Source of the DNA: a virus
Taxonomy: Duplodnaviria; Caudoviricetes
IMG/VR virus record: IMGVR_UViG_3300014656_000073
Location: 1-36,350 of that record
Strand: one strand, 5' to 3'
DNA length: 36,350 nucleotides
Below the pieces are notes generated by a model. It made no database searches and had not been told where the DNA came from. It worked only from the letters and a program-made list of their open reading frames with translations. Within the stretch, counting starts at the first letter, position 1. Every line of letters starts with the position of its first letter. Of the stretch, positions 1 through 36,350 are shown in pieces. The position numbers were made by a program, and so were the translations under genes.

Positions 1-1170
1 TAGTTTTATTTCTGGGATTATTTCTTCTAATGATTCCTTTGCTGATCGTGCTACAGCCATTTGAGCTTTTGCAGAGGCGGGACTATCGGCCACTGCGCTA
101 TAATAGGAATCCATTTCGTTATAAATATTTTGCTTTAATGTCTGTATTTCTTTTGGAGATAATGGGGGAAGTGTTTTTTTATACGCTTTAACATTTTGAG
201 TTGTTAATACATTTCTCCCCTTACTATCAAGAATAGTGCTTTTCACTATTTCCTTTTTTGTTGCTTTCTCTAGTTTGGTGTTTGCAAGAATTATTTGTTG
301 GCGAATATTGTTAATAGATTTTTTGGCAGAAATTGGTTTTCCTGTTAATTTTGCATTTTTGTGCAACTTGTTAAAATCTGAAAACAATCTCTTAATTTTG
401 ATCTTGTGACCAGCTTGTGTTGCTGTATCAATTAATTCTGTTATTTCAGAATTAAACTCGTTTATTCCATATCTCAACTTGTCAAGTCCTCGAACCGTAG
501 GCATAATCTGATTGTCTAGTGCTGTTCTTGTTAGCCGTGATCTTTCTTGTTCAGACAAAACGGTGCTAAACTTTGCAGAACTTTGATATAGTCTTGGAGC
601 AAGACCTTCTGGAACAACAGCTTGGAATGCCTTTACTGCGCCTTTTTTTGCTATATTAATTGGATCAGCAACGGCAGCAGCTTTTTGTATCATGCTTCCG
701 GTTTTAGCCAACTTTGACGACTTACTGATAACTCCTGCCCCCTTAATGGCCGCACCACCGCCCATCAATATACTCGCTACATCAGCAACAATTCCAACAG
801 GGTCTTTTGCAACTGTTTGCTTAAAGTTATCAATAGAGCCATATCTGTCTTTCATCATTCCGACAAGAGCGTCTATCTTTCCTTCATCTTCTTGAATACC
901 AGGAGTTAGTTTTTGGTATGCTCCTTTCGCTAATCCGCCAACAGCTTTTGCGGTTTCAATAGGGTGAATAAATGGTGTAACCAAGTTTTCCCCTTGTTCA
1001 TAGGCGCTTTGTGGAATATTAGAAAATCCTTCGGTTAAGGCTTTTTTCCACGTTAAATCTTCAATATGATTTTGCTCCTCTACTTTGGCTTTTTCAGAAT
1101 TAACCAATACAGACCATTTTTGTTTAGGTTCTTGTTGTACTGGTTGTGCTAAATCATTCCAACGTCCCAT
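1..1170 (-). CDS. Putative DNA ejection/internal virion protein, partial (3' end runs off the window; MGRWNDLAQP...)
   Basis: Not in the ORF track. ATG at 1170-1168 overlaps the stop of the upstream gene (TAATG); I read the frame as open for 390 codons to base 1. Ala/Lys-rich, in the usual position of podoviral ejection proteins. Confidence 0.6.
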   Translation of the reverse strand, partial: MGRWNDLAQPVQQEPKQKWSVLVNSEKAKVEEQNHIEDLTWKKALTEGFSNIPQSAYEQGENLVTPFIHPIETAKAVGGLAKGAYQKLTPGIQEDEGKIDALVGMMKDRYGSIDNFKQTVAKDPVGIVADVASILMGGGAAIKGAGVISKSSKLAKTGSMIQKAAAVADPINIAKKGAVKAFQAVVPEGLAPRLYQSSAKFSTVLSEQERSRLTRTALDNQIMPTVRGLDKLRYGINEFNSEITELIDTATQAGHKIKIKRLFSDFNKLHKNAKLTGKPISAKKSINNIRQQIILANTKLEKATKKEIVKSTILDSKGRNVLTTQNVKAYKKTLPPLSPKEIQTLKQNIYNEMDSYYSAVADSPASAKAQMAVARSAKESLEEIIPEIKL

Positions 1171-2582
1171 TAAAACAACCCTTCTGCCTTTAACTGTTTC
1201 AACACTTCGGTTTGAATTTGATCTTCTGGAATACCTTTTTGTACTAATTCAAGCTCTATTTCATCACCACGAAGGTCAATAGAAGTTTCACCAGAAATAG
1301 CTCCGGCATCAAGTTTTCTATTTAATTCTTCACCAGTTATTCCCTTGGACAAAAAATATTTCTTGAGTGACAGATGCCTTTGTACTTGGTTTATATACCT
1401 ATTATAACTTGGTTCAAACTCATCAGGGGCAAGCTCTTTATTTAAGATAGAATCACGCAACATTTTAATTTCTTTTATTGCTGCTTGCGCTCCGGTAATT
1501 TCTTTTCTGTACGCATTAAAAACTTGCTCAACACCTTCTTGAAGCATTCTTGCTCCCTGCAAAAACTCTCTTCCTCCTTCTCCAATATCAACCCCAGCCT
1601 TAGATGCTTCCCTAAGAGCAAAACGCTTTATCTTTCCACCATAAGTTAAATAGCTTCTTTTGAAATCTTTTCCCAGAACACGCAAATCCTCTAACTGTTG
1701 CTCCAAACCAACAACGTCTTTTTGTAATTTGGTTTCTGTTGGTTTTGTTAGTGACGATTCAGACCCTTGGCTGTAACTAAATGCTCCTGTTTCTGGATCA
1801 AAAGAAAGATCGGTTTTTTGTGAAGAAATCATTTTATCAACTCTTAACTCTGCTTGTGCTCTTTTCTTGCTACCTTCTGGCAAACTATCTGCGTAGTCTT
1901 GTGCTTCCTGTAATGGTGTCTTATCTTCTTTATCTAATCGCCCACCACTCGACACAATAGCATTTTCAACCTGATTAAACTGCGCTTCCGGCACCCGTAT
2001 CTGTCTTTTGGTTCCTGCCTTGTCAAAGTACGTTAATGTTTGTTTAGTCGGCTCTGTGCCAAGGATAAGCTCTCCTGTGGCAAACCCTGGATGTGTTTCT
2101 AAAACCTTTACTTTGTTACCCGTAATAGTGTCGGTAGCTTCAACTTCTCTTGCTTTAATTTCAGGTATCTTTCTGTCGATAAATTTAAAATACGCCTCTG
2201 CTTTTTCCATTGGCAATCCGGCTTTTTGATGAGCCAAAAGTATCGTATCGTATGCCTTTTTCCTTGTTCCTTCACGTTGCTTAATCTGCTCAACTCTTGT
2301 AAGTGGTCTTTCAACCCGTACTGACTGAGAAGGGTCAATAGCTGAAGGGTTAGACGTGGGAAGTGGGCCGAAATTACCAGTTGCCACGCTTTCAGGAGAA
2401 TTAAACGCTATATCATCTGATGTGGTTGTCGGTTCCGGCTGGAATATCTGTGAAAGAAGGGCGTTTCTTTTCTGTAGCTGTTTCTGTTCAGCGAGACCGC
2501 TTAGGGCTTTTGCAAAATTACTTAGTGAATCTCTAACTTTTTGTTGTTCATTTATATTTACCCCTGGAAATGCTATTGGCAT
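1170..2582 (-). CDS. Putative DNA ejection/internal virion protein (470 aa)
   Basis: Long, charged, helical-looking ORF with GAGG RBS, in the tail/ejection block. Confidence 0.5.
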   Translation of the reverse strand: MPIAFPGVNINEQQKVRDSLSNFAKALSGLAEQKQLQKRNALLSQIFQPEPTTTSDDIAFNSPESVATGNFGPLPTSNPSAIDPSQSVRVERPLTRVEQIKQREGTRKKAYDTILLAHQKAGLPMEKAEAYFKFIDRKIPEIKAREVEATDTITGNKVKVLETHPGFATGELILGTEPTKQTLTYFDKAGTKRQIRVPEAQFNQVENAIVSSGGRLDKEDKTPLQEAQDYADSLPEGSKKRAQAELRVDKMISSQKTDLSFDPETGAFSYSQGSESSLTKPTETKLQKDVVGLEQQLEDLRVLGKDFKRSYLTYGGKIKRFALREASKAGVDIGEGGREFLQGARMLQEGVEQVFNAYRKEITGAQAAIKEIKMLRDSILNKELAPDEFEPSYNRYINQVQRHLSLKKYFLSKGITGEELNRKLDAGAISGETSIDLRGDEIELELVQKGIPEDQIQTEVLKQLKAEGLF

Positions 2583-2591
2583 AATTTACTC

Positions 2592-3212
2592 CTAAAACCA
2601 ATCTTCAAACTTTTTAAGTATGCCCTGAACAGGCATCACAAATCTCGCGGCATCTTTGCCCAACATTTTTTCAATAGCGTTAAATGTAAAGTCAGAACCT
2701 ATATCAACACCAGCAGGGGTTCTTTTTAGTGCAAGCCCGTAATCTTTATTTTTTAAGGCAGCGTCTATTTTTTCACCCTGTGTTGGTTCAAAGCCCAACT
2801 TGTCAGATAAAAATCCCAAAAATGGATCTGTTGTTACGCTTGGTTTACTGCCGAAAATATCGTCAGTTTCTTGTCCCTCAAACGATCTATCTGTCTGGTT
2901 TGAAAATTGATGCTGTGCCAATATTGCTGCAAGTATAATCCCTGCTATTCCAGCCCCGCCAACCCCCCCACTCGCACCGGAACTCCCGCCAGCACCACTA
3001 CCCCCACCAGCCCCGGAAGAACCTAATCCAGCCCCGCCGCTTTCGCCTATACCGGCAGCAGGGCCACCAAACCCACCACTAGCAGAACCGCCACCACCTT
3101 TAAAAATCTTATATAGTTCCATCAACTGACCTATATCAGGCCCTTGCTGCTGCTGTCTTCGCTGGTTTTGTTGTCTTTGTTCTTGCTGTGGCCCGTTAAA
3201 TACTATTGGCAT
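2592..3212 (-). CDS. Gly-rich virion/ejection (pilot-like) protein (206 aa)
   Basis: Gln-rich N-terminus, Gly/Ser/Ala tract, then a hydrophobic segment (GIAGIILAAILA); position in the late operon. Confidence 0.45.
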   Translation of the reverse strand: MPIVFNGPQQEQRQQNQRRQQQQGPDIGQLMELYKIFKGGGGSASGGFGGPAAGIGESGGAGLGSSGAGGGSGAGGSSGASGGVGGAGIAGIILAAILAQHQFSNQTDRSFEGQETDDIFGSKPSVTTDPFLGFLSDKLGFEPTQGEKIDAALKNKDYGLALKRTPAGVDIGSDFTFNAIEKMLGKDAARFVMPVQGILKKFEDWF

Positions 3213-3221
3213 AATCTTTAC

Positions 3222-4049
3222 CTATTGTGTTTTAAACATATCCATTATTCCTTGTGAACCACCCAACCCTTGATAGCCCTGTAAAATATTAAGCGCACCA
3301 GATGCGAAATCCATTACCCCCGGGCTTCTTGTTGTGCTCGGCCCTTGAACTATTGGGCTTCTAACTGATTCAGGATTAACAAGTTTTAGTAGCTGGTCTA
3401 GCATTGGTATTCCTGTTGCTTGCTGCTGTGCAATGTTTCTCTGCTCTCCACCGGCACCAAGTCCCAAAGATGCCAACAATGATGCTGTTGATAAACCCCT
3501 TCCTTTTGCTGATTCTTCGGCGGTGAACCTTCTTGCCTCGTCTGTTTCTCTTGAGCCATAAACAAGGCTACCTAGCTGTGATGCAAGGTCTTTTGTTAAG
3601 TCGCCAGTAGCATTTGTAACAGAGCGATTAAAGCCGCCAGAATCAAGTGCGTTTTGTGATATGAACTTTTCTTGGATGCTTGGCATAATGTCTTTTTCAA
3701 ATGCCCTTAATGCAGGATCAACCATTGATTTTCTGAAGTAATCTTCAACTCCTGCTTGGTCAAATTCTGGTATTTGCGAAGGACTTAATGCAGAATCAAA
3801 AGCTGTTCCTAGTTGATCGCCTCCGAGCAAGCCTTGTATCTGCCCAAATATGTCTTGCTGTATTCCTGATGGCCCAACAACCTCTTGCCCTGGGAATATC
3901 TGCGCGCCACTATCCGTAAGCCCCTGCCCCTTACCAAGAAGCGAATTGAGCAATGCTTTTTGTTCTGGTGATAAAAGCTCTGCACTACCTGTTTGCTGTG
4001 CCGGTTGCACCTCATCTGCGCCAAAGAAAAAATCAGTTACTCCACCCAT
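3222..4049 (-). CDS. Putative DNA injection protein (P22 gp7-like position, 275 aa)
   Basis: MGGVTDFFFG N-terminus, Gln/Gly-rich, immediately downstream of a GNAT-like gene as in P22-like tail modules. Confidence 0.5.
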   Translation of the reverse strand: MGGVTDFFFGADEVQPAQQTGSAELLSPEQKALLNSLLGKGQGLTDSGAQIFPGQEVVGPSGIQQDIFGQIQGLLGGDQLGTAFDSALSPSQIPEFDQAGVEDYFRKSMVDPALRAFEKDIMPSIQEKFISQNALDSGGFNRSVTNATGDLTKDLASQLGSLVYGSRETDEARRFTAEESAKGRGLSTASLLASLGLGAGGEQRNIAQQQATGIPMLDQLLKLVNPESVRSPIVQGPSTTRSPGVMDFASGALNILQGYQGLGGSQGIMDMFKTQ

Positions 4050-4450
4050 TGCATCACCGTATATTTAGACCGTGTATATCCTTCTTTTTTAAATGCCCCT
4101 GGTCTTGTTGTGGACATTTTTATACCTTTTAAATTATGTTCTTTAACCAATGATTTCAGTATATTTGTTGCTTCGTTTATAATCCCCTTTCCCTGATACT
4201 TTTTGTCAATAGATAGAATATTTATATGCAGCCATAAATCTAAGGGGCTTATGTTTCCGAATAAAAATCCTTTTACTAAATTTTCTTTATTGGCGAACAC
4301 GGCCAGAATGGTTAATGGATTCTTTGCAATTACCGTTCCAAACTCATAAAACCTATCAACCTCAAATTCACGGTCTTTTATCTGTTCAACCAATGAACGT
4401 GGTATCAGGTTAACGTCTTGGATAGGTATGCAAGTTAGATTAGTACCCAT
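4037..4450 (-). CDS. GNAT-fold protein (acetyltransferase-like / P22 gp14-like assembly protein)
   Basis: GNAT motif A-like sequence LSIDKKYQGKGI; position between tail and ejection genes. Confidence 0.55.
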   Translation of the reverse strand: MGTNLTCIPIQDVNLIPRSLVEQIKDREFEVDRFYEFGTVIAKNPLTILAVFANKENLVKGFLFGNISPLDLWLHINILSIDKKYQGKGIINEATNILKSLVKEHNLKGIKMSTTRPGAFKKEGYTRSKYTVMQWVE

Positions 4451-5130
4451 TATCCACCAACCTGTTTAGCATTTAAAACTACATGGTCTGTTGTCCATAT
4501 CTTACCAGATCCGCTTACACACCTAACCCACACCTCAAGTGTATCAGCCGCAGAAAGGTTGGCAAAACACATCATTGACCCTGTTTGCACCTTATTAGCT
4601 GTTGGTACTGTTACGTGAACGGTTATAGCCGATACTTGTGTGGCTCCGTTGTTTTTAAATACAGCTATTTCAAAATCATTGTTAGCTGTTGTTGATCCTC
4701 CAGAAACACCCATAAAGGTTTGATAGTCACCGGCCTTTCCTATTGTTATATGATCGTTTGTGTGGTCTGGAACAACCCCACCATTACTTTGTGCGTTAAT
4801 ATTAAATGCAGTTATTTGATACCATACGTTGATAGTTGTGCAAGTTGTGGGCGTTCCTGCTCCTGCTGTATGAAAATTAAGACAGCCATATAATAACCCA
4901 GCCCCACCATGAAAAGTTATATCTCCGCCACTACCAAACTCTATATAATTACCATTCTCAACATCCCCAAGTTGCCTTGAGTTCTGATTTACAACCTCTG
5001 AAATTTCTTTTAGCTGAAACTCAAGGCTCTTAACAAGCCTTCGCATATATTCAGCCATTGCTTGAGGGTTCAGCTTTATGAACGGCTGATCTTCAAATGG
5101 CAATGTTTTCGATTCTGGTATTACGGCCAT
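4450..5130 (-). CDS. Virion structural protein (short N-terminal coiled coil, C1q/BclA-like beta C-terminal domain)
   Basis: Beta-rich C-terminus (HITIGKAGDY...LSAADTLEVWV); translationally coupled to its neighbours. Confidence 0.45.
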   Translation of the reverse strand: MAVIPESKTLPFEDQPFIKLNPQAMAEYMRRLVKSLEFQLKEISEVVNQNSRQLGDVENGNYIEFGSGGDITFHGGAGLLYGCLNFHTAGAGTPTTCTTINVWYQITAFNINAQSNGGVVPDHTNDHITIGKAGDYQTFMGVSGGSTTANNDFEIAVFKNNGATQVSAITVHVTVPTANKVQTGSMMCFANLSAADTLEVWVRCVSGSGKIWTTDHVVLNAKQVGG

Positions 5131-6665
5131 TAGTTTATTATCCTGCCTGCCGGTTTAACATAAATCATTATCGCGTGTATTTTTGGGAGAACACCACTAT
5201 CGTCTTGGTATATTCTCATCTTGTGAGAGTTCCCAGTTGCATTAACATAAACCCTCACCCAATGCTTATCGACATCTGCATCTGTAGCAAAGCTAAGTGT
5301 TTTGGTTGTATATGCTGACTTTTCAAAGTCTAAATAGAAATCAATATATGCTTCTGAGCCAGCTTCTTTTGTTACTAGAAAATCAACATATCCAAGTCGA
5401 GCCTTTAGACCCCTTTCTTTTAGTGGGTTAAATCGACCAGTTTCAATATCCATTGCTATTGCTTCGCCATCATCACTAGAGCCACTTTGCAAAACATAAA
5501 CCTTCCCGTCACTCTTTCCAGCTAATATTTGAGGATATCCGGCGTGCAGAGAATCACCAATCCAATTATCAGTAGAATCTTCCCACGTTCCTGTAATGTT
5601 TGACCAGGTGTATGTTGTCTCAGAGTTATAACTTCCAGCACAAATAAACGGCATGTCCTTTAAGATGGCCCAATCAAAATCTTTATAATTAAATACTAAA
5701 ACTTCATCATTTGCAGTTGCATTTAACGATGGATAAAACGTCCATATTTGCCGTAATTCTTCGAACAATATACTGTGTGAATATGGAAGAGACGTTGAAT
5801 TCATCGACAAGGTGAGATCTGGCACTCTATCGTCTATTTTCTCAACATTCGTTCCGTCTGTTACAATAAGCCCTGCCTTACCTAATGCAGAGACTTTGTC
5901 CCTGAATGCTGTTCCGGTAAAAAACGCGCTTGCTCCATCACTTGACGATATTTTCTCCCATCTGAACGGCAGTATTGGGTCGCCAGTATATCTGAAAAGC
6001 CATACAGATTTTGAAAAAACCACTATTATGTCATCGTTTATTGGTGCTGTTGTAACAATACTTTCTGATGTTGGGCAGTCTATATATTCATCTGCTGATA
6101 AGTCTTCAACATTTGTTACTGATGACCACCTTGCTCTTTTTAAATATCGAGTTCCATCTTCTTGGGTGTCGAATAAAATTAATCGTCTTTTGTAGTATGC
6201 TAAGTGTCTGCAAAAATTAAGGGTTGTCAATCCAGCCGGTAGTGTCCAGCTTACATTTGCTGGTGCCGTTCCATCATATGATCTGATTAAGTTTTTACCG
6301 TTAGCCATATACAGCTTTCCTGCTGCATTAACCGCTGAGACAAGGTTTGTGGTATCTCCTGTCCATACATCTGAACTGTCTTTATCAACTAAAGCCGTTC
6401 CGTTCCATTCATACAATCTGTCAACGGTATTAACAATTGGTGTTTCTGCTCCACTTGTTTCTATGAAATTATGAATACCCACAACTGCATCACTACTTCC
6501 TGTGTCTGCCCACTCACTATACCCCATTCTTTTTTCTATATAGCCATCCCTTAAAAACGCATTCTCCATTTTAGAAAATGCTTTAGATGGTAACAGCCAT
6601 GGCTCTTTGTCGAGCATGAGGCCGATATCAAAAGAAGCTATAAGGAAAGGTTGATAACTAGGCAT
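5130..6665 (-). CDS. Tail nozzle / DNA stabilization protein (P22 gp10 / tail tubular B-like, 511 aa)
   Basis: Size, beta-propeller-like composition, N-terminal MENAFLRDGYIEKRMG and ARWSS motifs, position. Confidence 0.6.
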   Translation of the reverse strand: MPSYQPFLIASFDIGLMLDKEPWLLPSKAFSKMENAFLRDGYIEKRMGYSEWADTGSSDAVVGIHNFIETSGAETPIVNTVDRLYEWNGTALVDKDSSDVWTGDTTNLVSAVNAAGKLYMANGKNLIRSYDGTAPANVSWTLPAGLTTLNFCRHLAYYKRRLILFDTQEDGTRYLKRARWSSVTNVEDLSADEYIDCPTSESIVTTAPINDDIIVVFSKSVWLFRYTGDPILPFRWEKISSSDGASAFFTGTAFRDKVSALGKAGLIVTDGTNVEKIDDRVPDLTLSMNSTSLPYSHSILFEELRQIWTFYPSLNATANDEVLVFNYKDFDWAILKDMPFICAGSYNSETTYTWSNITGTWEDSTDNWIGDSLHAGYPQILAGKSDGKVYVLQSGSSDDGEAIAMDIETGRFNPLKERGLKARLGYVDFLVTKEAGSEAYIDFYLDFEKSAYTTKTLSFATDADVDKHWVRVYVNATGNSHKMRIYQDDSGVLPKIHAIMIYVKPAGRIIN

Positions 6666-7361
6666 TTAATCCAATGTGCATACGATAAAGTCCATGTATT
6701 TAGGTACTATTGTTGCTGATACTATTGTAAAAGAATGTGCGTGCTGATAAGATGCTGCTATAGACGAACCTGTTCCTGCAGCTGCGGCTGATACAGCAGT
6801 TGCGGCCATTGTCCCGGTATGAGTATGGGTTAGTGCCTGAAAGTTAGTTATCCCTCCACTCGTTCCACCAGTTCCACCCGCTGCAACTATCCTCGCGCCT
6901 GAATTTGCTTGTATTGCTGCCTCAGTCCATCCTGTTGGGCAAGATGCCTGATAAAATGGCATTGTTGTTCCAGACGGAAATGGATATACGGCGCCACCAG
7001 TTGTCATCTGAACTTCGTCACCATCTTCATCACAATAGAAAAGCTCTGCCTTTGCAGAAACATCTTTAGTATAAACTGTTCCCTTGTTTGCTGTTCCTGC
7101 ACAAGTATAATCACCTGTGCGGTATGTTGATTGTTTATGTTCTCCGTGGTCTGCATCGGTTCCGGCAACAGCCATATAGTGGTCATGTGCCATTCTTTCA
7201 CGGATATCTGTTTTAAGGTTTCTTATCCGTGTTGCGCCAGCACTTATATTGTCACCGTCTGCCGGTAACAACTCATAAGAGGCGTTCCATGTTCGTGTGT
7301 TTGCTGCATAAACAGTTACAGCAAATAATATAATTGATAAACCAATAAATACTCTTTTCAT
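6666..7361 (-). CDS. Short tail-fibre-like protein with N-terminal signal-peptide-like sequence (231 aa)
   Basis: FPSGTTMPFYQASCPTGW (tail-collar-like) and HTH/HAH motifs; N-terminus MKRVFIGLSIILFAVTVYA. Confidence 0.55.
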   Translation of the reverse strand: MKRVFIGLSIILFAVTVYAANTRTWNASYELLPADGDNISAGATRIRNLKTDIRERMAHDHYMAVAGTDADHGEHKQSTYRTGDYTCAGTANKGTVYTKDVSAKAELFYCDEDGDEVQMTTGGAVYPFPSGTTMPFYQASCPTGWTEAAIQANSGARIVAAGGTGGTSGGITNFQALTHTHTGTMAATAVSAAAAGTGSSIAASYQHAHSFTIVSATIVPKYMDFIVCTLD

Positions 7362-7362
7362 T

Positions 7363-8001
7363 TTAGAATCCTGGGGTTGATCTTTTGCCAGCCGGTATTT
7401 GCTGAATATACTTCGTTGTTATTGAATGTTGATGGAAAGAATACAGGTCTTTTAACTCGTCTGCCGCTTGGTTTTCACCTGCTGCCTGTAGTATTTCAAT
7501 AGATGTTCCATAAGCAATAAACGGCCCCCATTTGTTATCTTCAGGAGTGTTTGCATCTGCTGTGAATGCCGTTGGCTTATGTACGGTTGTTTTCACTTTA
7601 ACCGTGTATGCGGCATCTGGTATTGGTCTTAAATAAAGAGTATTCCCAAACAACAATATGTCGGATGGTTCTGCTTCGTCAGTATTTGAATGAGGATATT
7701 GCTGGAAAAACACATTATCATCTATCCAGAAGTTGACCTGATCTCCGTCTACATAAATTGGTGGAACGACATTAATAATAGAAGAATCTATTGCGGAAAG
7801 AGCCTTTGTTCCTGTTCCATCAACAGTATCGAACTCAAAGTATGCAGTAAATTCATGTACAGATACTTCTTGTGGTAATATCTCCACATAAAAGTCATTA
7901 ATCTTATCAAGAAGATCGGCGTCTGATATCTGAGAAGTTGACGGTCGCCCTGTTAATTCCCGTATCTTTGCTTTAATTCTTGTTACTGTCCAAGAACTCA
8001 T
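7363..8001 (-). CDS. Head-tail adaptor (tail tubular A-like, 212 aa)
   Basis: LYLRPIPDAAYTV motif and size typical of podoviral adaptors. Confidence 0.6.
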   Translation of the reverse strand: MSSWTVTRIKAKIRELTGRPSTSQISDADLLDKINDFYVEILPQEVSVHEFTAYFEFDTVDGTGTKALSAIDSSIINVVPPIYVDGDQVNFWIDDNVFFQQYPHSNTDEAEPSDILLFGNTLYLRPIPDAAYTVKVKTTVHKPTAFTADANTPEDNKWGPFIAYGTSIEILQAAGENQAADELKDLYSFHQHSITTKYIQQIPAGKRSTPGF

Positions 8002-8141
8002 TTCTTCCTCTTTTTCTGCATTACTTTTTTACAGTCTCTTTCTTCTTGCAAAGTCCCAACCGCAGCACACAAGGCAAGAATAACCTCCTGCTGTTTAATT
8101 GGGTTTTTAAGCAAGGCTCTATCAACTTTAAGCAGTTCCAT
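7998..8141 (-). CDS. Small hypothetical protein (47 aa, MELLKVDR...)
   Basis: Internal ATG of the track ORF, preceded by GGGAGAG RBS; overlaps both neighbours. Confidence 0.4.
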   Translation of the reverse strand: MELLKVDRALLKNPIKQQEVILALCAAVGTLQEERDCKKVMQKKRKK

Positions 8142-9066
8142 GTCTCTCCCTTTCATATTGAGCCATCCACATAAGTCCCATAATCGCTGTTTGGGGTATA
8201 TGAAACAAAGGATTAACAAAAGCATTTCCGGCCATTGTTAGAAATCCTATGGCTGTTTGTCTTGATATCTTCTTGAACGATTTAAGGAAACCATAGAAAT
8301 AGAATGCTATCGGGATAACGGCTATATATCCAAGTTCGTATATAATTTGGATATATTCATTATGAGCTGAACCCATATGTCCAATCTTTTTATACGACCC
8401 CAAACCACCACCTATTGTGACCATATCTAACCGCTTCCACTCAGCAAGCCGATTAGTTACTCCGGGGTTATCTATATAAAGATATGCTGCTGCTGCTAAA
8501 ACAAACAGAATAGCGTATTTCGGTTTATAGGTTAAAGAATAGACAAAACAGGAAAAACACAGCGCATATATACCACCACTTGATTCACACAAAATAAGTG
8601 AAGGGACAAGTAGCACTAAACAATAAACCCACCATTTCCTAAAAAAAGCAGGAATTGCCATAGCTAAAAGTGCTGAATGAAAATTCTTGTTTGGTGTTAT
8701 TCCAACAAAAGAAAATTCTTTCTTAAAAGCATACGGCCAGTTCGCACCAAGCATTTGAGCTACAGCAACCAGACAGCTTGCCAATGCAATAATGCAAATA
8801 ACGTCCATTATCCTTGTTCCATCTTTAACCAGAAGCAACCAGAAAAATATTGCTAGTAAAACGACTAGAAACTCAGGTGTTCTGCACCCCTTCCACGTCA
8901 ACACAAACAGCAATGCAAGTGGTATGTTTATTTTACCAATAATCCATGCTGCTGCTGCCAAAAAACCAATAATTGCCGACACCAAGGTGTTTTGACGCAC
9001 CGTTAAAAATGTCATGTGGAAAATACTGGATAAGACAGCAATAGCATGAACCATACTACTTGCCAC
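8128..9066 (-). CDS. O-antigen ligase/polymerase-like (Wzy_C/WaaL family) polytopic membrane protein
   Basis: About 10 hydrophobic segments; GITPNKN, SSGG, NRLAEW, GGGLGSY and SAHNEYIQIIYELG match the family motif pattern (R..W..G.G.G...HN.Y.....E.G). Confidence 0.75.
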   Translation of the reverse strand: MASSMVHAIAVLSSIFHMTFLTVRQNTLVSAIIGFLAAAAWIIGKINIPLALLFVLTWKGCRTPEFLVVLLAIFFWLLLVKDGTRIMDVICIIALASCLVAVAQMLGANWPYAFKKEFSFVGITPNKNFHSALLAMAIPAFFRKWWVYCLVLLVPSLILCESSGGIYALCFSCFVYSLTYKPKYAILFVLAAAAYLYIDNPGVTNRLAEWKRLDMVTIGGGLGSYKKIGHMGSAHNEYIQIIYELGYIAVIPIAFYFYGFLKSFKKISRQTAIGFLTMAGNAFVNPLFHIPQTAIMGLMWMAQYERERHGTA

Positions 9067-9547
9067 CAGATACTTGTTCGCTTACTGCACCAGCTGTTAT
9101 TGTTGCAGGGCCAGAATTGGCAACCTGGTCAGGTGTTACTGCCGTCATTGCTGCCGGAGTAACAGAATCTATCGTCTCGTCAAATGTTGTCGTGGTAACA
9201 CCCGTGTCGATATTTAACTGTGCGGCAAGTGTTTCTGCCCAAACAGATAACTCGTCAACAACGGATTTATACTTTCCGTGGTCAGATATTAATTCACCGA
9301 CCCCAAGAGAAGAAGCGTTTAGACTTGCCTTCATCTCATCAACAACTGCTTTTGTTGTTGCATGGTCTGTTCGTAGTTCGTTTGCCAAAGTCCTTAGATC
9401 ATCTAACTCATCGTCTATACGATTTAATAGTCGTTCCAAGGAGTTTGGGTTCTGCACCGCTTCTCTGGTTATCTGATAAGTGCCAGCAGCCCAAGAGCTA
9501 CTAATAATTACAGTAACAAATAAAAGAGACAGCAAGATTTTTTTCAT
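9056..9547 (-). CDS. Coiled-coil protein with signal-peptide-like N-terminus (163 aa)
   Basis: Likely start MKKILLSLLFVTVIISSSWA at 9547; heptad-rich body. Confidence 0.5.
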   Translation of the reverse strand: MKKILLSLLFVTVIISSSWAAGTYQITREAVQNPNSLERLLNRIDDELDDLRTLANELRTDHATTKAVVDEMKASLNASSLGVGELISDHGKYKSVVDELSVWAETLAAQLNIDTGVTTTTFDETIDSVTPAAMTAVTPDQVANSGPATITAGAVSEQVSGGK

Positions 9548-9548
9548 C

Positions 9549-9923
9549 TTATACCCCCAATTCAACAGGGACAACAGAAAACCTATGCTTGAATCCCGCT
9601 ATCTTTTTGATAATAGCCACAACATCTTTTGGTGCTGTTGGGTCTTGTATCATCTGATGAATAGGCGTTTTGACATTATTCAAATGTCTGACAACGATTC
9701 TTGGAATGTCATATTCCTGACCATCATAGAATGCAAAAGAATGTCCTTCATAGGTAAATTCGATTGATACGTTCTTGCCAGGGTCTTCAAGGTTCATAAC
9801 CCGGCACTTGATCATATCTTTCATCTCTGTGTCGATTTTTTTCTGATAAGCAGCCCGTCTTTGTTTCTCGGACTGGTCACGCCTCTTGATCTTTTCCTTA
9901 TAGGCTGTGTCTGCTGTGCCCAT
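9549..9923 (-). CDS. Hypothetical protein downstream of capsid genes (124 aa)
   Basis: AGGAG RBS; in the late operon. Confidence 0.6.
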   Translation of the reverse strand: MGTADTAYKEKIKRRDQSEKQRRAAYQKKIDTEMKDMIKCRVMNLEDPGKNVSIEFTYEGHSFAFYDGQEYDIPRIVVRHLNNVKTPIHQMIQDPTAPKDVVAIIKKIAGFKHRFSVVPVELGV

Positions 9924-9940
9924 TGCTTTATTCTCCTGTT

Positions 9941-9960
9941 AAGAGGGGCCGAAGCCCCCC
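9941..9960 (-). terminator. UUCG-capped GC hairpin after the capsid/decoration genes (weak terminator or mRNA stabiliser)
   Basis: GGGGGGC-TTCG-GCCCCTC-TT on the minus strand; short U tail. Confidence 0.55.
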
Positions 9961-9965
9961 ATTAA

Positions 9966-10625
9966 TTAACCAATATCACCAAGTTCAGTTGCTCTGTCAG
10001 CTTCAGTTGCCTCGACATAGATCACGTCACCATCAGACATGAAAGTCGCGCTAATTGTAACGCCCTTGAATCCCTCAACCTTAAAGTTGTCAAGGCTGTA
10101 AAGATAATTCGGGCCTGTGCCATCACTTGAAAATGCAACGGCGGTGCCACCCTTAGTCAAGGATAGCTGTGCTTTTGTCGCAATTTTGTTGATGATATAA
10201 TACGTTGTGTCCTCGGCAAGGCCGGTAGCAAGGCCACCAGACTCAACAAGTCTGACACGCTCACCATCTACAAGGTCAAGACCGCCATCTGCAACTGCCT
10301 CAATTATATCTTCCTTGTAAGTGTCTCCGGTATAGTCGAAGGTGATTGACTGCCGTACACCCTCTACCTTCGTATTGTATGCTGTTAGGTAGCCACCACT
10401 TGACTTCATGACAGGAGTTGTGATATCGTTCCCACCATCGTTGTTGACCATGTAGTGCCATATTTCAACACCACTTCCCATCATGTCAAGATAGGACTCT
10501 ATTTTCCATACTTCTGTATCAGCCGCGTTAAAGTTAATCGCCGTAACCTTGCTTGCGGTAAAGCCAAGATCAAGGTTGTATGCAACACCGCCGGAAGTAA
10601 ATTCATAAGTTCTTATTTTACCCAT
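9966..10625 (-). CDS. Capsid-associated/decoration protein (219 aa)
   Basis: Directly follows the major capsid gene with a GGAGG RBS; beta-rich. Confidence 0.5.
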   Translation of the reverse strand: MGKIRTYEFTSGGVAYNLDLGFTASKVTAINFNAADTEVWKIESYLDMMGSGVEIWHYMVNNDGGNDITTPVMKSSGGYLTAYNTKVEGVRQSITFDYTGDTYKEDIIEAVADGGLDLVDGERVRLVESGGLATGLAEDTTYYIINKIATKAQLSLTKGGTAVAFSSDGTGPNYLYSLDNFKVEGFKGVTISATFMSDGDVIYVEATEADRATELGDIG

Positions 10626-10637
10626 TTTTTTACCTCC

Positions 10638-11582
10638 TTATGAGTGTGTAGTTTTCAGCAAGTGGATAAAGTTGTCGTTCAAAATACGAGCGACAAAAGC
10701 ATTCTTCCAACCTGCTGTAGCTTTAATGTTTAATGGGTCTGACGTTCCACCAGAGCCAAAGTCATGGATAATGCTCTGCATAGACCCCTCAAGGTTAGTT
10801 ATGCCGTAAGCATTGGCCCCTATAATCGGAAGATGGTACTGAACGGTGCCGTCACTGGATGCGTGCGCTACTGAAGAAAGAAGCCAGCGTACATTTCCAG
10901 TTGATCCCCATTCGCCTTCTTCAATTCCGGACTGAGAAGGATATTCAGAGACAGAACGGAAGTTTGATACATCTTCCAAGTCGTCAACTATTGCTGTTTG
11001 GGCAATTCCCCAAAACGCTTTACGAATAGGAGAAGTGCCAACTCCGGTTGATGCGTTAATCTGAGAACCAAGCATTTTGGCATCATTATTGAGCAATGTT
11101 TTTACAATCGCGTCAATATCGCTTTTTGTTACCTCGGTTGGGGTGTTTCCATTTGCGCCGCCAGATGCGTTTGTGCTTGATGCTGTTGAAATAATGACAT
11201 CCCGGACAATCTCGTCACGGGTTTCGCCTTGCTGCATACCAAGTAGTTCATTTGCCTCTGTTAAAACGGCATCCTCAACGGTCATATCAACACGATCAGT
11301 AATATGAACAAAATCACCGTAGTATTGAATGGTTGCGGTAAGGTCTGTTTTGCTTAACGCCTGTCCTGTTGGGTTCATTCCCTCAGTCAAAGGCGTGGTT
11401 GCTGTTGAAAGTTTTGAATATCTGCGGAACTTAATCGTATTTCCGCTTTTTCGTGCTAGTGGTCGCTGCTGTGCAAATCGTTCATGCAAAAGTTCTGGTT
11501 TGGCATTTACCAAAAGAACCCTGTCGTAATACGTTGCTACAGCCGGATCGACCTGTGTGGTAGTGGTCAAAGTATCAGCCAT
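10638..11582 (-). CDS. Major capsid protein, N4-gp56 family (314 aa)
   Basis: GNTIKFRRY, PLTEG, QYYGDF, GEWGSTGNVRW and DPLN...GWK motifs typical of the family. Confidence 0.85.
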   Translation of the reverse strand: MADTLTTTTQVDPAVATYYDRVLLVNAKPELLHERFAQQRPLARKSGNTIKFRRYSKLSTATTPLTEGMNPTGQALSKTDLTATIQYYGDFVHITDRVDMTVEDAVLTEANELLGMQQGETRDEIVRDVIISTASSTNASGGANGNTPTEVTKSDIDAIVKTLLNNDAKMLGSQINASTGVGTSPIRKAFWGIAQTAIVDDLEDVSNFRSVSEYPSQSGIEEGEWGSTGNVRWLLSSVAHASSDGTVQYHLPIIGANAYGITNLEGSMQSIIHDFGSGGTSDPLNIKATAGWKNAFVARILNDNFIHLLKTTHS

Positions 11583-11593
11583 TGATTATCTCC

Positions 11594-12325
11594 TTATGCC
11601 GCAAGTCCTTTAACCTTCAGGGTATGTTTTAGAAAATCCGCATCACTCATTGAACTGTATTTATCTCCACCACTTGTTGCTGCCGAACCACTACCGACAC
11701 TTGCCGGACTTGATGGTTTGTTCTCGTTTGCCATGATTTTTTCAAGTTCACTCATAAAATCATTCTCAGCAGGTTTGGCAGTATCTTTTACCAGTCTTGC
11801 GTAATTGTATGCCGTTTGTAGTGGGTTCCTTGAGTTCTGGATGTCCGATAAAATTTTTCCTGAAAGCTCTGGGTCTTGATCGAGTACAATTTTTAATTTC
11901 GGTATAACTTCTTTGTAGTCTGGATGACTGACTGCAAACTTCAACTGCTCAACCTCTGACGCCATGCCGGTAACCATGCCTTGCAACTCTTTACGGTTAG
12001 CAGAAGCAAGTTTCTTCTGGTCTGCTACGGTGACAATATCATCATCCGACATTCCAGTGAAATAGTCCTCTTGCTGTGCTGGTTGCTGTACTGGTTGCTG
12101 CCTTGGTTGAGATAGTTGGGTCTGGTACAGCTTGTTCTGGTCAGTCATGTTCTTTAGTTTCTCCTCCATCTGCTTTAATACAGTTAAAGGAACGGTTCTT
12201 GACTCTACTTCCGGTTCAGGGGTTGGGGCCAAGGGTGCTACTGGTTCTTTTGCAGCTCCACCCGTTGATGCCGCTGCTGCTGGCTCGTCTGGTGAAAAAA
12301 CTGCTGTGTTGTGCCTTTTAAACAT
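11594..12325 (-). CDS. Capsid scaffolding protein (243 aa)
   Basis: Low-complexity N-terminus, VPLTVL, coiled coil and MSDADF C-terminus; immediately upstream of the major capsid gene. Confidence 0.7.
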   Translation of the reverse strand: MFKRHNTAVFSPDEPAAAASTGGAAKEPVAPLAPTPEPEVESRTVPLTVLKQMEEKLKNMTDQNKLYQTQLSQPRQQPVQQPAQQEDYFTGMSDDDIVTVADQKKLASANRKELQGMVTGMASEVEQLKFAVSHPDYKEVIPKLKIVLDQDPELSGKILSDIQNSRNPLQTAYNYARLVKDTAKPAENDFMSELEKIMANENKPSSPASVGSGSAATSGGDKYSSMSDADFLKHTLKVKGLAA

Positions 12326-12394
12326 TTTACTTCTCCTTGTTTTACGTCCATTGCCTTGCCTGTTTCAAGAGGGTTAGCACCTGACGACAGTTAT

Positions 12395-12433
12395 AAAAAA
12401 AGGCCATATCTCCACCATGGAAATACAGCCTTT
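12395..12433 (-). terminator. Intrinsic terminator between the portal block and the scaffold gene
   Basis: AGGCTGTATTTCCA/TGGAGATATGGCCT stem followed by a T run on the minus strand. Confidence 0.6.
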
Positions 12434-12538
12434 GCTCTCGTGTGTTCTTGAGAATTAGGTTATTTTAATATCTTTAAAAGTTTCTTCTTAACAGCCTCAA
12501 GTTGTTTTAGTGCTTCTATTATTTGCTTCTTCTGTTCT

Positions 12539-12874
12539 TCATCCATGAATTACTGGCATCCCCTGTGCATCCAGTAATACGCTGTTGATCACATCACCTT
12601 CAAAGTCCCAAGGTCGATCAAGTGGTAATACCCATAGACGATCTGTTTTACCTTTTTTATTATCTACCTGAAAGCACATTGAGCCAAGCATCTTCGGTGG
12701 CTTCTGCTTGTTCATCACCATTAACTTTGTTCTGATCACACCAGGCATCATTATATCCATATTGGTATAGACTAGGATCCAATACTTTTTTAGGTGTTGG
12801 TATTCATTGACGGCTTTCTGTAATTCTTTGCAGACTTCCTCGCCGATTTCCTGTCTTAGCTCACCGATTATCAT
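12539..12874 (-). CDS. Hypothetical protein (111 aa)
   Basis: ATGA-coupled to the upstream ORF. Confidence 0.6.
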   Translation of the reverse strand: MIIGELRQEIGEEVCKELQKAVNEYQHLKKYWILVYTNMDIMMPGVIRTKLMVMNKQKPPKMLGSMCFQVDNKKGKTDRLWVLPLDRPWDFEGDVINSVLLDAQGMPVIHG

Positions 12875-13089
12875 TCTGGCTTTCCTGGCGGGTTAAATCC
12901 TTCTACCCCATAGTGTAGTTTCTCAAGGTCGCTTATTCTTTTCTCACGCTGCTCAAACTTGCCGATGTTTTCATAGGTCATGATGCTTTCTGTAAATGCT
13001 ACGCGCTTGTGTAATGACCGGATATTGAGAGATAATGCAATCATGAGTGTAAACATTGTAAGCAATACAAAAATTATAAATCCTTTCAT
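12871..13089 (-). CDS. Small membrane-anchored protein (72 aa)
   Basis: N-terminal TM helix; ATGA-coupled to the portal gene. Confidence 0.55.
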   Translation of the reverse strand: MKGFIIFVLLTMFTLMIALSLNIRSLHKRVAFTESIMTYENIGKFEQREKRISDLEKLHYGVEGFNPPGKPE

Positions 13090-15020
13090 TGCATCGGCAT
13101 CCTTTCATTAATTTTTATCTGCTGTAATCGCTCTAACATGGTTAATATCTGGTTCGGGCCCATCTCTTTTAACTCGACTAGTGACTTGATTGTGTCAAGT
13201 TTTGCCTTTGCCCTGCTTGCCTCAACTTCGCCCATTTTGTCCATTACTCCGGCTTTGTTCTGCGCAACATCACTCATGTTGCGTGATATTTCAGACTCAA
13301 TGAGTTTTATCTGTAACTCTTGAACTTTCTGAGCCATCTGAGCATTTGCTTTCGCGGCCTCTTCTTCCTGCTTCATAAACTTAATAAGTTCTTCTTTGTT
13401 CTGGATATTCGATGCTTCTAAGATTGACCATTGCGGAATATTGAACCCGTCTGCTTTTAGTTGCTTTAGCTCAATGTAATTCATTTGTTTCTGTGAATCG
13501 GTCAGGACTCCTTCAACTGCAATAACATCATATTTATTAATCTCTGGTTTAAAAAAATCAGGAGATGGTTTTTTGTGTATAATTCTCTTTATCTTCGATG
13601 CTGTGAAATTCTTTTGAATCATCTTGATTGCTTTGTTGCCGAGTATTTTCTTCGAGTGTCGGTAATTATCAAACAACACCTGAAGCACTACAATCCCCGC
13701 TGCTGTTCTTAACTTGTTTAAAACCCCACTTGTTTGCGTGTCACCGTTGTCTGTCTGCCCAAACATCTCAAGGTTGATTCCCGCAACGTCAAGCATGTCA
13801 TTACCTATTTCCTGGGCAAGCATGAACAGGCCCTGCGGTATATCATTCGCCTTTATCTGCTCAAGATCGGTCATCTCCGCTTCTTTCTTTAGATACGCTA
13901 CTTTCCCTTGACCTGATTGATATAATACTTCTGGATTAACAACTGAGTTCTCTTTTGCTTTCCATCCACTGGTTATCTGGCTTTCAATTATATCGGCCAT
14001 CTGTGACTTGGCTCTGTTCTCGTAAGACTGAGGATCGCGCAAATCTCTTGTTATCCCCTGAAGTTTATACTGTGACCCTAGATGATATTCAGGAGTGTAG
14101 AATCCAATAATCGGTACGAATGGATAGTCGTCTATCTCGCTTGGTTCCGGCCCATTATACATGACAACATCTTCTAGAATAATCGCAAGGTCAACAGATC
14201 GTTTCATTCCGCTGAATGTCTTAAGATGTTCAAACATTCTCAGTAGTTCTTTTAATCTCGCCGCTGTTCCTAGCCACTCAGACTGCTCGCCCGTTTTTGT
14301 ATCTACCAGTTTTGTATATGGCCGGTAAACTTGTTTGTAAAAGCGGTCGTATCGCAACAAGCCATTCTCTTTTAAATTCCTGAACGGCATTGTATTTGAA
14401 AACTTGTTATCCTGCCCATGGGCAGTTAATAGCTTGACTTCTTTCCTCTGGTCTTTCGGTAGTATCGCCGTTGCCTGGTCTCTGTTGAGCCAGTCTCGCA
14501 TGACTATATAGCCACAGTCTGAGAAGTCTAACTCCGTGAATGCAGGGTCAAGCAAAAATCGGTTGTGCGGCATTCTCTTTGACCTTAAATCACCACTCGC
14601 CGGGTCGCTGTTGCGGTCAATGTATAACTCAACTAAATTCAGTCCTGAAACTAAAGCGCCCTGCCTGAACGCGTCACTCATCGTATTGTAGATGTTGCCG
14701 TACTGCATTGTGTACTGTAGGGTTTCGCTGATGTCGTCTGCCGTTTTTGTGTCGCTGCCCTCAACCGGATCAACCTTGAGCGCTAGCCTGTTCTTTCGCT
14801 GATAACCAGAAACAAGGTTGTTAATCCGGCGTACTTTGTTAAACTTGCGTACCTCGCGGCGCTGGGCTTTGAGATAGTTTTCTTCGGTCGCTGTCCATTG
14901 CTTGCCAAGATCAAACTCAATATCCTTATCGGCCTCGGTTATATACGGTGCCCAAAAGGAATTGGCTTGGTCGTAAGCCTCGTTGTTTTCTTTCTTTATT
15001 GTTAAGTCGTCTCTTGGCAT
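13086..15020 (-). CDS. Portal protein, P22-like (644 aa)
   Basis: DIEFDLGKQW, FNKVRR..N.VSGYQR.NR, YPFVP, DLRDPQ...N and SGV motifs; C-terminal coiled-coil barrel; follows terL. Confidence 0.85.
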   Translation of the reverse strand: MPRDDLTIKKENNEAYDQANSFWAPYITEADKDIEFDLGKQWTATEENYLKAQRREVRKFNKVRRINNLVSGYQRKNRLALKVDPVEGSDTKTADDISETLQYTMQYGNIYNTMSDAFRQGALVSGLNLVELYIDRNSDPASGDLRSKRMPHNRFLLDPAFTELDFSDCGYIVMRDWLNRDQATAILPKDQRKEVKLLTAHGQDNKFSNTMPFRNLKENGLLRYDRFYKQVYRPYTKLVDTKTGEQSEWLGTAARLKELLRMFEHLKTFSGMKRSVDLAIILEDVVMYNGPEPSEIDDYPFVPIIGFYTPEYHLGSQYKLQGITRDLRDPQSYENRAKSQMADIIESQITSGWKAKENSVVNPEVLYQSGQGKVAYLKKEAEMTDLEQIKANDIPQGLFMLAQEIGNDMLDVAGINLEMFGQTDNGDTQTSGVLNKLRTAAGIVVLQVLFDNYRHSKKILGNKAIKMIQKNFTASKIKRIIHKKPSPDFFKPEINKYDVIAVEGVLTDSQKQMNYIELKQLKADGFNIPQWSILEASNIQNKEELIKFMKQEEEAAKANAQMAQKVQELQIKLIESEISRNMSDVAQNKAGVMDKMGEVEASRAKAKLDTIKSLVELKEMGPNQILTMLERLQQIKINERMPMQ

Positions 15021-15196
15021 AATTTCTTTCTAATTGCGTCAAACGCTGCTTGACATGATTCTTTGTCTGGGTATGTAAAATGCTCGCTCCAACCATTAAA
15101 AACAACCCGAAGCCCGGAGCTGTCATCGTAATTAACAACCTCGGCCATTACAATTTCATCTAAGCATATTAAGTGCATGTCGTCTGAGTAGTACAT
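15002..15196 (-). CDS. Hypothetical protein (64 aa)
   Basis: Small ORF between terL and the portal gene. Confidence 0.45.
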   Translation of the reverse strand: MYYSDDMHLICLDEIVMAEVVNYDDSSGLRVVFNGWSEHFTYPDKESCQAAFDAIRKKLCQETT

Positions 15197-15250
15197 TGCC
15201 TAACAACTAGCCCCGCTTATTTTTGACCTGATAATCATAACCCATTATAT

Positions 15251-15448
15251 TTATTTAACCTTTTCTGCTACATCGCCTAACAACTCATTGCCACATTCCC
15301 TTGGTTTATAATCACCGCACCACCCACTTTCATGCATCATTGGGAACTTGTCCTTTCCATCATGGCACATAACCGGGGCGTGCTTTTGGCAACCCCCTAT
15401 ATCGTAGCCGCAAAAATAAAAACAAGTTCCACAGGTTCCATCTAACAT
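15251..15448 (-). CDS. Small Cys-rich hypothetical protein (65 aa)
   Basis: CxxC...GxC...P...FP......WCGDY pattern common in phage small proteins. Confidence 0.55.
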   Translation of the reverse strand: MLDGTCGTCFYFCGYDIGGCQKHAPVMCHDGKDKFPMMHESGWCGDYKPRECGNELLGDVAEKVK

Positions 15449-16746
15449 ATCGGCCGCGCATATTGTTCGTACATCTGCTTAGCAGTGTCAGCACTCATTG
15501 CGCTACCGAAGCTAACCGCACCATGCCCAACAGCTAAGTACCGGAATGAATCTGCTGCATGGCTTGTCCAGTCATGCCGTGGTCGCAAGCTGAATACCCG
15601 CTTACGGTCGTCATAGTCTGTGCGGTACTGCCTCAATGCCTCGATACCTATTGCACAACGCTTACTGTCAAAGTAACATCTTGGCAAGATACTCCTGACG
15701 CTCTGGATGCCGTCCATAATGGGCAAGTTTTTTGCAACTATAAACCTAATGCCAAGATTTGCAGCTATCTCTAGCCTGCTCTTGCCTGTGCCCAGCTCCC
15801 TTACCTTAATGTCGTGGGGGGCTATATGGCTGCCGTAATAGTAATCTTTTTCCTTTAACAGCCTAGCGTAATGGTCTAATCCAACTCCTGATCCCTCAAG
15901 ATAATCAACTACCCGTATCTCCCCGCCCGGGCTGAGTTGGAAGAACCATATCACCGTGCTATCACTGACACCCAAATCCCATGCAGTATGCACCGGCATT
16001 GTTATATCAACAGGCACACTGCAAATCCGGTTGTCTTTGTCTATTGCCGTCATTTCCCTTACGTAGTACGCGCCCCTGATGGCTGCGTGGAATGAACACT
16101 CATACTCCTGATCGTACTCCTCTTGTGTCATTTCCCTTTGAGCTGCTGCAAGCTCGTCCTCGTCTATCAGTCCAGTATCGCTTGCCCTGTACGTTACCCG
16201 ATACCAGTCTTTTAATGTCGCTGCTGCTTGGTATAGCTCCCAAAATTGATTTTTGCCTGCTGGTGTACCTATAAAGATGGCCCAGCCTTTACGGTCAGAC
16301 AACGCAGGCCTGATTACCTGAGTCCAAAGTGTCGGGGCCATTTGAGCGTACTCATCTAATACCACGCCGTCAGCATAGACACCGCGCAAACTATCAGGGT
16401 TATCAGCGCCAAGCAGCTGAATACGGCAGTCCCCCAGGAGGTCTACTCTTAACTCTGATTGATTCGGGACGACATCAGGAAATACACTTGCATAGTGCAA
16501 TAGATAATCCCACGCTACTTGCTTGGCCTGCCGAAATAGCGGGGCGATATAAAAAAACCGTGGTCTTTCTTTCCCCACGGCCTTAGCTTCGACACATCCC
16601 TCGATTAACTGATTGATTGCCTCTACAGTCTTACCAAAACGCCGATGGCACACCAGCACTTTAAAGCGCTCCCTCGCCTCGCGGATCTCTTGCTGATACT
16701 CATGAGGATGGTGCAGAGATATTATTTTAAGGCTTTTTTGTGCCAC
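15442..16746 (-). CDS. terL: Terminase large subunit (434 aa)
   Basis: Walker A CHRRFGKT, Walker B GVVLDE, motif III FIGTP; RNase H-like nuclease WDLG...HAADSFRY. Confidence 0.95.
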   Translation of the reverse strand: MAQKSLKIISLHHPHEYQQEIREARERFKVLVCHRRFGKTVEAINQLIEGCVEAKAVGKERPRFFYIAPLFRQAKQVAWDYLLHYASVFPDVVPNQSELRVDLLGDCRIQLLGADNPDSLRGVYADGVVLDEYAQMAPTLWTQVIRPALSDRKGWAIFIGTPAGKNQFWELYQAAATLKDWYRVTYRASDTGLIDEDELAAAQREMTQEEYDQEYECSFHAAIRGAYYVREMTAIDKDNRICSVPVDITMPVHTAWDLGVSDSTVIWFFQLSPGGEIRVVDYLEGSGVGLDHYARLLKEKDYYYGSHIAPHDIKVRELGTGKSRLEIAANLGIRFIVAKNLPIMDGIQSVRSILPRCYFDSKRCAIGIEALRQYRTDYDDRKRVFSLRPRHDWTSHAADSFRYLAVGHGAVSFGSAMSADTAKQMYEQYARPIC

Positions 16747-17005
16747 TCTTACCTATTTCAACTCTGTAGATCATTTCCGTGTAAACTGGCCCACCGCCGT
16801 CACCTGTCACCTGCATTGGCAGGGTTTTGCCGACCAGTGTCATAAAAGCGCCAGGATGTTTGATTGCTTGCTCTTGCAAATACTTCTCCCCTCCCAACTT
16901 ATCCAGCGCGCCAATTATCATATCTTTGATAAGTTTGTTTTTTTTATTCGGCATCCCTTTTGGTCGCCCTTTAGGATTATTTATTTTGCCTTTTGGTGTG
17001 CCCAT
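16727..17005 (-). CDS. terS: Terminase small subunit (92 aa)
   Basis: NPKGRPKG N-terminal motif, VTGDGGGPV C-terminus; directly upstream of terL. Confidence 0.75.
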   Translation of the reverse strand: MGTPKGKINNPKGRPKGMPNKKNKLIKDMIIGALDKLGGEKYLQEQAIKHPGAFMTLVGKTLPMQVTGDGGGPVYTEMIYRVEIGKSGTKKP

Positions 17006-17404
17006 TTTATAGTATTGTTTTTACTCAACTATTTAATTTTATTATGATCCCGTTTGATCTTGTCGTAATTATCGCGTTCTTTTTGCGATTTTGGCTTGCG
17101 ATTTGTGTCTGCCGTGCTCAAGCCGCCCAACACCAATAGCACAGCGTGCCGAAAAAACATACGAGAGCTACACAGCATATAGCTGCCTCTCGTCTGCTCA
17201 AAAGCCTTTCTTGCCCATACACTACCCTGTGCACTTTGCTATCTCTCTTAGTATTAACGCGACCGCGAAAACCCAACTTGTCACAGCTATCATCAATCTC
17301 CATAATTGATCTATCATCTACTTTTTTTTAATCAGCAAGAGGATTAGTGTCGCGTACACAACTGCACATAAAATTATCAACTCTACACTTGCTTGGTCTG
17401 CCAT

Positions 17405-17632
17405 TTATCTCCCCTCATATATTGCTTGAGTAATTAAAGCCCGGTACGTGGGCTGGCTCGGTGGCTTGATGTACTCGTCAGGATCGATCGTTTCCGGATC
17501 GTGTGTCGGTTGTTTGTAAAGTAATTGATGCAAAAAGATATATTTTTCGGTTGATGACGTGACGTTGTGACAATGACATTGCCTCGATTTGTTGTAATTA
17601 CTCAATGTTTTCTTACACTTAGCACATTTCAA
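17405..17632 (-). CDS. Hypothetical Zn-binding protein (75 aa)
   Basis: CxxC...LSxYN...C.CH; TTG start with AAAGGTG RBS. Confidence 0.45.
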   Translation of the reverse strand: MKCAKCKKTLSNYNKSRQCHCHNVTSSTEKYIFLHQLLYKQPTHDPETIDPDEYIKPPSQPTYRALITQAIYEGR

Positions 17633-17893
17633 CTTGTCACCTTTTTGGTATATAACTATTTTAACATTTATTTAACAAGATAAGCAAGCAATAATTCCCC
17701 CTGTACAAATTTTAATACTTTGCCTACCCCAACGTATAAATTATTGTACCACTCGTAACATATTGAAACAACACACAAAAACAAGCACGTCACCGAAACT
17801 GTCCGCACAACGGTACAATTTTTTATACTTCTTGTAATTTGCCGTGTTTTGTCTTTCCCTGTCATTTCAACCACTTGCGTTTTATTAATTGTT

Positions 17894-17909
17894 TGGCACG
17901 CTGTTTGCA
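17894..17909 (+). promoter_or_regulatory. Sigma54 (RpoN) -24/-12 promoter
   Basis: TGGCACG-CTGT-TTGCA matches the TGGCACG-N4-TTGC consensus exactly, 45 nt upstream of an AAGGAG/ATG start; IHF-like TTTCAACCACTTG at 17865-17877. Confidence 0.75.
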
Positions 17910-17953
17910 TTAATACTAATCAAAGAGTAACAAAAACCTAAAAGGAGAAAATC

Positions 17954-18121
17954 ATGGAAATCAGAATAGACGACGCATACGAAAAAACTTACATCAAAGA
18001 AAACGGAGATAACGCGTTTTGGTTTTACGCATCATTTTTCGCACTCGGAATAAACAAAGACATGACGATCGAGGAACAAGAGGAGGCTGTGCGTCAGGCT
18101 TACTATAACGACGAAAACTAG
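17954..18121 (+). CDS. Hypothetical protein (55 aa, MEIRIDDAYE...)
   Basis: Not in the track (under 60 aa); strong AAGGAG RBS. Confidence 0.6.
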   Translation: MEIRIDDAYEKTYIKENGDNAFWFYASFFALGINKDMTIEEQEEAVRQAYYNDEN

Positions 18122-18142
18122 CAATCACGCAAGACAACCAAT

Positions 18143-18256
18143 ATGAAAAAACTACTTAAAAAACTAGCGAAACTAGCAAAAAAACAGGGTGTTACTCCTG
18201 GGTACATTTTGGAAAAGCTGATTGAAGACTATCTTAACAGATATAATACTAACTAA
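18143..18256 (+). CDS. Small basic protein, possibly ribbon-helix-helix-like (37 aa)
   Basis: LAKLAKKQGVTPGYILEKLIEDYL resembles RHH helices A-B; weak RBS. Confidence 0.35.
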   Translation: MKKLLKKLAKLAKKQGVTPGYILEKLIEDYLNRYNTN

Positions 18257-18268
18257 GGAGGTAAGGAA

Positions 18269-18544
18269 ATGATTACAATGAAAAACATAGACGACATGGA
18301 AGCGGCCATAGAACACGAGATTTTTGGAACAGCACCATCACAAAAAGAGAAAGATAAATCAAGAGCAGAATTTGAGACAGGAATTAAAAACGCAATTGGG
18401 GAAGGCGGGACGTTGGAGATTGAAGATGTGAAGGTTTCCAGCGGGAAAATGCAGCGACGCTACTACGTAAGAACAAGCCCCGTGACTCGATTGAGTATAA
18501 CCGAAAAGCAAGCTATCGCGCATTGCGGGTACAGCACGTTTTAA
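18269..18544 (+). CDS. Hypothetical protein (91 aa)
   Basis: AAGGAGG RBS. Confidence 0.65.
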   Translation: MITMKNIDDMEAAIEHEIFGTAPSQKEKDKSRAEFETGIKNAIGEGGTLEIEDVKVSSGKMQRRYYVRTSPVTRLSITEKQAIAHCGYSTF

Positions 18545-18583
18545 TACTTATAGCGAGGCATTGAGCTACGCAAGGAGGATATT

Positions 18584-18811
18584 ATGAAAGATTACACTAT
18601 TACAACAACAGCAAATAGCCGAAAACAACTTGGTAAAACAGAAGAAATACTTTGTAAATATGGGATACCGTTTTCCTGTACCCCTTCTGACCATAAAATC
18701 ACTATAAATAATGCAGCCCTGCTAAAGGCCAAAAACAACATACCACTAAGCGACCGACTCAGTCTCATGCCAGAGCTTTTTGCAAAAATTAACACATGCC
18801 CCTTGTGGTAA
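18584..18811 (+). CDS. Hypothetical protein (75 aa)
   Basis: AAGGAGG RBS. Confidence 0.65.
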   Translation: MKDYTITTTANSRKQLGKTEEILCKYGIPFSCTPSDHKITINNAALLKAKNNIPLSDRLSLMPELFAKINTCPLW

Positions 18812-18822
18812 TTAAAAAGGGC

Positions 18823-18874
18823 TATAGAAGGGGCCGAGCGTTACTCCTCCGTTGCGCTTGGCTCCTTTTCTATA
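18823..18874. terminator. Long hairpin between convergent operons (probable terminator)
   Basis: TATAGAAGGGGCCGAGCG ... CGCTTGGCTCCTTTTCTATA. Confidence 0.6.
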
Positions 18875-18913
18875 CCCAACTACCCCGCGTGATTAAAACA
18901 GCTTAAAACGGCT

Positions 18914-19207
18914 CTATTTTGTTTTGTCGTGTTTTTCGTTGTGGCACTTTTTGCACAATGGGTATTGCACAGGATTTAAAACTCTTTCAAAAATCAAACT
19001 GACCACGCCTTCCCAATCTATAACCGGGTCGTGATGTACTTCAAGATAAACTTCTTTTCCTTTTGCCCTGCTTTGCTTTATTCCACATCGCTTGCAACAA
19101 TATCCTGTATCTTTTAATGCCTTGGCTCGTTCTCTACTTTGCATCCATGCTCTGCGTATTGCCGACTTAATTTTACTTCGTGGCGTGTGTGGTTTTTTCT
19201 TCCCCAT
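18914..19207 (-). CDS. HNH-like nuclease (97 aa)
   Basis: CKRC...LEVHH...LCKKCHNEKH. Confidence 0.65.
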   Translation of the reverse strand: MGKKKPHTPRSKIKSAIRRAWMQSRERAKALKDTGYCCKRCGIKQSRAKGKEVYLEVHHDPVIDWEGVVSLIFERVLNPVQYPLCKKCHNEKHDKTK

Positions 19208-19276
19208 GCTTTCCCGATTTCCCCCCCAATATGTAATATTAAGGAAAGTTTTCCCGATATACCCATGTTATGTGTA

Positions 19277-19471
19277 TCAGAACATTCCTACCTCATGCAT
19301 CACGAAGCAGGTAAACAATGCCAGCGGAACAAATACAAAAAATGATGTTGCGGCACCGACAATCATTTGGTTTCTTTGTGTAACTATAAAATGTTCAATA
19401 AGTTCTGAGGTGTAAAAAATAGCAATTAACATCAATATACCAATTACTGCTCCATAAAAAATAGCAACCAT
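19277..19471 (-). CDS. Small 2-TM membrane protein (cassette cargo)
   Basis: Two hydrophobic segments; bounded by GTTATGTG and CACATAAC on the coding strand. Confidence 0.55.
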   Translation of the reverse strand: MVAIFYGAVIGILMLIAIFYTSELIEHFIVTQRNQMIVGAATSFFVFVPLALFTCFVMHEVGMF

Positions 19472-19482
19472 CCTAAGACCTC

Positions 19483-19568
19483 ACATAACAATTTTATGCA
19501 CTGGACAGGGTGAAGTCCGGCGCGTTTTCTGGCAGGTTTGTGGCCTGCCAGTGATAAAGGCGTTAAAC
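19483..19568 (-). mobile_element. attC-like site A (86 bp)
   Basis: Coding strand GTTTAAC..ATCACTGGCAGG...CCTG(T)CCAGTG(C)AT..GTTATGT; the TAA is the stop of 19563-20090. Confidence 0.8.
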
Positions 19569-20090
19569 CCCGCAACTAATTTCTTGCGCTGATCTGCGCG
19601 TTTTCAGTTTGTTGCACTCAAACTTCCCCGTCATCACAAATATTTCCAAACATAAACCGACCCCTTTGCATAGTTTACAACCATGTGCTAAGTAAAATTT
19701 CCGGTATGCTTTTTTACGATGTGCCTTGTTTGCATCGGATGACCAGGCGGGGGGGCCAATTCTTTTTGGTTCGTATCTCTCTCTAATTTCCGCTTTATAT
19801 AGTCTTTGGTGTTCTTTGCAGCATGTGTTTTGTGTTGATGCTGTCTTTGGTCTGGTAAACAGCTTTCCGCACGCCCTGTATTTGCAAACAACTTTTTTTG
19901 GTGGCTGTAAGGCAGCGTAGGCGTGCTTAACACACCACTTGCACATTATGTCATTGCCTGGGTCGGTTTTGGTTTTATGGAGTGGCGTTACTGCAAAAAC
20001 ACAACACCATGAAGTTTCTTTGCCGTCATCGTGCTGTTTTATTATGTGAGTTACTTTGCCCCTTGTTTCTGTTCGGTAGTATTTCGGCAT
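19563..20090 (-). CDS. Cys-rich hypothetical protein (175 aa)
   Basis: Multiple CxxC/CC clusters. Confidence 0.6.
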   Translation of the reverse strand: MPKYYRTETRGKVTHIIKQHDDGKETSWCCVFAVTPLHKTKTDPGNDIMCKWCVKHAYAALQPPKKVVCKYRACGKLFTRPKTASTQNTCCKEHQRLYKAEIRERYEPKRIGPPAWSSDANKAHRKKAYRKFYLAHGCKLCKGVGLCLEIFVMTGKFECNKLKTRRSAQEISCGV

Positions 20091-20542
20091 TACATACCTC
20101 TTTGGCTAAGTCTGGCTTTGGCATAGTCCTCTTTGGTTGGTCGTGGCATACTCTTGAAGGTTCGTGTTTCGAGTTTTCTTATAAAAGCGGTCACCATTTC
20201 TTTTGTTATTTTGTCAGGAACAGGATCAAGATTTGCATTTACCTTGTGGAGCCGGTCTGTAACTATGCCTATTTTTATTCTCCGGTTTGCATCAAGGCCA
20301 CAAATGTAATAGCCGTTGTCTCGCAGTCCTTTGTATAATTCTGCAATCCACACTCGCTGATCTTCTGATATTTTACTAACCGCCCGTTCATGCTCCTCTG
20401 TTGTGTTGCACTTCCAGATTTTTTCAATGTGCGTCTTGAGCAAGCTGGCGTAAGACCCGACAATATCTTGGGGATTTACGGTTGTTTTAACAAAAGGCGG
20501 CTCTTTTAGATCATCAACAATGTTAAAGTCTGCATCTTTCAT
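20090..20542 (-). CDS. Hypothetical protein (150 aa)
   Basis: ATG immediately after attC-like site B, whose spacer GGAGA supplies the RBS. Confidence 0.6.
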   Translation of the reverse strand: MKDADFNIVDDLKEPPFVKTTVNPQDIVGSYASLLKTHIEKIWKCNTTEEHERAVSKISEDQRVWIAELYKGLRDNGYYICGLDANRRIKIGIVTDRLHKVNANLDPVPDKITKEMVTAFIRKLETRTFKSMPRPTKEDYAKARLSQRGM

Positions 20543-20591
20543 TTTTAACTCTCCGCTGAACCAGACGTAGCTGGTTAGCTAGTTGTTATCT
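20543..20591 (-). mobile_element. attC-like site B (49 bp, copy 1)
   Basis: AGATAAC AACTA GCTAACCAG ctacgt CTGGTT(C)AGC GGAGA GTTAAAA; 46 bp identical to 23178-23223. Confidence 0.8.
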
Positions 20592-20909
20592 ACACCCATG
20601 GCACGTCGAACACTGCCTACATGCTATTTTGAATGGTATTTTGAGGGATGCAAACATAAAATTCATAGCTTTTTCTTGCTCAATAATCGGTTTTTGGTAC
20701 ACTTTTCTTTCCACTACAACTCCGGACGATAGAAAGAATCCCCCCGTTGGGCACGGTTCTTTAAATCTAAAATAGATAAGCATCTTATTCGGACCATGTC
20801 CAGTAGCGTACTCCCTATCTATTATATGCCTACCGTTTTGATGCTGCACCCCTCTACAATGTTGTTTTTTGCCATGGTCGAACCAATGAAAGCACTTTAA
20901 TATTTTCAT
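20586..20909 (-). CDS. Hypothetical protein (107 aa)
   Basis: Stop codon lies in the TAAC box of site B. Confidence 0.55.
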   Translation of the reverse strand: MKILKCFHWFDHGKKQHCRGVQHQNGRHIIDREYATGHGPNKMLIYFRFKEPCPTGGFFLSSGVVVERKVYQKPIIEQEKAMNFMFASLKIPFKIACRQCSTCHGCR

Positions 20910-21019
20910 TTTCCACTCCAGGAGCAGTTAGTACACCACGCTGCTCCAACGTCATTTATTAATAATGGGTGGCCACAAATAGGGCATTTTTCCTTTTTTA
21001 ATACTGATTCGTGTGACAT
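20906..21019 (-). CDS. Small Zn-ribbon protein (37 aa, MSHESVLKKEKCPICG...)
   Basis: CPIC...CTNC; ATG just after attC-like site N. Confidence 0.45.
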   Translation of the reverse strand: MSHESVLKKEKCPICGHPLLINDVGAAWCTNCSWSGK

Positions 21020-21022
21020 AAT

Positions 21023-21110
21023 AGATAACCAAGTTTTCAACCAGACCGCGAGAACGGTTCCGGTTTTTATAGCCGCTATGGTGGCGCGGCAGGTTAAAAC
21101 GGCGTTAGCT
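21023..21110 (-). mobile_element. attC-like site N (88 bp)
   Basis: On +: AGATAAC CAAGT TTT(C)AACC AG(A)CCGCG ... CGCGG CA GGTTAAA ACGGC GTTAGCT. Confidence 0.8.
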
Positions 21111-21111
21111 G

Positions 21112-21255
21112 TCACCAGTTCGGGCCTTTCCAGGAAGTTAAAAACCAGAAGCCGAACAGTGCGAAAAAACACAATGCGACAATGCCAAAACTCCCAAGTA
21201 TCCACAAAAGCCACTTTCCAGTGACAACAGCCCATATCGGTATCGTTATTTCCAT
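21112..21255 (-). CDS. Small membrane protein (47 aa, MEITIPIWAVV...)
   Basis: Not in the track; AGGTG RBS, one long hydrophobic helix, stops right at site N. Confidence 0.55.
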   Translation of the reverse strand: MEITIPIWAVVTGKWLLWILGSFGIVALCFFALFGFWFLTSWKGPNW

Positions 21256-21262
21256 GGTGCAC

Positions 21263-21475
21263 CTAAAAAAGTTTTTGTTGTTTGTTCGGTATAGCCAGTT
21301 TACATTTTTCGAGGATATCTATCTCTGATCTGAGATGTGCAATCATCACCAGGTTTGCTCCATTGCTCCGTTCCCTAGCAAGTTCAAGACAAGTTTGCCT
21401 GATCAAACCATCAAGGTTGTCTTCAGTCAGGATGGTGCATCCACCAGAATGGTAAAATTTATCGCCGATTCTCAT
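21263..21475 (-). CDS. Hypothetical protein (70 aa)
   Basis: Track ORF with GGGGGAAG RBS. Confidence 0.55.
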   Translation of the reverse strand: MRIGDKFYHSGGCTILTEDNLDGLIRQTCLELARERSNGANLVMIAHLRSEIDILEKCKLAIPNKQQKLF

Positions 21476-21476
21476 G

Positions 21477-21749
21477 TCACTTCCCCCTGTCGTTATGAAT
21501 TACAAGTTTCCGACCAGCAACATATTGAACAGAAGGGCAACACCAGCATGTATCAGAATCCATGTGAGCAAGTGGCGAATCACAGACATTGCAACAGACA
21601 GAATATATAGCAGTAAGAACACCTGGGCCGATGTCGTCTATTTTGTCTTTAACTCCTTCTGGCAAAACACTATCTAGCCATGACTCAAATGCCGAATATT
21701 CATCCCACGGAGAGGGATATTCTTTGTTCGTTTCAATCCAAGGTCTCAT
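21477..21749 (-). CDS. Hypothetical protein (90 aa)
   Basis: ATG just after attC-like site C. Confidence 0.55.
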   Translation of the reverse strand: MRPWIETNKEYPSPWDEYSAFESWLDSVLPEGVKDKIDDIGPGVLTAIYSVCCNVCDSPLAHMDSDTCWCCPSVQYVAGRKLVIHNDRGK

Positions 21750-21752
21750 ATC

Positions 21753-21840
21753 AGCTAACCAGTCGTTTCAGGGGAAGCCGTGATCCCCTCGGTTTTATCT
21801 GCAAAGTTCAGGGCGGCTCCCCTGAACTCAATCGTTAGCC
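21753..21840 (-). mobile_element. attC-like site C (88 bp)
   Basis: On +: AGCTAAC-5nt-GTT(T)CAGGGGA(A)GCCG ... CGGCTCCCCTGAAC-6nt-GTTAGCC, the canonical R''-L''...L'-R' spacing. Confidence 0.85.
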
Positions 21841-21841
21841 T

Positions 21842-22129
21842 TCAAGCAGGCATCTCGTTGAACGCTGAACATTCCTCATGTTCTCTTGGGTCGTATTCTT
21901 CCCAATCGCTGCACTCTTTATCTTTTGCCGGCACTCTGTTGTCGATAGGTATTGTGTGGTTTCTCCAATAAAGTTTCGGGACTGTTTTCCCTACTTTATC
22001 GGCATTCAACTCTTGCGAAGACGGGTGCATACAAGCAAGTTCTTCAATGGTGAAAATTTTGGTAGGATCTCCAGTCCTGTAAATTGCCGACCTTACATGG
22101 CATGTTCTTTTTGCTGTTTCGTAATCCAT
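21842..22129 (-). CDS. Hypothetical protein (95 aa, cassette cargo)
   Basis: GAGG RBS; bounded by GTTAGCCTT / AAGGCTAAC. Confidence 0.65.
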   Translation of the reverse strand: MDYETAKRTCHVRSAIYRTGDPTKIFTIEELACMHPSSQELNADKVGKTVPKLYWRNHTIPIDNRVPAKDKECSDWEEYDPREHEECSAFNEMPA

Positions 22130-22142
22130 AATTACCTCAAAA

Positions 22143-22231
22143 GGCTAACCAAACGCTTGAGTGGAAGCGAAGAGGTTAGCGGTTTTTTGTATTTATTTCG
22201 GTGGTGCGCTGGTCACCAACGGCCGTTAAAT
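22143..22231 (-). mobile_element. attC-like site D (89 bp, degenerate/chimeric arms)
   Basis: ATTTAAC (stop of the rep gene)...GTTAGCC; arms pair poorly; interior resembles site Q. Confidence 0.55.
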
Positions 22232-22825
22232 TTTTCCTTCTCTTTGAAGTCGCTCGTACTCTACCTGAAATGCGTCTGGCTCTTCTTGCTTGGTTTGTTC
22301 ACCACCATTTTTTCTTTCCCATGAAAGAATAGTTGCATAATGACTTTTGTATTTTTTCCCATTACTTGCTATGTAAAGTGAAAGTGCATGGATTTTATCG
22401 TCAAGCGTTGAATTAAATTGCTGTTTAAGTTTTTCATATTCTTCTAAAGATAAAAAAACATTCTGGAATTCACCGTAGGTATCTTTCTCTGCTTTTGTCT
22501 CTGCTTTTGTCTCTGCTTTTGGTGGGTCATGGTGACGCCGTGGTGGCGTCATGTTGGCGTCAAGGAAGCCTATGTCTATGAATTTATTAAGATTTGGCTT
22601 TGTTGACATGAAGCAAAGTTTCATTAAAAGGTCTGGGTCGGCAGGAATTTCACCATTTTTATCAGCAGCAAGAAGCCATAAACTTACAAGCTGGCCCCTT
22701 TCTTTATCTGACAACCCAACCCACTTGACGTTCCGCATTATGTTTCTATGTATTTTTATCCAAGGAGGCTGACCACGATCTTTTCTATATGATTGCCAAT
22801 CATCCCAGTTGTGTATCTTTAACAT
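22226..22825 (-). CDS. Phage replication initiator / replisome organizer (199 aa)
   Basis: LKIHNWDDWQSY...PPWIKIHR N-terminal domain, low-complexity repeat linker, C-terminal NVFLSLEEYEKL...KKYKSHYATILSW. Confidence 0.75.
   Translation of the reverse strand: MLKIHNWDDWQSYRKDRGQPPWIKIHRNIMRNVKWVGLSDKERGQLVSLWLLAADKNGEIPADPDLLMKLCFMSTKPNLNKFIDIGFLDANMTPPRRHHDPPKAETKAETKAEKDTYGEFQNVFLSLEEYEKLKQQFNSTLDDKIHALSLYIASNGKKYKSHYATILSWERKNGGEQTKQEEPDAFQVEYERLQREGKI
22486..22562. repeat. Iteron-like repeats inside the replication gene (putative origin)
   Basis: Three tandem TCTCTGCTTTTG (22486-22521), then GGCGTCA/TGACGCC repeats. Confidence 0.5.
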
Positions 22826-22835
22826 TTATAGCACC

Positions 22836-22920
22836 AAAAAAAATGGCTCTAAGCACTGACGACTGATAAGGAAGCTTCCAACTCCCCCGCCCCGAAAGGC
22901 ATCGCCAGTGCTTAGAGCCA
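22836..22920 (-). ncRNA. Structured leader RNA with terminator upstream of the replication gene
   Basis: 19-bp closing stem TGGCTCTAAGCACTGGCGA/TCGTCAGTGCTTAGAGCCA enclosing small hairpins, followed by T8. Confidence 0.6.
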
Positions 22921-22966
22921 CACTGTTTGATCGAACAACTTGGAAGTTTAGTTTTATCATGTAATA

Positions 22967-22995
22967 ACCATATCATTTAATCAATTTGGTGTCAA
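22967..22995 (-). promoter_or_regulatory. Sigma70-type promoter
   Basis: TTGACA-17nt-TATGGT on the minus strand, upstream of the leader RNA. Confidence 0.6.
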
Positions 22996-23158
22996 ATTTT
23001 TTCTTGTAGTTCCTGGGGTTATCAATTATTGTTTTTATTGTTTCACCAAGCAGCCTATCTGGTACAAAAATGGTTCTTTTTAAAGATCCACACCTTCCGC
23101 ACCACTCTATTTTTGTACCAGTAAGCCTTGCCCATTTATGTTTGCAGTATGTCGCCAT
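22973..23158 (-). CDS. Hypothetical protein (61 aa)
   Basis: CKH.W...WCGRCG; G-rich RBS. Confidence 0.55.
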   Translation of the reverse strand: MATYCKHKWARLTGTKIEWCGRCGSLKRTIFVPDRLLGETIKTIIDNPRNYKKKFDTKLIK

Positions 23159-23176
23159 TTCACCCCCCCCTGTTTG

Positions 23177-23225
23177 GTTTAACTCTCCGCTGAACCAGAC
23201 GTAGCTGGTTAGCTAGTTGTTATGC
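23177..23225 (-). mobile_element. attC-like site B2 (49 bp, copy 2 of B)
   Basis: Core identical to 20544-20589. Confidence 0.8.
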
Positions 23226-23480
23226 TTAAAAGCCCATAGCCCTGTCAAAATCGGCAATCGCTCCGGCAGGTGTCTCCGCAAAACCGGCAATGCCTTCTTG
23301 CAAATTTTCACCAAGCAGTACACACCATTGGTCGCCGTCTTTGTACGGCACAAGCCCGTATATAACAGCCCACATTCCCCGGCGTTTTTCAGTTGCTAGG
23401 GCTTGTTCTGCTGCATTAGTAGACATATGGGCGGCATTCCATTGTTCGTTTAATATCCCTTGTTCACTAGCATAACTCAT
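23226..23480 (-). CDS. Phage hypothetical protein (84 aa)
   Basis: KDGDQWCVLLGENLQEGIAGFAETP motif; GGGAGG RBS. Confidence 0.65.
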   Translation of the reverse strand: MSYASEQGILNEQWNAAHMSTNAAEQALATEKRRGMWAVIYGLVPYKDGDQWCVLLGENLQEGIAGFAETPAGAIADFDRAMGF

Positions 23481-23755
23481 AATGATTCCTCCCTAATAGC
23501 TTCAAAATATAGTTGAAAAAGTGCCACCATTGCCTCATCCGTAATCGCAATTTTTGTTTCTTTCACTTCACTAGCGCCGACGAGCATTTTAAATTTTATT
23601 GCCCATGTCCCGTCGTGTAGTTTTGCCAAACATACTCGTCGATTTTTAAGTTTTATCATTTTACCTGAAATAGCATAACAAGCCGCTGCACGTGGAACAC
23701 AAGGGGCGGCGGTTATTGGTCTATCCTCTGTCAGTGTTTCCGGTATTTCAATCAT
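23477..23755 (-). CDS. Hypothetical fusion protein (92 aa); first 26 aa encoded inside site E
   Basis: N-terminus identical to that of 32481-32747. Confidence 0.6.
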   Translation of the reverse strand: MIEIPETLTEDRPITAAPCVPRAAACYAISGKMIKLKNRRVCLAKLHDGTWAIKFKMLVGASEVKETKIAITDEAMVALFQLYFEAIREESL

Positions 23756-23795
23756 GGTTCAGTCTCCCTTGTGTCCAGTGAGCTAATCGTTATGC
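23673..23795 (-). mobile_element. attC-like site E (123 bp) carrying RBS, ATG and a 26-codon leader
   Basis: GCATAAC..GCTCACTGGACACAAGGG...CCCTTGTGT(T)CCA(C)GTG(C)AGC..GTTATGC; near-identical copy at 32441-32563. Confidence 0.85.
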
Positions 23796-23972
23796 GCCGC
23801 CAAACTTCAAGATCGCGACCCAAACAAGCATTGCAATACTGTGAAGCAATCCAAATGTGTCGGCACCAACTGAGTTTTTTACAACGCGTGGATGCTCACA
23901 CAAAAGGAATATCGACCTCAAGATCACACCGAGGCACCCCACCCAGAAAGAAAAAGTAATGTACGTCTCCAT
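23790..23972 (-). CDS. Small 2-TM membrane protein (60 aa, cassette cargo)
   Basis: GGAGG RBS before METYIT; stop lies in the TAAC of site E. Confidence 0.6.
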   Translation of the reverse strand: METYITFSFWVGCLGVILRSIFLLCEHPRVVKNSVGADTFGLLHSIAMLVWVAILKFGGA

Positions 23973-23987
23973 TTGCACCTCCTTACG

Positions 23988-24116
23988 GCATAACAAGGTT
24001 TTTCAAGGCCGGCTGGGTTGAAGCTCCGCTGTTCGATTCGGCTATCTCGGCTTTTCGTTTTTCAGATGTTTTCATGTCTTTTCTCCCCTTGGGTCAAGTG
24101 ACCTCAATCGTTATGA
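23988..24116 (-). mobile_element. attC-like site F (129 bp, non-matching arms) containing a 30-aa ORF at 23983-24075
   Basis: TCATAAC GATTGA GGTCACT...GGAG-ATG...CCTTGAAA AACCTT GTTATGC. Confidence 0.6.
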
Positions 24117-24120
24117 TTCT

Positions 24121-24309
24121 CTACCAATGTATATGGTCAAGGCTTCCTGTTCCCTCACTTCCTGCATTGCTTTCGTGCCTCTTCATATTTGATCTGTGGC
24201 ATCTTGGCACTCCTTTTTCAGTCCCATATTTTGTTGTTCGGCATTGCTCACAAATAAAAACAACCTTTGTCAAGTCCTCACCAGTTCTTTCTTTCCTGTT
24301 CAAGTCCAT
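24121..24309 (-). CDS. Hypothetical protein (62 aa)
   Basis: GGGAG RBS; CxxC. Confidence 0.5.
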   Translation of the reverse strand: MDLNRKERTGEDLTKVVFICEQCRTTKYGTEKGVPRCHRSNMKRHESNAGSEGTGSLDHIHW

Positions 24310-24312
24310 TTG

Positions 24313-24594
24313 CTACTCCCATTCTTGAATTTTTCCGCATTGCCAGCACATAATGTTATGGCTTATGCCACTTATTGTAAAAAGGTGGCACCCGCATTTA
24401 CATTCCCAATAAACTTCAGGCACTACCCCATATTTTAAGACACCCTTCATGGTTTTACATTCAGGGCATTCTAGTTCTTCAAAAACCTCAACCTCCGTCA
24501 CCGCCACCCACTCGTGCTTACACGCCGCACATATCGCCTGTCCGGTCAAGTGCGGGTGGTTTTTTTCGTTCTCCATTGGTATTATTGTACCCAT
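24313..24594 (-). CDS. Zn-ribbon hypothetical protein (93 aa)
   Basis: CAACKHEW...LECPEC...WECKCG...CWQCG; AAGGAG RBS. Confidence 0.65.
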   Translation of the reverse strand: MGTIIPMENEKNHPHLTGQAICAACKHEWVAVTEVEVFEELECPECKTMKGVLKYGVVPEVYWECKCGCHLFTISGISHNIMCWQCGKIQEWE

Positions 24595-24614
24595 AGCAAC
24601 TCCTTAAAAAAATA

Positions 24615-24667
24615 TCATAACAAAACATTCCAGCGGACAGCTTTGCCGCCTGAATTTAGCGTTATCT
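24615..24667 (-). mobile_element. attC-like site G (53 bp)
   Basis: On +: TCATAAC AAAAC ATT(C)CAGCGG(A)CA gctt TGCCGC-C-TGAAT TTAGC GTTATCT. Confidence 0.8.
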
Positions 24668-24889
24668 GCCATAGTAAATTAGTCTTTTAGCGTGGTGTAA
24701 AGCAAGCCTACAATGTCTTGCAACTTCTGCCCTATCTTCTCTACTAATGTCAAGGCTTCCAATAGGGTATTCAGCTCTTTTAATTTCACCCTCAAGCCAC
24801 TCTTTAAATGCCGTGGCAGATAACCCGTCAATTAAGCGGGATTCGCTAGGCAATAGTTCCGGCTCTATGTTGTGCGTTTTTTCGGTCAT
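24662..24889 (-). CDS. Hypothetical protein (75 aa) containing an internal attC half-site (about 24814-24850)
   Basis: PSESRLIDGLSA encoded by CCTAGCGAATCCCGCTTAATTGACGGGTTATCTGCCA. Confidence 0.55.
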   Translation of the reverse strand: MTEKTHNIEPELLPSESRLIDGLSATAFKEWLEGEIKRAEYPIGSLDISREDRAEVARHCRLALHHAKRLIYYGR

Positions 24890-24890
24890 T

Positions 24891-25124
24891 TTATTTCACC
24901 TTTTTATTTCCATGTTTTAAACCGTGGCAACATACACACAACGTGATAAGGTTTTCGGCTGTATCTGAGCCACCATGGCTCTTGAATTCTATGTGGTGTA
25001 TTTCTAAGTTGTATGGGGATTTACATTCTTGACAGTGCTTATCTCTCTCAAAAACCATTTGTAAAAGTTTCTGTAGCCTCTTCCCCTTCAGGCGTATTGG
25101 CTTTACCTTCCAGATAGGTTCCAT
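24891..25124 (-). CDS. HNH endonuclease (77 aa)
   Basis: VFERDKHCQEC...LEIHHI...GGSDTAENLITLCVCCH. Confidence 0.85.
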   Translation of the reverse strand: MEPIWKVKPIRLKGKRLQKLLQMVFERDKHCQECKSPYNLEIHHIEFKSHGGSDTAENLITLCVCCHGLKHGNKKVK

Positions 25125-25394
25125 TTATTTTTCTTTTTCCATTTCTTCTAAAATCCGGTCGTATTGCTCTTGCATAGCAGGAAGCTCAAAGGACAACGCA
25201 CCATAAATAGCAAGAAACGATCTTTTGTCATCGTAGTTATCAAGCCAACAAAGATGACCTTTACACCAAAAATCACCCATTCCGGCAAACAACCAACTAA
25301 AGGAATTAATCTTTTCTTTTAGTCGTTTCGCCTCTGCCTCTAGGTCTCTTCTGCACTCTTTTGCACTACCAACGATCATGTTTCTGTCGTACAT
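25125..25394 (-). CDS. Hypothetical protein (89 aa)
   Basis: GGAG RBS; coupled in the operon. Confidence 0.55.
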   Translation of the reverse strand: MYDRNMIVGSAKECRRDLEAEAKRLKEKINSFSWLFAGMGDFWCKGHLCWLDNYDDKRSFLAIYGALSFELPAMQEQYDRILEEMEKEK

Positions 25395-25395
25395 C

Positions 25396-25881
25396 TCACT
25401 CCCTCCCTAAAATGTTTTTATCTTCTGGCCTTGTAAGTGTAACCCCTGCCATTGTTGCATCTTGGTCTATCTCGGTTAGATATTCTCTCATCTGGTCAAC
25501 GTTTGCGTCTGTTATGCTCGTTAAGCGTGTTACTTCTTGTTTTAAGGCGTTGTATTCTGTTTCCATACCTTCTCTTGTCCTAACTTTCTTTATCGCGTCA
25601 CACATGGCAGCGTAGGTGGCTTTATCTCGGTAAAAAATACGGGTTAGGAATTTACCCTTATAATTTGTGTGCATGTCCTCTTTGGTTTCGCCACGGTCGT
25701 TTGCTATTTCTGTCAACCACAACCAATATAATCTCCTCTGGCGGCTTGATAGAGATTCCTTGTGAAGCTGGATTATTACCTCATGCACTTCATCGTATGG
25801 AAGATGCTGGATTATATGCAGGGCATTGTCTTTCTGCTTATCGCCAAGTATTGTTATTGTTTTTTGCATGCTTTTAAACAT
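25396..25881 (-). CDS. ninB: NinB/Orf-family recombination accessory protein (161 aa)
   Basis: S.RQRRLYWLWLTEIA...H...K..FL...SIT.......M.EYL..I...A...GV.L pattern. Confidence 0.7.
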   Translation of the reverse strand: MFKSMQKTITILGDKQKDNALHIIQHLPYDEVHEVIIQLHKESLSSRQRRLYWLWLTEIANDRGETKEDMHTNYKGKFLTRIFYRDKATYAAMCDAIKKVRTREGMETEYNALKQEVTRLTSITDANVDQMREYLTEIDQDATMAGVTLTRPEDKNILGRE

Positions 25882-25916
25882 ATCCTTTAGCCTTGCAAGG
25901 GCGGTAGATTCTTATG

Positions 25917-26219
25917 TTATGCGTAGTCGCAAAGGCGTGTCTCGCCATAGCCACCCGTGTGTAGTTCTCGGTAGTCAACATCCTTAACGAAACCTTTCGT
26001 AACAAGCCAAGGCATGTATTCTATGTTTTCGTTTTTGTAATCTCTTTCCACCACTCCGTTTTTAATGCTCCGCCCTGTCTCACTACACCAAACATTAAGC
26101 TGTTCTATTGCGTCAAAATCGTTCAGAACTTCAAACAACCCATTTACACAGTAGTCGCTATACTCACCAGTAGACACAGTAACCAATTCACCTTTTTTAA
26201 ATCCGCTTATTTCATCCAT
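25917..26219 (-). CDS. Hypothetical protein (100 aa, cassette cargo)
   Basis: AGGAG RBS; STGEYSDY motif; bounded by GTTATGCG / CGCATAAC. Confidence 0.65.
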   Translation of the reverse strand: MDEISGFKKGELVTVSTGEYSDYCVNGLFEVLNDFDAIEQLNVWCSETGRSIKNGVVERDYKNENIEYMPWLVTKGFVKDVDYRELHTGGYGETRLCDYA

Positions 26220-26245
26220 GTTAGTCTCCTCTTATATTTGTAATC

Positions 26246-26329
26246 GCATAACAAAACGCTCAACTTGACGCGAACACCTGCTATCCATCAAACAAAACCT
26301 AGGCGCGCAAGTTAGCTCCCACGTTACAC
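26246..26329 (-). mobile_element. attC-like site J (84 bp)
   Basis: On +: GCATAAC-5nt-GCT(C)AACTTG(A)CGCG ... CGCGCAAGTTAGC-6nt-GTTACAC; canonical geometry and extrahelical bases. Confidence 0.85.
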
Positions 26330-26530
26330 CCTCCACACCTCAACAGTGTCACCATATTCCCTCGTCGTTACCTCGATGTTGTTTAGTCGTGCAAATCGGT
26401 AAGCACATCGTTTTATAGAGGCCCGCTTTTTCTTCATGCGTGACCTGAAAACAGCAGGATCATAGCTATCAAGCAAACCTGAAAAATCATATTTCTTTGA
26501 TCTGCCACTTCCTTTTTTTGGTATTCCCAT
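26324..26530 (-). CDS. Small basic putative DNA-binding protein, first gene of the leftward early arm (68 aa)
   Basis: AAGGAG upstream; very basic; KKYDFS...VEVWRV. Confidence 0.5.
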   Translation of the reverse strand: MGIPKKGSGRSKKYDFSGLLDSYDPAVFRSRMKKKRASIKRCAYRFARLNNIEVTTREYGDTVEVWRV

Positions 26531-26556
26531 AATAAAATTTTTCTCCTTTACAGTTC

Positions 26557-26655
26557 AATATAATTGATTTACAAATAAAGTCAAACAAAAAAAGATTTAT
26601 TGTTAAAAATAAAAGTGAAAATAAACTTGACAAGATAAACCGAATGTTCTAACGT
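26557..26655. promoter_or_regulatory. Divergent sigma70-like promoters of the early arms
   Basis: Minus: TTGACT(26584-26579)-16nt-TATATT. Plus: TTGACA(26627-26632)-17nt-TAACGT. AT-rich intergenic region where gene orientation switches. Confidence 0.55.
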
Positions 26656-26744
26656 GAAATCTAAAGGTATTGCTTTTGCTTATTAATTTAATAATCAGAG
26701 GGTGCCGAAATGTAACAGCCGGAGAAAGACCGGCAGAATAATTG

Positions 26745-26935
26745 GGGGCTGTGGCGGAATTGCATACGCTGCCCTGACTGCACTTGAGGTGAATTGGTCG
26801 GGCTTGTCGGTGATAACACCGGCTGTTAATCCTCTTTCTTGTTAGTGAGTCCAAAGGGTAATGACAAGGCTTACCACACTAATATTGAAACGATTAATGG
26901 GTTTTCCATTGCGGGTTCGAGTCCTGCCAGCCCCA
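26745..26935 (+). ncRNA. tRNA-like RNA (class II/Leu-like frame) with a large insert in place of the anticodon arm
   Basis: Acceptor GGGGCTG/CAGCCCC-A, D arm GCG-GAATTGCATA-CGC, variable arm ATGG/CCAT, T arm GCGGG-TTCGAGT-CCTGC; 191 nt; no assignable anticodon. Confidence 0.7.
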
Positions 26936-26970
26936 AACATTGAATGGACAAAGAGACTAACAGGGGGGAA

Positions 26971-27171
26971 ATGATGTGCGAATCACAACGTTTGGAATAT
27001 TCAGAAAACTCGGCCAAGGAATCCATCGGCAATTGGCAGATCACAATAGCGTTACTGCTTGCGATCATGCTATTCGGCTGGGTGATTTTCCACGGAGCCA
27101 GCGACTCAAGTGTAAGGAGTGCCGCAAGAGAAGCAAGGACAAGTCGGTTTGTGAGCTTTGTGGATATGTAG
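26971..27171 (+). CDS. Single-TM membrane protein (66 aa)
   Basis: G-rich RBS; TM segment ITIALLLAIMLFGWVIF. Confidence 0.45.
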   Translation: MMCESQRLEYSENSAKESIGNWQITIALLLAIMLFGWVIFHGASDSSVRSAAREARTSRFVSFVDM

Positions 27172-27221
27172 GGCGCAGATTTGATAAAGTTGTTTAATGA
27201 TTAATTCAGGAGATTGCGATT

Positions 27222-27542
27222 ATGGAACATAGATGCGAATATTGCCGAGGAGGAAGTGGAGGACCATGCACATGCAAGACCGCCAACCTCAGCAATTCTG
27301 CTGTAATGCCTGGTTATGTTACATACGATGTGCAAATTAAATGCCCACACTGCGACAAAGAATTACACCTAAACCAGTATCCATATAACGATGACACGAC
27401 AGATTACGGCGACACCGATGATGTTGTTGGGATGATGCTATTCGGTGGGCCGTCAGAACCAGCAAAATGGGAGAATCTTTCCGTACCTATAAAATGTTGC
27501 GGGTGTAAAAAAGTTTTTAAACTGGGTAGTTTTCAAACATAA
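27222..27542 (+). CDS. Cys-rich hypothetical protein (106 aa) with an internal attC half-site ending at 27313-27320
   Basis: AGGAG RBS; internal GTTATGTT is complementary to terminal AACATAAC. Confidence 0.6.
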   Translation: MEHRCEYCRGGSGGPCTCKTANLSNSAVMPGYVTYDVQIKCPHCDKELHLNQYPYNDDTTDYGDTDDVVGMMLFGGPSEPAKWENLSVPIKCCGCKKVFKLGSFQT

Positions 27543-27590
27543 CAACCCAGTTCAAGAGAGCAACGCTTCTCTTGCAACGAAAAGTTAAAA
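27537..27590 (+). mobile_element. attC-like site L (54 bp)
   Basis: ACATAAC-6nt-GTTCAAGAGAG caacg CT(T)CTCTTG(C)AAC-5nt-GTTAAAA. Confidence 0.85.
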
Positions 27591-27601
27591 GGAGGAACAA
27601 T

Positions 27602-27838
27602 ATGCTAGAGATTACAAGTCCAGGGTATGAAGATTTGACAGACGAAGAAAGGTCGGATGTGTCTGACAACGGTAGTGGTAAGGAATGGGCAGGGTACATA
27701 AAAGTCACTCACAATGGAAAAACGATCCTTCTTGAATCTGACGCAATGGAGCCAGAAGATGCTTCTTTCGGGCGTGATCTAGGGTGGGTCTACGATATAA
27801 TAATGAGGGCCTACGAATTAGGTAAGAAGGATGCATAA
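27602..27838 (+). CDS. Hypothetical protein (78 aa, cassette cargo)
   Basis: AAGGAGG RBS; SDAMEPEDASFGRDL motif. Confidence 0.65.
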   Translation: MLEITSPGYEDLTDEERSDVSDNGSGKEWAGYIKVTHNGKTILLESDAMEPEDASFGRDLGWVYDIIMRAYELGKKDA

Positions 27839-27872
27839 CGCTTCTCTTGCAACGAAAAGTTAAAAGGAGGAA
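27833..27872 (+). repeat. Truncated copy of site L (site M); 36-bp direct repeat 27562-27597 = 27837-27872
   Basis: AACGCTTCTCTTGCAACGAAAAGTTAAAAGGAGGAA occurs twice. Confidence 0.85.
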
Positions 27873-27874
27873 AC

Positions 27875-28159
27875 ATGATGTTAGCAAAAGAACCTGTCTG
27901 GATAGCTGAATGTGGCAAGTGTTTTGATGTTCTTGAAATACCTCTAGTGAAAAAAGAAGATGGCCTCTGGTATGATGGAGAAGTTGACACCTTCCTTGAA
28001 GAAGAGGGTTGGAAATTCACAGATTATGAGCGTGGGGTGGTTGTTTGTGGTGGTTGCCACGAAGCAAGGCGGCAAGAGATTGAAACTGAGGACATTATCA
28101 GGGAAAACAGGGTAGAAATGCCAAGGGGTTATTCTTTTGGACAAGTTGGTTTTTATTAA
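27875..28159 (+). CDS. Hypothetical protein (94 aa)
   Basis: AAGGAGG RBS; CxxC...GW...CxxC. Confidence 0.65.
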   Translation: MMLAKEPVWIAECGKCFDVLEIPLVKKEDGLWYDGEVDTFLEEEGWKFTDYERGVVVCGGCHEARRQEIETEDIIRENRVEMPRGYSFGQVGFY

Positions 28160-28285
28160 CCTAAAACTAAGGGGTGAGCGATTATGAGTGACGCATATTG
28201 CCCAAGATGTAAGGGTAGAGATGATGATTGTTGGATGTGTAATAAGCCCGAGCCTAGCGAATCCAACTTGAGTGCTGCGTTATGC
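28154..28285 (+). mobile_element. attC-like site O (132 bp; loop carries the start and N-terminus of 28184-28426)
   Basis: TATTAAC..ACTAAG...CTT(G)AGT-5nt-GTTATGC; inner stem imperfect. Confidence 0.6.
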
Positions 28286-28426
28286 TGTAAAGACGATGCT
28301 CAATGCAAAGACTGTGAACATGCTTGGCACAATTTAGGGATTGCCTCATTAAGCGAAAATACTTGGTGCTATATGTATCTAAAGAAAATGACGTGTTGTA
28401 AAAAACATAAAAGAAAAACAGCATAA
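28184..28426 (+). CDS. Cys-rich hypothetical fusion protein (80 aa)
   Basis: Reads through the right arm of site O (PSESNLSAALC). Confidence 0.6.
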   Translation: MSDAYCPRCKGRDDDCWMCNKPEPSESNLSAALCCKDDAQCKDCEHAWHNLGIASLSENTWCYMYLKKMTCCKKHKRKTA

Positions 28427-28581
28427 CGACCAAGCTCAAGGGCAAAAGCCCAACGGGAGAAACTAGATGCCTGAATATCTGTGTGTAGAGATATGTCTAA
28501 AGGAGAAGATATGAAAACAATAGAAGAAATAGTACAAGCACACCAGCAGCGTAGCTGTCTGAGTGCAGCGCTTGGTTAGCG
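28421..28581 (+). mobile_element. attC-like site P (161 bp, partly mismatched arms; 22-aa ORF 28511-28579 in loop)
   Basis: GCATAAC GACCAA GCTCA...GTG(C)AGC GCTTG GTTAGCG; TAACGACCAAGCTCA shared with site T. Confidence 0.65.
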
Positions 28582-28609
28582 GATTTAATTAAATTAAGGA
28601 GGTTATGGT

Positions 28610-28813
28610 ATGTCTGAAATATTGCTTACACTATGTTCATTAACAATGGCACTGAGTGTATATTTTCTATTTACGGTAGTTCGATCACTCCAAGAAACAT
28701 GGATAAGGATGGAGACCTTGGTTGAAACGTATTTAGATTTTTTTATGAAAAACTTTAATTCAGAATCTGTCTCCGGTGGTATTGTAAATGATGGTTCTAA
28801 AACCCTTGAATAA
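28610..28813 (+). CDS. Single-TM membrane protein (67 aa)
   Basis: AAGGAGG upstream; N-terminal hydrophobic helix. Confidence 0.55.
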   Translation: MSEILLTLCSLTMALSVYFLFTVVRSLQETWIRMETLVETYLDFFMKNFNSESVSGGIVNDGSKTLE

Positions 28814-28943
28814 TGAGACGATGGGATTTCTACGCCAACATTTATTCTTGGATAGAACCAATAGAATTAATCTTAGAACATCTAAACCTAGAGCTTAATT
28901 ATGAACCAGCACGTGAGCCAGAAACAACCCTGAAGGAGAACAA

Positions 28944-29195
28944 ATGATTACATACAAATCATGTACAAAACCAGCATCAAGCAGAGAGGATATAATTTTC
29001 AACGGCAAGAAAATCGGTGATATGGATATTATCGATGGCAAATACCGAGCGCACATCTGGTTTGACGATGTAACAACCGACTGTTTCGGGTATGGAATTC
29101 ATAAAGAGGGGGCCATTGAAAATGCTATTCTAAAAGGTACATCAGACGCAATTACATTAATAGCAAACCTTGACGCACTTGTGGGGGAATTATGA
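28944..29195 (+). CDS. Hypothetical protein (83 aa)
   Basis: AAGGAG RBS. Confidence 0.6.
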   Translation: MITYKSCTKPASSREDIIFNGKKIGDMDIIDGKYRAHIWFDDVTTDCFGYGIHKEGAIENAILKGTSDAITLIANLDALVGEL

Positions 29196-29380
29196 GCATG
29201 TACGTTAAGCGAGGAGGAGAGGGGCACATTGACTCTGACTTTGTAGAAGTATGGGAAGTGCCAGACGGCTCTGCAATCGACCAGGAGGATGACAAGGGGC
29301 TGCTTGAGGCTTACGAAAATGGCGAGATATGCAGAGAGGATATGATTAACGAACTTGGATTCAAGGAGGAGGATTTATAG
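29192..29380 (+). CDS. Acidic hypothetical protein (62 aa)
   Basis: ATGA-coupled; Asp/Glu-rich. Confidence 0.55.
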   Translation: MSMYVKRGGEGHIDSDFVEVWEVPDGSAIDQEDDKGLLEAYENGEICREDMINELGFKEEDL

Positions 29381-30037
29381 ATGAGTGAAGCAAAAGATGA
29401 TATGGTTGATGTGCCAGCCGTGACCCTCAACATATACCAACGGATAAACGAAGTAAGAAAGAAAATATCTTATCTTAAAAAAGATGCAACGGTCACGGGG
29501 TATAAGGCGGTAACTCACGACCACGTTACGGCATCAATCCGTGACCACCTTGTTACGTTTGGAATAGTTATTGTCCCAAGGCAAACATCTTGGGAAACAG
29601 CCGACACAGGCAAAGCAACAAGCAAGGGGACACCATATACTCGATTTGAGGGAGATTATGAGTTTGATGTGGTAAATGTGGATGACCCCAAAGATATGTT
29701 TACAGGTAAAGTCCATGCCCACGCAGAAGATCAGGGTGATAAGGGGCCAGGGAAAGCAATTAGCTATGCGCTCAAGGCTTTTGAATTAAAGTTGTTCAAT
29801 ATTGAGTCCGGAGAAGATGATGAGGAACGACCAGAACAGGAGCTTGTAAAGCTAAGTGACGAGCAGATTATTACACTTCGGGAAATGTGCGAAGGATATG
29901 ATTGGCCCGTTGACGAAACACTCGAAAGGCTTGCAAAAACATACGGGCTAACAAAAATAGTTGACCTGCCAGAAACTCACTTTAAAAACTGTATTGCTAG
30001 AATGGAAGCACAATATGCTAAACAAGCAGAGAAGTAA
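29381..30037 (+). CDS. erf: ERF-family single-strand annealing protein (218 aa)
   Basis: NIYQRINEVRK...LKKD...DQGDKGPGKAISYALK..ELKLFNI (ERF signature). Confidence 0.85.
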   Translation: MSEAKDDMVDVPAVTLNIYQRINEVRKKISYLKKDATVTGYKAVTHDHVTASIRDHLVTFGIVIVPRQTSWETADTGKATSKGTPYTRFEGDYEFDVVNVDDPKDMFTGKVHAHAEDQGDKGPGKAISYALKAFELKLFNIESGEDDEERPEQELVKLSDEQIITLREMCEGYDWPVDETLERLAKTYGLTKIVDLPETHFKNCIARMEAQYAKQAEK

Positions 30038-30617
30038 TGGGTGGCACGAACAACGAAAAGCCAGAATAACAGCTAGTCGTCTTGGTGACGTTCTTGCAGG
30101 TATAAAAACAAAACGATTTAATGGATATATTCAAGATATTGTTTTGTCAATGCTCGGTGCCCCAACATTCCAAGATGATAAGCCGTGGTTTCAACATGGT
30201 GTTGATTGGGAACCAGAAGCAATAGCCCTATATGAATGGGAAACAGGAAACACTGTTGCTGAATCTGGGTTTATTGTGCATCCAGATTATGATTTTATAG
30301 GTTGCTCTCCAGACGGCATAATAACTGGCGGTGGTGTAGAGGCAAAAAGCAGGAAGTCCCTCACCGGCCACCTGAAAAGCGAAAAGGCAGGAATAGATAC
30401 AGTATACATGCCACAGGTTCAAGGGTCAATGTGGATAACGGGCTCATTGTTTTGGGACTTTATCTCATACTATAAAAACAACAACGGTAAAACGCTGTTA
30501 CACATACACAGAGTTAACCGTGATGATAAATATATTAAAAACCTTGAGGAACGATGTCTAATGTTTTGGGCTATGGTTCAAAACGAACTAAAACAAAGGA
30601 GAAGAAATGATAAATAA
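30015..30617 (+). CDS. YqaJ/lambda-exonuclease family nuclease (200 aa)
   Basis: QRS..W...R...ITAS, G...EPEA, GCSPDG, EAK and Y.PQVQG.MWITG motifs; likely ATG start at 30015. Confidence 0.9.
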   Translation: MLNKQRSNGWHEQRKARITASRLGDVLAGIKTKRFNGYIQDIVLSMLGAPTFQDDKPWFQHGVDWEPEAIALYEWETGNTVAESGFIVHPDYDFIGCSPDGIITGGGVEAKSRKSLTGHLKSEKAGIDTVYMPQVQGSMWITGSLFWDFISYYKNNNGKTLLHIHRVNRDDKYIKNLEERCLMFWAMVQNELKQRRRNDK

Positions 30618-31014
30618 AGCAATCATCATAGGCAATCTTGGCAAAGACCCTGAAGTACGTTACTCACAGACAGGTGGGGCAATAGCCTCTTTCTCTATTG
30701 CAACCACCGAAACTTGGAAGAAGCAGGATGGCACCAAAGAAGAAAAAACAGAATGGCACAAGATAGTTGCTTTCGGTAGGCTTGCAGAAATCTGCGGAGA
30801 ATATCTTTCCAAAGGAAGCAAGGTTTATCTTGAAGGCAAGATTCAAACAAGAAAGTGGGAGAATAAAGACGGTGTAACACAATACACCACAGAGATTGTG
30901 GCGCGAGAGATGAAGATGCTTACCCAAAGAAACGGAGAGGCAGGAAGCAGCGACAGGGCAAACCAAAACGAGGAGCCACCGTTCCCTGAAATGGACGATT
31001 CGGTTCCATTTTAA
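30607..31014 (+). CDS. ssb: Single-stranded DNA-binding protein (135 aa)
   Basis: NKAIIIGNLGKDPEVRY...TEWH...KGSKVYLEG; acidic tail DDSVPF. Confidence 0.97.
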   Translation: MINKAIIIGNLGKDPEVRYSQTGGAIASFSIATTETWKKQDGTKEEKTEWHKIVAFGRLAEICGEYLSKGSKVYLEGKIQTRKWENKDGVTQYTTEIVAREMKMLTQRNGEAGSSDRANQNEEPPFPEMDDSVPF

Positions 31015-31018
31015 TACC

Positions 31019-31112
31019 TTATAACGCACATAATCACCAGCGGCACCACCGAAGAAATACACGGATAGTGCCGCCACCGTTCGCTCCGTCTGCGTGAATT
31101 TAATTGTTAAGT
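31019..31112 (+). mobile_element. attC-like site Q (94 bp)
   Basis: TTATAAC-6nt-AATCACCAGCGG...CCG(T)CTG(C)GTG(A)ATT-5nt-GTTAAGT. Confidence 0.8.
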
Positions 31113-31127
31113 TTCTGGAGGTGGGTA

Positions 31128-31340
31128 ATGGCTGACATAATAGAATTTGATGATCTTGGAAACTACCGAGGGTGTTTACAAATAACTAAAGGTGATGGGA
31201 AGTTTTTTGCCCGTGTTGACTGCGACCTTAATTATGGAACGGATCATGAAACGGATTGGGAAGATATACCACAATACCTGTTTGATGCTTTGACCAAATA
31301 TGCCAATGGCGTAGATACTACTAAAATATCTGAAACTTAA
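31128..31340 (+). CDS. Hypothetical protein (70 aa, cassette cargo)
   Basis: GGAGG RBS; bounded by GTTAAGTTTC / GAAACTTAAC. Confidence 0.65.
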   Translation: MADIIEFDDLGNYRGCLQITKGDGKFFARVDCDLNYGTDHETDWEDIPQYLFDALTKYANGVDTTKISET

Positions 31341-31394
31341 CGCCAGAACTCAGCCCGCAGGCGTTAGCCTGTCGGCTGTAGTGATTTGTTAAAC
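31335..31394 (+). mobile_element. attC-like site R (60 bp)
   Basis: ACTTAAC GCCAGA ACTCAGC CCGCAGGC gtta GCCTGTCG GCTG(T)AGT GATTT GTTAAAC; same layout as the bottom strand of short aadA-type attC sites. Confidence 0.9.
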
Positions 31395-31417
31395 GAAATT
31401 GCACGAAAGGAGATAAA

Positions 31418-31741
31418 ATGCACTGGATATATGCGCACTTGATCGGAGACTATTTAATCCAAAATGACTGGATGGCGAAAGGGAAGAAAACATCCTCTTT
31501 TATTTGCTTTGTCCACACCGTGACCTACTTGTTTCCATTCCTCTTTTGCAGCCTTGAGTGGTGGCAGATTATGGCCATCGGGGCGCAACACTTCGCACAA
31601 GATAGAACTGGAGTAATTGTGTGGATGCTTAATGCAACCGGCAAAGGTGGCTTTGCAAAACCACCAATGGCCCCTTGGAGCATTATAGTAACTGACAACG
31701 TAATCCATATTTTATTTATGGCTTGGATCGTGTCCGTTTAA
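31418..31741 (+). CDS. DUF3307-family membrane protein (107 aa, cassette cargo)
   Basis: AHLIGDYLIQNDWMA..K...H...Y...HF.QDR...DNVIH. Confidence 0.75.
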   Translation: MHWIYAHLIGDYLIQNDWMAKGKKTSSFICFVHTVTYLFPFLFCSLEWWQIMAIGAQHFAQDRTGVIVWMLNATGKGGFAKPPMAPWSIIVTDNVIHILFMAWIVSV

Positions 31742-31924
31742 CGCAAAGCTAACCAGACCAATGGGAAAAGGAGAAAATTAATGGCTACTTTATGCAGAGA
31801 TTGCGCCGACACAACATGCCCACATTTTGACAGTGTGCATTTGGGCGGATTAAAATGTTTTAAAAAGAAAACAGACACCACCGAACTGCGCCACATTGGG
31901 TCTGAGTTGAGCGAATTGTTAGAA
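31736..31924 (+). mobile_element. attC-like site S (189 bp; loop carries RBS and N-terminus of 31781-32089)
   Basis: GTTTAAC..GCTAACCAGACCAATG...CATTG(G)GTCTG(A)GTT(G)AGC GAATT GTTAGAA. Confidence 0.8.
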
Positions 31925-32089
31925 CGATCTAGGTCACTACTTTCCTGGATAAATGAAAAGGCAACAAAGGCCGATAGCCTGTCAAAAAGCGTGGCCATAA
32001 GCGAGAAAGACAGATTATTCAACTTAGGTCGTGCTGTTGCCTTTGCCGAAGATTACACGCAACTTAAAGAAATTATTGATACGTTCTAA
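31781..32089 (+). CDS. Hypothetical fusion protein (102 aa): Cys-rich leader from site S plus helical cargo
   Basis: AAGGAG RBS inside site S; reads through its right arm (HIGSELSELL). Confidence 0.6.
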   Translation: MATLCRDCADTTCPHFDSVHLGGLKCFKKKTDTTELRHIGSELSELLERSRSLLSWINEKATKADSLSKSVAISEKDRLFNLGRAVAFAEDYTQLKEIIDTF

Positions 32090-32266
32090 CGACCAAGCTC
32101 ACCGGCTGGCGTAAAGGAGGAACTAAATGGCAAAAATACATAAACTTCCAGAGAAAGAAAAAATTAAGCACACCAAAGAATCACGAGCGTGGGAAAAAAT
32201 AGAAAAAAACATTGATGCCCAACAACCCAGCGAGGACGCCAGTCCGAGTGAAGCGAATTGTTCGGT
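32084..32266 (+). mobile_element. attC-like site T (183 bp; loop carries RBS and ORF start)
   Basis: TTCTAAC GACCAA GCTCACCGGCTGGCGT...ACGCCAG(T)CCG(A)GTG(A)AGC GAATT GTTCGGT. Confidence 0.8.
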
Positions 32267-32297
32267 TACAAAAGAGGATGTTGCCCTTGGGAGATAA
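32127..32297 (+). CDS. Small ORF starting inside site T (56 aa, MAKIHKLPEK...)
   Basis: Not in the track; AAGGAGG RBS; stops shortly after the GTT box. Confidence 0.5.
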   Translation: MAKIHKLPEKEKIKHTKESRAWEKIEKNIDAQQPSEDASPSEANCSVTKEDVALGR

Positions 32298-32446
32298 AAA
32301 AATACTTGTGCGTGGTTTGCGGGGAACTACACGAAGAAACTGAGCAATGCGCTAAGTGCGGTGAACGTTACTGCTCTGACTGGTGCGGTGGATGGGAAGA
32401 CCAAGAGCATACTTGCAAAAATTGTAGCAAGGTTGATGGAATCTAA
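32258..32446 (+). CDS. Cys-rich (Zn-finger-like) ORF, start uncertain
   Basis: Four CxxC-type pairs; stop lies in the TAAC of site E2; only a TTG start inside site T. Confidence 0.4.
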   Translation: MFGYKRGCCPWEIKKYLCVVCGELHEETEQCAKCGERYCSDWCGGWEDQEHTCKNCSKVDGI

Positions 32447-32563
32447 CGATTAGCTCACTGGACACAAGGGAGACGAAACTATGATTGAAATACCGGAAAC
32501 ACTGACAGAGGATAGACCAATAACCGCCGCCCCTTGTGTTCCACGTGCAGCGGCTTGTTGTGT
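32441..32563 (+). mobile_element. attC-like site E2 (123 bp, copy of E)
   Basis: 113/116 nt identical to the reverse complement of E between TAAC and GTT. Confidence 0.85.
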
Positions 32564-32747
32564 GATTGTTGAGGGGAAGTTTTATTCCGGCGGGTATACC
32601 ATCTGCGTTTGCAAAACAAAGAAAATTGCTGTGAAGAAGTGTCGGGATGATGGCTTTTCATATTGTCGTAAGGATGATTTGTGGAATGGAGAGCATCACG
32701 GGGACTCTTATTATCGCAGAATTGAGAGAGAAGATTTTTACACATAA
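32481..32747 (+). CDS. Hypothetical fusion protein (88 aa); first 26 aa encoded inside site E2
   Basis: Same leader as 23477-23755 but an unrelated C-terminal part. Confidence 0.6.
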   Translation: MIEIPETLTEDRPITAAPCVPRAAACCVIVEGKFYSGGYTICVCKTKKIAVKKCRDDGFSYCRKDDLWNGEHHGDSYYRRIEREDFYT

Positions 32748-32828
32748 CGATTTTTAATAAGTGGTGCGCCCGTGAATAACCAGCATGAGCGCAGAGGTGT
32801 TCGCATCCACTTAATTTACTGGTTATGC
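32742..32828 (+). mobile_element. attC-like site U (87 bp)
   Basis: ACATAAC..AATAAGTGGTGCG...CGCA(T)CCACTTA(A)TT TACTG GTTATGC. Confidence 0.8.
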
Positions 32829-32839
32829 GAGGATTTAAA

Positions 32840-33100
32840 ATGGAAAACGGAAATTTTGGACAAGCACTGGAAGAGATGAAATCCGGACGTAAATGCTGGC
32901 GTAAAGGGTGGAATGGTAAGGGGATTACAATTGAGCTGCAAAACCCTGACGAAAATAGCAAGATGACAAGCCCCTACATTTTTATTGATACCACCGGACT
33001 GCAAACCGACAACGATGCTGCGCCAAAAAGCTGTGTGCCTTGGCTGGCCTCCCAGACTGATATGCTTGCCGAAGATTGGTACTCTGACAGAGTATATTAA
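32840..33100 (+). CDS. DUF2829 protein (Tad2-like anti-defence nucleotide sponge family, 86 aa)
   Basis: NFGQALEEMKSG.K..RKGWNGKG...PYIFI...VPWLASQTDMLAEDW; ATG at 32840 after GAGGA. Confidence 0.85.
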   Translation: MENGNFGQALEEMKSGRKCWRKGWNGKGITIELQNPDENSKMTSPYIFIDTTGLQTDNDAAPKSCVPWLASQTDMLAEDWYSDRVY

Positions 33101-33129
33101 CTGCCTAAAATGCGCCGCCTACATGGGGC

Positions 33130-33319
33130 GCATAACGCCAGAATTGAGGAGCCTTGGGCTTAAAGGAGAAAGTAGATGAGAACATGTAGGGGGTGTGTGA
33201 ATATACCGAACTTTTGCATTGGCGAGAAAGATGGTGGAGCCGAGAAGGATTGTTATGTGGGACTTACCGAAGCCACCGCACAACCAAGCCCAAGGTCTGT
33301 CTCAGATGCTTTGATATGT
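33130..33319 (+). mobile_element. attC-like site V (190 bp; GTT box reads GAT; loop carries RBS and N-terminus of 33176-33478)
   Basis: GCATAAC GCCAGA ATTGAG..GCCTTGGGCTT...AAGCCCAAGG(T)C..CTCA(G)AT GCTTT GATATGT. Confidence 0.7.
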
Positions 33320-33478
33320 GATGTGGAGGTGGGAAGCGAGGAAACACTTTCGGGATGGAAGCAACCTTATGTTTCCTTGAGAATTGGCAACTTTGAGTTT
33401 AAGAGACTTTACCAGACTAAAAACGGTGCTGAGAGATGTGTGGCTAAAGTTAAAGAGCTTTTAACTGCCAGCACATAA
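33176..33478 (+). CDS. Hypothetical fusion protein (100 aa)
   Basis: AAGGAG RBS in site V; ends in CACATAAC. Confidence 0.6.
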   Translation: MRTCRGCVNIPNFCIGEKDGGAEKDCYVGLTEATAQPSPRSVSDALICDVEVGSEETLSGWKQPYVSLRIGNFEFKRLYQTKNGAERCVAKVKELLTAST

Positions 33479-33556
33479 CACCGAGCTAACCTGCCTATTT
33501 GTCGTGCACTTTTCTGGTAATTTGATAGACAAAGATACTTAGCGTGAAGCTGTTAC

Positions 33557-35314
33557 TCAAAAAGAGCAGCCCTCACATGATATGCCAGAGATGGTGCCAG
33601 GATTATACTCGTTTGCTCCTTGATCGGGTGCGGCGCCGTATAGGACTATTGTTCCATTAGAATCTTTATACAGCCAGATGCTTGCATCGTCTGCCCAACT
33701 CTTTGCAGATGCTAAAGTGATTGTATTGGTAGAATAATTAATATCAGATATTTGAACTATATTTCCAACAGTACCTATTGCTATCCAGTCAGCAGCAATG
33801 CTTGATATTGTAGCACCCATCGGGTTTGTTGCAGCAGCAGAGCCAGCTTGAAAATATAAAGCATTGTCAACAATAAGAGTGGTTGAAGATGAACCAGAGC
33901 CATTAGCTCGAGTTAAATATGTTCCACCATCAATACCTGTTGATCCCGATTGTAGTGATAAGTCGGGAAGGACTAAACTTGTCATATCTGACATGCTTGT
34001 GTTTGTAAATGTAGGTGATCCATCTGTGCACCCAACGTCCGAATCAGTAGCATCACAGAGATTGTTTGCCCATGTTGACCCTGAATAGACACAACTGCCA
34101 CCGAAGCAGACAGCATCACCGCCAACATTTGAATTAATTATGTTATTCCGCGTGTCACTACCAGCACCAACCTCTAAATAACCAAGGCCGTATTTTTCTA
34201 CATCAGCAGCTAGTACTTCTGTTCCTGTATATCGCCCGTTATAATAAATAGTATTATTATAAACTAAGTTACTGTCTGGTAGCCACGGACTTCCGTATGA
34301 TTTCCAGTAAATTCCTAAACCGTCACCACCAAAAATGTAGTTATATCTAAGAATATTTGATGCAGCACCAAGAGAAATACCGTCCGGCCCCGCGTTAACT
34401 GGATTAGCAGAAGCATGGCCGATCCTGTTTCCTTCTACAAGCATAAAACCATCGTTTGTTACACTATCTCTTGTTAAAGAAAGGTTGCGGTGTCCAAACT
34501 TTCCATCTCCTGGGTCGCTTCCTGCCGGATCAGGGCCAACATCGCATCCAGTTGGATCAGTTTTCCATCCGGCATTGTGCATAGCATTATTACGGATAAC
34601 AGTGTATTGTCCGAAAATGTCCATTGCAGAATGGCCCATTGAATAAATCTCATTATCCTCAATGGTATTATTACTTGATAATGCGTCAGAAGAATGTCCG
34701 ACCTTTATGCCGTCATGTCCTTCATCGCATCCGCTAAACCCCATATCGTGAATCTTATTATCGTGAACCCAATTATTTGTTGATGTGGTATGAAGATACA
34801 TTCCCGGTTGTTTCGATGCCCCATGTAAAGTCAGGCCTGTATGATATACTTCATTATCCGGCCCAATCTCGTTGTAGTTCCCACCAACTACTAGAACAGC
34901 TTGAAAGCAATCTTCAAACTTAATACCCTTTACTAGGGCATAATCATTAACTAAGTATGCCCCTATCTGATCTGTTGTTGTAGGTGGAGAACCTTGGAGG
35001 ATAACTACCTCTCTTGCTGCCCAAGTGCTTGCTGTGTATGGTTGGTATGTAATCCTGTTTGCAAGGGTACCGTTTGCAGCAGGGCTAATCCTGTTTGTTG
35101 ATGAAATAACATACGTTCCTCCTCTCAAATAAACAGTATCGCCAGCAGCGACATTTGTATTAGCAACACTTAACAGACAAGCAGCAGCTCCAGCTAACGG
35201 GGTTTCGCTTGAACAATTTTCCCATGTTGCTTCGCCTGTTGGTGATACCCAATACGCCCCATAAGCAGACGAGGCAAGCAAAAGTAATGGAATTATGAGT
35301 AGTCTTTTCATCAC
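33557..35314 (-). CDS. Right-handed parallel beta-helix protein (pectate-lyase-like; tailspike/depolymerase candidate) with signal-peptide-like N-terminus (585 aa)
   Basis: YWVSPTG, AGDTVYLRGGTY, Asn-ladder repeats (NNTIEDNEIY, TVIRNNAMHN, NLVYNNTIY), APDQGANEY C-terminus. Confidence 0.75.
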   Translation of the reverse strand: MMKRLLIIPLLLLASSAYGAYWVSPTGEATWENCSSETPLAGAAACLLSVANTNVAAGDTVYLRGGTYVISSTNRISPAANGTLANRITYQPYTASTWAAREVVILQGSPPTTTDQIGAYLVNDYALVKGIKFEDCFQAVLVVGGNYNEIGPDNEVYHTGLTLHGASKQPGMYLHTTSTNNWVHDNKIHDMGFSGCDEGHDGIKVGHSSDALSSNNTIEDNEIYSMGHSAMDIFGQYTVIRNNAMHNAGWKTDPTGCDVGPDPAGSDPGDGKFGHRNLSLTRDSVTNDGFMLVEGNRIGHASANPVNAGPDGISLGAASNILRYNYIFGGDGLGIYWKSYGSPWLPDSNLVYNNTIYYNGRYTGTEVLAADVEKYGLGYLEVGAGSDTRNNIINSNVGGDAVCFGGSCVYSGSTWANNLCDATDSDVGCTDGSPTFTNTSMSDMTSLVLPDLSLQSGSTGIDGGTYLTRANGSGSSSTTLIVDNALYFQAGSAAATNPMGATISSIAADWIAIGTVGNIVQISDINYSTNTITLASAKSWADDASIWLYKDSNGTIVLYGAAPDQGANEYNPGTISGISCEGCSF

Positions 35315-35859
35315 GGTGTTCCTTTAACAGTTACCCACAGTTTAGGAACATTACTGTATGCTGTTGTCCCATCTTTTTTAACACATATTTCCAAAGCAGA
35401 AACATCAGCAAGTGTCCATGCAGTATCATCGACAGGATCAGTTGTGCGTTCCCAAGTATATTCTATGTGTGATGATGTAACCGAATGAGAAGATGGTTCA
35501 AAATACGATGCCGCACCAGTACTTCTACCAAAGAAAAAATCTCCATTTGTGGTAAAAGCAATTCCATGGAATATTACTTTTGTTACGGTTGTAATTGTTG
35601 TCAGATCAGTAACATCAAAACAGTGAACCTGTGTGTCTGTAATTGAAGCAATACCATAAGCATCGTCTGCTAATAGATCGTTGTAATCTTCAGCACCACT
35701 CCCGTAATAAGTCCAGTTAGCTAGATACCCTGTTCCGTTTACAGTAAGGGCTTCTTCTATTACCCCAGAACCGCTTAGTCCATTCAAAACAGCGGGGGAC
35801 ATGGCTTCTGCGTGTGAAAAAAGAAAACAAAGTATTAAAGCATAATAAAATATTTTCAT
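35311..35859 (-). CDS. Beta-rich hypothetical protein with signal-peptide-like N-terminus (182 aa)
   Basis: MKIFYYALILCFLFSHAEA; AWTLADVSALEI motif seen in phage structural domains. Confidence 0.55.
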   Translation of the reverse strand: MKIFYYALILCFLFSHAEAMSPAVLNGLSGSGVIEEALTVNGTGYLANWTYYGSGAEDYNDLLADDAYGIASITDTQVHCFDVTDLTTITTVTKVIFHGIAFTTNGDFFFGRSTGAASYFEPSSHSVTSSHIEYTWERTTDPVDDTAWTLADVSALEICVKKDGTTAYSNVPKLWVTVKGTP

Positions 35860-36350
35860 ATTTCACCACCAATTCCTACATGAGCCGAAGTAACTTTCAT
35901 TAAAATATTCCCATTTGCCTCAAGAGATAAACCTTCTGTGCCGTCAGCAAGAACGTAGTCATCTTTAACTGTTCCATCCACACACGAATTTCCAACATTA
36001 TCCCGATCACCAGCACAACAAGCATATGGAACAGTAGAAGATTTACAATCTCTGTTTTCTTGTCTAACCGCAGGGTCTTGGCCGTATAAATATCTTACTG
36101 TAATGGTGCTTAAATCAGTTGGGAATGATCCACTCGACCTCGTTAGTTGAATTGTGGTTGCATCAACCCTTGCTGCTGTAATTGTTGCAGGGCTTCCGCT
36201 TTCTAAAACCTCAAAACCTAAGATGCCAGTTGTTGGAGTAAAGTCTGTGCCGCTATTGTGGATTATAGTTATATCAATATCATCTGTATCTGTTTTCTCC
36301 CACCACTTTATCGTTGGCCCCCTGAACGCCGTTTCTTTTCCTAAATGATA
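35856..36350 (-). CDS. C-terminal 164 aa of a beta-rich protein starting beyond the window
   Basis: Not in the track; frame read as open from 36350 (YHLGKETAFRGP...TVRYLYGQDP...GIGGEI*), TGA overlapping the next ATG. Confidence 0.6.
   Translation of the reverse strand, partial: YHLGKETAFRGPTIKWWEKTDTDDIDITIIHNSGTDFTPTTGILGFEVLESGSPATITAARVDATTIQLTRSSGSFPTDLSTITVRYLYGQDPAVRQENRDCKSSTVPYACCAGDRDNVGNSCVDGTVKDDYVLADGTEGLSLEANGNILMKVTSAHVGIGGEI

Follow-up and report, generated by a model that had tools for sequence, protein, structure and literature searches.

The early region of a phage contig (the window, a stretch of 36,350 nt) carries about 22 attC-type sites spread over two divergent arms, and in both arms the recombining (bottom) strand of the sites is the coding strand, opposite to the arrangement in bacterial integrons (Table 1). 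Cassettes in this layout run hairpin first, gene second, with TAA|C as the predicted cut. Phage attC clusters are already known; for the inverted layout we found no published description. Classical attC sites have the order R'-L'-loop-L''-R'' with an extra base near L'', and crossover occurs in the R' AAC of the bottom strand (Nivina 2016, PMC5027507; Cury 2016, PMC4889954). The window sites resemble them in anatomy, extra base and predicted crossover in R' but differ in having their genes on the bottom strand, the stop codon in R' and the hairpin ahead of the gene, in lacking intI and in seemingly needing no Pc.

A sequence check of the window confirmed the described boxes at all 21 coordinates listed in an earlier sequence-only reading, which had given 49-190 bp for the complete sites (49-190 nt as measured). 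One full site (27192-27319) and four half-sites (19267, ~24820, 25916, 33473) were absent from that first list. The AAC and GTT cores of R' (RYYYAAC, bottom strand) and R'' (GTTRRRY) are present in 20 of the 21 sites, the exception being 33130 (GAT). L boxes follow after spacers of 5-6 nt, the L'' arm carries the extra base, and 6 or 7 of 7 pairs form in 17/21; pairing is poor in 22143, 23988 and 28421, L' is missing in 27833, and 32742 has a 7-nt spacer. We scored the sites with a purpose-built covariance model (R1) trained on outside, IntI-linked attC sites; the training set was 12 short sites chosen with our own scanner, since aligning 22 sites left too many gaps. The grammar scan permits spacers of 5 or 6, the fixed 5/6 pattern having proved too strict. 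Fourteen of the 21 listed sites are strong, passing R1 or the scan, and the sites are indeed of the attC type that had been proposed. Twelve of these reach at least 20 bits (23.8-40.3 bits); 31736 and 32084 have no R1 match, probably because they are too long. The other seven are weak or damaged (degenerate, hybrid or truncated). Scanner and model give the same strand at nearly all jointly found sites, conflicting at one locus (L180) and at one site of another (L106).

Thirteen sites in the early region have scan scores of at least 11, against a mean of 1.2 and a maximum of 3 in 20 shuffles, and the other 22 kb of the window contain one. Outside the early region R1 reaches only 10.8 bits, and the earlier statement that the late module holds no sites therefore stands. 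If the hairpins were terminators, REP-like repeats or chance, their location at gene junctions would be expected, and several fold no better than shuffles: z is <=-2 in 8 of 16 folded sites but short of -2 in the remaining eight, and the full hairpin is the best fold in only 6/16. This reading is largely refuted, its probability being negligible in view of the fixed spacers, the one-sided extra base, the uniform polarity, the R1 scores, the 13 sites where 1.2 are expected and the eight sites traversed by ORFs; a search of the window with Rfam and ARAGORN gave no match.

Table 1. Sites and genes of the early region (for sites, strand is the bottom strand, which is the coding strand; bits are R1 scores)
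Position	Strand	Feature	Evidence
19267..19273	-	bare R' box closing the left array, no hairpin; attI-like candidate	
19483..19568	-	attC, 86 nt; strong	36.8 bits; L 7/7
20543..20591	-	attC, 49 nt; strong; 46 nt identical to 23177	23.8 bits
21023..21110	-	attC, 88 nt; strong	30.5 bits
21753..21840	-	attC, 88 nt; strong	40.3 bits; fold z -3.4
22143..22231	-	degenerate attC, poor L pairing; weak; TAA is replication gene stop	14.6 bits
22226..22825	-	replication initiator-like gene, core	phrog_13246, E 1e-12
23177..23225	-	attC, 49 nt; strong	27.3 bits
23673..23795	-	attC, 123 nt; strong; loop with RBS and ATG	29 bits
23988..24116	-	hybrid attC, non-pairing halves; weak; 30-aa loop ORF	10.5 bits; L 3/7
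24615..24667	-	attC, 53 nt; strong	33.8 bits
24813..24851	-	L''-R'' half-site within gene 24662-24889	sequence; no model score
25396..25881	-	NinB/Orf recombination mediator, core	phrog_72
25916..25922	-	bare R' box containing stop of gene 25917-26219	
26246..26329	-	attC, 84 nt; strong; left arm's first site	40.1 bits
27192..27319	+	attC, newly added; R' is TAAT; loop ATG	18.7 bits, E 0.04
27537..27590	+	attC, 54 nt; strong	28.6 bits
27833..27865	+	truncated 27537 copy, 33 nt, L' lost at internal AAC; weak	9.6 bits
28154..28285	+	attC-like, 132 nt; weak; loop ATG	L 6/7, extra base G
28421..28581	+	attC-like, 161 nt; weak; 22-aa loop ORF	L 5/7
29381..31014	+	Erf annealing protein, exonuclease, SSB; core block flanked by two sites	PHROGs 155, 149, 44
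31019..31112	+	attC, 94 nt; weak	17.4 bits
31335..31394	+	attC, 60 nt; strong	39.9 bits
31418..31741	+	DUF3307 cassette gene, behind site 31335	
31736..31924	+	attC, 189 nt; strong; loop with RBS and ATG	scan 14.9
32084..32266	+	attC, 183 nt; strong; loop with RBS and ATG	scan 12.4
32441..32563	+	attC, 123 nt; strong; loop ATG	24 bits
32742..32828	+	attC, 87 nt, 7-nt spacer; strong	32.7 bits
32840..33100	+	cassette gene; domain resembles Tad2 (Thoeris anti-defence)	PF11195, E 2e-21, 76.6 bits, cut-off 25
33130..33319	+	attC-like, 190 nt; weak; R'' is GAT; loop ATG; 12-bp stem	
33473..33492	+	R'-L' half-site closing right array, facing convergent late genes	

We compared the orientation of sites and genes with that in other loci, a point left out of the sequence-only reading: all sites of the window are reversed relative to their genes. 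L pairing prefers the coding strand as the bottom strand in 20/20 sites with correct ends, three of them marginal. In 15/21 sites an ORF of at least 60 aa ends exactly at the R' TAA, in the coding-strand reading only. The TAA of TAAC had been described as usually the upstream stop codon, which holds on the coding strand, but in the left arm the + strand TAAC originally listed is R'' and the stop codon is found at the opposite end. All eight listed sites longer than 120 nt have a start codon inside the loop. Intervals between adjacent scanner sites in the window (n=8) are inverted in seven cases, standard in none and unclear in one. These intervals and the L pairing do not match a classical gene cassette, in which a top-strand gene precedes its own attC and is driven by Pc. 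The same count in 55 bacterial IntI loci gave 2 inverted, 24 standard and 3 unclear (25 of 80 loci, 31-37% identity, Bacteroidota, were excluded), 17 viral IntI loci gave 14, 1 and 3, and 38 viral loci found via the attC motif gave 34, 5 and 4. Top-strand insertion (Nivina 2016, PMC5027507) inverts gene and site together and does not produce the window layout.

The sequence-only reading knew of no description of the architecture. Part of it has been published: Qi 2023 (PMC9892861) describes integrase-less phage attC clusters recombined by IntI1. The paper reports 17 clusters in 10,705 phage genomes (TJE1, PH101, P12002L, MW202573), and five of six tested phage sites recombined with IntI1. Like the window, these are attC clusters without intI; those with counts stated there have 2-4 sites, whereas the ~22 of the window are spread over two divergent arms and interspersed with core genes. 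In our scan PH101 and MW202573 have the inverted layout and TJE1 the standard one, and both PH101 sites recombined with IntI1, according to the same text, are of the inverted kind. Its accessible portion mentions neither the inversion of gene versus attC nor loop start codons, and our literature search found no paper describing the inverted layout, though these two phages show it. A complete inverted integron occurs in uncultured phages (L059/L075, L078, L086, L088), which share inverted cassettes and loop start codons with the window but retain intI behind a terminal attI, in the same direction as the cassette genes.

We looked for breakpoints in X2, a second groundwater sample whose contigs include related DNA. 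In six of 11 joints, and at nine of 22 ends, the break is no more than 5 nt from an R' TAA. Such zones make up 1.9% of the region, a uniform null that overstates the case because R' boxes coincide with gene ends, at which phage mosaics tend to break in any case. Two of the joints describe the same insertion and one is based on 24 letters; X2 may combine DNA of more than one phage. The joints 19271/31739, which share four letters, and 19273/31921 indicate an extra cassette at 19267. Breakpoints within sites fall at 22224 in the degenerate site 22143, at 27197 in the TAA of site 27192-27319 (the start of a joint), at 27537 (another joint end), at 31739, 31743 and 31921 in site 31736, and at 33311 in site 33130, where a piece starts; R' boxes likewise delimit a piece spanning 31020-31743 and a loose end at 32087. 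The remaining five joints lie away from R' boxes, and one of these, 25125/25392, simply exchanges genes at ordinary gene ends. The best-matching run (X1), possibly the source sample, gave no joints; contigs drop rare forms. Two further runs (X3, share 0.08; X4, share 0.00) gave short pieces only and were left out. No close whole-genome relative was found: a capsid query gave no loci and an Erf query one, without sites, and GenBank phages gave one single-gene match, without a site; of nine fetched loci, two (L170, L177) proved to be DNA of the window itself and were removed. Related phage DNA differs at the sites, and this phage therefore likely swaps genes there. The breaks at TAA|C in X2 agree with the proposed acquisition and shuffling of cassettes; X1 gives no joints, and no recombination event, cassette circle or excision was observed.

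No tyrosine recombinase and no IntI remnant was found in the window, as had been noted. It corresponds to a CALIN, an attC cluster without integrase, on an incomplete contig (rated 50% complete), and lacks the intI of a complete integron. The lack of a visible attI needs qualifying: the bare R' box at 19267, which gains the extra cassette in X2, is a candidate attI-like end, though with little likeness to other phage attI ends. A recombinase from outside had been suggested, and an outside IntI is the best candidate, the enzyme being likely borrowed from the host or another phage. Another phage contig with the same site family (L059) carries an IntI (TIGR02249, 407.5 bits, cut-off 265) with the IntI-type insertion, its gene directly following four inverted cassettes and their terminal TAAC. 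In 4/8 compared pairs of IntI phages the arrays differ and the sequences become homologous again from the terminal TAAC ahead of intI. The incomplete contig could also hide an intI of the phage's own, since 2 of 34 related records lie above the IntI cut-off and a third is close (five were tested with TIGR02249). We find this improbable: the missing part is probably tail genes, because the contig begins and ends within late genes of the minus strand; both array ends are visible; at 19267 the left array is followed by HNH and packaging genes, the HNH gene occupying the slot of the L059 intI; and three phages with end repeats or rated 100% complete (G003, G010, G024) have arrays without a PF00589 match. 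Some tyrosine recombinase is present in 9/34 related records, and a short Xer-like, non-IntI enzyme might act on the sites. This is more improbable still, as the enzyme beside this site family is the TIGR02249 IntI with its insertion, and the sites match a model trained on IntI-linked attC.

In an IntI tree, 10 viral rows and one MAG row form a branch with support 100/99, L075 stands apart and L071 and L072 are long branches. The tree does not support descent of all phage IntI from one source, since the 14 viral rows among 64 need five changes, at least two. The host may, at a guess, belong to the Desulfobacterota, as suggested by one gene in a search within that phylum: the best SSBs there are 59-70% like the phage SSB. 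IntI is present in 61/151 Desulfobacterota genomes sampled, in answer to the call to look for intI in a candidate host group. Their chromosomal integrons (e.g. L124) have attC sites of ~125 nt with a stem similar by eye, but standard polarity and no BLAST-level match to the phage leader described below; relatives of the window's cassette genes were absent from the fetched bacterial integron loci.

We consider it probable that hairpin-first cassettes are added, removed and swapped at TAA|C by IntI, likely from the host or a co-infecting phage. In recombination at the window sites, as we infer it, the bottom strand, once single-stranded in the course of infection or replication, would fold, and strand exchange by IntI would take place at AA|C. 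Early promoters would run straight through the arrays, making Pc unnecessary, and every cassette would supply its own ribosome-binding site, within or just behind the hairpin; a promoter scan confined to the divergence region 26300-27300 gave four promoter-like matches against 2.2 expected. Because the cut lies after the stop codon, the upstream gene would be spared by insertion, and cassettes could thus accumulate at secondary TAAC sites behind core genes, which would explain the interleaving. The interleaving had been read as cassettes among core genes; sites do lie among them, but rep, NinB, Erf, exonuclease and SSB are themselves unlikely cassettes, and sites more likely landed behind their stop codons. 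The cargo may serve host takeover and counter-defence, the support being the Tad2-like match.

The phage has Erf, exonuclease, SSB and NinB, one third of the sites are damaged (23988 is a hybrid), and some common stretches stop inside loops or at the RBS (27537/27833; X2 end 20565; the PH101 pair). It is thus conceivable, but unlikely, that real attC sites entered long ago and are now passengers, kept as translation leaders and moved by phage Erf/exonuclease at short homology. Against this, just four letters are common at the X2 joint 19271/31739, 14 unlike sites retain L pairing and the extra base, features that translation by itself does not call for, and relatives with the same site family have an intact IntI.

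A leader family links the sites to other phages. 23673 and 32441 are 97% identical over 119 nt and, with nine sites in other phage contigs, form a family of 11 copies; the leader is present in L059 at ~75% identity. All align from R' to R'' and diverge beyond, with at least six unrelated gene bodies downstream; covariation in this alignment was judged by eye. The leader was not found in five chosen genomes, and 401 genomes gave a single 34-nt match. A second, rarer exchange at R'' G|TT, by top-strand recombination or by Erf-type short-homology recombination, would couple one hairpin leader to differing gene bodies and so may create new cassettes. The mechanism of cassette creation has been called unknown (Cury 2016, PMC4889954), and one hairpin family joined at R'' to unrelated gene bodies offers a concrete junction for testing it. 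Tentatively, and with somewhat less than even confidence, we propose a mirror-image integron of uncultured phages: host or phage IntI would move hairpin-first cassettes within a common pool, with attC as a portable translation start and births at R'' G|TT, and the pool would spread counter-defence genes, among them Tad2 and DNA methylases, from phage to unrelated phage.

The early regions of phages are small-gene mosaics that are generally ascribed to sloppy recombination and selection. If the sites work, part of this mosaicism would be site-specific, using the enzyme of bacterial cassette arrays. The reversed layout suits a phage in that the cut after the stop spares the upstream gene and the hairpin carries the start signal. 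A cassette crossing between phage and bacterial arrays would face away from the promoter, which may separate both pools. Some individual sites also share sequence: 27537 and 27833 have 36 nt in common, extending through the RBS, and the half-site at 24813..24851 is 78% like the distal arm of 28154. The halves of 23988 look derived from two different sites.

The sequence-only reading had placed about 21 attC-like sites in the early region and none in the late module. A grammar scan (score ≥11) identified 13 sites in the early region versus 1.2 in 20 shuffles (maximum 3), which makes a chance origin of the array hardly credible, and 1 site in the rest of the window. A covariance model, trained on 12 external attC sites that the same scanner had picked in bacterial IntI loci, Shewanella phage M16-3 and TJE1, scored 12 of the 21 sites at 23.8-40.3 bits, the kind of support set beforehand as a check. 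Its top score outside the early region was 10.8 bits, consistent with a late module devoid of sites. Scan and model together render 14 of the 21 sites strong, leaving 7 that are weak, hybrid or truncated, or that only their L pairing identifies. One further attC site (see table) and four half-sites were missing from the original list. Folding gave partial support, with z ≤-2 for 8 of 16 sites and the full hairpin as the best fold in 6 of 16.

In integrons, the AAC of the R' box is cut on the bottom strand, which is marked by extra bases near L'' (Nivina 2016, available text). This strand is the minus strand in the left arm of our phage and the plus strand in the right arm, and thus the coding strand in both. 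Intervals between adjacent scanner sites were inverted in 7 cases, standard in 0 and unclear in 1. Among the controls, M16-3 (7) and TJE1 (2) were all standard, and 55 of 80 bacterial IntI loci gave 24 standard, 2 inverted and 3 unclear. With near-duplicate loci included in all counts, 38 viral loci retrieved by motif yielded 34 inverted, 5 standard and 4 unclear, 17 viral IntI loci 14, 1 and 3, and 19 viral SSB loci 7 inverted. Model and scanner agree on the strand at nearly all common sites, the exceptions being one site in locus L106 and L180 (Virus Rctr41k), where an IntI-like gene annotated xerD is followed by at least five attC sites of ~130 nt (4680-10101). At 15 of the 21 listed sites, the upstream gene ends exactly with the R' TAA. 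All eight listed sites longer than 120 nt carry an ATG in the loop, preceded by a purine-rich stretch resembling an RBS, with two of the loop ORFs only 22 and 30 amino acids long; no such start was detected in the 13 shorter sites.

We compared this layout to published phage CALINs (attC clusters without integrase). The available text of Qi 2023 (PMC9892861) reports 17 of them, five phage sites being recombined by IntI1, and describes PH101 as typical. In our reading, the two IntI1-tested PH101 sites have their bottom strand on the coding strand, and MW202573 is likewise inverted; the layout spans positions 1920-3988 and 2069-3738 of our PH101 and MW202573 loci, respectively. In PH101, two identical sites precede different genes, and the common sequence extends as far as the ATG. 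Figure 2 of that paper may show the inversion without comment. We found no description of inverted phage layouts or loop start codons in a full-text literature search, subscription papers and preprint supplements lying outside its scope. By the same definition (attC cluster, no intI), our array is an attC-type array of the phage CALIN class, but a large one and not built of classical cassettes.

It is probable that these inverted cassettes are moved by an IntI that the host or a different phage supplies. A cassette would consist of hairpin, start signal, gene and TAA, the IntI would cut the folded coding strand at TAA|C, and early transcription would continue across the array. Insertions would land behind core-gene stop codons, which we propose as the reason why cassettes and core genes are interleaved. 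Exchange at R'' or in loops would create new leader-gene fusions, hybrids and stumps.

Breakpoints at AA|C in related DNA were borne out in part. Contigs of sequencing run X2 have 52% of words in common with the window and 11 joints (breaks in window order) in 19100-33700. Six have an end ≤5 nt from an R' TAA, and five, including an ordinary gene swap, lie elsewhere. Nine of the 22 joint ends fall in R' TAA zones, which make up 1.9% of the region, but R' boxes coincide with gene ends, which, like the five joints elsewhere, counts against reading these joints as cut sites. One joint swaps exactly the unit 27197-27537, beginning at the unlisted site. Two joints together suggest that X2 has an extra cassette at the bare box 19267, headed by a leader of the 31736 type. 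Among the pieces and loose ends listed, X2 piece 31020-31743 and loose end 32087 are bounded by R' boxes. Contigs of run X1 show no joints relative to the window, which also counts against cutting at R'; this run may be the source sample and is not independent support.

R'' marks a second breakpoint. Sites 23673 and 32441 match almost exactly between R' and R'', as do 20543 and 23177, and in both pairs the flanking sequences are unrelated; X2 ends 31921 and 33311 also map to R''. The 23673 leader (hairpin site plus start signal) has 11 copies in our alignment, every one in a contig that carries phage-type genes, its likeness stopping at both cores, and precedes at least six unrelated gene bodies, including methylases. 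In the 27537/27833 pair and a PH101 pair, the shared sequence runs past R'' through the RBS, and short-homology recombination thus fits these cases. They favor the unlikely alternative that the sites are inert passengers moved by the annealing protein Erf.

As claimed from sequence, the window contains no integrase: PF00589 has no match, and there is no IntI remnant. Some complete or circular records with arrays similarly lack a recombinase (G003, G010 and G024), so that it is simplest to assume an enzyme supplied from outside, and an intI in the missing part of this genome appears very improbable. That a recombinase other than IntI acts at these sites is more doubtful still. Nine of 34 related viral records encode a tyrosine recombinase, and 2 of 5 tested passed the IntI cut-off. 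The phage contig L059, with the terminase gene directly after intI, has the 23673-type leader family together with four inverted cassettes, a terminal TAAC and an IntI of 321 amino acids (407.5 bits; cut-off 265). Its complete inverted integron (5648-8865) has intI after the cassettes, overlapping the terminase start; two cassettes are DNA methylases starting in the attC loop. The orientation of intI, facing away from the top strand, is that of classical integrons, and the reversal affects the genes alone. In 4 of 8 IntI-phage pairs the arrays are dissimilar and homology returns at the terminal TAAC, which fits this TAAC serving as attI. Phage IntIs form more than one clade in our tree. One clade (L078, L086, L088, L089, L076 and L077) sits behind a shared attI-like end, in near-identical phages with wholly different arrays.

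The window is an incomplete contig of a tailed phage (completeness rating 50%), and runs containing its DNA are labelled groundwater metagenomes. The host may belong to the Desulfobacterota, judging from the best SSBs (59-70% alike) in a search confined to that phylum. IntI is present in 61 of 151 Desulfobacterota genomes; the 23673-type leader was not found in chromosomes of this phylum. A Pfam scan of 30 early proteins named two, DUF3307 and a Tad2-like anti-Thoeris domain. Tad2 acts as a sponge for immune signals. The Tad2-like gene likewise has its stop codon inside a TAAC, at a distance of 30 nt ahead of site 33130.

Features of the phage contig
Feature	Position	Strand	Remarks
Late genes	~17000 down to 1	minus	terminase, portal, capsid
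Three small genes	17954-18811	plus	strong RBS; between HNH gene and packaging genes
Left early arm		minus	replication initiator, HNH gene, NinB
Direct repeats	near 22480-22520		short; inside replication gene
Inverted repeat	22835-22929		28 nt; immediately 5' of replication gene
Divergence of early arms	~26500-27000
tRNA-like RNA	26745-26934	plus	between early arms
Right early arm		plus	Erf, exonuclease, SSB
Unlisted attC site	27192-27319
Tad2-like anti-Thoeris gene	32840-33100		cassette of site 32742
Further genes	33557-36350	minus
585-aa gene	33557-35314	minus	likely signal peptide; repetitive, beta-helix-like

The tRNA-like RNA (fold -66.8 kcal/mol, z -2.0) combines an acceptor stem of 7 bp with D and T arms, and additional stems totalling ~140 nt separate the two arms; ARAGORN gave no match and Rfam matched the T arm only (8 bits). 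The 585-aa gene had no match in PHROG or NCBIfam. The three small genes are oriented opposite to their neighbors and lack attC sites, and X2 contigs have two stretches in this segment replaced. The inverted repeat and the direct repeats together possibly represent an origin.

Follow-up and report, generated by a model that had tools for sequence, protein, structure and literature searches.

Integron attC-type sites precede, rather than follow, the small early genes of a groundwater phage

Integrons are understood as carrying a promoterless gene before its attC site. The sections of PMC2727003 and PMC5027507 available to us describe a paired R box in the excised circle, a cut between A and C, and pairing of the cassette ends past 7 bases, 9-11 in most cassettes (8-11 in our own controls); unpaired bases opposite AAC on the bottom strand are described in the same sections of PMC5027507, and a G to C change of the first unpaired base had a minor effect in those of PMC2727003. 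Complementary ends are a known, published signature of integron cassettes and are not themselves new.

Clusters of attC sites in phages without an integrase (CALINs) are reported in PMC9892861 (Qi et al. 2023), where, in the accessible part, five of six phage attC sites tested recombined with IntI1 and the non-integron phages of the supplementary table hold 2-4 sites. The accessible text of bioRxiv 2022.09.11.507474 describes an integrase putting ordinary cassettes into GWT sites (attG) of bacterial chromosomes, with no transcription-direction bias and with inserted genes expressible from resident promoters. According to the part of PMC8876359 at hand, ORF-11 of attI1 and short ORFs in attC give the next gene translation signals, mostly by translational coupling and, for ORF-11, at the fixed attI.

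The DNA analysed here, called the window (36,350 nt, IMGVR_UViG_3300014656_000073), comes from a groundwater phage whose small early genes lie between integron-type DNA hairpins; these precede the genes, whereas in bacterial gene cassettes the hairpin lies behind the gene. About 24 attC-type sites occupy two divergent early-gene arms, in contrast to the 2-4 sites mentioned above. The site set was defined by eye, a choice made after a first scan listing matches of at least 7 bases, and comprises 25 full or half sites (13 in the plus arm; 12 positions in the minus arm, one split as two halves) giving 23 cargo units. The contig is linear, rated 50% complete, with open late genes at both ends. It gave no TIGR02249 or PF00589 match, and thus, on a contig that may be incomplete, does not show the intI of a complete integron; with no integrase and at least two attC sites within 3 kb it corresponds to a CALIN by our own detector and hand annotation. 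Rfam and tRNA scans of the window gave no match, and a promoter scan was uninformative, with 3 sites where 1.7 would be expected. The units are listed below with their end match, the complementary run between the GTT end of a site and the TAAC at the far end of its cargo (a slash marks the crossover point); X2 is a relative.

19268..19562, minus strand: reversed cassette L11, site 19562 (C of AAC) to 19489 (G of GTT) and a 64-aa gene; 8-base match, right-arm extra bases; ends at a bare TAA/C (19267), the leftmost point of the array, beyond which no site follows
19563..20585, minus strand: site L10 (20585-20549, identical to L6) and two genes (150 and 175 aa), likely a resident phage block; 6-base match
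20586..21104, minus strand: reversed cassette L9, site 21104-21029 and cargo; 8-base match; bypassed in X2
21105..21834, minus strand: reversed cassette L8, site 21834-21759 and two genes; 8-base match; bypassed in X2
21835..22225, minus strand: cassette L7, site 22225-22149 with poorly paired arms and a 95-aa gene, starting at the replication-gene stop codon; 9-base match; bypassed in X2
22226..23219, minus strand: site L6 (23219-23183) and a block holding the replication gene (22226-22825); 6-base match
23220..23789, minus strand: reversed cassette L5, site 23789-23679, its loop containing a start codon from which a 25-residue leader runs through GTT into the cargo; 8-base match
23790..24110, minus strand: cassette L4, site 24110-23994 with unpaired arms, and cargo; 7-base match
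24111..24661, minus strand: reversed cassette L3, site 24661-24621 and two genes; 8-base match
24662..24889, minus strand: 75-aa gene running through a right-arm half-site (GTT 24824, left arm lost); 11-base match
25917..26323, minus strand: reversed cassette L1, site 26323-26252 (right-arm extras G and T) and a 100-aa gene; runs from the stop codon of the first leftward gene to a bare TAA/C (25916) before ninB; 8-base match
26531..26943, no strand: AT-rich gap from which the arms diverge on the ORF map, likely a control region
27222..27542, plus strand: 106-aa gene running through a right-arm half-site (GTT 27313); 8-base match; replaced in X2 up to 27537
27543..28159, plus strand: site R1 (27543-27584) with a 78-aa gene, then the truncated copy R2 (27839-27859) with a 94-aa gene; matches of 4 bases and of 5; in run X4 one contig links R1 directly to the second gene
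28160..28426, plus strand: unit R3, made up of a left part that does not pair, a start codon with its leader, the right arm, GTT 28279 and cargo; 10-base match
28427..31024, plus strand: site R4 (28427-28575, mismatched arms) and a resident block encoding an Erf-like annealing protein, an exonuclease and Ssb; ends unmatched
31025..31340, plus strand: reversed cassette R5, site 31025-31106 and a 70-aa gene; 10-base match; present in X2 from 31020
31341..31741, plus strand: reversed cassette R6, site 31341-31388 and a 107-aa gene; 8-base match; the X2 block ends at 31743
31742..32089, plus strand: reversed cassette R7, 189-base site, a 45-residue leader beginning in the loop and running through GTT 31918; 9-base match
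32090..32446, plus strand: unit R8, site 32090-32260 with a leader in the loop; ends unmatched; X2 keeps site and downstream flank with a changed upstream gene
32447..32747, plus strand: reversed cassette R9, whose leader-bearing site 32447-32557 agrees with the L5 site at 106 of 109 bases; end match broken at position 4; junction C-C-V, against C-Y-V in three homologs
32748..33135, plus strand: reversed cassette R10, site 32748-32822 and an 86-aa gene; 8-base match; one homolog is a reversed cassette in locus L006
33136..33478, plus strand: unit R11, site 33136-33252 with unpaired arms and a leader through GTT; 8-base match
33479..33554, plus strand: terminal site R12, weakly paired, with no 8-base partner within the window; its GTT end adjoins the stop codon (33557) of the converging late gene

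AAC and GTT end boxes are present by definition in all 22 two-armed sites, of which 15 are well paired (score of at least 18). In all 15 it is the right coding-strand arm, opposite the AAC, that carries the extra unpaired bases; the coding strand is therefore read as the bottom strand of attC, opposite to the polarity of ordinary cassettes. A symmetric detector, which found 12 real sites against 0-2 per shuffle, agreed on the right-arm extras and showed no bias on shuffles (3 left, 2 right). The extras of a Vibrio integron used as control (L081) lay the opposite way, on the left arm of the array plus strand, at 11 of 14 sites, and the array of phage TJE1, unlike that of this phage, was canonical at 3 of 3 sites.

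After a spacer of 5-6 bases the inner arms pair well in 15 of the 22 sites, the other 7 being truncated or chimeric, and the box flanks are looser than RYYY/RRRY, likewise in the Vibrio control. Of the 15 well-paired sites, only 2 have G as first unpaired base, and 14 have T among the extras. Sites measure 33-189 bases: 14 of 22 fall within the published range of 57-141, five are shorter and three longer. Two candidates were rejected: folding energy as a means of picking the strand (coding strand more stable in 13 of 21), and, by inference, replication direction as the cause of the orientation, which does not change across the replication gene but flips between the arms.

These features support, at the level of sequence, the identification of the sites as integron attC cassettes with reversed genes and presumably ordinary integron chemistry, an identity missing from the initial annotation. 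The sites share with published cassettes, as far as the sections cited above describe them, the AAC and GTT boxes, paired inner arms, extras opposite AAC, the presumed A/C cut and extended end pairing; they differ in having bottom-strand genes, the site before the gene, a contig without intI, the wide range of site lengths, and eight genes read through the GTT end.

X2 shares with the window a 724-base block with 1 difference (31020-31743, TAAC to TAAC), and its joint 20565/22224 skips L9, L8 and L7. Among the X2 breakpoints listed, 8 are no more than 6 bases away from the AAC of a site and 1 is at GTT. On the two occasions when a left-arm array closes with a matched cassette, it stops at a bare TAAC (25916 and 19267), and junctions at TAA/C coincide with a stop codon in 17 of 24 cases. 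Near-identical sites front different genes (R9 and L5, L6 and L10), and arms of the R7 type occur with another loop and other genes in X2 and in a different phage contig, G001:C16; site and downstream gene are thus not always inherited together. Assembled contigs of four runs placed on the window showed no back-joint among those listed, and contigs say nothing on rare circles.

We consider it likely that an attC-type hairpin and its downstream gene or genes form a mobile unit, with the coding strand as bottom strand, cut at AA/C by a host integron integrase. The enzyme, predicted to act in trans, would cut the unit in and out at AA/C by way of a circle whose R box is paired. The first insertion would take place at a genomic, attG-like TAA/C, often a stop codon, so that the resident gene would survive and the newcomer would become part of the operon in sense orientation. 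Subsequent insertions would use existing sites, decay would leave half-sites and chimeras, and occasional exchange at the GTT end would set a loop-encoded leader before a new gene body. The coding-strand TAA/C is a GWT site on the other strand, as in the attG insertion described in the accessible preprint text, but both arms here follow transcription. Eight genes cross the GTT end from an upstream leader; as with ORF-11 in the part of PMC8876359 at hand, the recombination site would give the next gene translation signals, in this case through in-frame leaders (21-45 residues) across the GTT of mobile sites.

It is unlikely, in our judgement, that the units entered long ago as reversed cassettes and are now shuffled independently of an integrase, through short homologies used by the Erf-like protein, the exonuclease or NinB, or by hairpin replication slippage. 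The contig does carry the three genes, half-sites and mismatched arms are common, loss of attC through slippage has been described, and 6 of the 12 X2 joints listed touch no site, two of them swapping a whole gene without one, so that other routes of mosaicism operate too. At the sites, however, breakpoints cluster at TAAC, with only 3-7 shared bases, and not within the longer shared arms, and the unpaired bases are held on one arm in 15 of 15.

Somewhat less probable again is that the sites are worked by a recombinase encoded in phage sequence that the contig lacks, or by a host enzyme other than IntI. The state of the contig, half complete and open at both ends, would fit this; G004 and G006, phage records rated 100% complete, nevertheless carry reversed sites and gave no match to PF00589 (tyrosine recombinase), and the arm motif of the phage sites also occurs in bacterial cassette arrays, which are ordinary in polarity.

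Automatic polarity calls gave 17 reversed, 2 canonical and 22 uncalled sites in six other phage contigs, and 21 canonical, 7 reversed and 30 uncalled sites in six bacterial-type arrays. L135, a pattern inside a gene, was excluded from this count, and the calls are noisy: TJE1, which its annotation and three sites of its array make canonical, came out as 2 reversed, 1 canonical and 1 open, and three Vibrio array sites were called reversed with low scores. Reversed phage sites beside ordinary bacterial arrays with the same arm motif point to a phage-specific cassette pool. The three sites detected in MW202573, a phage of PMC9892861, were also reversed by the unpaired-base test; the text of that paper, in the part available, is silent on polarity, which a figure may draw. 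We found no description of reversed phage cassettes in the literature searched.

Searches for further examples returned little. An Erf query against viral contigs gave 1 distant locus at which no array was noticed, a NinB metagenome scan returned solely the window's own contig (L002), and an exact site pattern gave 0 matches. Of the 50 loci matched by a degenerate pattern, 46 represented a single conserved coding stretch and 2 were real sites (L118 and L122). For the gene at 32840, with 78 homologs, a cassette was seen only in L006 among the 40 flanks read; our detector at score 24 placed no site beside the gene in any of the 78, missing L006, and it recovered none of the P12002L sites. A host link through the IntI contig of G001 lacks support, its sites having no clear similarity to the co-binned phage contig.

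The end match had served the initial annotation as the basis for a unit made of site plus downstream gene. It is identical whichever side the site belongs to, so it cannot tell on which side a site's gene lies; the unit and the AA/C crossover are instead backed by the side of the unpaired bases, the breakpoints of the relative and the array ends. That these are ordinary cassettes, a gene with its downstream site and crossover at G/TT of the coding strand, is very improbable. Such a reading accounts equally for the end match, stop codons overlap the TAAC, and three site families swap partner at GTT. Against it, all 15 well-paired sites would have their unpaired bases on the wrong arm, breaks in shared blocks fall at TAAC rather than GTT (8 to 1 among the listed breakpoints), the matched cassettes that finish at 25916 and 19267 would be left without a site, and no upstream partner of L1 matches over more than 6 bases. 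The ordinary arrangement, a top-strand gene followed by its own attC, was thus not found: it is the bottom strand that codes.

All six end pairs quoted in the initial annotation proved exact in place and length:

31106/31341 (10 bases), 31388/31742 (8), 31918/32090 (9), plus strand
28279/28427 (10), plus strand
24824/24661 (11), 22149/21834 (9), minus strand

The complementary run reached at least 7 bases in 16 of the 23 cargo units, at least 8 in 15 and at least 9 in 5, in agreement with the complementary ends of an integron cassette, whose circle would have a paired R box. The ends of one linear site match less, as had been claimed (at least 8 in 0 of 22, mean 4.5). In the permutation test that the initial annotation proposed, shuffling of partners gave a mean run of 4.70 against 7.26 observed, a value reached in 0 of 200,000 permutations. 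Bases 5-8 are paired in 18-21 of 23 units, against 32-39% with wrong partners; bases 9-14 are at chance level (3-8 of 23), so that the signal ends at base 8 and matches of 9-11 bases need no separate explanation. Eight of the 23 units lack an 8-base match:

27584 to 27839 (4 bases), 27859 to 28160 (5), 28575 to 31025 (4), plus strand
32260 to 32447 (3), 32557 to 32748 (3, then one mismatch), plus strand
23994 to 23789 (7), 23183 to 22225 (6), 20549 to 19562 (6), minus strand

An 8-base cross-match, 23183/19562, is within chance and was discarded. The automatic detector found at least 8 bases in 7 of 12 units of G001:C16 (0 of 50,000 permutations), and bacterial controls show an equally strong match (8 of 10 and 12 of 15). 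That the matches reflect chance or shared consensus only, given that all ends share GTT/AAC and that 8-base runs also occurred among wrong pairs (11 of 506), is hardly credible against these permutations and their repetition in G001:C16 with automatic site calling.

Polarity, not the end match, is the point of these results, since the end match is known cassette anatomy. Both arms show the opposite of the integron build, as do most of the called sites in the six other phage contigs, which points to site-specific mosaicism of phages without a phage recombinase and to natural leader shuffling. More tentatively, phages may keep their own pool of reverse-built cassettes, in which early genes travel behind attC hairpins that land on stop codons of phage operons and bring their own start signals, and with N-terminal leaders swapped at the hairpin's other end. 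If this is true, much of the mosaicism of integrase-free phages would be driven by host integron integrases, as a main engine of it, and the early regions of phages would be a place to watch cassette formation.

The contig under study is linear phage DNA with a completeness rating of 50%, and was found to be present in groundwater metagenome runs. Among the 55 proteins scanned, PHROGs matches were obtained for terminase, portal, major head protein, a replication protein, NinB, HNH nucleases, an Erf-like protein, an exonuclease and Ssb. Two outward arms of small genes, left (-) with sites L1-L11 and right (+) with R1-R12, originate at an AT-rich gap at approximately 26530-26940. A profile search of the contig detected neither an integron integrase nor any other tyrosine recombinase.

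Other features of the layout were noted. In the leader of the rightward arm, about 95 bases are enclosed by a perfect 10-base inverted repeat, TAACAGCCGG ... CCGGCTGTTA (26713-26828); this element gave no Rfam match and may represent either a decayed site or a structured leader RNA. Short tandem repeats within the replication gene (three copies of AAAAGCAGAG, approximately 22480-22520, minus strand) are possibly origin iterons. A late gene of 585 aa (33557-35314) faces the right array in convergent orientation; its start resembles a signal peptide, and it had no PHROGs match.

Marking of 22 two-armed sites and of half-sites in the sequence delimited 23 cargo units. The six complementary pairs quoted in the initial annotation were all exact, and 15 of the 23 units had a match of 8 bases or more between the GTT end of the site and the far AAC end of its downstream cargo, while the two ends of one linear site matched less well, as claimed there (at least 8 bases in 0 of 22 sites). 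In the permutation test, the observed mean run of 7.26 bases compared with 4.70 for shuffled partners, and none of 200,000 trials reached 7.26. End matching in this DNA is real and far beyond chance; past base 8, the complementarity was at chance level. Eight units matched over a shorter run. Resident genes are spanned by three of them (Erf-exonuclease-Ssb in one, the replication gene in another, the pair 20542-19563 in the third), a 36-base duplication is flanked by two, and a further unit has a 7-base match; the remaining two are units 32260 and 32557, of which the latter probably owes its short match to a single substitution, the junction reading C-C-V in the window versus C-Y-V in three homologs, compared at the protein level only.

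The duplication is a direct repeat (27562-27597 and 27837-27872) on both sides of a 78-aa gene, which is absent from one contig of sequencing run X4. The second copy begins at an AAC within the R1 loop, suggesting crossover at a secondary AAC.

Matches of at least 8 bases were also found in control arrays: a Vibrio integron had them in 8 of its 10 units, and three bacterial arrays together in 12 of 15. End matching itself is known cassette anatomy, and since the same match results whether a site belongs to the preceding or to the following gene, it cannot alone carry the model of the initial annotation, in which a site and its downstream gene or genes form a circular unit with paired ends and crossover at AA|C.

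Site structure assigns the polarity. On the bottom (recombining) strand of attC, it is the arm opposite AAC that carries the unpaired bases, according to PMC5027507. On the coding strand of the window they were located on the right arm, opposite AAC, in all 15 well-pairing sites; the other 7 of the 22 paired too poorly to be scored. A symmetric detector gave right-arm placement for both gene arms, with no side bias in shuffled sequences. The extra bases were on the left arm in the controls, in 11 of 14 sites of the Vibrio integron (array + strand) and in 3 of 3 sites of the TJE1 array. The coding strand is therefore the attC bottom strand, and gene direction is the opposite of that in ordinary cassettes.

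The window was also compared with contigs of run X2, from another study, with which it has about half of the sampled words in common; X2 and X4 counts refer to the joints listed. One X2 contig differed from 31020-31743 at one position and diverged on both flanks, so that two units, from TAAC to TAAC, are shared. The listed breakpoints were as follows.

31020, 31743, 19271/31739, 22224, 27537, 27840/32093, 32087, 32445: X2 breakpoints within 6 bases of the AAC of a site
31921: X2 breakpoint at a GTT

The joint at 27840 has just 24 bases on one side. The joint that links 22224 to 20565 leaves out three cassettes and retains the right arm of L10 with its downstream gene. Two X4 contigs likewise begin at TAAC (27540 and 23223). 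Against this evidence for the polarity, 6 of the 12 listed X2 joints are away from sites. Genes 25125-25394 and 22973-23158 are replaced in X2 at or near borders that do not have a hairpin site at both ends, which is site-independent gene swapping.

The array ends fit the reversed polarity as well: matched cassettes end in a bare TAA|C both at 25916 and at 19267, and L1, which begins on a stop codon, has no partner upstream. Of 24 junctions, 17 have the upstream stop codon as the TAA of their TAA|C, and one further junction is without a listed ORF. The side of the unpaired bases, the TAAC breakpoints relative to X2 and the array ends together support the proposed unit of site plus downstream gene.

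The GTT flank of the terminal site R12 (33552-33562) is antisense of the stop region of the late gene; with two substitutions present in an X2 contig, the 27875 gene would end (28150-28160) in a sequence complementary to this flank over 11 bases, possibly by chance.

Eight genes begin upstream of a GTT end and continue across it, their leaders being 21-45 residues long; four such leaders (27222, 28184, 31781 and 33176) are cysteine-rich, with CxxC motifs. R9 and L5 are alike at 106 of 109 inner bases and have the leader in common but carry different cargo, and L6 and L10 are identical sites. The arms of R7 recur, with a different loop and cargo, in G001:C16 (L152/L153), a phage contig of 36 kb that binning placed in a Sulfurovum MAG. 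Such swaps at the GTT end could result from top-strand attC recombination, published as possible but much rarer, from homologous exchange or from the process that makes cassettes.

Six other phage contigs were found through a cargo homolog or arm motifs, neither of which selects for gene strand. Automatic calls, which are noisy and come from sites not independent within one genome, gave 17 reversed, 2 canonical and 22 uncalled sites (14 reversed versus 1 canonical for sites with an 8-base partner); six bacterial-type arrays gave 21 canonical, 7 reversed and 30 uncalled. G001:C16 has the same two-arm layout, about 15 reversed sites and matches of at least 8 bases in 7 of 12 units; one leader family precedes different genes at several sites, among them cargo that resembles a DNA methyltransferase on inspection of the sequence. 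The genome binned with it carries an IntI (integron integrase) on another contig, binning being no proof of host. In phage DNA L006, reading by eye showed three reversed units, whose ends match over 10-11 bases. No PF00589 (tyrosine recombinase) match was obtained in G004 and G006, both rated complete.

Within the full-text literature, with subscription papers largely outside its scope and absence from print thus not established, phage CALINs (attC clusters without integrase) were met only in PMC9892861, the available text of which does not discuss gene strand versus attC strand. The present test called three sites of one of its phage CALINs, MW202573 (L166, 2075-3732), reversed relative to the annotated genes. 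Other publications consulted were PMC8876359, PMC5371416 and PMC8352920. The reversed, two-arm, integrase-free build is a variant of known integron cassettes.

Most likely, the folded coding strand would be the substrate of a host IntI supplied in trans, with cleavage at AA|C. The first cassette would enter at a TAA|C in the genome, a sequence that is the reverse of the attG GWT target described in bioRxiv 2022.09.11.507474, and later cassettes would enter existing sites. Cassette orientation follows the direction of transcription in both arms, which may reflect selection for expression.

Follow-up and report, generated by a model that had tools for sequence, protein, structure and literature searches.

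A reversed attC-type site likely supplies the start codon of two unrelated genes in a groundwater phage contig

A 36,350-nt groundwater phage contig (IMG/VR record IMGVR_UViG_3300014656_000073, positions 1 to 36,350; hereafter the window) contains a near-identical integron-type attC hairpin twice, each time ahead of an unrelated small gene (Table 1). We hold it likely that the attC stands in front of its own gene and supplies a start at an ATG in the hairpin loop, and that it was probably copied between cassettes by recombination at its GTT end. The early region of this P22-like phage has about 25 such sites in all, set out in two divergent arms over 14 kb, and the pair is part of this set.

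Table 1. Coordinates of sites, genes, putative cassettes and arrays in the window
Feature	Coordinates	Strand	Description
attC-type site, copy A	23673..23795	minus	read on bottom strand; R′ AAC, L box, extrahelical C16, C20, T24, 48-nt loop, R″ GTTATGC
attC-type site, copy B	32441..32563	plus	anatomy as copy A; R″ GTTGTGT
Shine-Dalgarno-like AAGGGAG, copy A	23764..23770	minus	8 nt ahead of ATG at 23755
Shine-Dalgarno-like AAGGGAG, copy B	32466..32472	plus	8 nt ahead of ATG at 32481
ORF A, 92 aa	23477..23755	minus	site-encoded 26-residue leader plus cargo A
Second ORF, 84 aa	23226..23480	minus	within cassette A; overlaps ORF A stop
Putative cassette A, 570 bp	23220..23789	minus	site body, ORF A and second ORF, to next TAA/C cut
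ORF B, 88 aa	32481..32747	plus	same leader plus Cys-rich cargo B; stop is the next site's TAA
Putative cassette B, 301 bp	32447..32747	plus	based on end match and on L001, another phage
Left array	19270..26326	minus	13 hand-listed sites or half sites among early genes; ends in unpaired TAAC at 19270
Right array	27540..33476	plus	12 hand-listed sites or half sites; ends in lone left arm at 33476
Short site	23181..23222	minus	46 nt identical to its partner; different cargo; no internal start codon
Short site, partner	20547..20588	minus	
Chimeric site	23992..24113	minus	left arm, RBS and ATG of copy A/B family, joined in loop to non-pairing right arm
ERF, YqaJ exonuclease and SSB genes	29381..31014	plus	possible agents of site-to-site swaps through short homology

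As the original prediction stated, the two copies agree without gaps in 113 of the 116 nt that run from TAAC to GTT (23792-23677, minus; 32444-32559, plus), the three differences (23761/32475, 23760/32476 and 23756/32480) all fall within the 8 nt separating AAGGGAG from the ATG, and identity is confined by the boxes, reaching 1 nt upstream of AAC and no further than GTT; over the full 123-bp coordinates, 115 of 123 positions agree. The copies form the contig's sole exact inverted repeat of at least 20 nt. AAC in R′ pairs with GTT in R″, the extrahelical bases 16, 20 and 24 lie on the arm facing AAC with the outer two separated by a 6-bp stem, the unpaired spacers measure 5 and 5 nt, and the length of 123 bp is inside the attC range of 57-141 bp (the window's other sites span 42 to 183 nt, TAAC to GTT). 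Bottom-strand attC anatomy with extrahelical bases at these positions has been described (PMC5027507), and our attC reading is supported by these bases together with the 6-bp stem; the same form is seen in published bottom-strand oligonucleotides of two phage attCs. Position 16 is C in both copies, where the usual attC base is G, and T is present at 24; the flanking four bases match RYYY/RRRY partly, neither R″ being fully GTTRRRY. The crossover of copy A is predicted between 23790 and 23789, in the R′ AAC.

DNA folding on the gene strand is weak for both copies: copy A folds fully (z −1.8), and the best fold of copy B keeps the R box unpaired (z −0.45). In a consensus fold of five family members, whose alignment misplaces a bulge, only 2 of 24 pairs showed two-sided change and the covariation term was positive. 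No Rfam model matched at E ≤ 0.5 across 17000-34500, the site's exact stem pattern gave no match in viral contigs, BLASTN with the site gave none in 50,697 phage records, and a search combining the RBS with the right arm found 2 loci.

All ten window sites scoring at least 10 sit on the gene strand, and ten shuffles gave 0-1. In attC terms the gene strand is the bottom one, and the sites lie backwards relative to the ORFs. By locus, 75 of 131 bacterial arrangements were canonical, 10 inverted and 46 unclear, and the 27 viral ones were divided into 2, 10 and 15, respectively; the site pattern also recovers bacterial arrays. Because the sites lie backwards, a cassette would consist of a site and its downstream gene, so that normal integrase shuffling would carry leader and cargo jointly. 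In 13 of 20 sites the four nucleotides after GTT matched the end of the downstream cargo, against 1 of 20 for the upstream neighbour, a statistic reached by none of 20,000 permutations, for a hand-picked list from which site 27836 was dropped for wrong length. The predicted match of each copy's flank to its own cargo end was also found: GTTATGC of copy A pairs 7/7 with GCATAAC, GTTGTGT of copy B pairs 6/7 with ACATAAC, and a variant of the copy B end in a dataset from another study (X2) reads GTTATGT and pairs 7/7. Since ATGC is the end seen most often (6 of 20), the perfect match of copy A could be due to chance. The idea of a portable start/leader module survives in so far as unrelated cargos, in this phage and in others, share one site body, but not in its mobile unit, since the integron attC is reversed and the normal unit is the site plus downstream gene, rather than a leader given to each new neighbour.

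Each copy carries the RBS, the ATG and 26 codons, so that ORFs A and B share their first 26 residues, and past residue 26 the two proteins are unrelated (no BLASTP alignment at E ≤ 100), both as predicted. These elements are likely used for the translation of both genes, judging from frame conservation and from the cargo homologues. It is quite unlikely that the loop ATG is not the true start, with the 26 residues a gene-calling artefact and the cargos beginning after GTT. Such later starts could be read from a weak AGGT preceding Met33 in copy A, from the overlap of Met33 with the stop of a 6-codon frame starting directly after GTT (possible coupling), from a GTG that lies in frame at residue 28 of copy B, and from the hiding of the RBS within the stem, as the RNA stem predicted for copy A pairs part of it and it stays partly paired in the RNA fold prediction with the outer stem taken away. 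However, the residue-28 GTG is absent from L001, the four cargo B proteins all keep a leader of 25-26 residues in the same frame without a conserved later start, and the RBS and ATG are conserved across six family members of the site. In 17 of 28 viral sites, versus 5 of 239 bacterial sites, the longest downstream frame is also opened by a loop ATG, and cargo swapping (500 swaps) gave the viral test an expected mean of 7.7 and a maximum of 14. Furthermore, all 25 cargo A homologues (25/25) begin upstream of the Gly31 column, so that a protein starting at Met33 would be shorter than every other member. The leader sequence is variable among homologues and predicted to be unstructured, making a new protein function from it unlikely, and the proposal that the site offers a route to new or chimeric proteins is weak for the same reasons.

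Cargo B with identical ends was found behind a related site in L001. ORFs A and B belong to no family in Pfam, PHROG or NCBIfam; a metagenome scan for cargo B returned the window's own contig only, and a word-index protein search with ORF A returned only itself. HMMER searching with ORF A gave 28 hits, from which two long repetitive proteins (P0009 and P0027) were dropped as chance. Cargo A is predicted to have four strands and one helix, resembling a PC4/PUR-like fold in weak matches (all E ≥ 0.03, under the Atlas bar), and the structure model of cargo B was unusable (pLDDT 47.5).

That a single site was duplicated through mis-joined related phages is very improbable. Short-read unitigs do break at repeats, and relatives carry the site too; nevertheless, the X1 Logan assembly, which may be the window's own sample, joins both upstream flanks and both cargos to the site at a similar depth of 6-9, all four flanks being identical to the window, and the copies differ at three positions. 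Both of these spacer alleles were seen again in X2, together with cargo B, cargo A being uncovered there. The original prediction withstands this check for an assembly artefact. Contigs cannot pair an upstream flank with a cargo, so the 8.6 kb separating the copies may lie in either orientation, and both leader-cargo joints hold whichever orientation is correct.

The presence of one site on two cargos calls for a further event, at the GTT end. Related site bodies formed 14 pairs, of which 11 had unrelated cargo with identity ending 0-4 nt past GTT, these 11 deriving from only six site families collected by site pattern; the copy A/B family itself was found on four unrelated cargos. Since a loop chimera (24113) points the same way as these pairs and the four-cargo family, the second gene most likely received its copy of the site by a swap between cassettes that already existed. 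Attachment to new DNA, as first proposed, fits less well, as moderate evidence makes cargo A look like an existing cassette, not a fresh capture; the A/B pair is a possible snapshot of cassette genesis.

A de novo birth, in which IntI joins the other strand of the site to a GTT in ordinary DNA and then cuts at a downstream AAC, so that cargo A and the short-pair cargo would be freshly captured, seems doubtful. The loop start would express a captured cargo at once if in frame. Identity halting at both R boxes, the low-rate top-strand recombination at R″ (PMC5027507), core genes such as the replication initiator lying between sites, and two same-site/different-cargo pairs within one genome (A/B and the short sites) are consistent with such births, as are most cargo A homologues, which resemble plain genes with their own Met. 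By contrast, the ends of cargo A are matched, the far end of its cassette is joined to another site in X2, the cargo A homologues P0011 and P0034 have N-termini that look cassette-derived (judged from the protein alone), and any swap predicts the GTT boundary because homology ends there. Extending the idea, phages might tentatively be seen as cassette factories with their own inverted pool, where IntI would act on both attC strands and place the start hairpin onto an in-frame GTT; in an equally speculative second half, the downstream AAC would free the unit, and A/B and the short pair would be two births in one genome.

The arrays include chimeric, half and GAT-ended sites, hold a Tad2-like anti-defence gene, and share the contig with NinB. 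The contig (CheckV 50% complete) had no TIGR02249 or PF00589 match, that is, no IntI or tyrosine recombinase, and no recombinase follows either array end. The missing integrase and the chimeric, half and GAT-ended sites, with the encoded ERF, YqaJ, SSB and NinB, would suit attC relics that now serve as homology blocks and translation starts and are shuffled by ERF/YqaJ instead of IntI. This reading is unlikely, given that the extrahelical bases are retained, cassette ends are matched in the same 13 of 20 sites, and related arrays in other phages end at IntI genes; in addition, the new neighbours that X2 joins at the AAC of the copy A/B site and of two other sites share 1-3 nt of flank. IntI is encoded by 5 of the 32 other viral records with such sites over the cut-off and absent from 27, and also from three of three more. 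At the unpaired TAAC at 19270, considered as a possible attI, X2 shows a site-bearing insert; the likeness of this end to array ends before intI in other phages is loose. Insertion sequence or transposon ends were rejected with no transposase hit, and invertase sites with no recombinase, the inversion merely reflecting two divergent arms. Promoter and terminator scans stayed at chance level, the contig contains no tRNA, and one RNA run covered 6 of 30 bins, which speaks neither for nor against expression.

Under the explanation that we favour, IntI supplied in trans by the host or a co-infecting phage would cut TAA/C just past the upstream stop codon, and site, leader and downstream cargo would move as a single cassette. 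Early transcription would read through the array, a ribosome finishing at TAA could help to open the RBS-hiding hairpin, and translation would restart at the loop ATG and proceed through the right arm into the cargo, leaving the leader as a passive, unstructured by-product. Site and cargo B would be the older pairing, and cargo A, a cassette beforehand, would have acquired the site via a crossover in or beside the R″ box. Short-homology recombination by the phage ERF/YqaJ is the leading candidate for this crossover, held at a little below even confidence; IntI acting on the other strand is possible and somewhat less probable, and other routes are unlikely. Weighing against the main explanation are the missing contig IntI, weak DNA folding, C16, an imperfect R″ and the partly paired RBS.

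How new genes acquire an attC is, to our knowledge, still unsettled. A preprint (10.1101/2024.07.02.601686) mentions cassette genesis solely as a constraint. The A/B pair bears on how gene cassettes are made, and two same-site/different-cargo pairs with base-exact joints in one small genome provide defined substrates for an R″-end crossover. The backward layout would suit a phage, whose early promoters read cassettes that each have their own start. Inverted cassettes would presumably be silent from the bacterial Pc promoter, which would separate phage and host pools having one recombinase in common. Site-encoded leaders could also be the reason why one class of annotated phage proteins has unusual N-termini.

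Compared with integron attCs and cassettes (PMC5027507; PMC5371416), the phage sites share the AAC triplet, R and L boxes, 5-nt spacers, extrahelical bases 16, 20 and 24, a length within 57-141 bp and cassette ends that pair with each other, and, as in sedentary chromosomal arrays, a single site type occurs on many ORFs. They differ in that the ORF is on the bottom strand with the site preceding its own gene, whereas the canonical attC follows a top-strand ORF, and in that the loop contains an RBS, an ATG and coding sequence; this inverted design was not found in the literature searched. By our own detector and hand list, the arrays have at least two attC within 3 kb and no integrase, and so correspond to CALINs as outlined in the portions of Qi et al. 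2023 (PMC9892861) considered here, where phage attC clusters without integrase are likewise described; neither ORF inversion nor a start within attC comes up in those portions, and the present contig differs from such clusters in its roughly 25 sites, spread over 14 kb in two divergent arms that have core genes among the sites. The sole site detected in TJE1 has the canonical orientation, and our detector found no site in Rctr41k, which carries an integrase-like gene, and only a single doubtful hit within the initial 50 kb of PH101 (132 kb). The "reverse integrons" of Treponema (PMC3607928; PMC7691350) have intI and cassette genes co-oriented, as do the IntI-bearing phages, but there intI is flipped and a stop codon lies in R″, whereas the phages keep intI and attC in bacterial geometry with flipped ORFs, and a reverse integron of the Treponema type was rejected on this ground. 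ORF-11 and ORF-17 of attI1 and short attC ORFs likewise let a recombination site lend a start to a gene without one, and the GCUF1-OXA-28 fusion reads through across a site (PMC8876359; PMC3375312). Those short ORFs serve any following cassette, mostly via coupling, whereas in the phage the start comes with the cassette of the gene itself, to which it is joined in frame. Synthetic attCs placed in protein linkers (Nivina et al. 2020, PMC7439510) also have an attC arm doubling as coding sequence; they are engineered, whereas the phage case is natural and only its loop and right arm would be translated.

The original prediction that one site stands before two unrelated cargos was borne out in full, and its joints recur in the independent assembly of the sequencing run X1, which may be the source sample of the window: both cargos and both upstream flanks are joined to the site there, on contigs that leave the orientation of the intervening 8.6 kb unfixed. 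In run X2, from another study, both spacer alleles and cargo B were recovered, as was a third upstream neighbour, whose junction lies at the AAC of the site shared by copies A and B (the A/B site). The runs containing the window are groundwater metagenomes. The window is a whole viral contig of 36,350 bp (linear class, about 50% complete). Among the 69 ORFs scanned are a P22-like portal, terminase and capsid; ERF, YqaJ, SSB, NinB, HNH, replication initiator and Tad2-like genes lie in the early region.

Read in gene direction, the A/B site consists of TAAC, 5 nt, a stem, a 48-nt loop, 5 nt and GTT, with unpaired stem bases at positions 16, 20 and 24 counted from the 3′ end, a form also seen in two phage attCs, given as bottom-strand oligos in the PMC9892861 supplement. 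A pattern built on this site matched 31 viral loci and, in 12 of the 64 parts of the bacterial collection, 157 bacterial loci, long arrays among them. The feature is real, and its identity as an attC is well supported. Since the anatomy matches the bottom-strand form of attC, the coding strand corresponds to the bottom strand, opposite to bacterial cassettes. Genes end on the opposite strand at 2 viral loci and on the same strand at 10 (15 unclear, n = 27); the bacterial figures are 75, 10 and 46 (n = 131, with overlapping loci, many from one genome). All ten window sites scoring at least 10 in our own detector lie on the gene strand (ten shuffles gave 0–1), and in 17 of 25 hand-listed sites or half sites the site TAA is the stop of the preceding gene. 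The backward cassette layout is well supported.

With the sites oriented backward, IntI crossover at TAA|C would make each cassette a site plus the gene downstream of it. In 13 of 20 complete sites the four bases behind GTT are a perfect match to the end of the cargo downstream; the same comparison with the upstream neighbour gives one (hand list, one site dropped). The observed mean was attained in 0 of 20,000 permutations. Cargo B, with both ends the same as in the window, also occurs in an unrelated phage (L001), and in X2 the AAC of three sites is joined to new neighbours, and a long right-arm site is inserted at the unpaired TAAC ending the left arm, on a contig with about 160 nt unresolved. 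One cassette with perfectly matched ends is filled by a Tad2-like gene for anti-defence (window 32745-33133; PF11195, E 3e-21). Between a site and the next TAAC at 22228-23222 (end match 3/4) sit the replication initiator gene and a long hairpin (22835-22929); core genes may serve as cassette cargo. One leader-plus-cargo unit is present twice in another phage array (L193 in G007, 10434-10667 and 12537-12818).

Ordinary IntI shuffling would not place one site on two cargos. Such changes of cargo are nevertheless frequent: of 14 related site-body pairs, 11 (6 families) carry unrelated cargos, with identity ending 0–4 nt past GTT; cargo is kept in 1, and 2 are duplicates. Because site plus cargo B is found elsewhere too and site plus cargo A only in the window, pairing A is likely the derived one; matched ends of cargo A and a mobile far end favour a swap between existing cassettes, although chance could give the matched ends about 1 time in 3. 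Short-homology recombination, which acted visibly inside the loop of the chimeric site 24113, fits as a route to new cargo, and so does IntI acting on the top strand and cutting in R″, the box with GTT, where the top-strand cut falls (PMC5027507); the identity boundary at GTT is compatible with both alike. The site at 31022-31108 shares 95% identity with that of L216, from a 60-kb phage, but neither flank is the same.

The loop ATG likely serves as translation start, judging from sequence. The A/B site family has four unrelated in-frame partners, all in a single frame, and all four proteins with cargo B have a 25–26 residue leader in one frame and no conserved later start. All 25 homologues of cargo A start upstream of the Gly31 column, mostly at a nearby Met of their own; one has another leader of the same style. 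An RBS and ATG lie within the loop of 8 of 20 window sites, five reading at least 30 codons beyond GTT; a second identical site pair in the same genome has no start codon. In 17 of 28 viral sites the longest downstream frame begins at an ATG in the loop (500 cargo swaps, mean 7.7, maximum 14; shuffled loops, 5.7); for bacterial sites the figure is 5 of 239, or 3 of 117 taking one per locus. Against use of this start, the RNA hairpins of the copies are stable (z −3.5 and −2.3) and partly hide the RBS, even with the outer stem removed, so that expression either depends on coupling to the upstream stop or stays low; copy A also has a competing start at Met33. Both predicted models show the leader without secondary structure, and it diverges widely among homologues. 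Cargo A is predicted to comprise four strands and one helix and weakly resembles PC4/PUR single-strand-binding folds (E ≥ 0.03), a lead only. In X2, the leader of site 31739 (31775-31858) differs at 15 or more coding positions, 7 of those listed being third-codon, with no indels among the differences listed.

Altered sites and half sites also occur in the window. In a 36-nt direct repeat (27540-27597 and 27836-27872), the second copy is the first site with the greater part of its left arm missing, and the same RBS comes after it. The long site at 33133-33315 has a 46-codon leader, still in frame with its cargo, and GAT in place of GTT, and its R″ is predicted to be dead. Half sites comprise a right arm at 24820-24851 within ORF 24662-24889 and lone left arms at 25919 and 21495, before NinB and ORF 21263-21475, respectively; RBS and ATG follow each left arm.

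The window contig, itself about half complete, encodes neither an integron integrase nor any other tyrosine recombinase. Among other viral records, 5 of 32 exceed the IntI cut-off (two of them near duplicates) and a sixth falls just below; a match occurs in 2 of 9 records of at least 90% completeness, and in 0 of 3 further records. The six intI-bearing records apparently hold complete phage integrons whose ORFs are inverted; in each of them intI lies a few tens of bases past an unpaired AAC, read by eye as attI-like, and is likely co-transcribed with the array.

Integrase genes behind phage arrays
Feature	Record	Coordinates	Position and strand
Phage IntI	G012	59459-60397	After array, gene strand
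Phage IntI	G007	9471-10394	After array, gene strand
Phage IntI	G004	1923-2852	After array, gene strand
Phage IntI	G018	11085-12014	After array, gene strand
Phage IntI	G021	27520-28446	After array, gene strand
Phage IntI	G026	12973-13902	After array, gene strand

Read by hand, 8 of 19 bacterial genomes have a full intI no more than 25 kb away from a matched site, all sharing the phage site-to-intI geometry; one additional intI, at a distance of about 50 kb from its array, departs from this geometry. In a Capsulimonadaceae MAG (L037-L042, L053-L055, L061-L065, L086-L094, L112), the attC arrays are very large and homogeneous, reaching 22 pattern matches per 16 kb, and intI is close by.

Phage CALINs are already known, 17 in 10,705 genomes (PMC9892861). 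A review covers the translation starts that attI1 and short ORFs within attC provide (PMC8876359), and a read-through fusion (PMC3375312) and synthetic coding attCs (PMC7439510) have been described; PMC11511950, PMC5371416, 10.1101/030866 and 10.1101/2024.07.02.601686 were also consulted. A literature search, with most subscription journals outside its coverage, found no paper on inverted-cassette arrays with starts inside attC. Unlike the inverted window sites, the single site that our detector found in TJE1 is canonical. A Treponema-type arrangement is ruled out for the phage arrays, as intI is flipped in Treponema (PMC3607928 and PMC7691350), and the ORFs are flipped in the phages. Phage and bacterial arrays are alike in site-to-intI geometry, and the strand of the ORFs is the sole difference between them.

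Follow-up and report, generated by a model that had tools for sequence, protein, structure and literature searches.

We found that the early genes of a tailed phage are interspersed with attC-type hairpins that appear inverted relative to the genes. The loops of the long hairpins seem to provide a ribosome-binding site (RBS), a start codon and a short leader that runs into a 'cargo' sequence. The window, that is, the whole stretch of DNA analysed, is a 36.35-kb phage record encoding a portal, a large terminase and a major head protein, together with a replication protein, NinB, HNH proteins, Erf, an exonuclease and SSB. The record is linear, with an estimated completeness of about 50%. Its two divergent early operons consist of small ORFs (about 19–26.5 kb on the minus strand and 27–33.5 kb on the plus strand), and both are dotted with hairpins that open with TAAC and close with GTT (more than 20 sites). 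The TAA of a hairpin's TAAC is the stop codon of many early ORFs. In the explanation that we consider probable, these are inverted attC hairpins with a translation start in the loop; the units would be moved by a host integrase at TAA|C, and a second process would join cargoes at GTT.

The genes for the Erf-like annealing protein, the exonuclease and SSB (29381–31014, plus strand) form a phage recombination module among the sites. No tyrosine recombinase (PF00589) or PHROG integrase was found on this linear, about 50%-complete record, which does not prove that the phage as a whole lacks one. With at least two attC sites, no integrase on the record and phage genes (portal, terminase and capsid), the window corresponds to the phage CALINs, which are attC clusters without an integrase in the text of Qi et al. 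(2023, PMC9892861). The intI gene that adjoins the array of a complete integron is not seen on the about 50%-complete record. The labels N0, E0, U, W and G are from this analysis, and the other site letters are those of a preliminary description of this DNA, matched by length.

Structure and polarity of the hairpins

The six long hairpins of the preliminary description were found again at the lengths given there, each with an RBS-like motif and an ATG in the loop. On the plus strand these are S (189 nt, 31736–31924), T (183 nt, 32084–32266), V (190 nt, 33130–33319), O (132 nt, 28154–28285) and P (161 nt, 28421–28581), and on the minus strand F (129 nt, 23988–24116). The length of P was read directly from the sequence, and the site script picked another right box for it. 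In S, the R′ box TAAC lies at 31739–31742 and the R″ box GTT at 31918–31920. The right-arm GTT box that had been described does not extend to V, whose right box is GAT. S, T and V pair well, but the arms of O are weak, those of P degenerate or hybrid, and those of F barely paired. Arm scores are 20–28.5 for S, T, U, V, G and N0, compared with 10 for O, 8.5 for P and 1.0 for F. With arms so poorly paired, O, P and F count as degenerate or hybrid. Three sites of the same class are absent from the preliminary description, namely U (123 nt, 32441–32563, plus strand), which lies within the region that it covered, N0 (128 nt, 27192–27319, plus strand) and G (23673–23795, minus strand), a copy of U. 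A short site, W (32742–32828, plus strand), is followed by a gene with its own RBS (32840–33100, phrog_1048/872).

We then compared these hairpins with attC sites. R′ and R″ boxes with AAC and GTT, L boxes and 5–6-nt unpaired spacers are present in S, T, U, G and N0, and also in V with its GAT. A distal extrahelical T is found at stem column 11–12 (site position 23–24) in 14 of the 22 curated sites, including T, U, V, G and N0; S has a G at position 16, and its last bulge is ambiguous. In 15 of the 22, the gene-sense strand has bulges in its 3′ arm and nowhere else. In the two early operons, a strict scanner for the attC bulge signature detected 12 sites, all of them on the gene-sense strand and none on the antisense strand. 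Across the structural region (16.7 kb) it found one site, and 40 dinucleotide shuffles gave 0.125 on average (maximum 1). Constrained-fold estimates of how readily the bottom strand adopts the recombinogenic hairpin, obtained with constraints simpler than those in the text of PMC5371416, are 0.81 for G, 0.46 for S, 0.35 for U, 0.15 for V, 0.012 for T, 0.003 for N0 and 1e-4 for O, and the whole-site z-scores are weak (−1.1 and −1.6). The S sequence ends in GAATTGTTAGA, and the same ending is printed for the bottom strand of aadA7 in the supplement of PMC9892861. Judged by these boxes and predicted bulges, S, T, U and V are well-formed integron attC-type sites.

In the text of PMC5027507, the attC bottom strand opens with R′ (RYYYAAC, cut between A and C) and has extrahelical bases near L″, at positions 16 and 23/24. 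The predicted bulge pattern of the gene-sense strand in the window fits this description, showing that the gene-sense strand corresponds to the attC bottom strand, opposite to bacterial integrons with the same site family. Thus, the canonical cassette layout, with the ORF on the top strand and attC at its 3′ end, is not seen here (12 gene-sense versus 0 antisense sites). As a control for polarity, collections were scanned with a pattern drawn from the right arms of S and T, and matches with an arm score of at least 12 were kept, leaving out 13 of 48 viral and 16 of 112 bacterial matches. Of the 96 bacterial matches, 41 have a stop codon on the GTTA side and 9 have one at TAAC, whereas the corresponding counts for the 35 viral matches are 9 and 20. 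Four bacterial loci having this arm family encode an IntI above the TIGR02249 cut-off. Among 25 strict sites in the IntI loci, 13 are canonical, three inverted and three both, and six were assigned to neither class. G001:C16, a 36-kb contig with phage genes that was binned in a MAG, has 13 inverted sites and two of both types among its 15 strict sites. The reversal of the stop-side bias between viral and bacterial matches and the presence of IntI in the bacterial loci indicate that the S/T arm family is a true attC family which, by the position of its stop codons, is used backwards in phages.

The bulge polarity leads to a prediction about the crossover. An integrase would cut at TAA|C, at the stop codon of the upstream gene, and not at the translated GTT. 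The translated GTT is the R″ box and differs from the canonical crossover of an integrase, and cassette movement would occur at TAA|C, outside the reading frame; in this respect the preliminary interpretation is not supported in its original form. With the predicted cut outside the loop ORF, the site, the loop leader and the cargo would form one cassette.

Presence and absence of units at TAA|C

A related strain is contained in a run named X2, from a study other than that of the best holder, X1. An ACATAAC target on the minus strand (19267–19273) is empty in the window, and X2 has an S-type site with its leader and cargo inserted here. The S-type site is joined to 19271 (joint 19271–31739, with TAAC common to both sides) and the far end rejoins at 19273 (joint 19273–31921). 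The X2 contig with this inserted site is 1020 nt long and encodes a protein of 101 aa (P0003). Both the length of this contig and the final Thr-stop codons are as expected if site, leader and cargo had been inserted together, precisely at ACATAA|C (19273–19267). Other X2 joints or ends lie at the TAAC of N0/N, I, Q, S, T, U and W. For example, X2 has a different sequence upstream of T, with a loose end before 32087, and an X2 contig matching 32481–32748 diverges after TAAC. Among the 34 X2 breakpoints listed, which include some rows from other organisms, 13 are no more than 5 nt from an R box (11 at R′ and two at R″) and 21 lie away from R boxes. The windows within 5 nt of R boxes make up 4.5% of the region, giving a binomial p of about 1e-9 for the listed breakpoints. 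At the level of sequence, this comparison shows that strains differ in whether a putative cassette unit occupies a given TAA|C.

The same observations might be explained if the hairpins were relics of integrons, and if both the moves of the units and the swaps of cargo were made by the phage Erf and exonuclease on short similar arms, free of any integrase. The presence of the Erf, exonuclease and SSB genes among the sites and of no integrase on the about 50%-complete record agrees with this explanation. So do the 21-nt right-arm stretch of which S and T have most in common, the resemblance of O, P and F to hybrids of unmatched arms, and the 21 of 34 listed breakpoints away from R boxes. However, the X2 insertion has only 4–7 nt in common with its target and is exact at TAA|C, the bulge geometry read by IntI is kept in most sites, and 11 of the listed breakpoints are at R′. 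We consider such an origin of the whole system rather unlikely, but the Erf/exonuclease process may be behind the swaps on the GTT side.

In the mechanism that we favour, movement by an integrase of the host, the whole unit of site, leader and cargo would be moved by host IntI acting in trans at TAA|C. A unit inserting directly 3′ of a stop codon would leave the upstream gene intact and would bring the cassette under the early-operon promoter. Because each gene follows its own hairpin, its start must fall either after R″ or in the loop. Long attC-type hairpins, inverted relative to the genes, would offer the latter, with the loop giving the RBS, the start codon and a short leader into the cargo. 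The loop start would rescue cargoes that had lost their own start on joining, and joins made out of frame would leave short orphan leaders, as in T, F and P. A second process would join different cargoes at the GTT of the right arm.

Loop-encoded leaders and their cargoes

Read-through from a start in the loop differs between long and short sites. Among long sites (at least 110 nt), it is seen in all seven matches in the window (six distinct sites and one further pairing), 12 of 16 viral matches, four of nine in G001:C16 and none of four in the IntI loci. Among short sites, it is seen in none of seven in the window and in five of 59 viral sites; 30 of these 59 have an RBS and a start just downstream. 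All three reading frames are used, with no frame rule across families. The loop of S has an RBS, an ATG and a four-Cys leader on the gene-sense strand, which would be the bottom strand. The S ORF (31781–32089, plus strand, 102 aa) comprises a 47-aa loop/arm leader and a cargo, and its stop is the TAA of site T. Likewise, the U ORF (32481–32747, plus strand, 88 aa) starts in the U loop and stops at the TAA of site W, and the V ORF (33176–33478, plus strand, 100 aa) starts in the V loop with a four-Cys leader and ends on a TAAC. Four-Cys leaders are also found in the N0 ORF (27222–27542, plus strand, 106 aa) and the O ORF (28184–28426). The linker peptides reported earlier (HIGSELSELL, SPRSVSDALI and PSESNLSAAL) are present in the translations.

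The loop ORFs of T, F and P have the reported sizes of 56, 30 and 22 aa. That of P (28511–28579) stops at GTTAG and that of F lies at 23983–24075 on the minus strand, but the T ORF (32127–32297, plus strand), whose loop part is Cys-free, does not stop near the GTT box and runs 12 codons beyond it. Behind T, a Cys-rich frame (32258–32446, plus strand) is open from the arm, out of frame with the T leader, and stops at the TAA of U. It has 62 codons from a TTG at 32258, or would give 46 aa from a TTG at 32306 with a weak RBS. One could suppose that the main role of the loop ORFs is to carry ribosomes past the hairpin and to link translation with that of the following gene, so that polarity in the early operon is prevented. 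According to the text of PMC11511950, poorly translated integron cassettes lower downstream expression and small attI ORFs have been proposed as translation aids; moreover, the stop of the F ORF overlaps the RBS of the next gene. However, the same text ascribes no more than a small part of polarity to attC sites. The genes after F and P have strong RBSs of their own, so that the translational coupling suggested in the preliminary description is not needed there. In S, U, V, O and N0, the cargoes are in frame with the leader, indicating fusion and not coupling. We regard this role as very improbable.

We then investigated where the leaders and cargoes are joined. The S arms lead three unrelated cargoes in frame, which are the cargo in the window, the P0003 cargo and a complete DUF551 domain (L154). 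The P0003 leader is 83% identical to that of S and runs in frame into its cargo, and the break occurs after GTTA. In L154, the arms are 98–100% identical to those of S, the loop has diverged, and the break occurs after GTTAG. The near-identical sites U and G have a common loop leader and different cargoes (G ORF, 23477–23755). This pair, the pair L040/L044, two sites in L176 and the pair L026/L038 diverge 0–1 nt beyond GTT, and six site pairs in all diverge 0–2 nt beyond it. In X2, the cargo of V is preceded by another sequence up to 33311, at the GAT box of V. T is a counter-case, as its identity with X2 persists for 29 nt beyond GTT and breaks at 32289. In the N/N′ copies, identity continues 14 nt beyond GTT. 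Thus, as had been proposed for checking, homology of leader and cargo breaks at the encoded GTT in S with its three cargoes and in the four pairs named above, showing that the joins of putative cargoes fall at GTT.

Many relatives of the cargoes start in other ways. Among 40 homologues of the N0 cargo family, which usually has its own short start, 23 have at most 10 residues before the core and 15 have longer, unrelated N-termini, which in several cases close with an arm-like peptide. Of the remaining two, one has its start inside the core and the other (P0037) is the N0 leader on another cargo. We inspected seven loci of this family, excluding L192, a weak match. Three have a native start without paired arms or a hairpin, two have strong 123–124-nt sites with other leaders, one has a site visible by eye, and one is an unrelated fusion. 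In the window, the R″ GTTA of N0 lies on the Gly-Tyr codons of the family, and three of the seven loci have GGTTAT at the same place as the R″ box, which suggests that the hairpin was joined at a native GTT in the N0 gene. The P0003 cargo is found elsewhere with other leaders or its own start, and L057 is a leader followed by a nearly complete phrog_3230/DUF1643 protein. Leaderless homologues were demonstrated for the cargoes of N0, P0003, L057 and L154 only. The preliminary description had named full-length homologues without any hairpin as evidence against fusions made through the loop, and such homologues do exist in the N0 cargo family. Their existence indicates that the leader is an optional, replaceable start and not an obligatory domain. 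From these comparisons, a single site with its leader is shown to head several putative cargoes, and a single cargo family to have several leaders or none. The leader appears to be mainly a portable translation start.

Several searches gave no match. Homologue searches found none for the cargoes of S, U and V or for the V and O proteins, and the N0 protein had no match among GenBank phages. The related-phage search gave none for the U protein and one locus with Erf as the query. Exact S-arm patterns had no match in viral contigs, and in the metagenome scan the window's own contig was the sole match. The list of holders contained no RNA holder, which speaks neither for nor against.

The leaders were examined for composition and coding signal in a set of 37, leaving out duplicates (L031, L130 and G), a nested start (L044) and implausible or very short cases (L057, 230 nt; L074; L081; L098; L110; L112; L127, 85 nt; L144). 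The loop part has no Cys in 29 leaders and exactly four in six (S, V, O, N0 and two in L177), compared with 0.42 expected. Between S and X2, the leader aligns without gaps, and P0003 retains all four Cys, with synonymous changes in the codons of two. The dN/dS of the S loop ORF, the check that had been proposed for loop ORFs, is about 0.32 with a borderline p of 0.052 (17 of 20 differences listed, 15 of them coding), so that changes are mostly conservative. The starts in the loop, the in-frame read-through into the cargo and these conservative changes are consistent with the earlier idea of the loop as coding space. The loop codons of L027 and L130 differ by five synonymous changes and one non-synonymous change, and the divergence between leaders on different cargoes is close to neutral (synonymous/non-synonymous counts of 3.5/11.5 and 5.5/15.5). 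A promoter scan stayed at chance level (18 matches versus 14.6 ± 3.6), Rfam gave no match for the window, and default ARAGORN gave no result on it. A strong sigma-70-like match in the S loop (31827–31856) was dropped because both of its hexamers are altered in X2.

The excess of four-Cys leaders, the four Cys kept between S and P0003 and the six pairs breaking 0–2 nt beyond GTT agree with domain shuffling, a form of the first interpretation of this DNA in which the leaders are functional, zinc-binding domains selected for fusion to varied partners at GTT. However, most leaders are Cys-free, of low complexity and drifting, and the cargo families are mostly leaderless. The leaders of S and V do not align, the three reading frames follow no rule across families, and the bulges put the crossover at TAA|C. 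Furthermore, the four-Cys module of N0 also exists without a hairpin, at the head of a 56-aa gene (L178, identical to L179). We consider domain shuffling improbable. Judging by the hairpin-free gene and the lack of alignment between the S and V leaders, some loops seem to have captured the 5′ end of a small, Cys-rich gene, and the four-Cys subset may be zinc-binding mini-modules from small phage genes. No Pfam or PHROG family and no Atlas match above 0.78 was found for the four-Cys leaders; with the S leader as query, Atlas yielded no more than leads.

Relation to known integron systems

The phage CALINs described in the text of PMC9892861 are, as here, integrase-free attC clusters among small phage ORFs, and five of six tested phage attC sites were recombined by IntI1. 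That text, considered apart from its figures, does not report genes inverted with respect to attC, starts in the loop or translated arms, and in the window more than 20 sites run through both early operons. The R and L boxes, the 5–6-nt spacers, the bulges at 16 and 23/24 and the variable loop are likewise found in the integron attC sites described in the text of Nivina et al. (2016, PMC5027507), and the S/T arm family is found beside IntI in bacterial integrons. Unlike the integron cassettes described there, the gene here lies on the bottom strand, follows its own site and has its stop in the next R′. The loops here reach 189–194 nt and are putatively translated, compared with 57–141 bp in that text. 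Synthetic attC sites in protein linkers (text of Nivina et al. 2020, PMC7439510) likewise have an attC arm read as a linker peptide. Unlike those designed sites, the present ones are natural, only the loop and one arm would be translated, and the predicted crossover lies outside the ORF. The attG insertion at GWT genome sites described in the text of Loot et al. (10.1101/2022.09.11.507474) would explain scattered TAA|C cassettes without attI, and the GAT box of V fits GWT. It was shown there for bottom-strand attC in bacterial chromosomes and does not explain the joins at R″. Phage attC clusters are thus already known (PMC9892861), and we found no publication on the inverted, loop-start layout. 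Our full-text literature search, with most subscription journals outside its scope, gave no paper on inverted phage cassettes with in-loop starts. 'Reverse integrons' were not found in the text of PMC8618304 and were not used as a comparison.

The maker of the GTT joins can be considered in the same light. In the text of 10.1101/2022.09.11.507474, IntI1 inserted top-strand attC into genome sites at background level, making an integrase doubtful in this role. Exchange mediated by Erf between similar arms is the main alternative for joining at R″. A bolder version of our explanation, which we hold only tentatively, is that a long attC is a portable start module joined site-specifically at a natural GTT, which may lie within or at the beginning of nearly any gene. 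It would provide the RBS and start codon that had been lost, turning fragments into expressed, integrase-mobile cassettes and new fusion proteins. This would be cassette birth in action.

What the window adds is an exact pair of filled and empty sites, three cargoes behind a single site, an R″ box that coincides with a native GTTA, and leaders with either four cysteines or none. To our knowledge, the attachment of attC sites to genes is an open question in integron biology. As the same site is found on three cargoes, a cargo family has several sites or none, and in one case R″ lies on native coding sequence of the cargo family, the joining step can be tested with defined substrates. The loop starts in the hairpins likely let the phage switch on captured gene fragments. 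The system would parallel in nature the attC linkers that were engineered to code for protein, and it would offer phages a way to become mosaic and to gain new small proteins. It may explain the odd N-termini of many phage 'hypothetical' proteins.

Start codons and coding frames in the right arms

GTTATG is a frequent reading of R'', the right box of the attC-type hairpin sites, and it occurs at three loci with related sites in other contigs (L188, L176 and L040) as well as in site F of the window. A native start codon can therefore sit within the box itself, which pairs with a CATAAC that contains a stop codon. From the arm onward, a Cys-rich frame behind site T (32258-32446) stays open, in the same frame as the S-type leaders, the short ORFs that start in a site loop and read through the right arm. 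The leader of T runs in a different frame, and the Cys-rich frame is possibly an out-of-frame join. The related strain of sequencing run X2 departs from the window from 32289 onward, within this frame. On the (-) strand, a 75-aa ORF begins with a translated O-like right arm (24818-24889), for which no matching left arm remains.

Repeated sites and exchanges with a related strain

Site N (27537-27590) is accompanied by a left-truncated copy, N' (27833-27872), and the two have 36 nt in common, a stretch that takes in the downstream RBS. N' resembles the product of a deletion between two AAC triplets. Two identical 49-nt sites (a 46-nt repeat) lie on the (-) strand at 20543-20591 and 23177-23225 with different genes behind them, and an X2 joint connects 20565, inside the first of these sites, with 22224. 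Elsewhere, an entire (-) strand gene (25125-25394) is exchanged in X2 for 197 other nucleotides. The borders of this replacement fall at the start and stop of the gene and no hairpin is found there; this swap is mosaicism outside the sites.

A related phage contig

The 36-kb phage contig G001:C16, which carries L176 and L177, was binned in a Sulfurovum MAG. It has 15 strict sites (matches of the attC bulge-signature scanner), none of which is purely canonical in gene orientation. An IntI is present in the same MAG on a different contig.

Flanking elements and a possible replication origin

At the right end of the window, a 585-aa ORF and its two neighbours (33557-36350, (-) strand) appear to be secreted or tail-associated; a PHROG scan of two of these ORFs gave no match. 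Between the two early operons lies a 191-nt tRNA-like element (26744-26934, (+) strand), comprising an acceptor stem, D-like and T-like arms and a long structured insert (fold z = -2.2). ARAGORN called it only with relaxed intron settings and not by default, and it had no Rfam match. Short direct repeats within the replication gene (22480-22515) may represent a replication origin. An origin there would place the right operon's bottom strands on the lagging-strand template, a position that, according to PMC5371416, favours folding.
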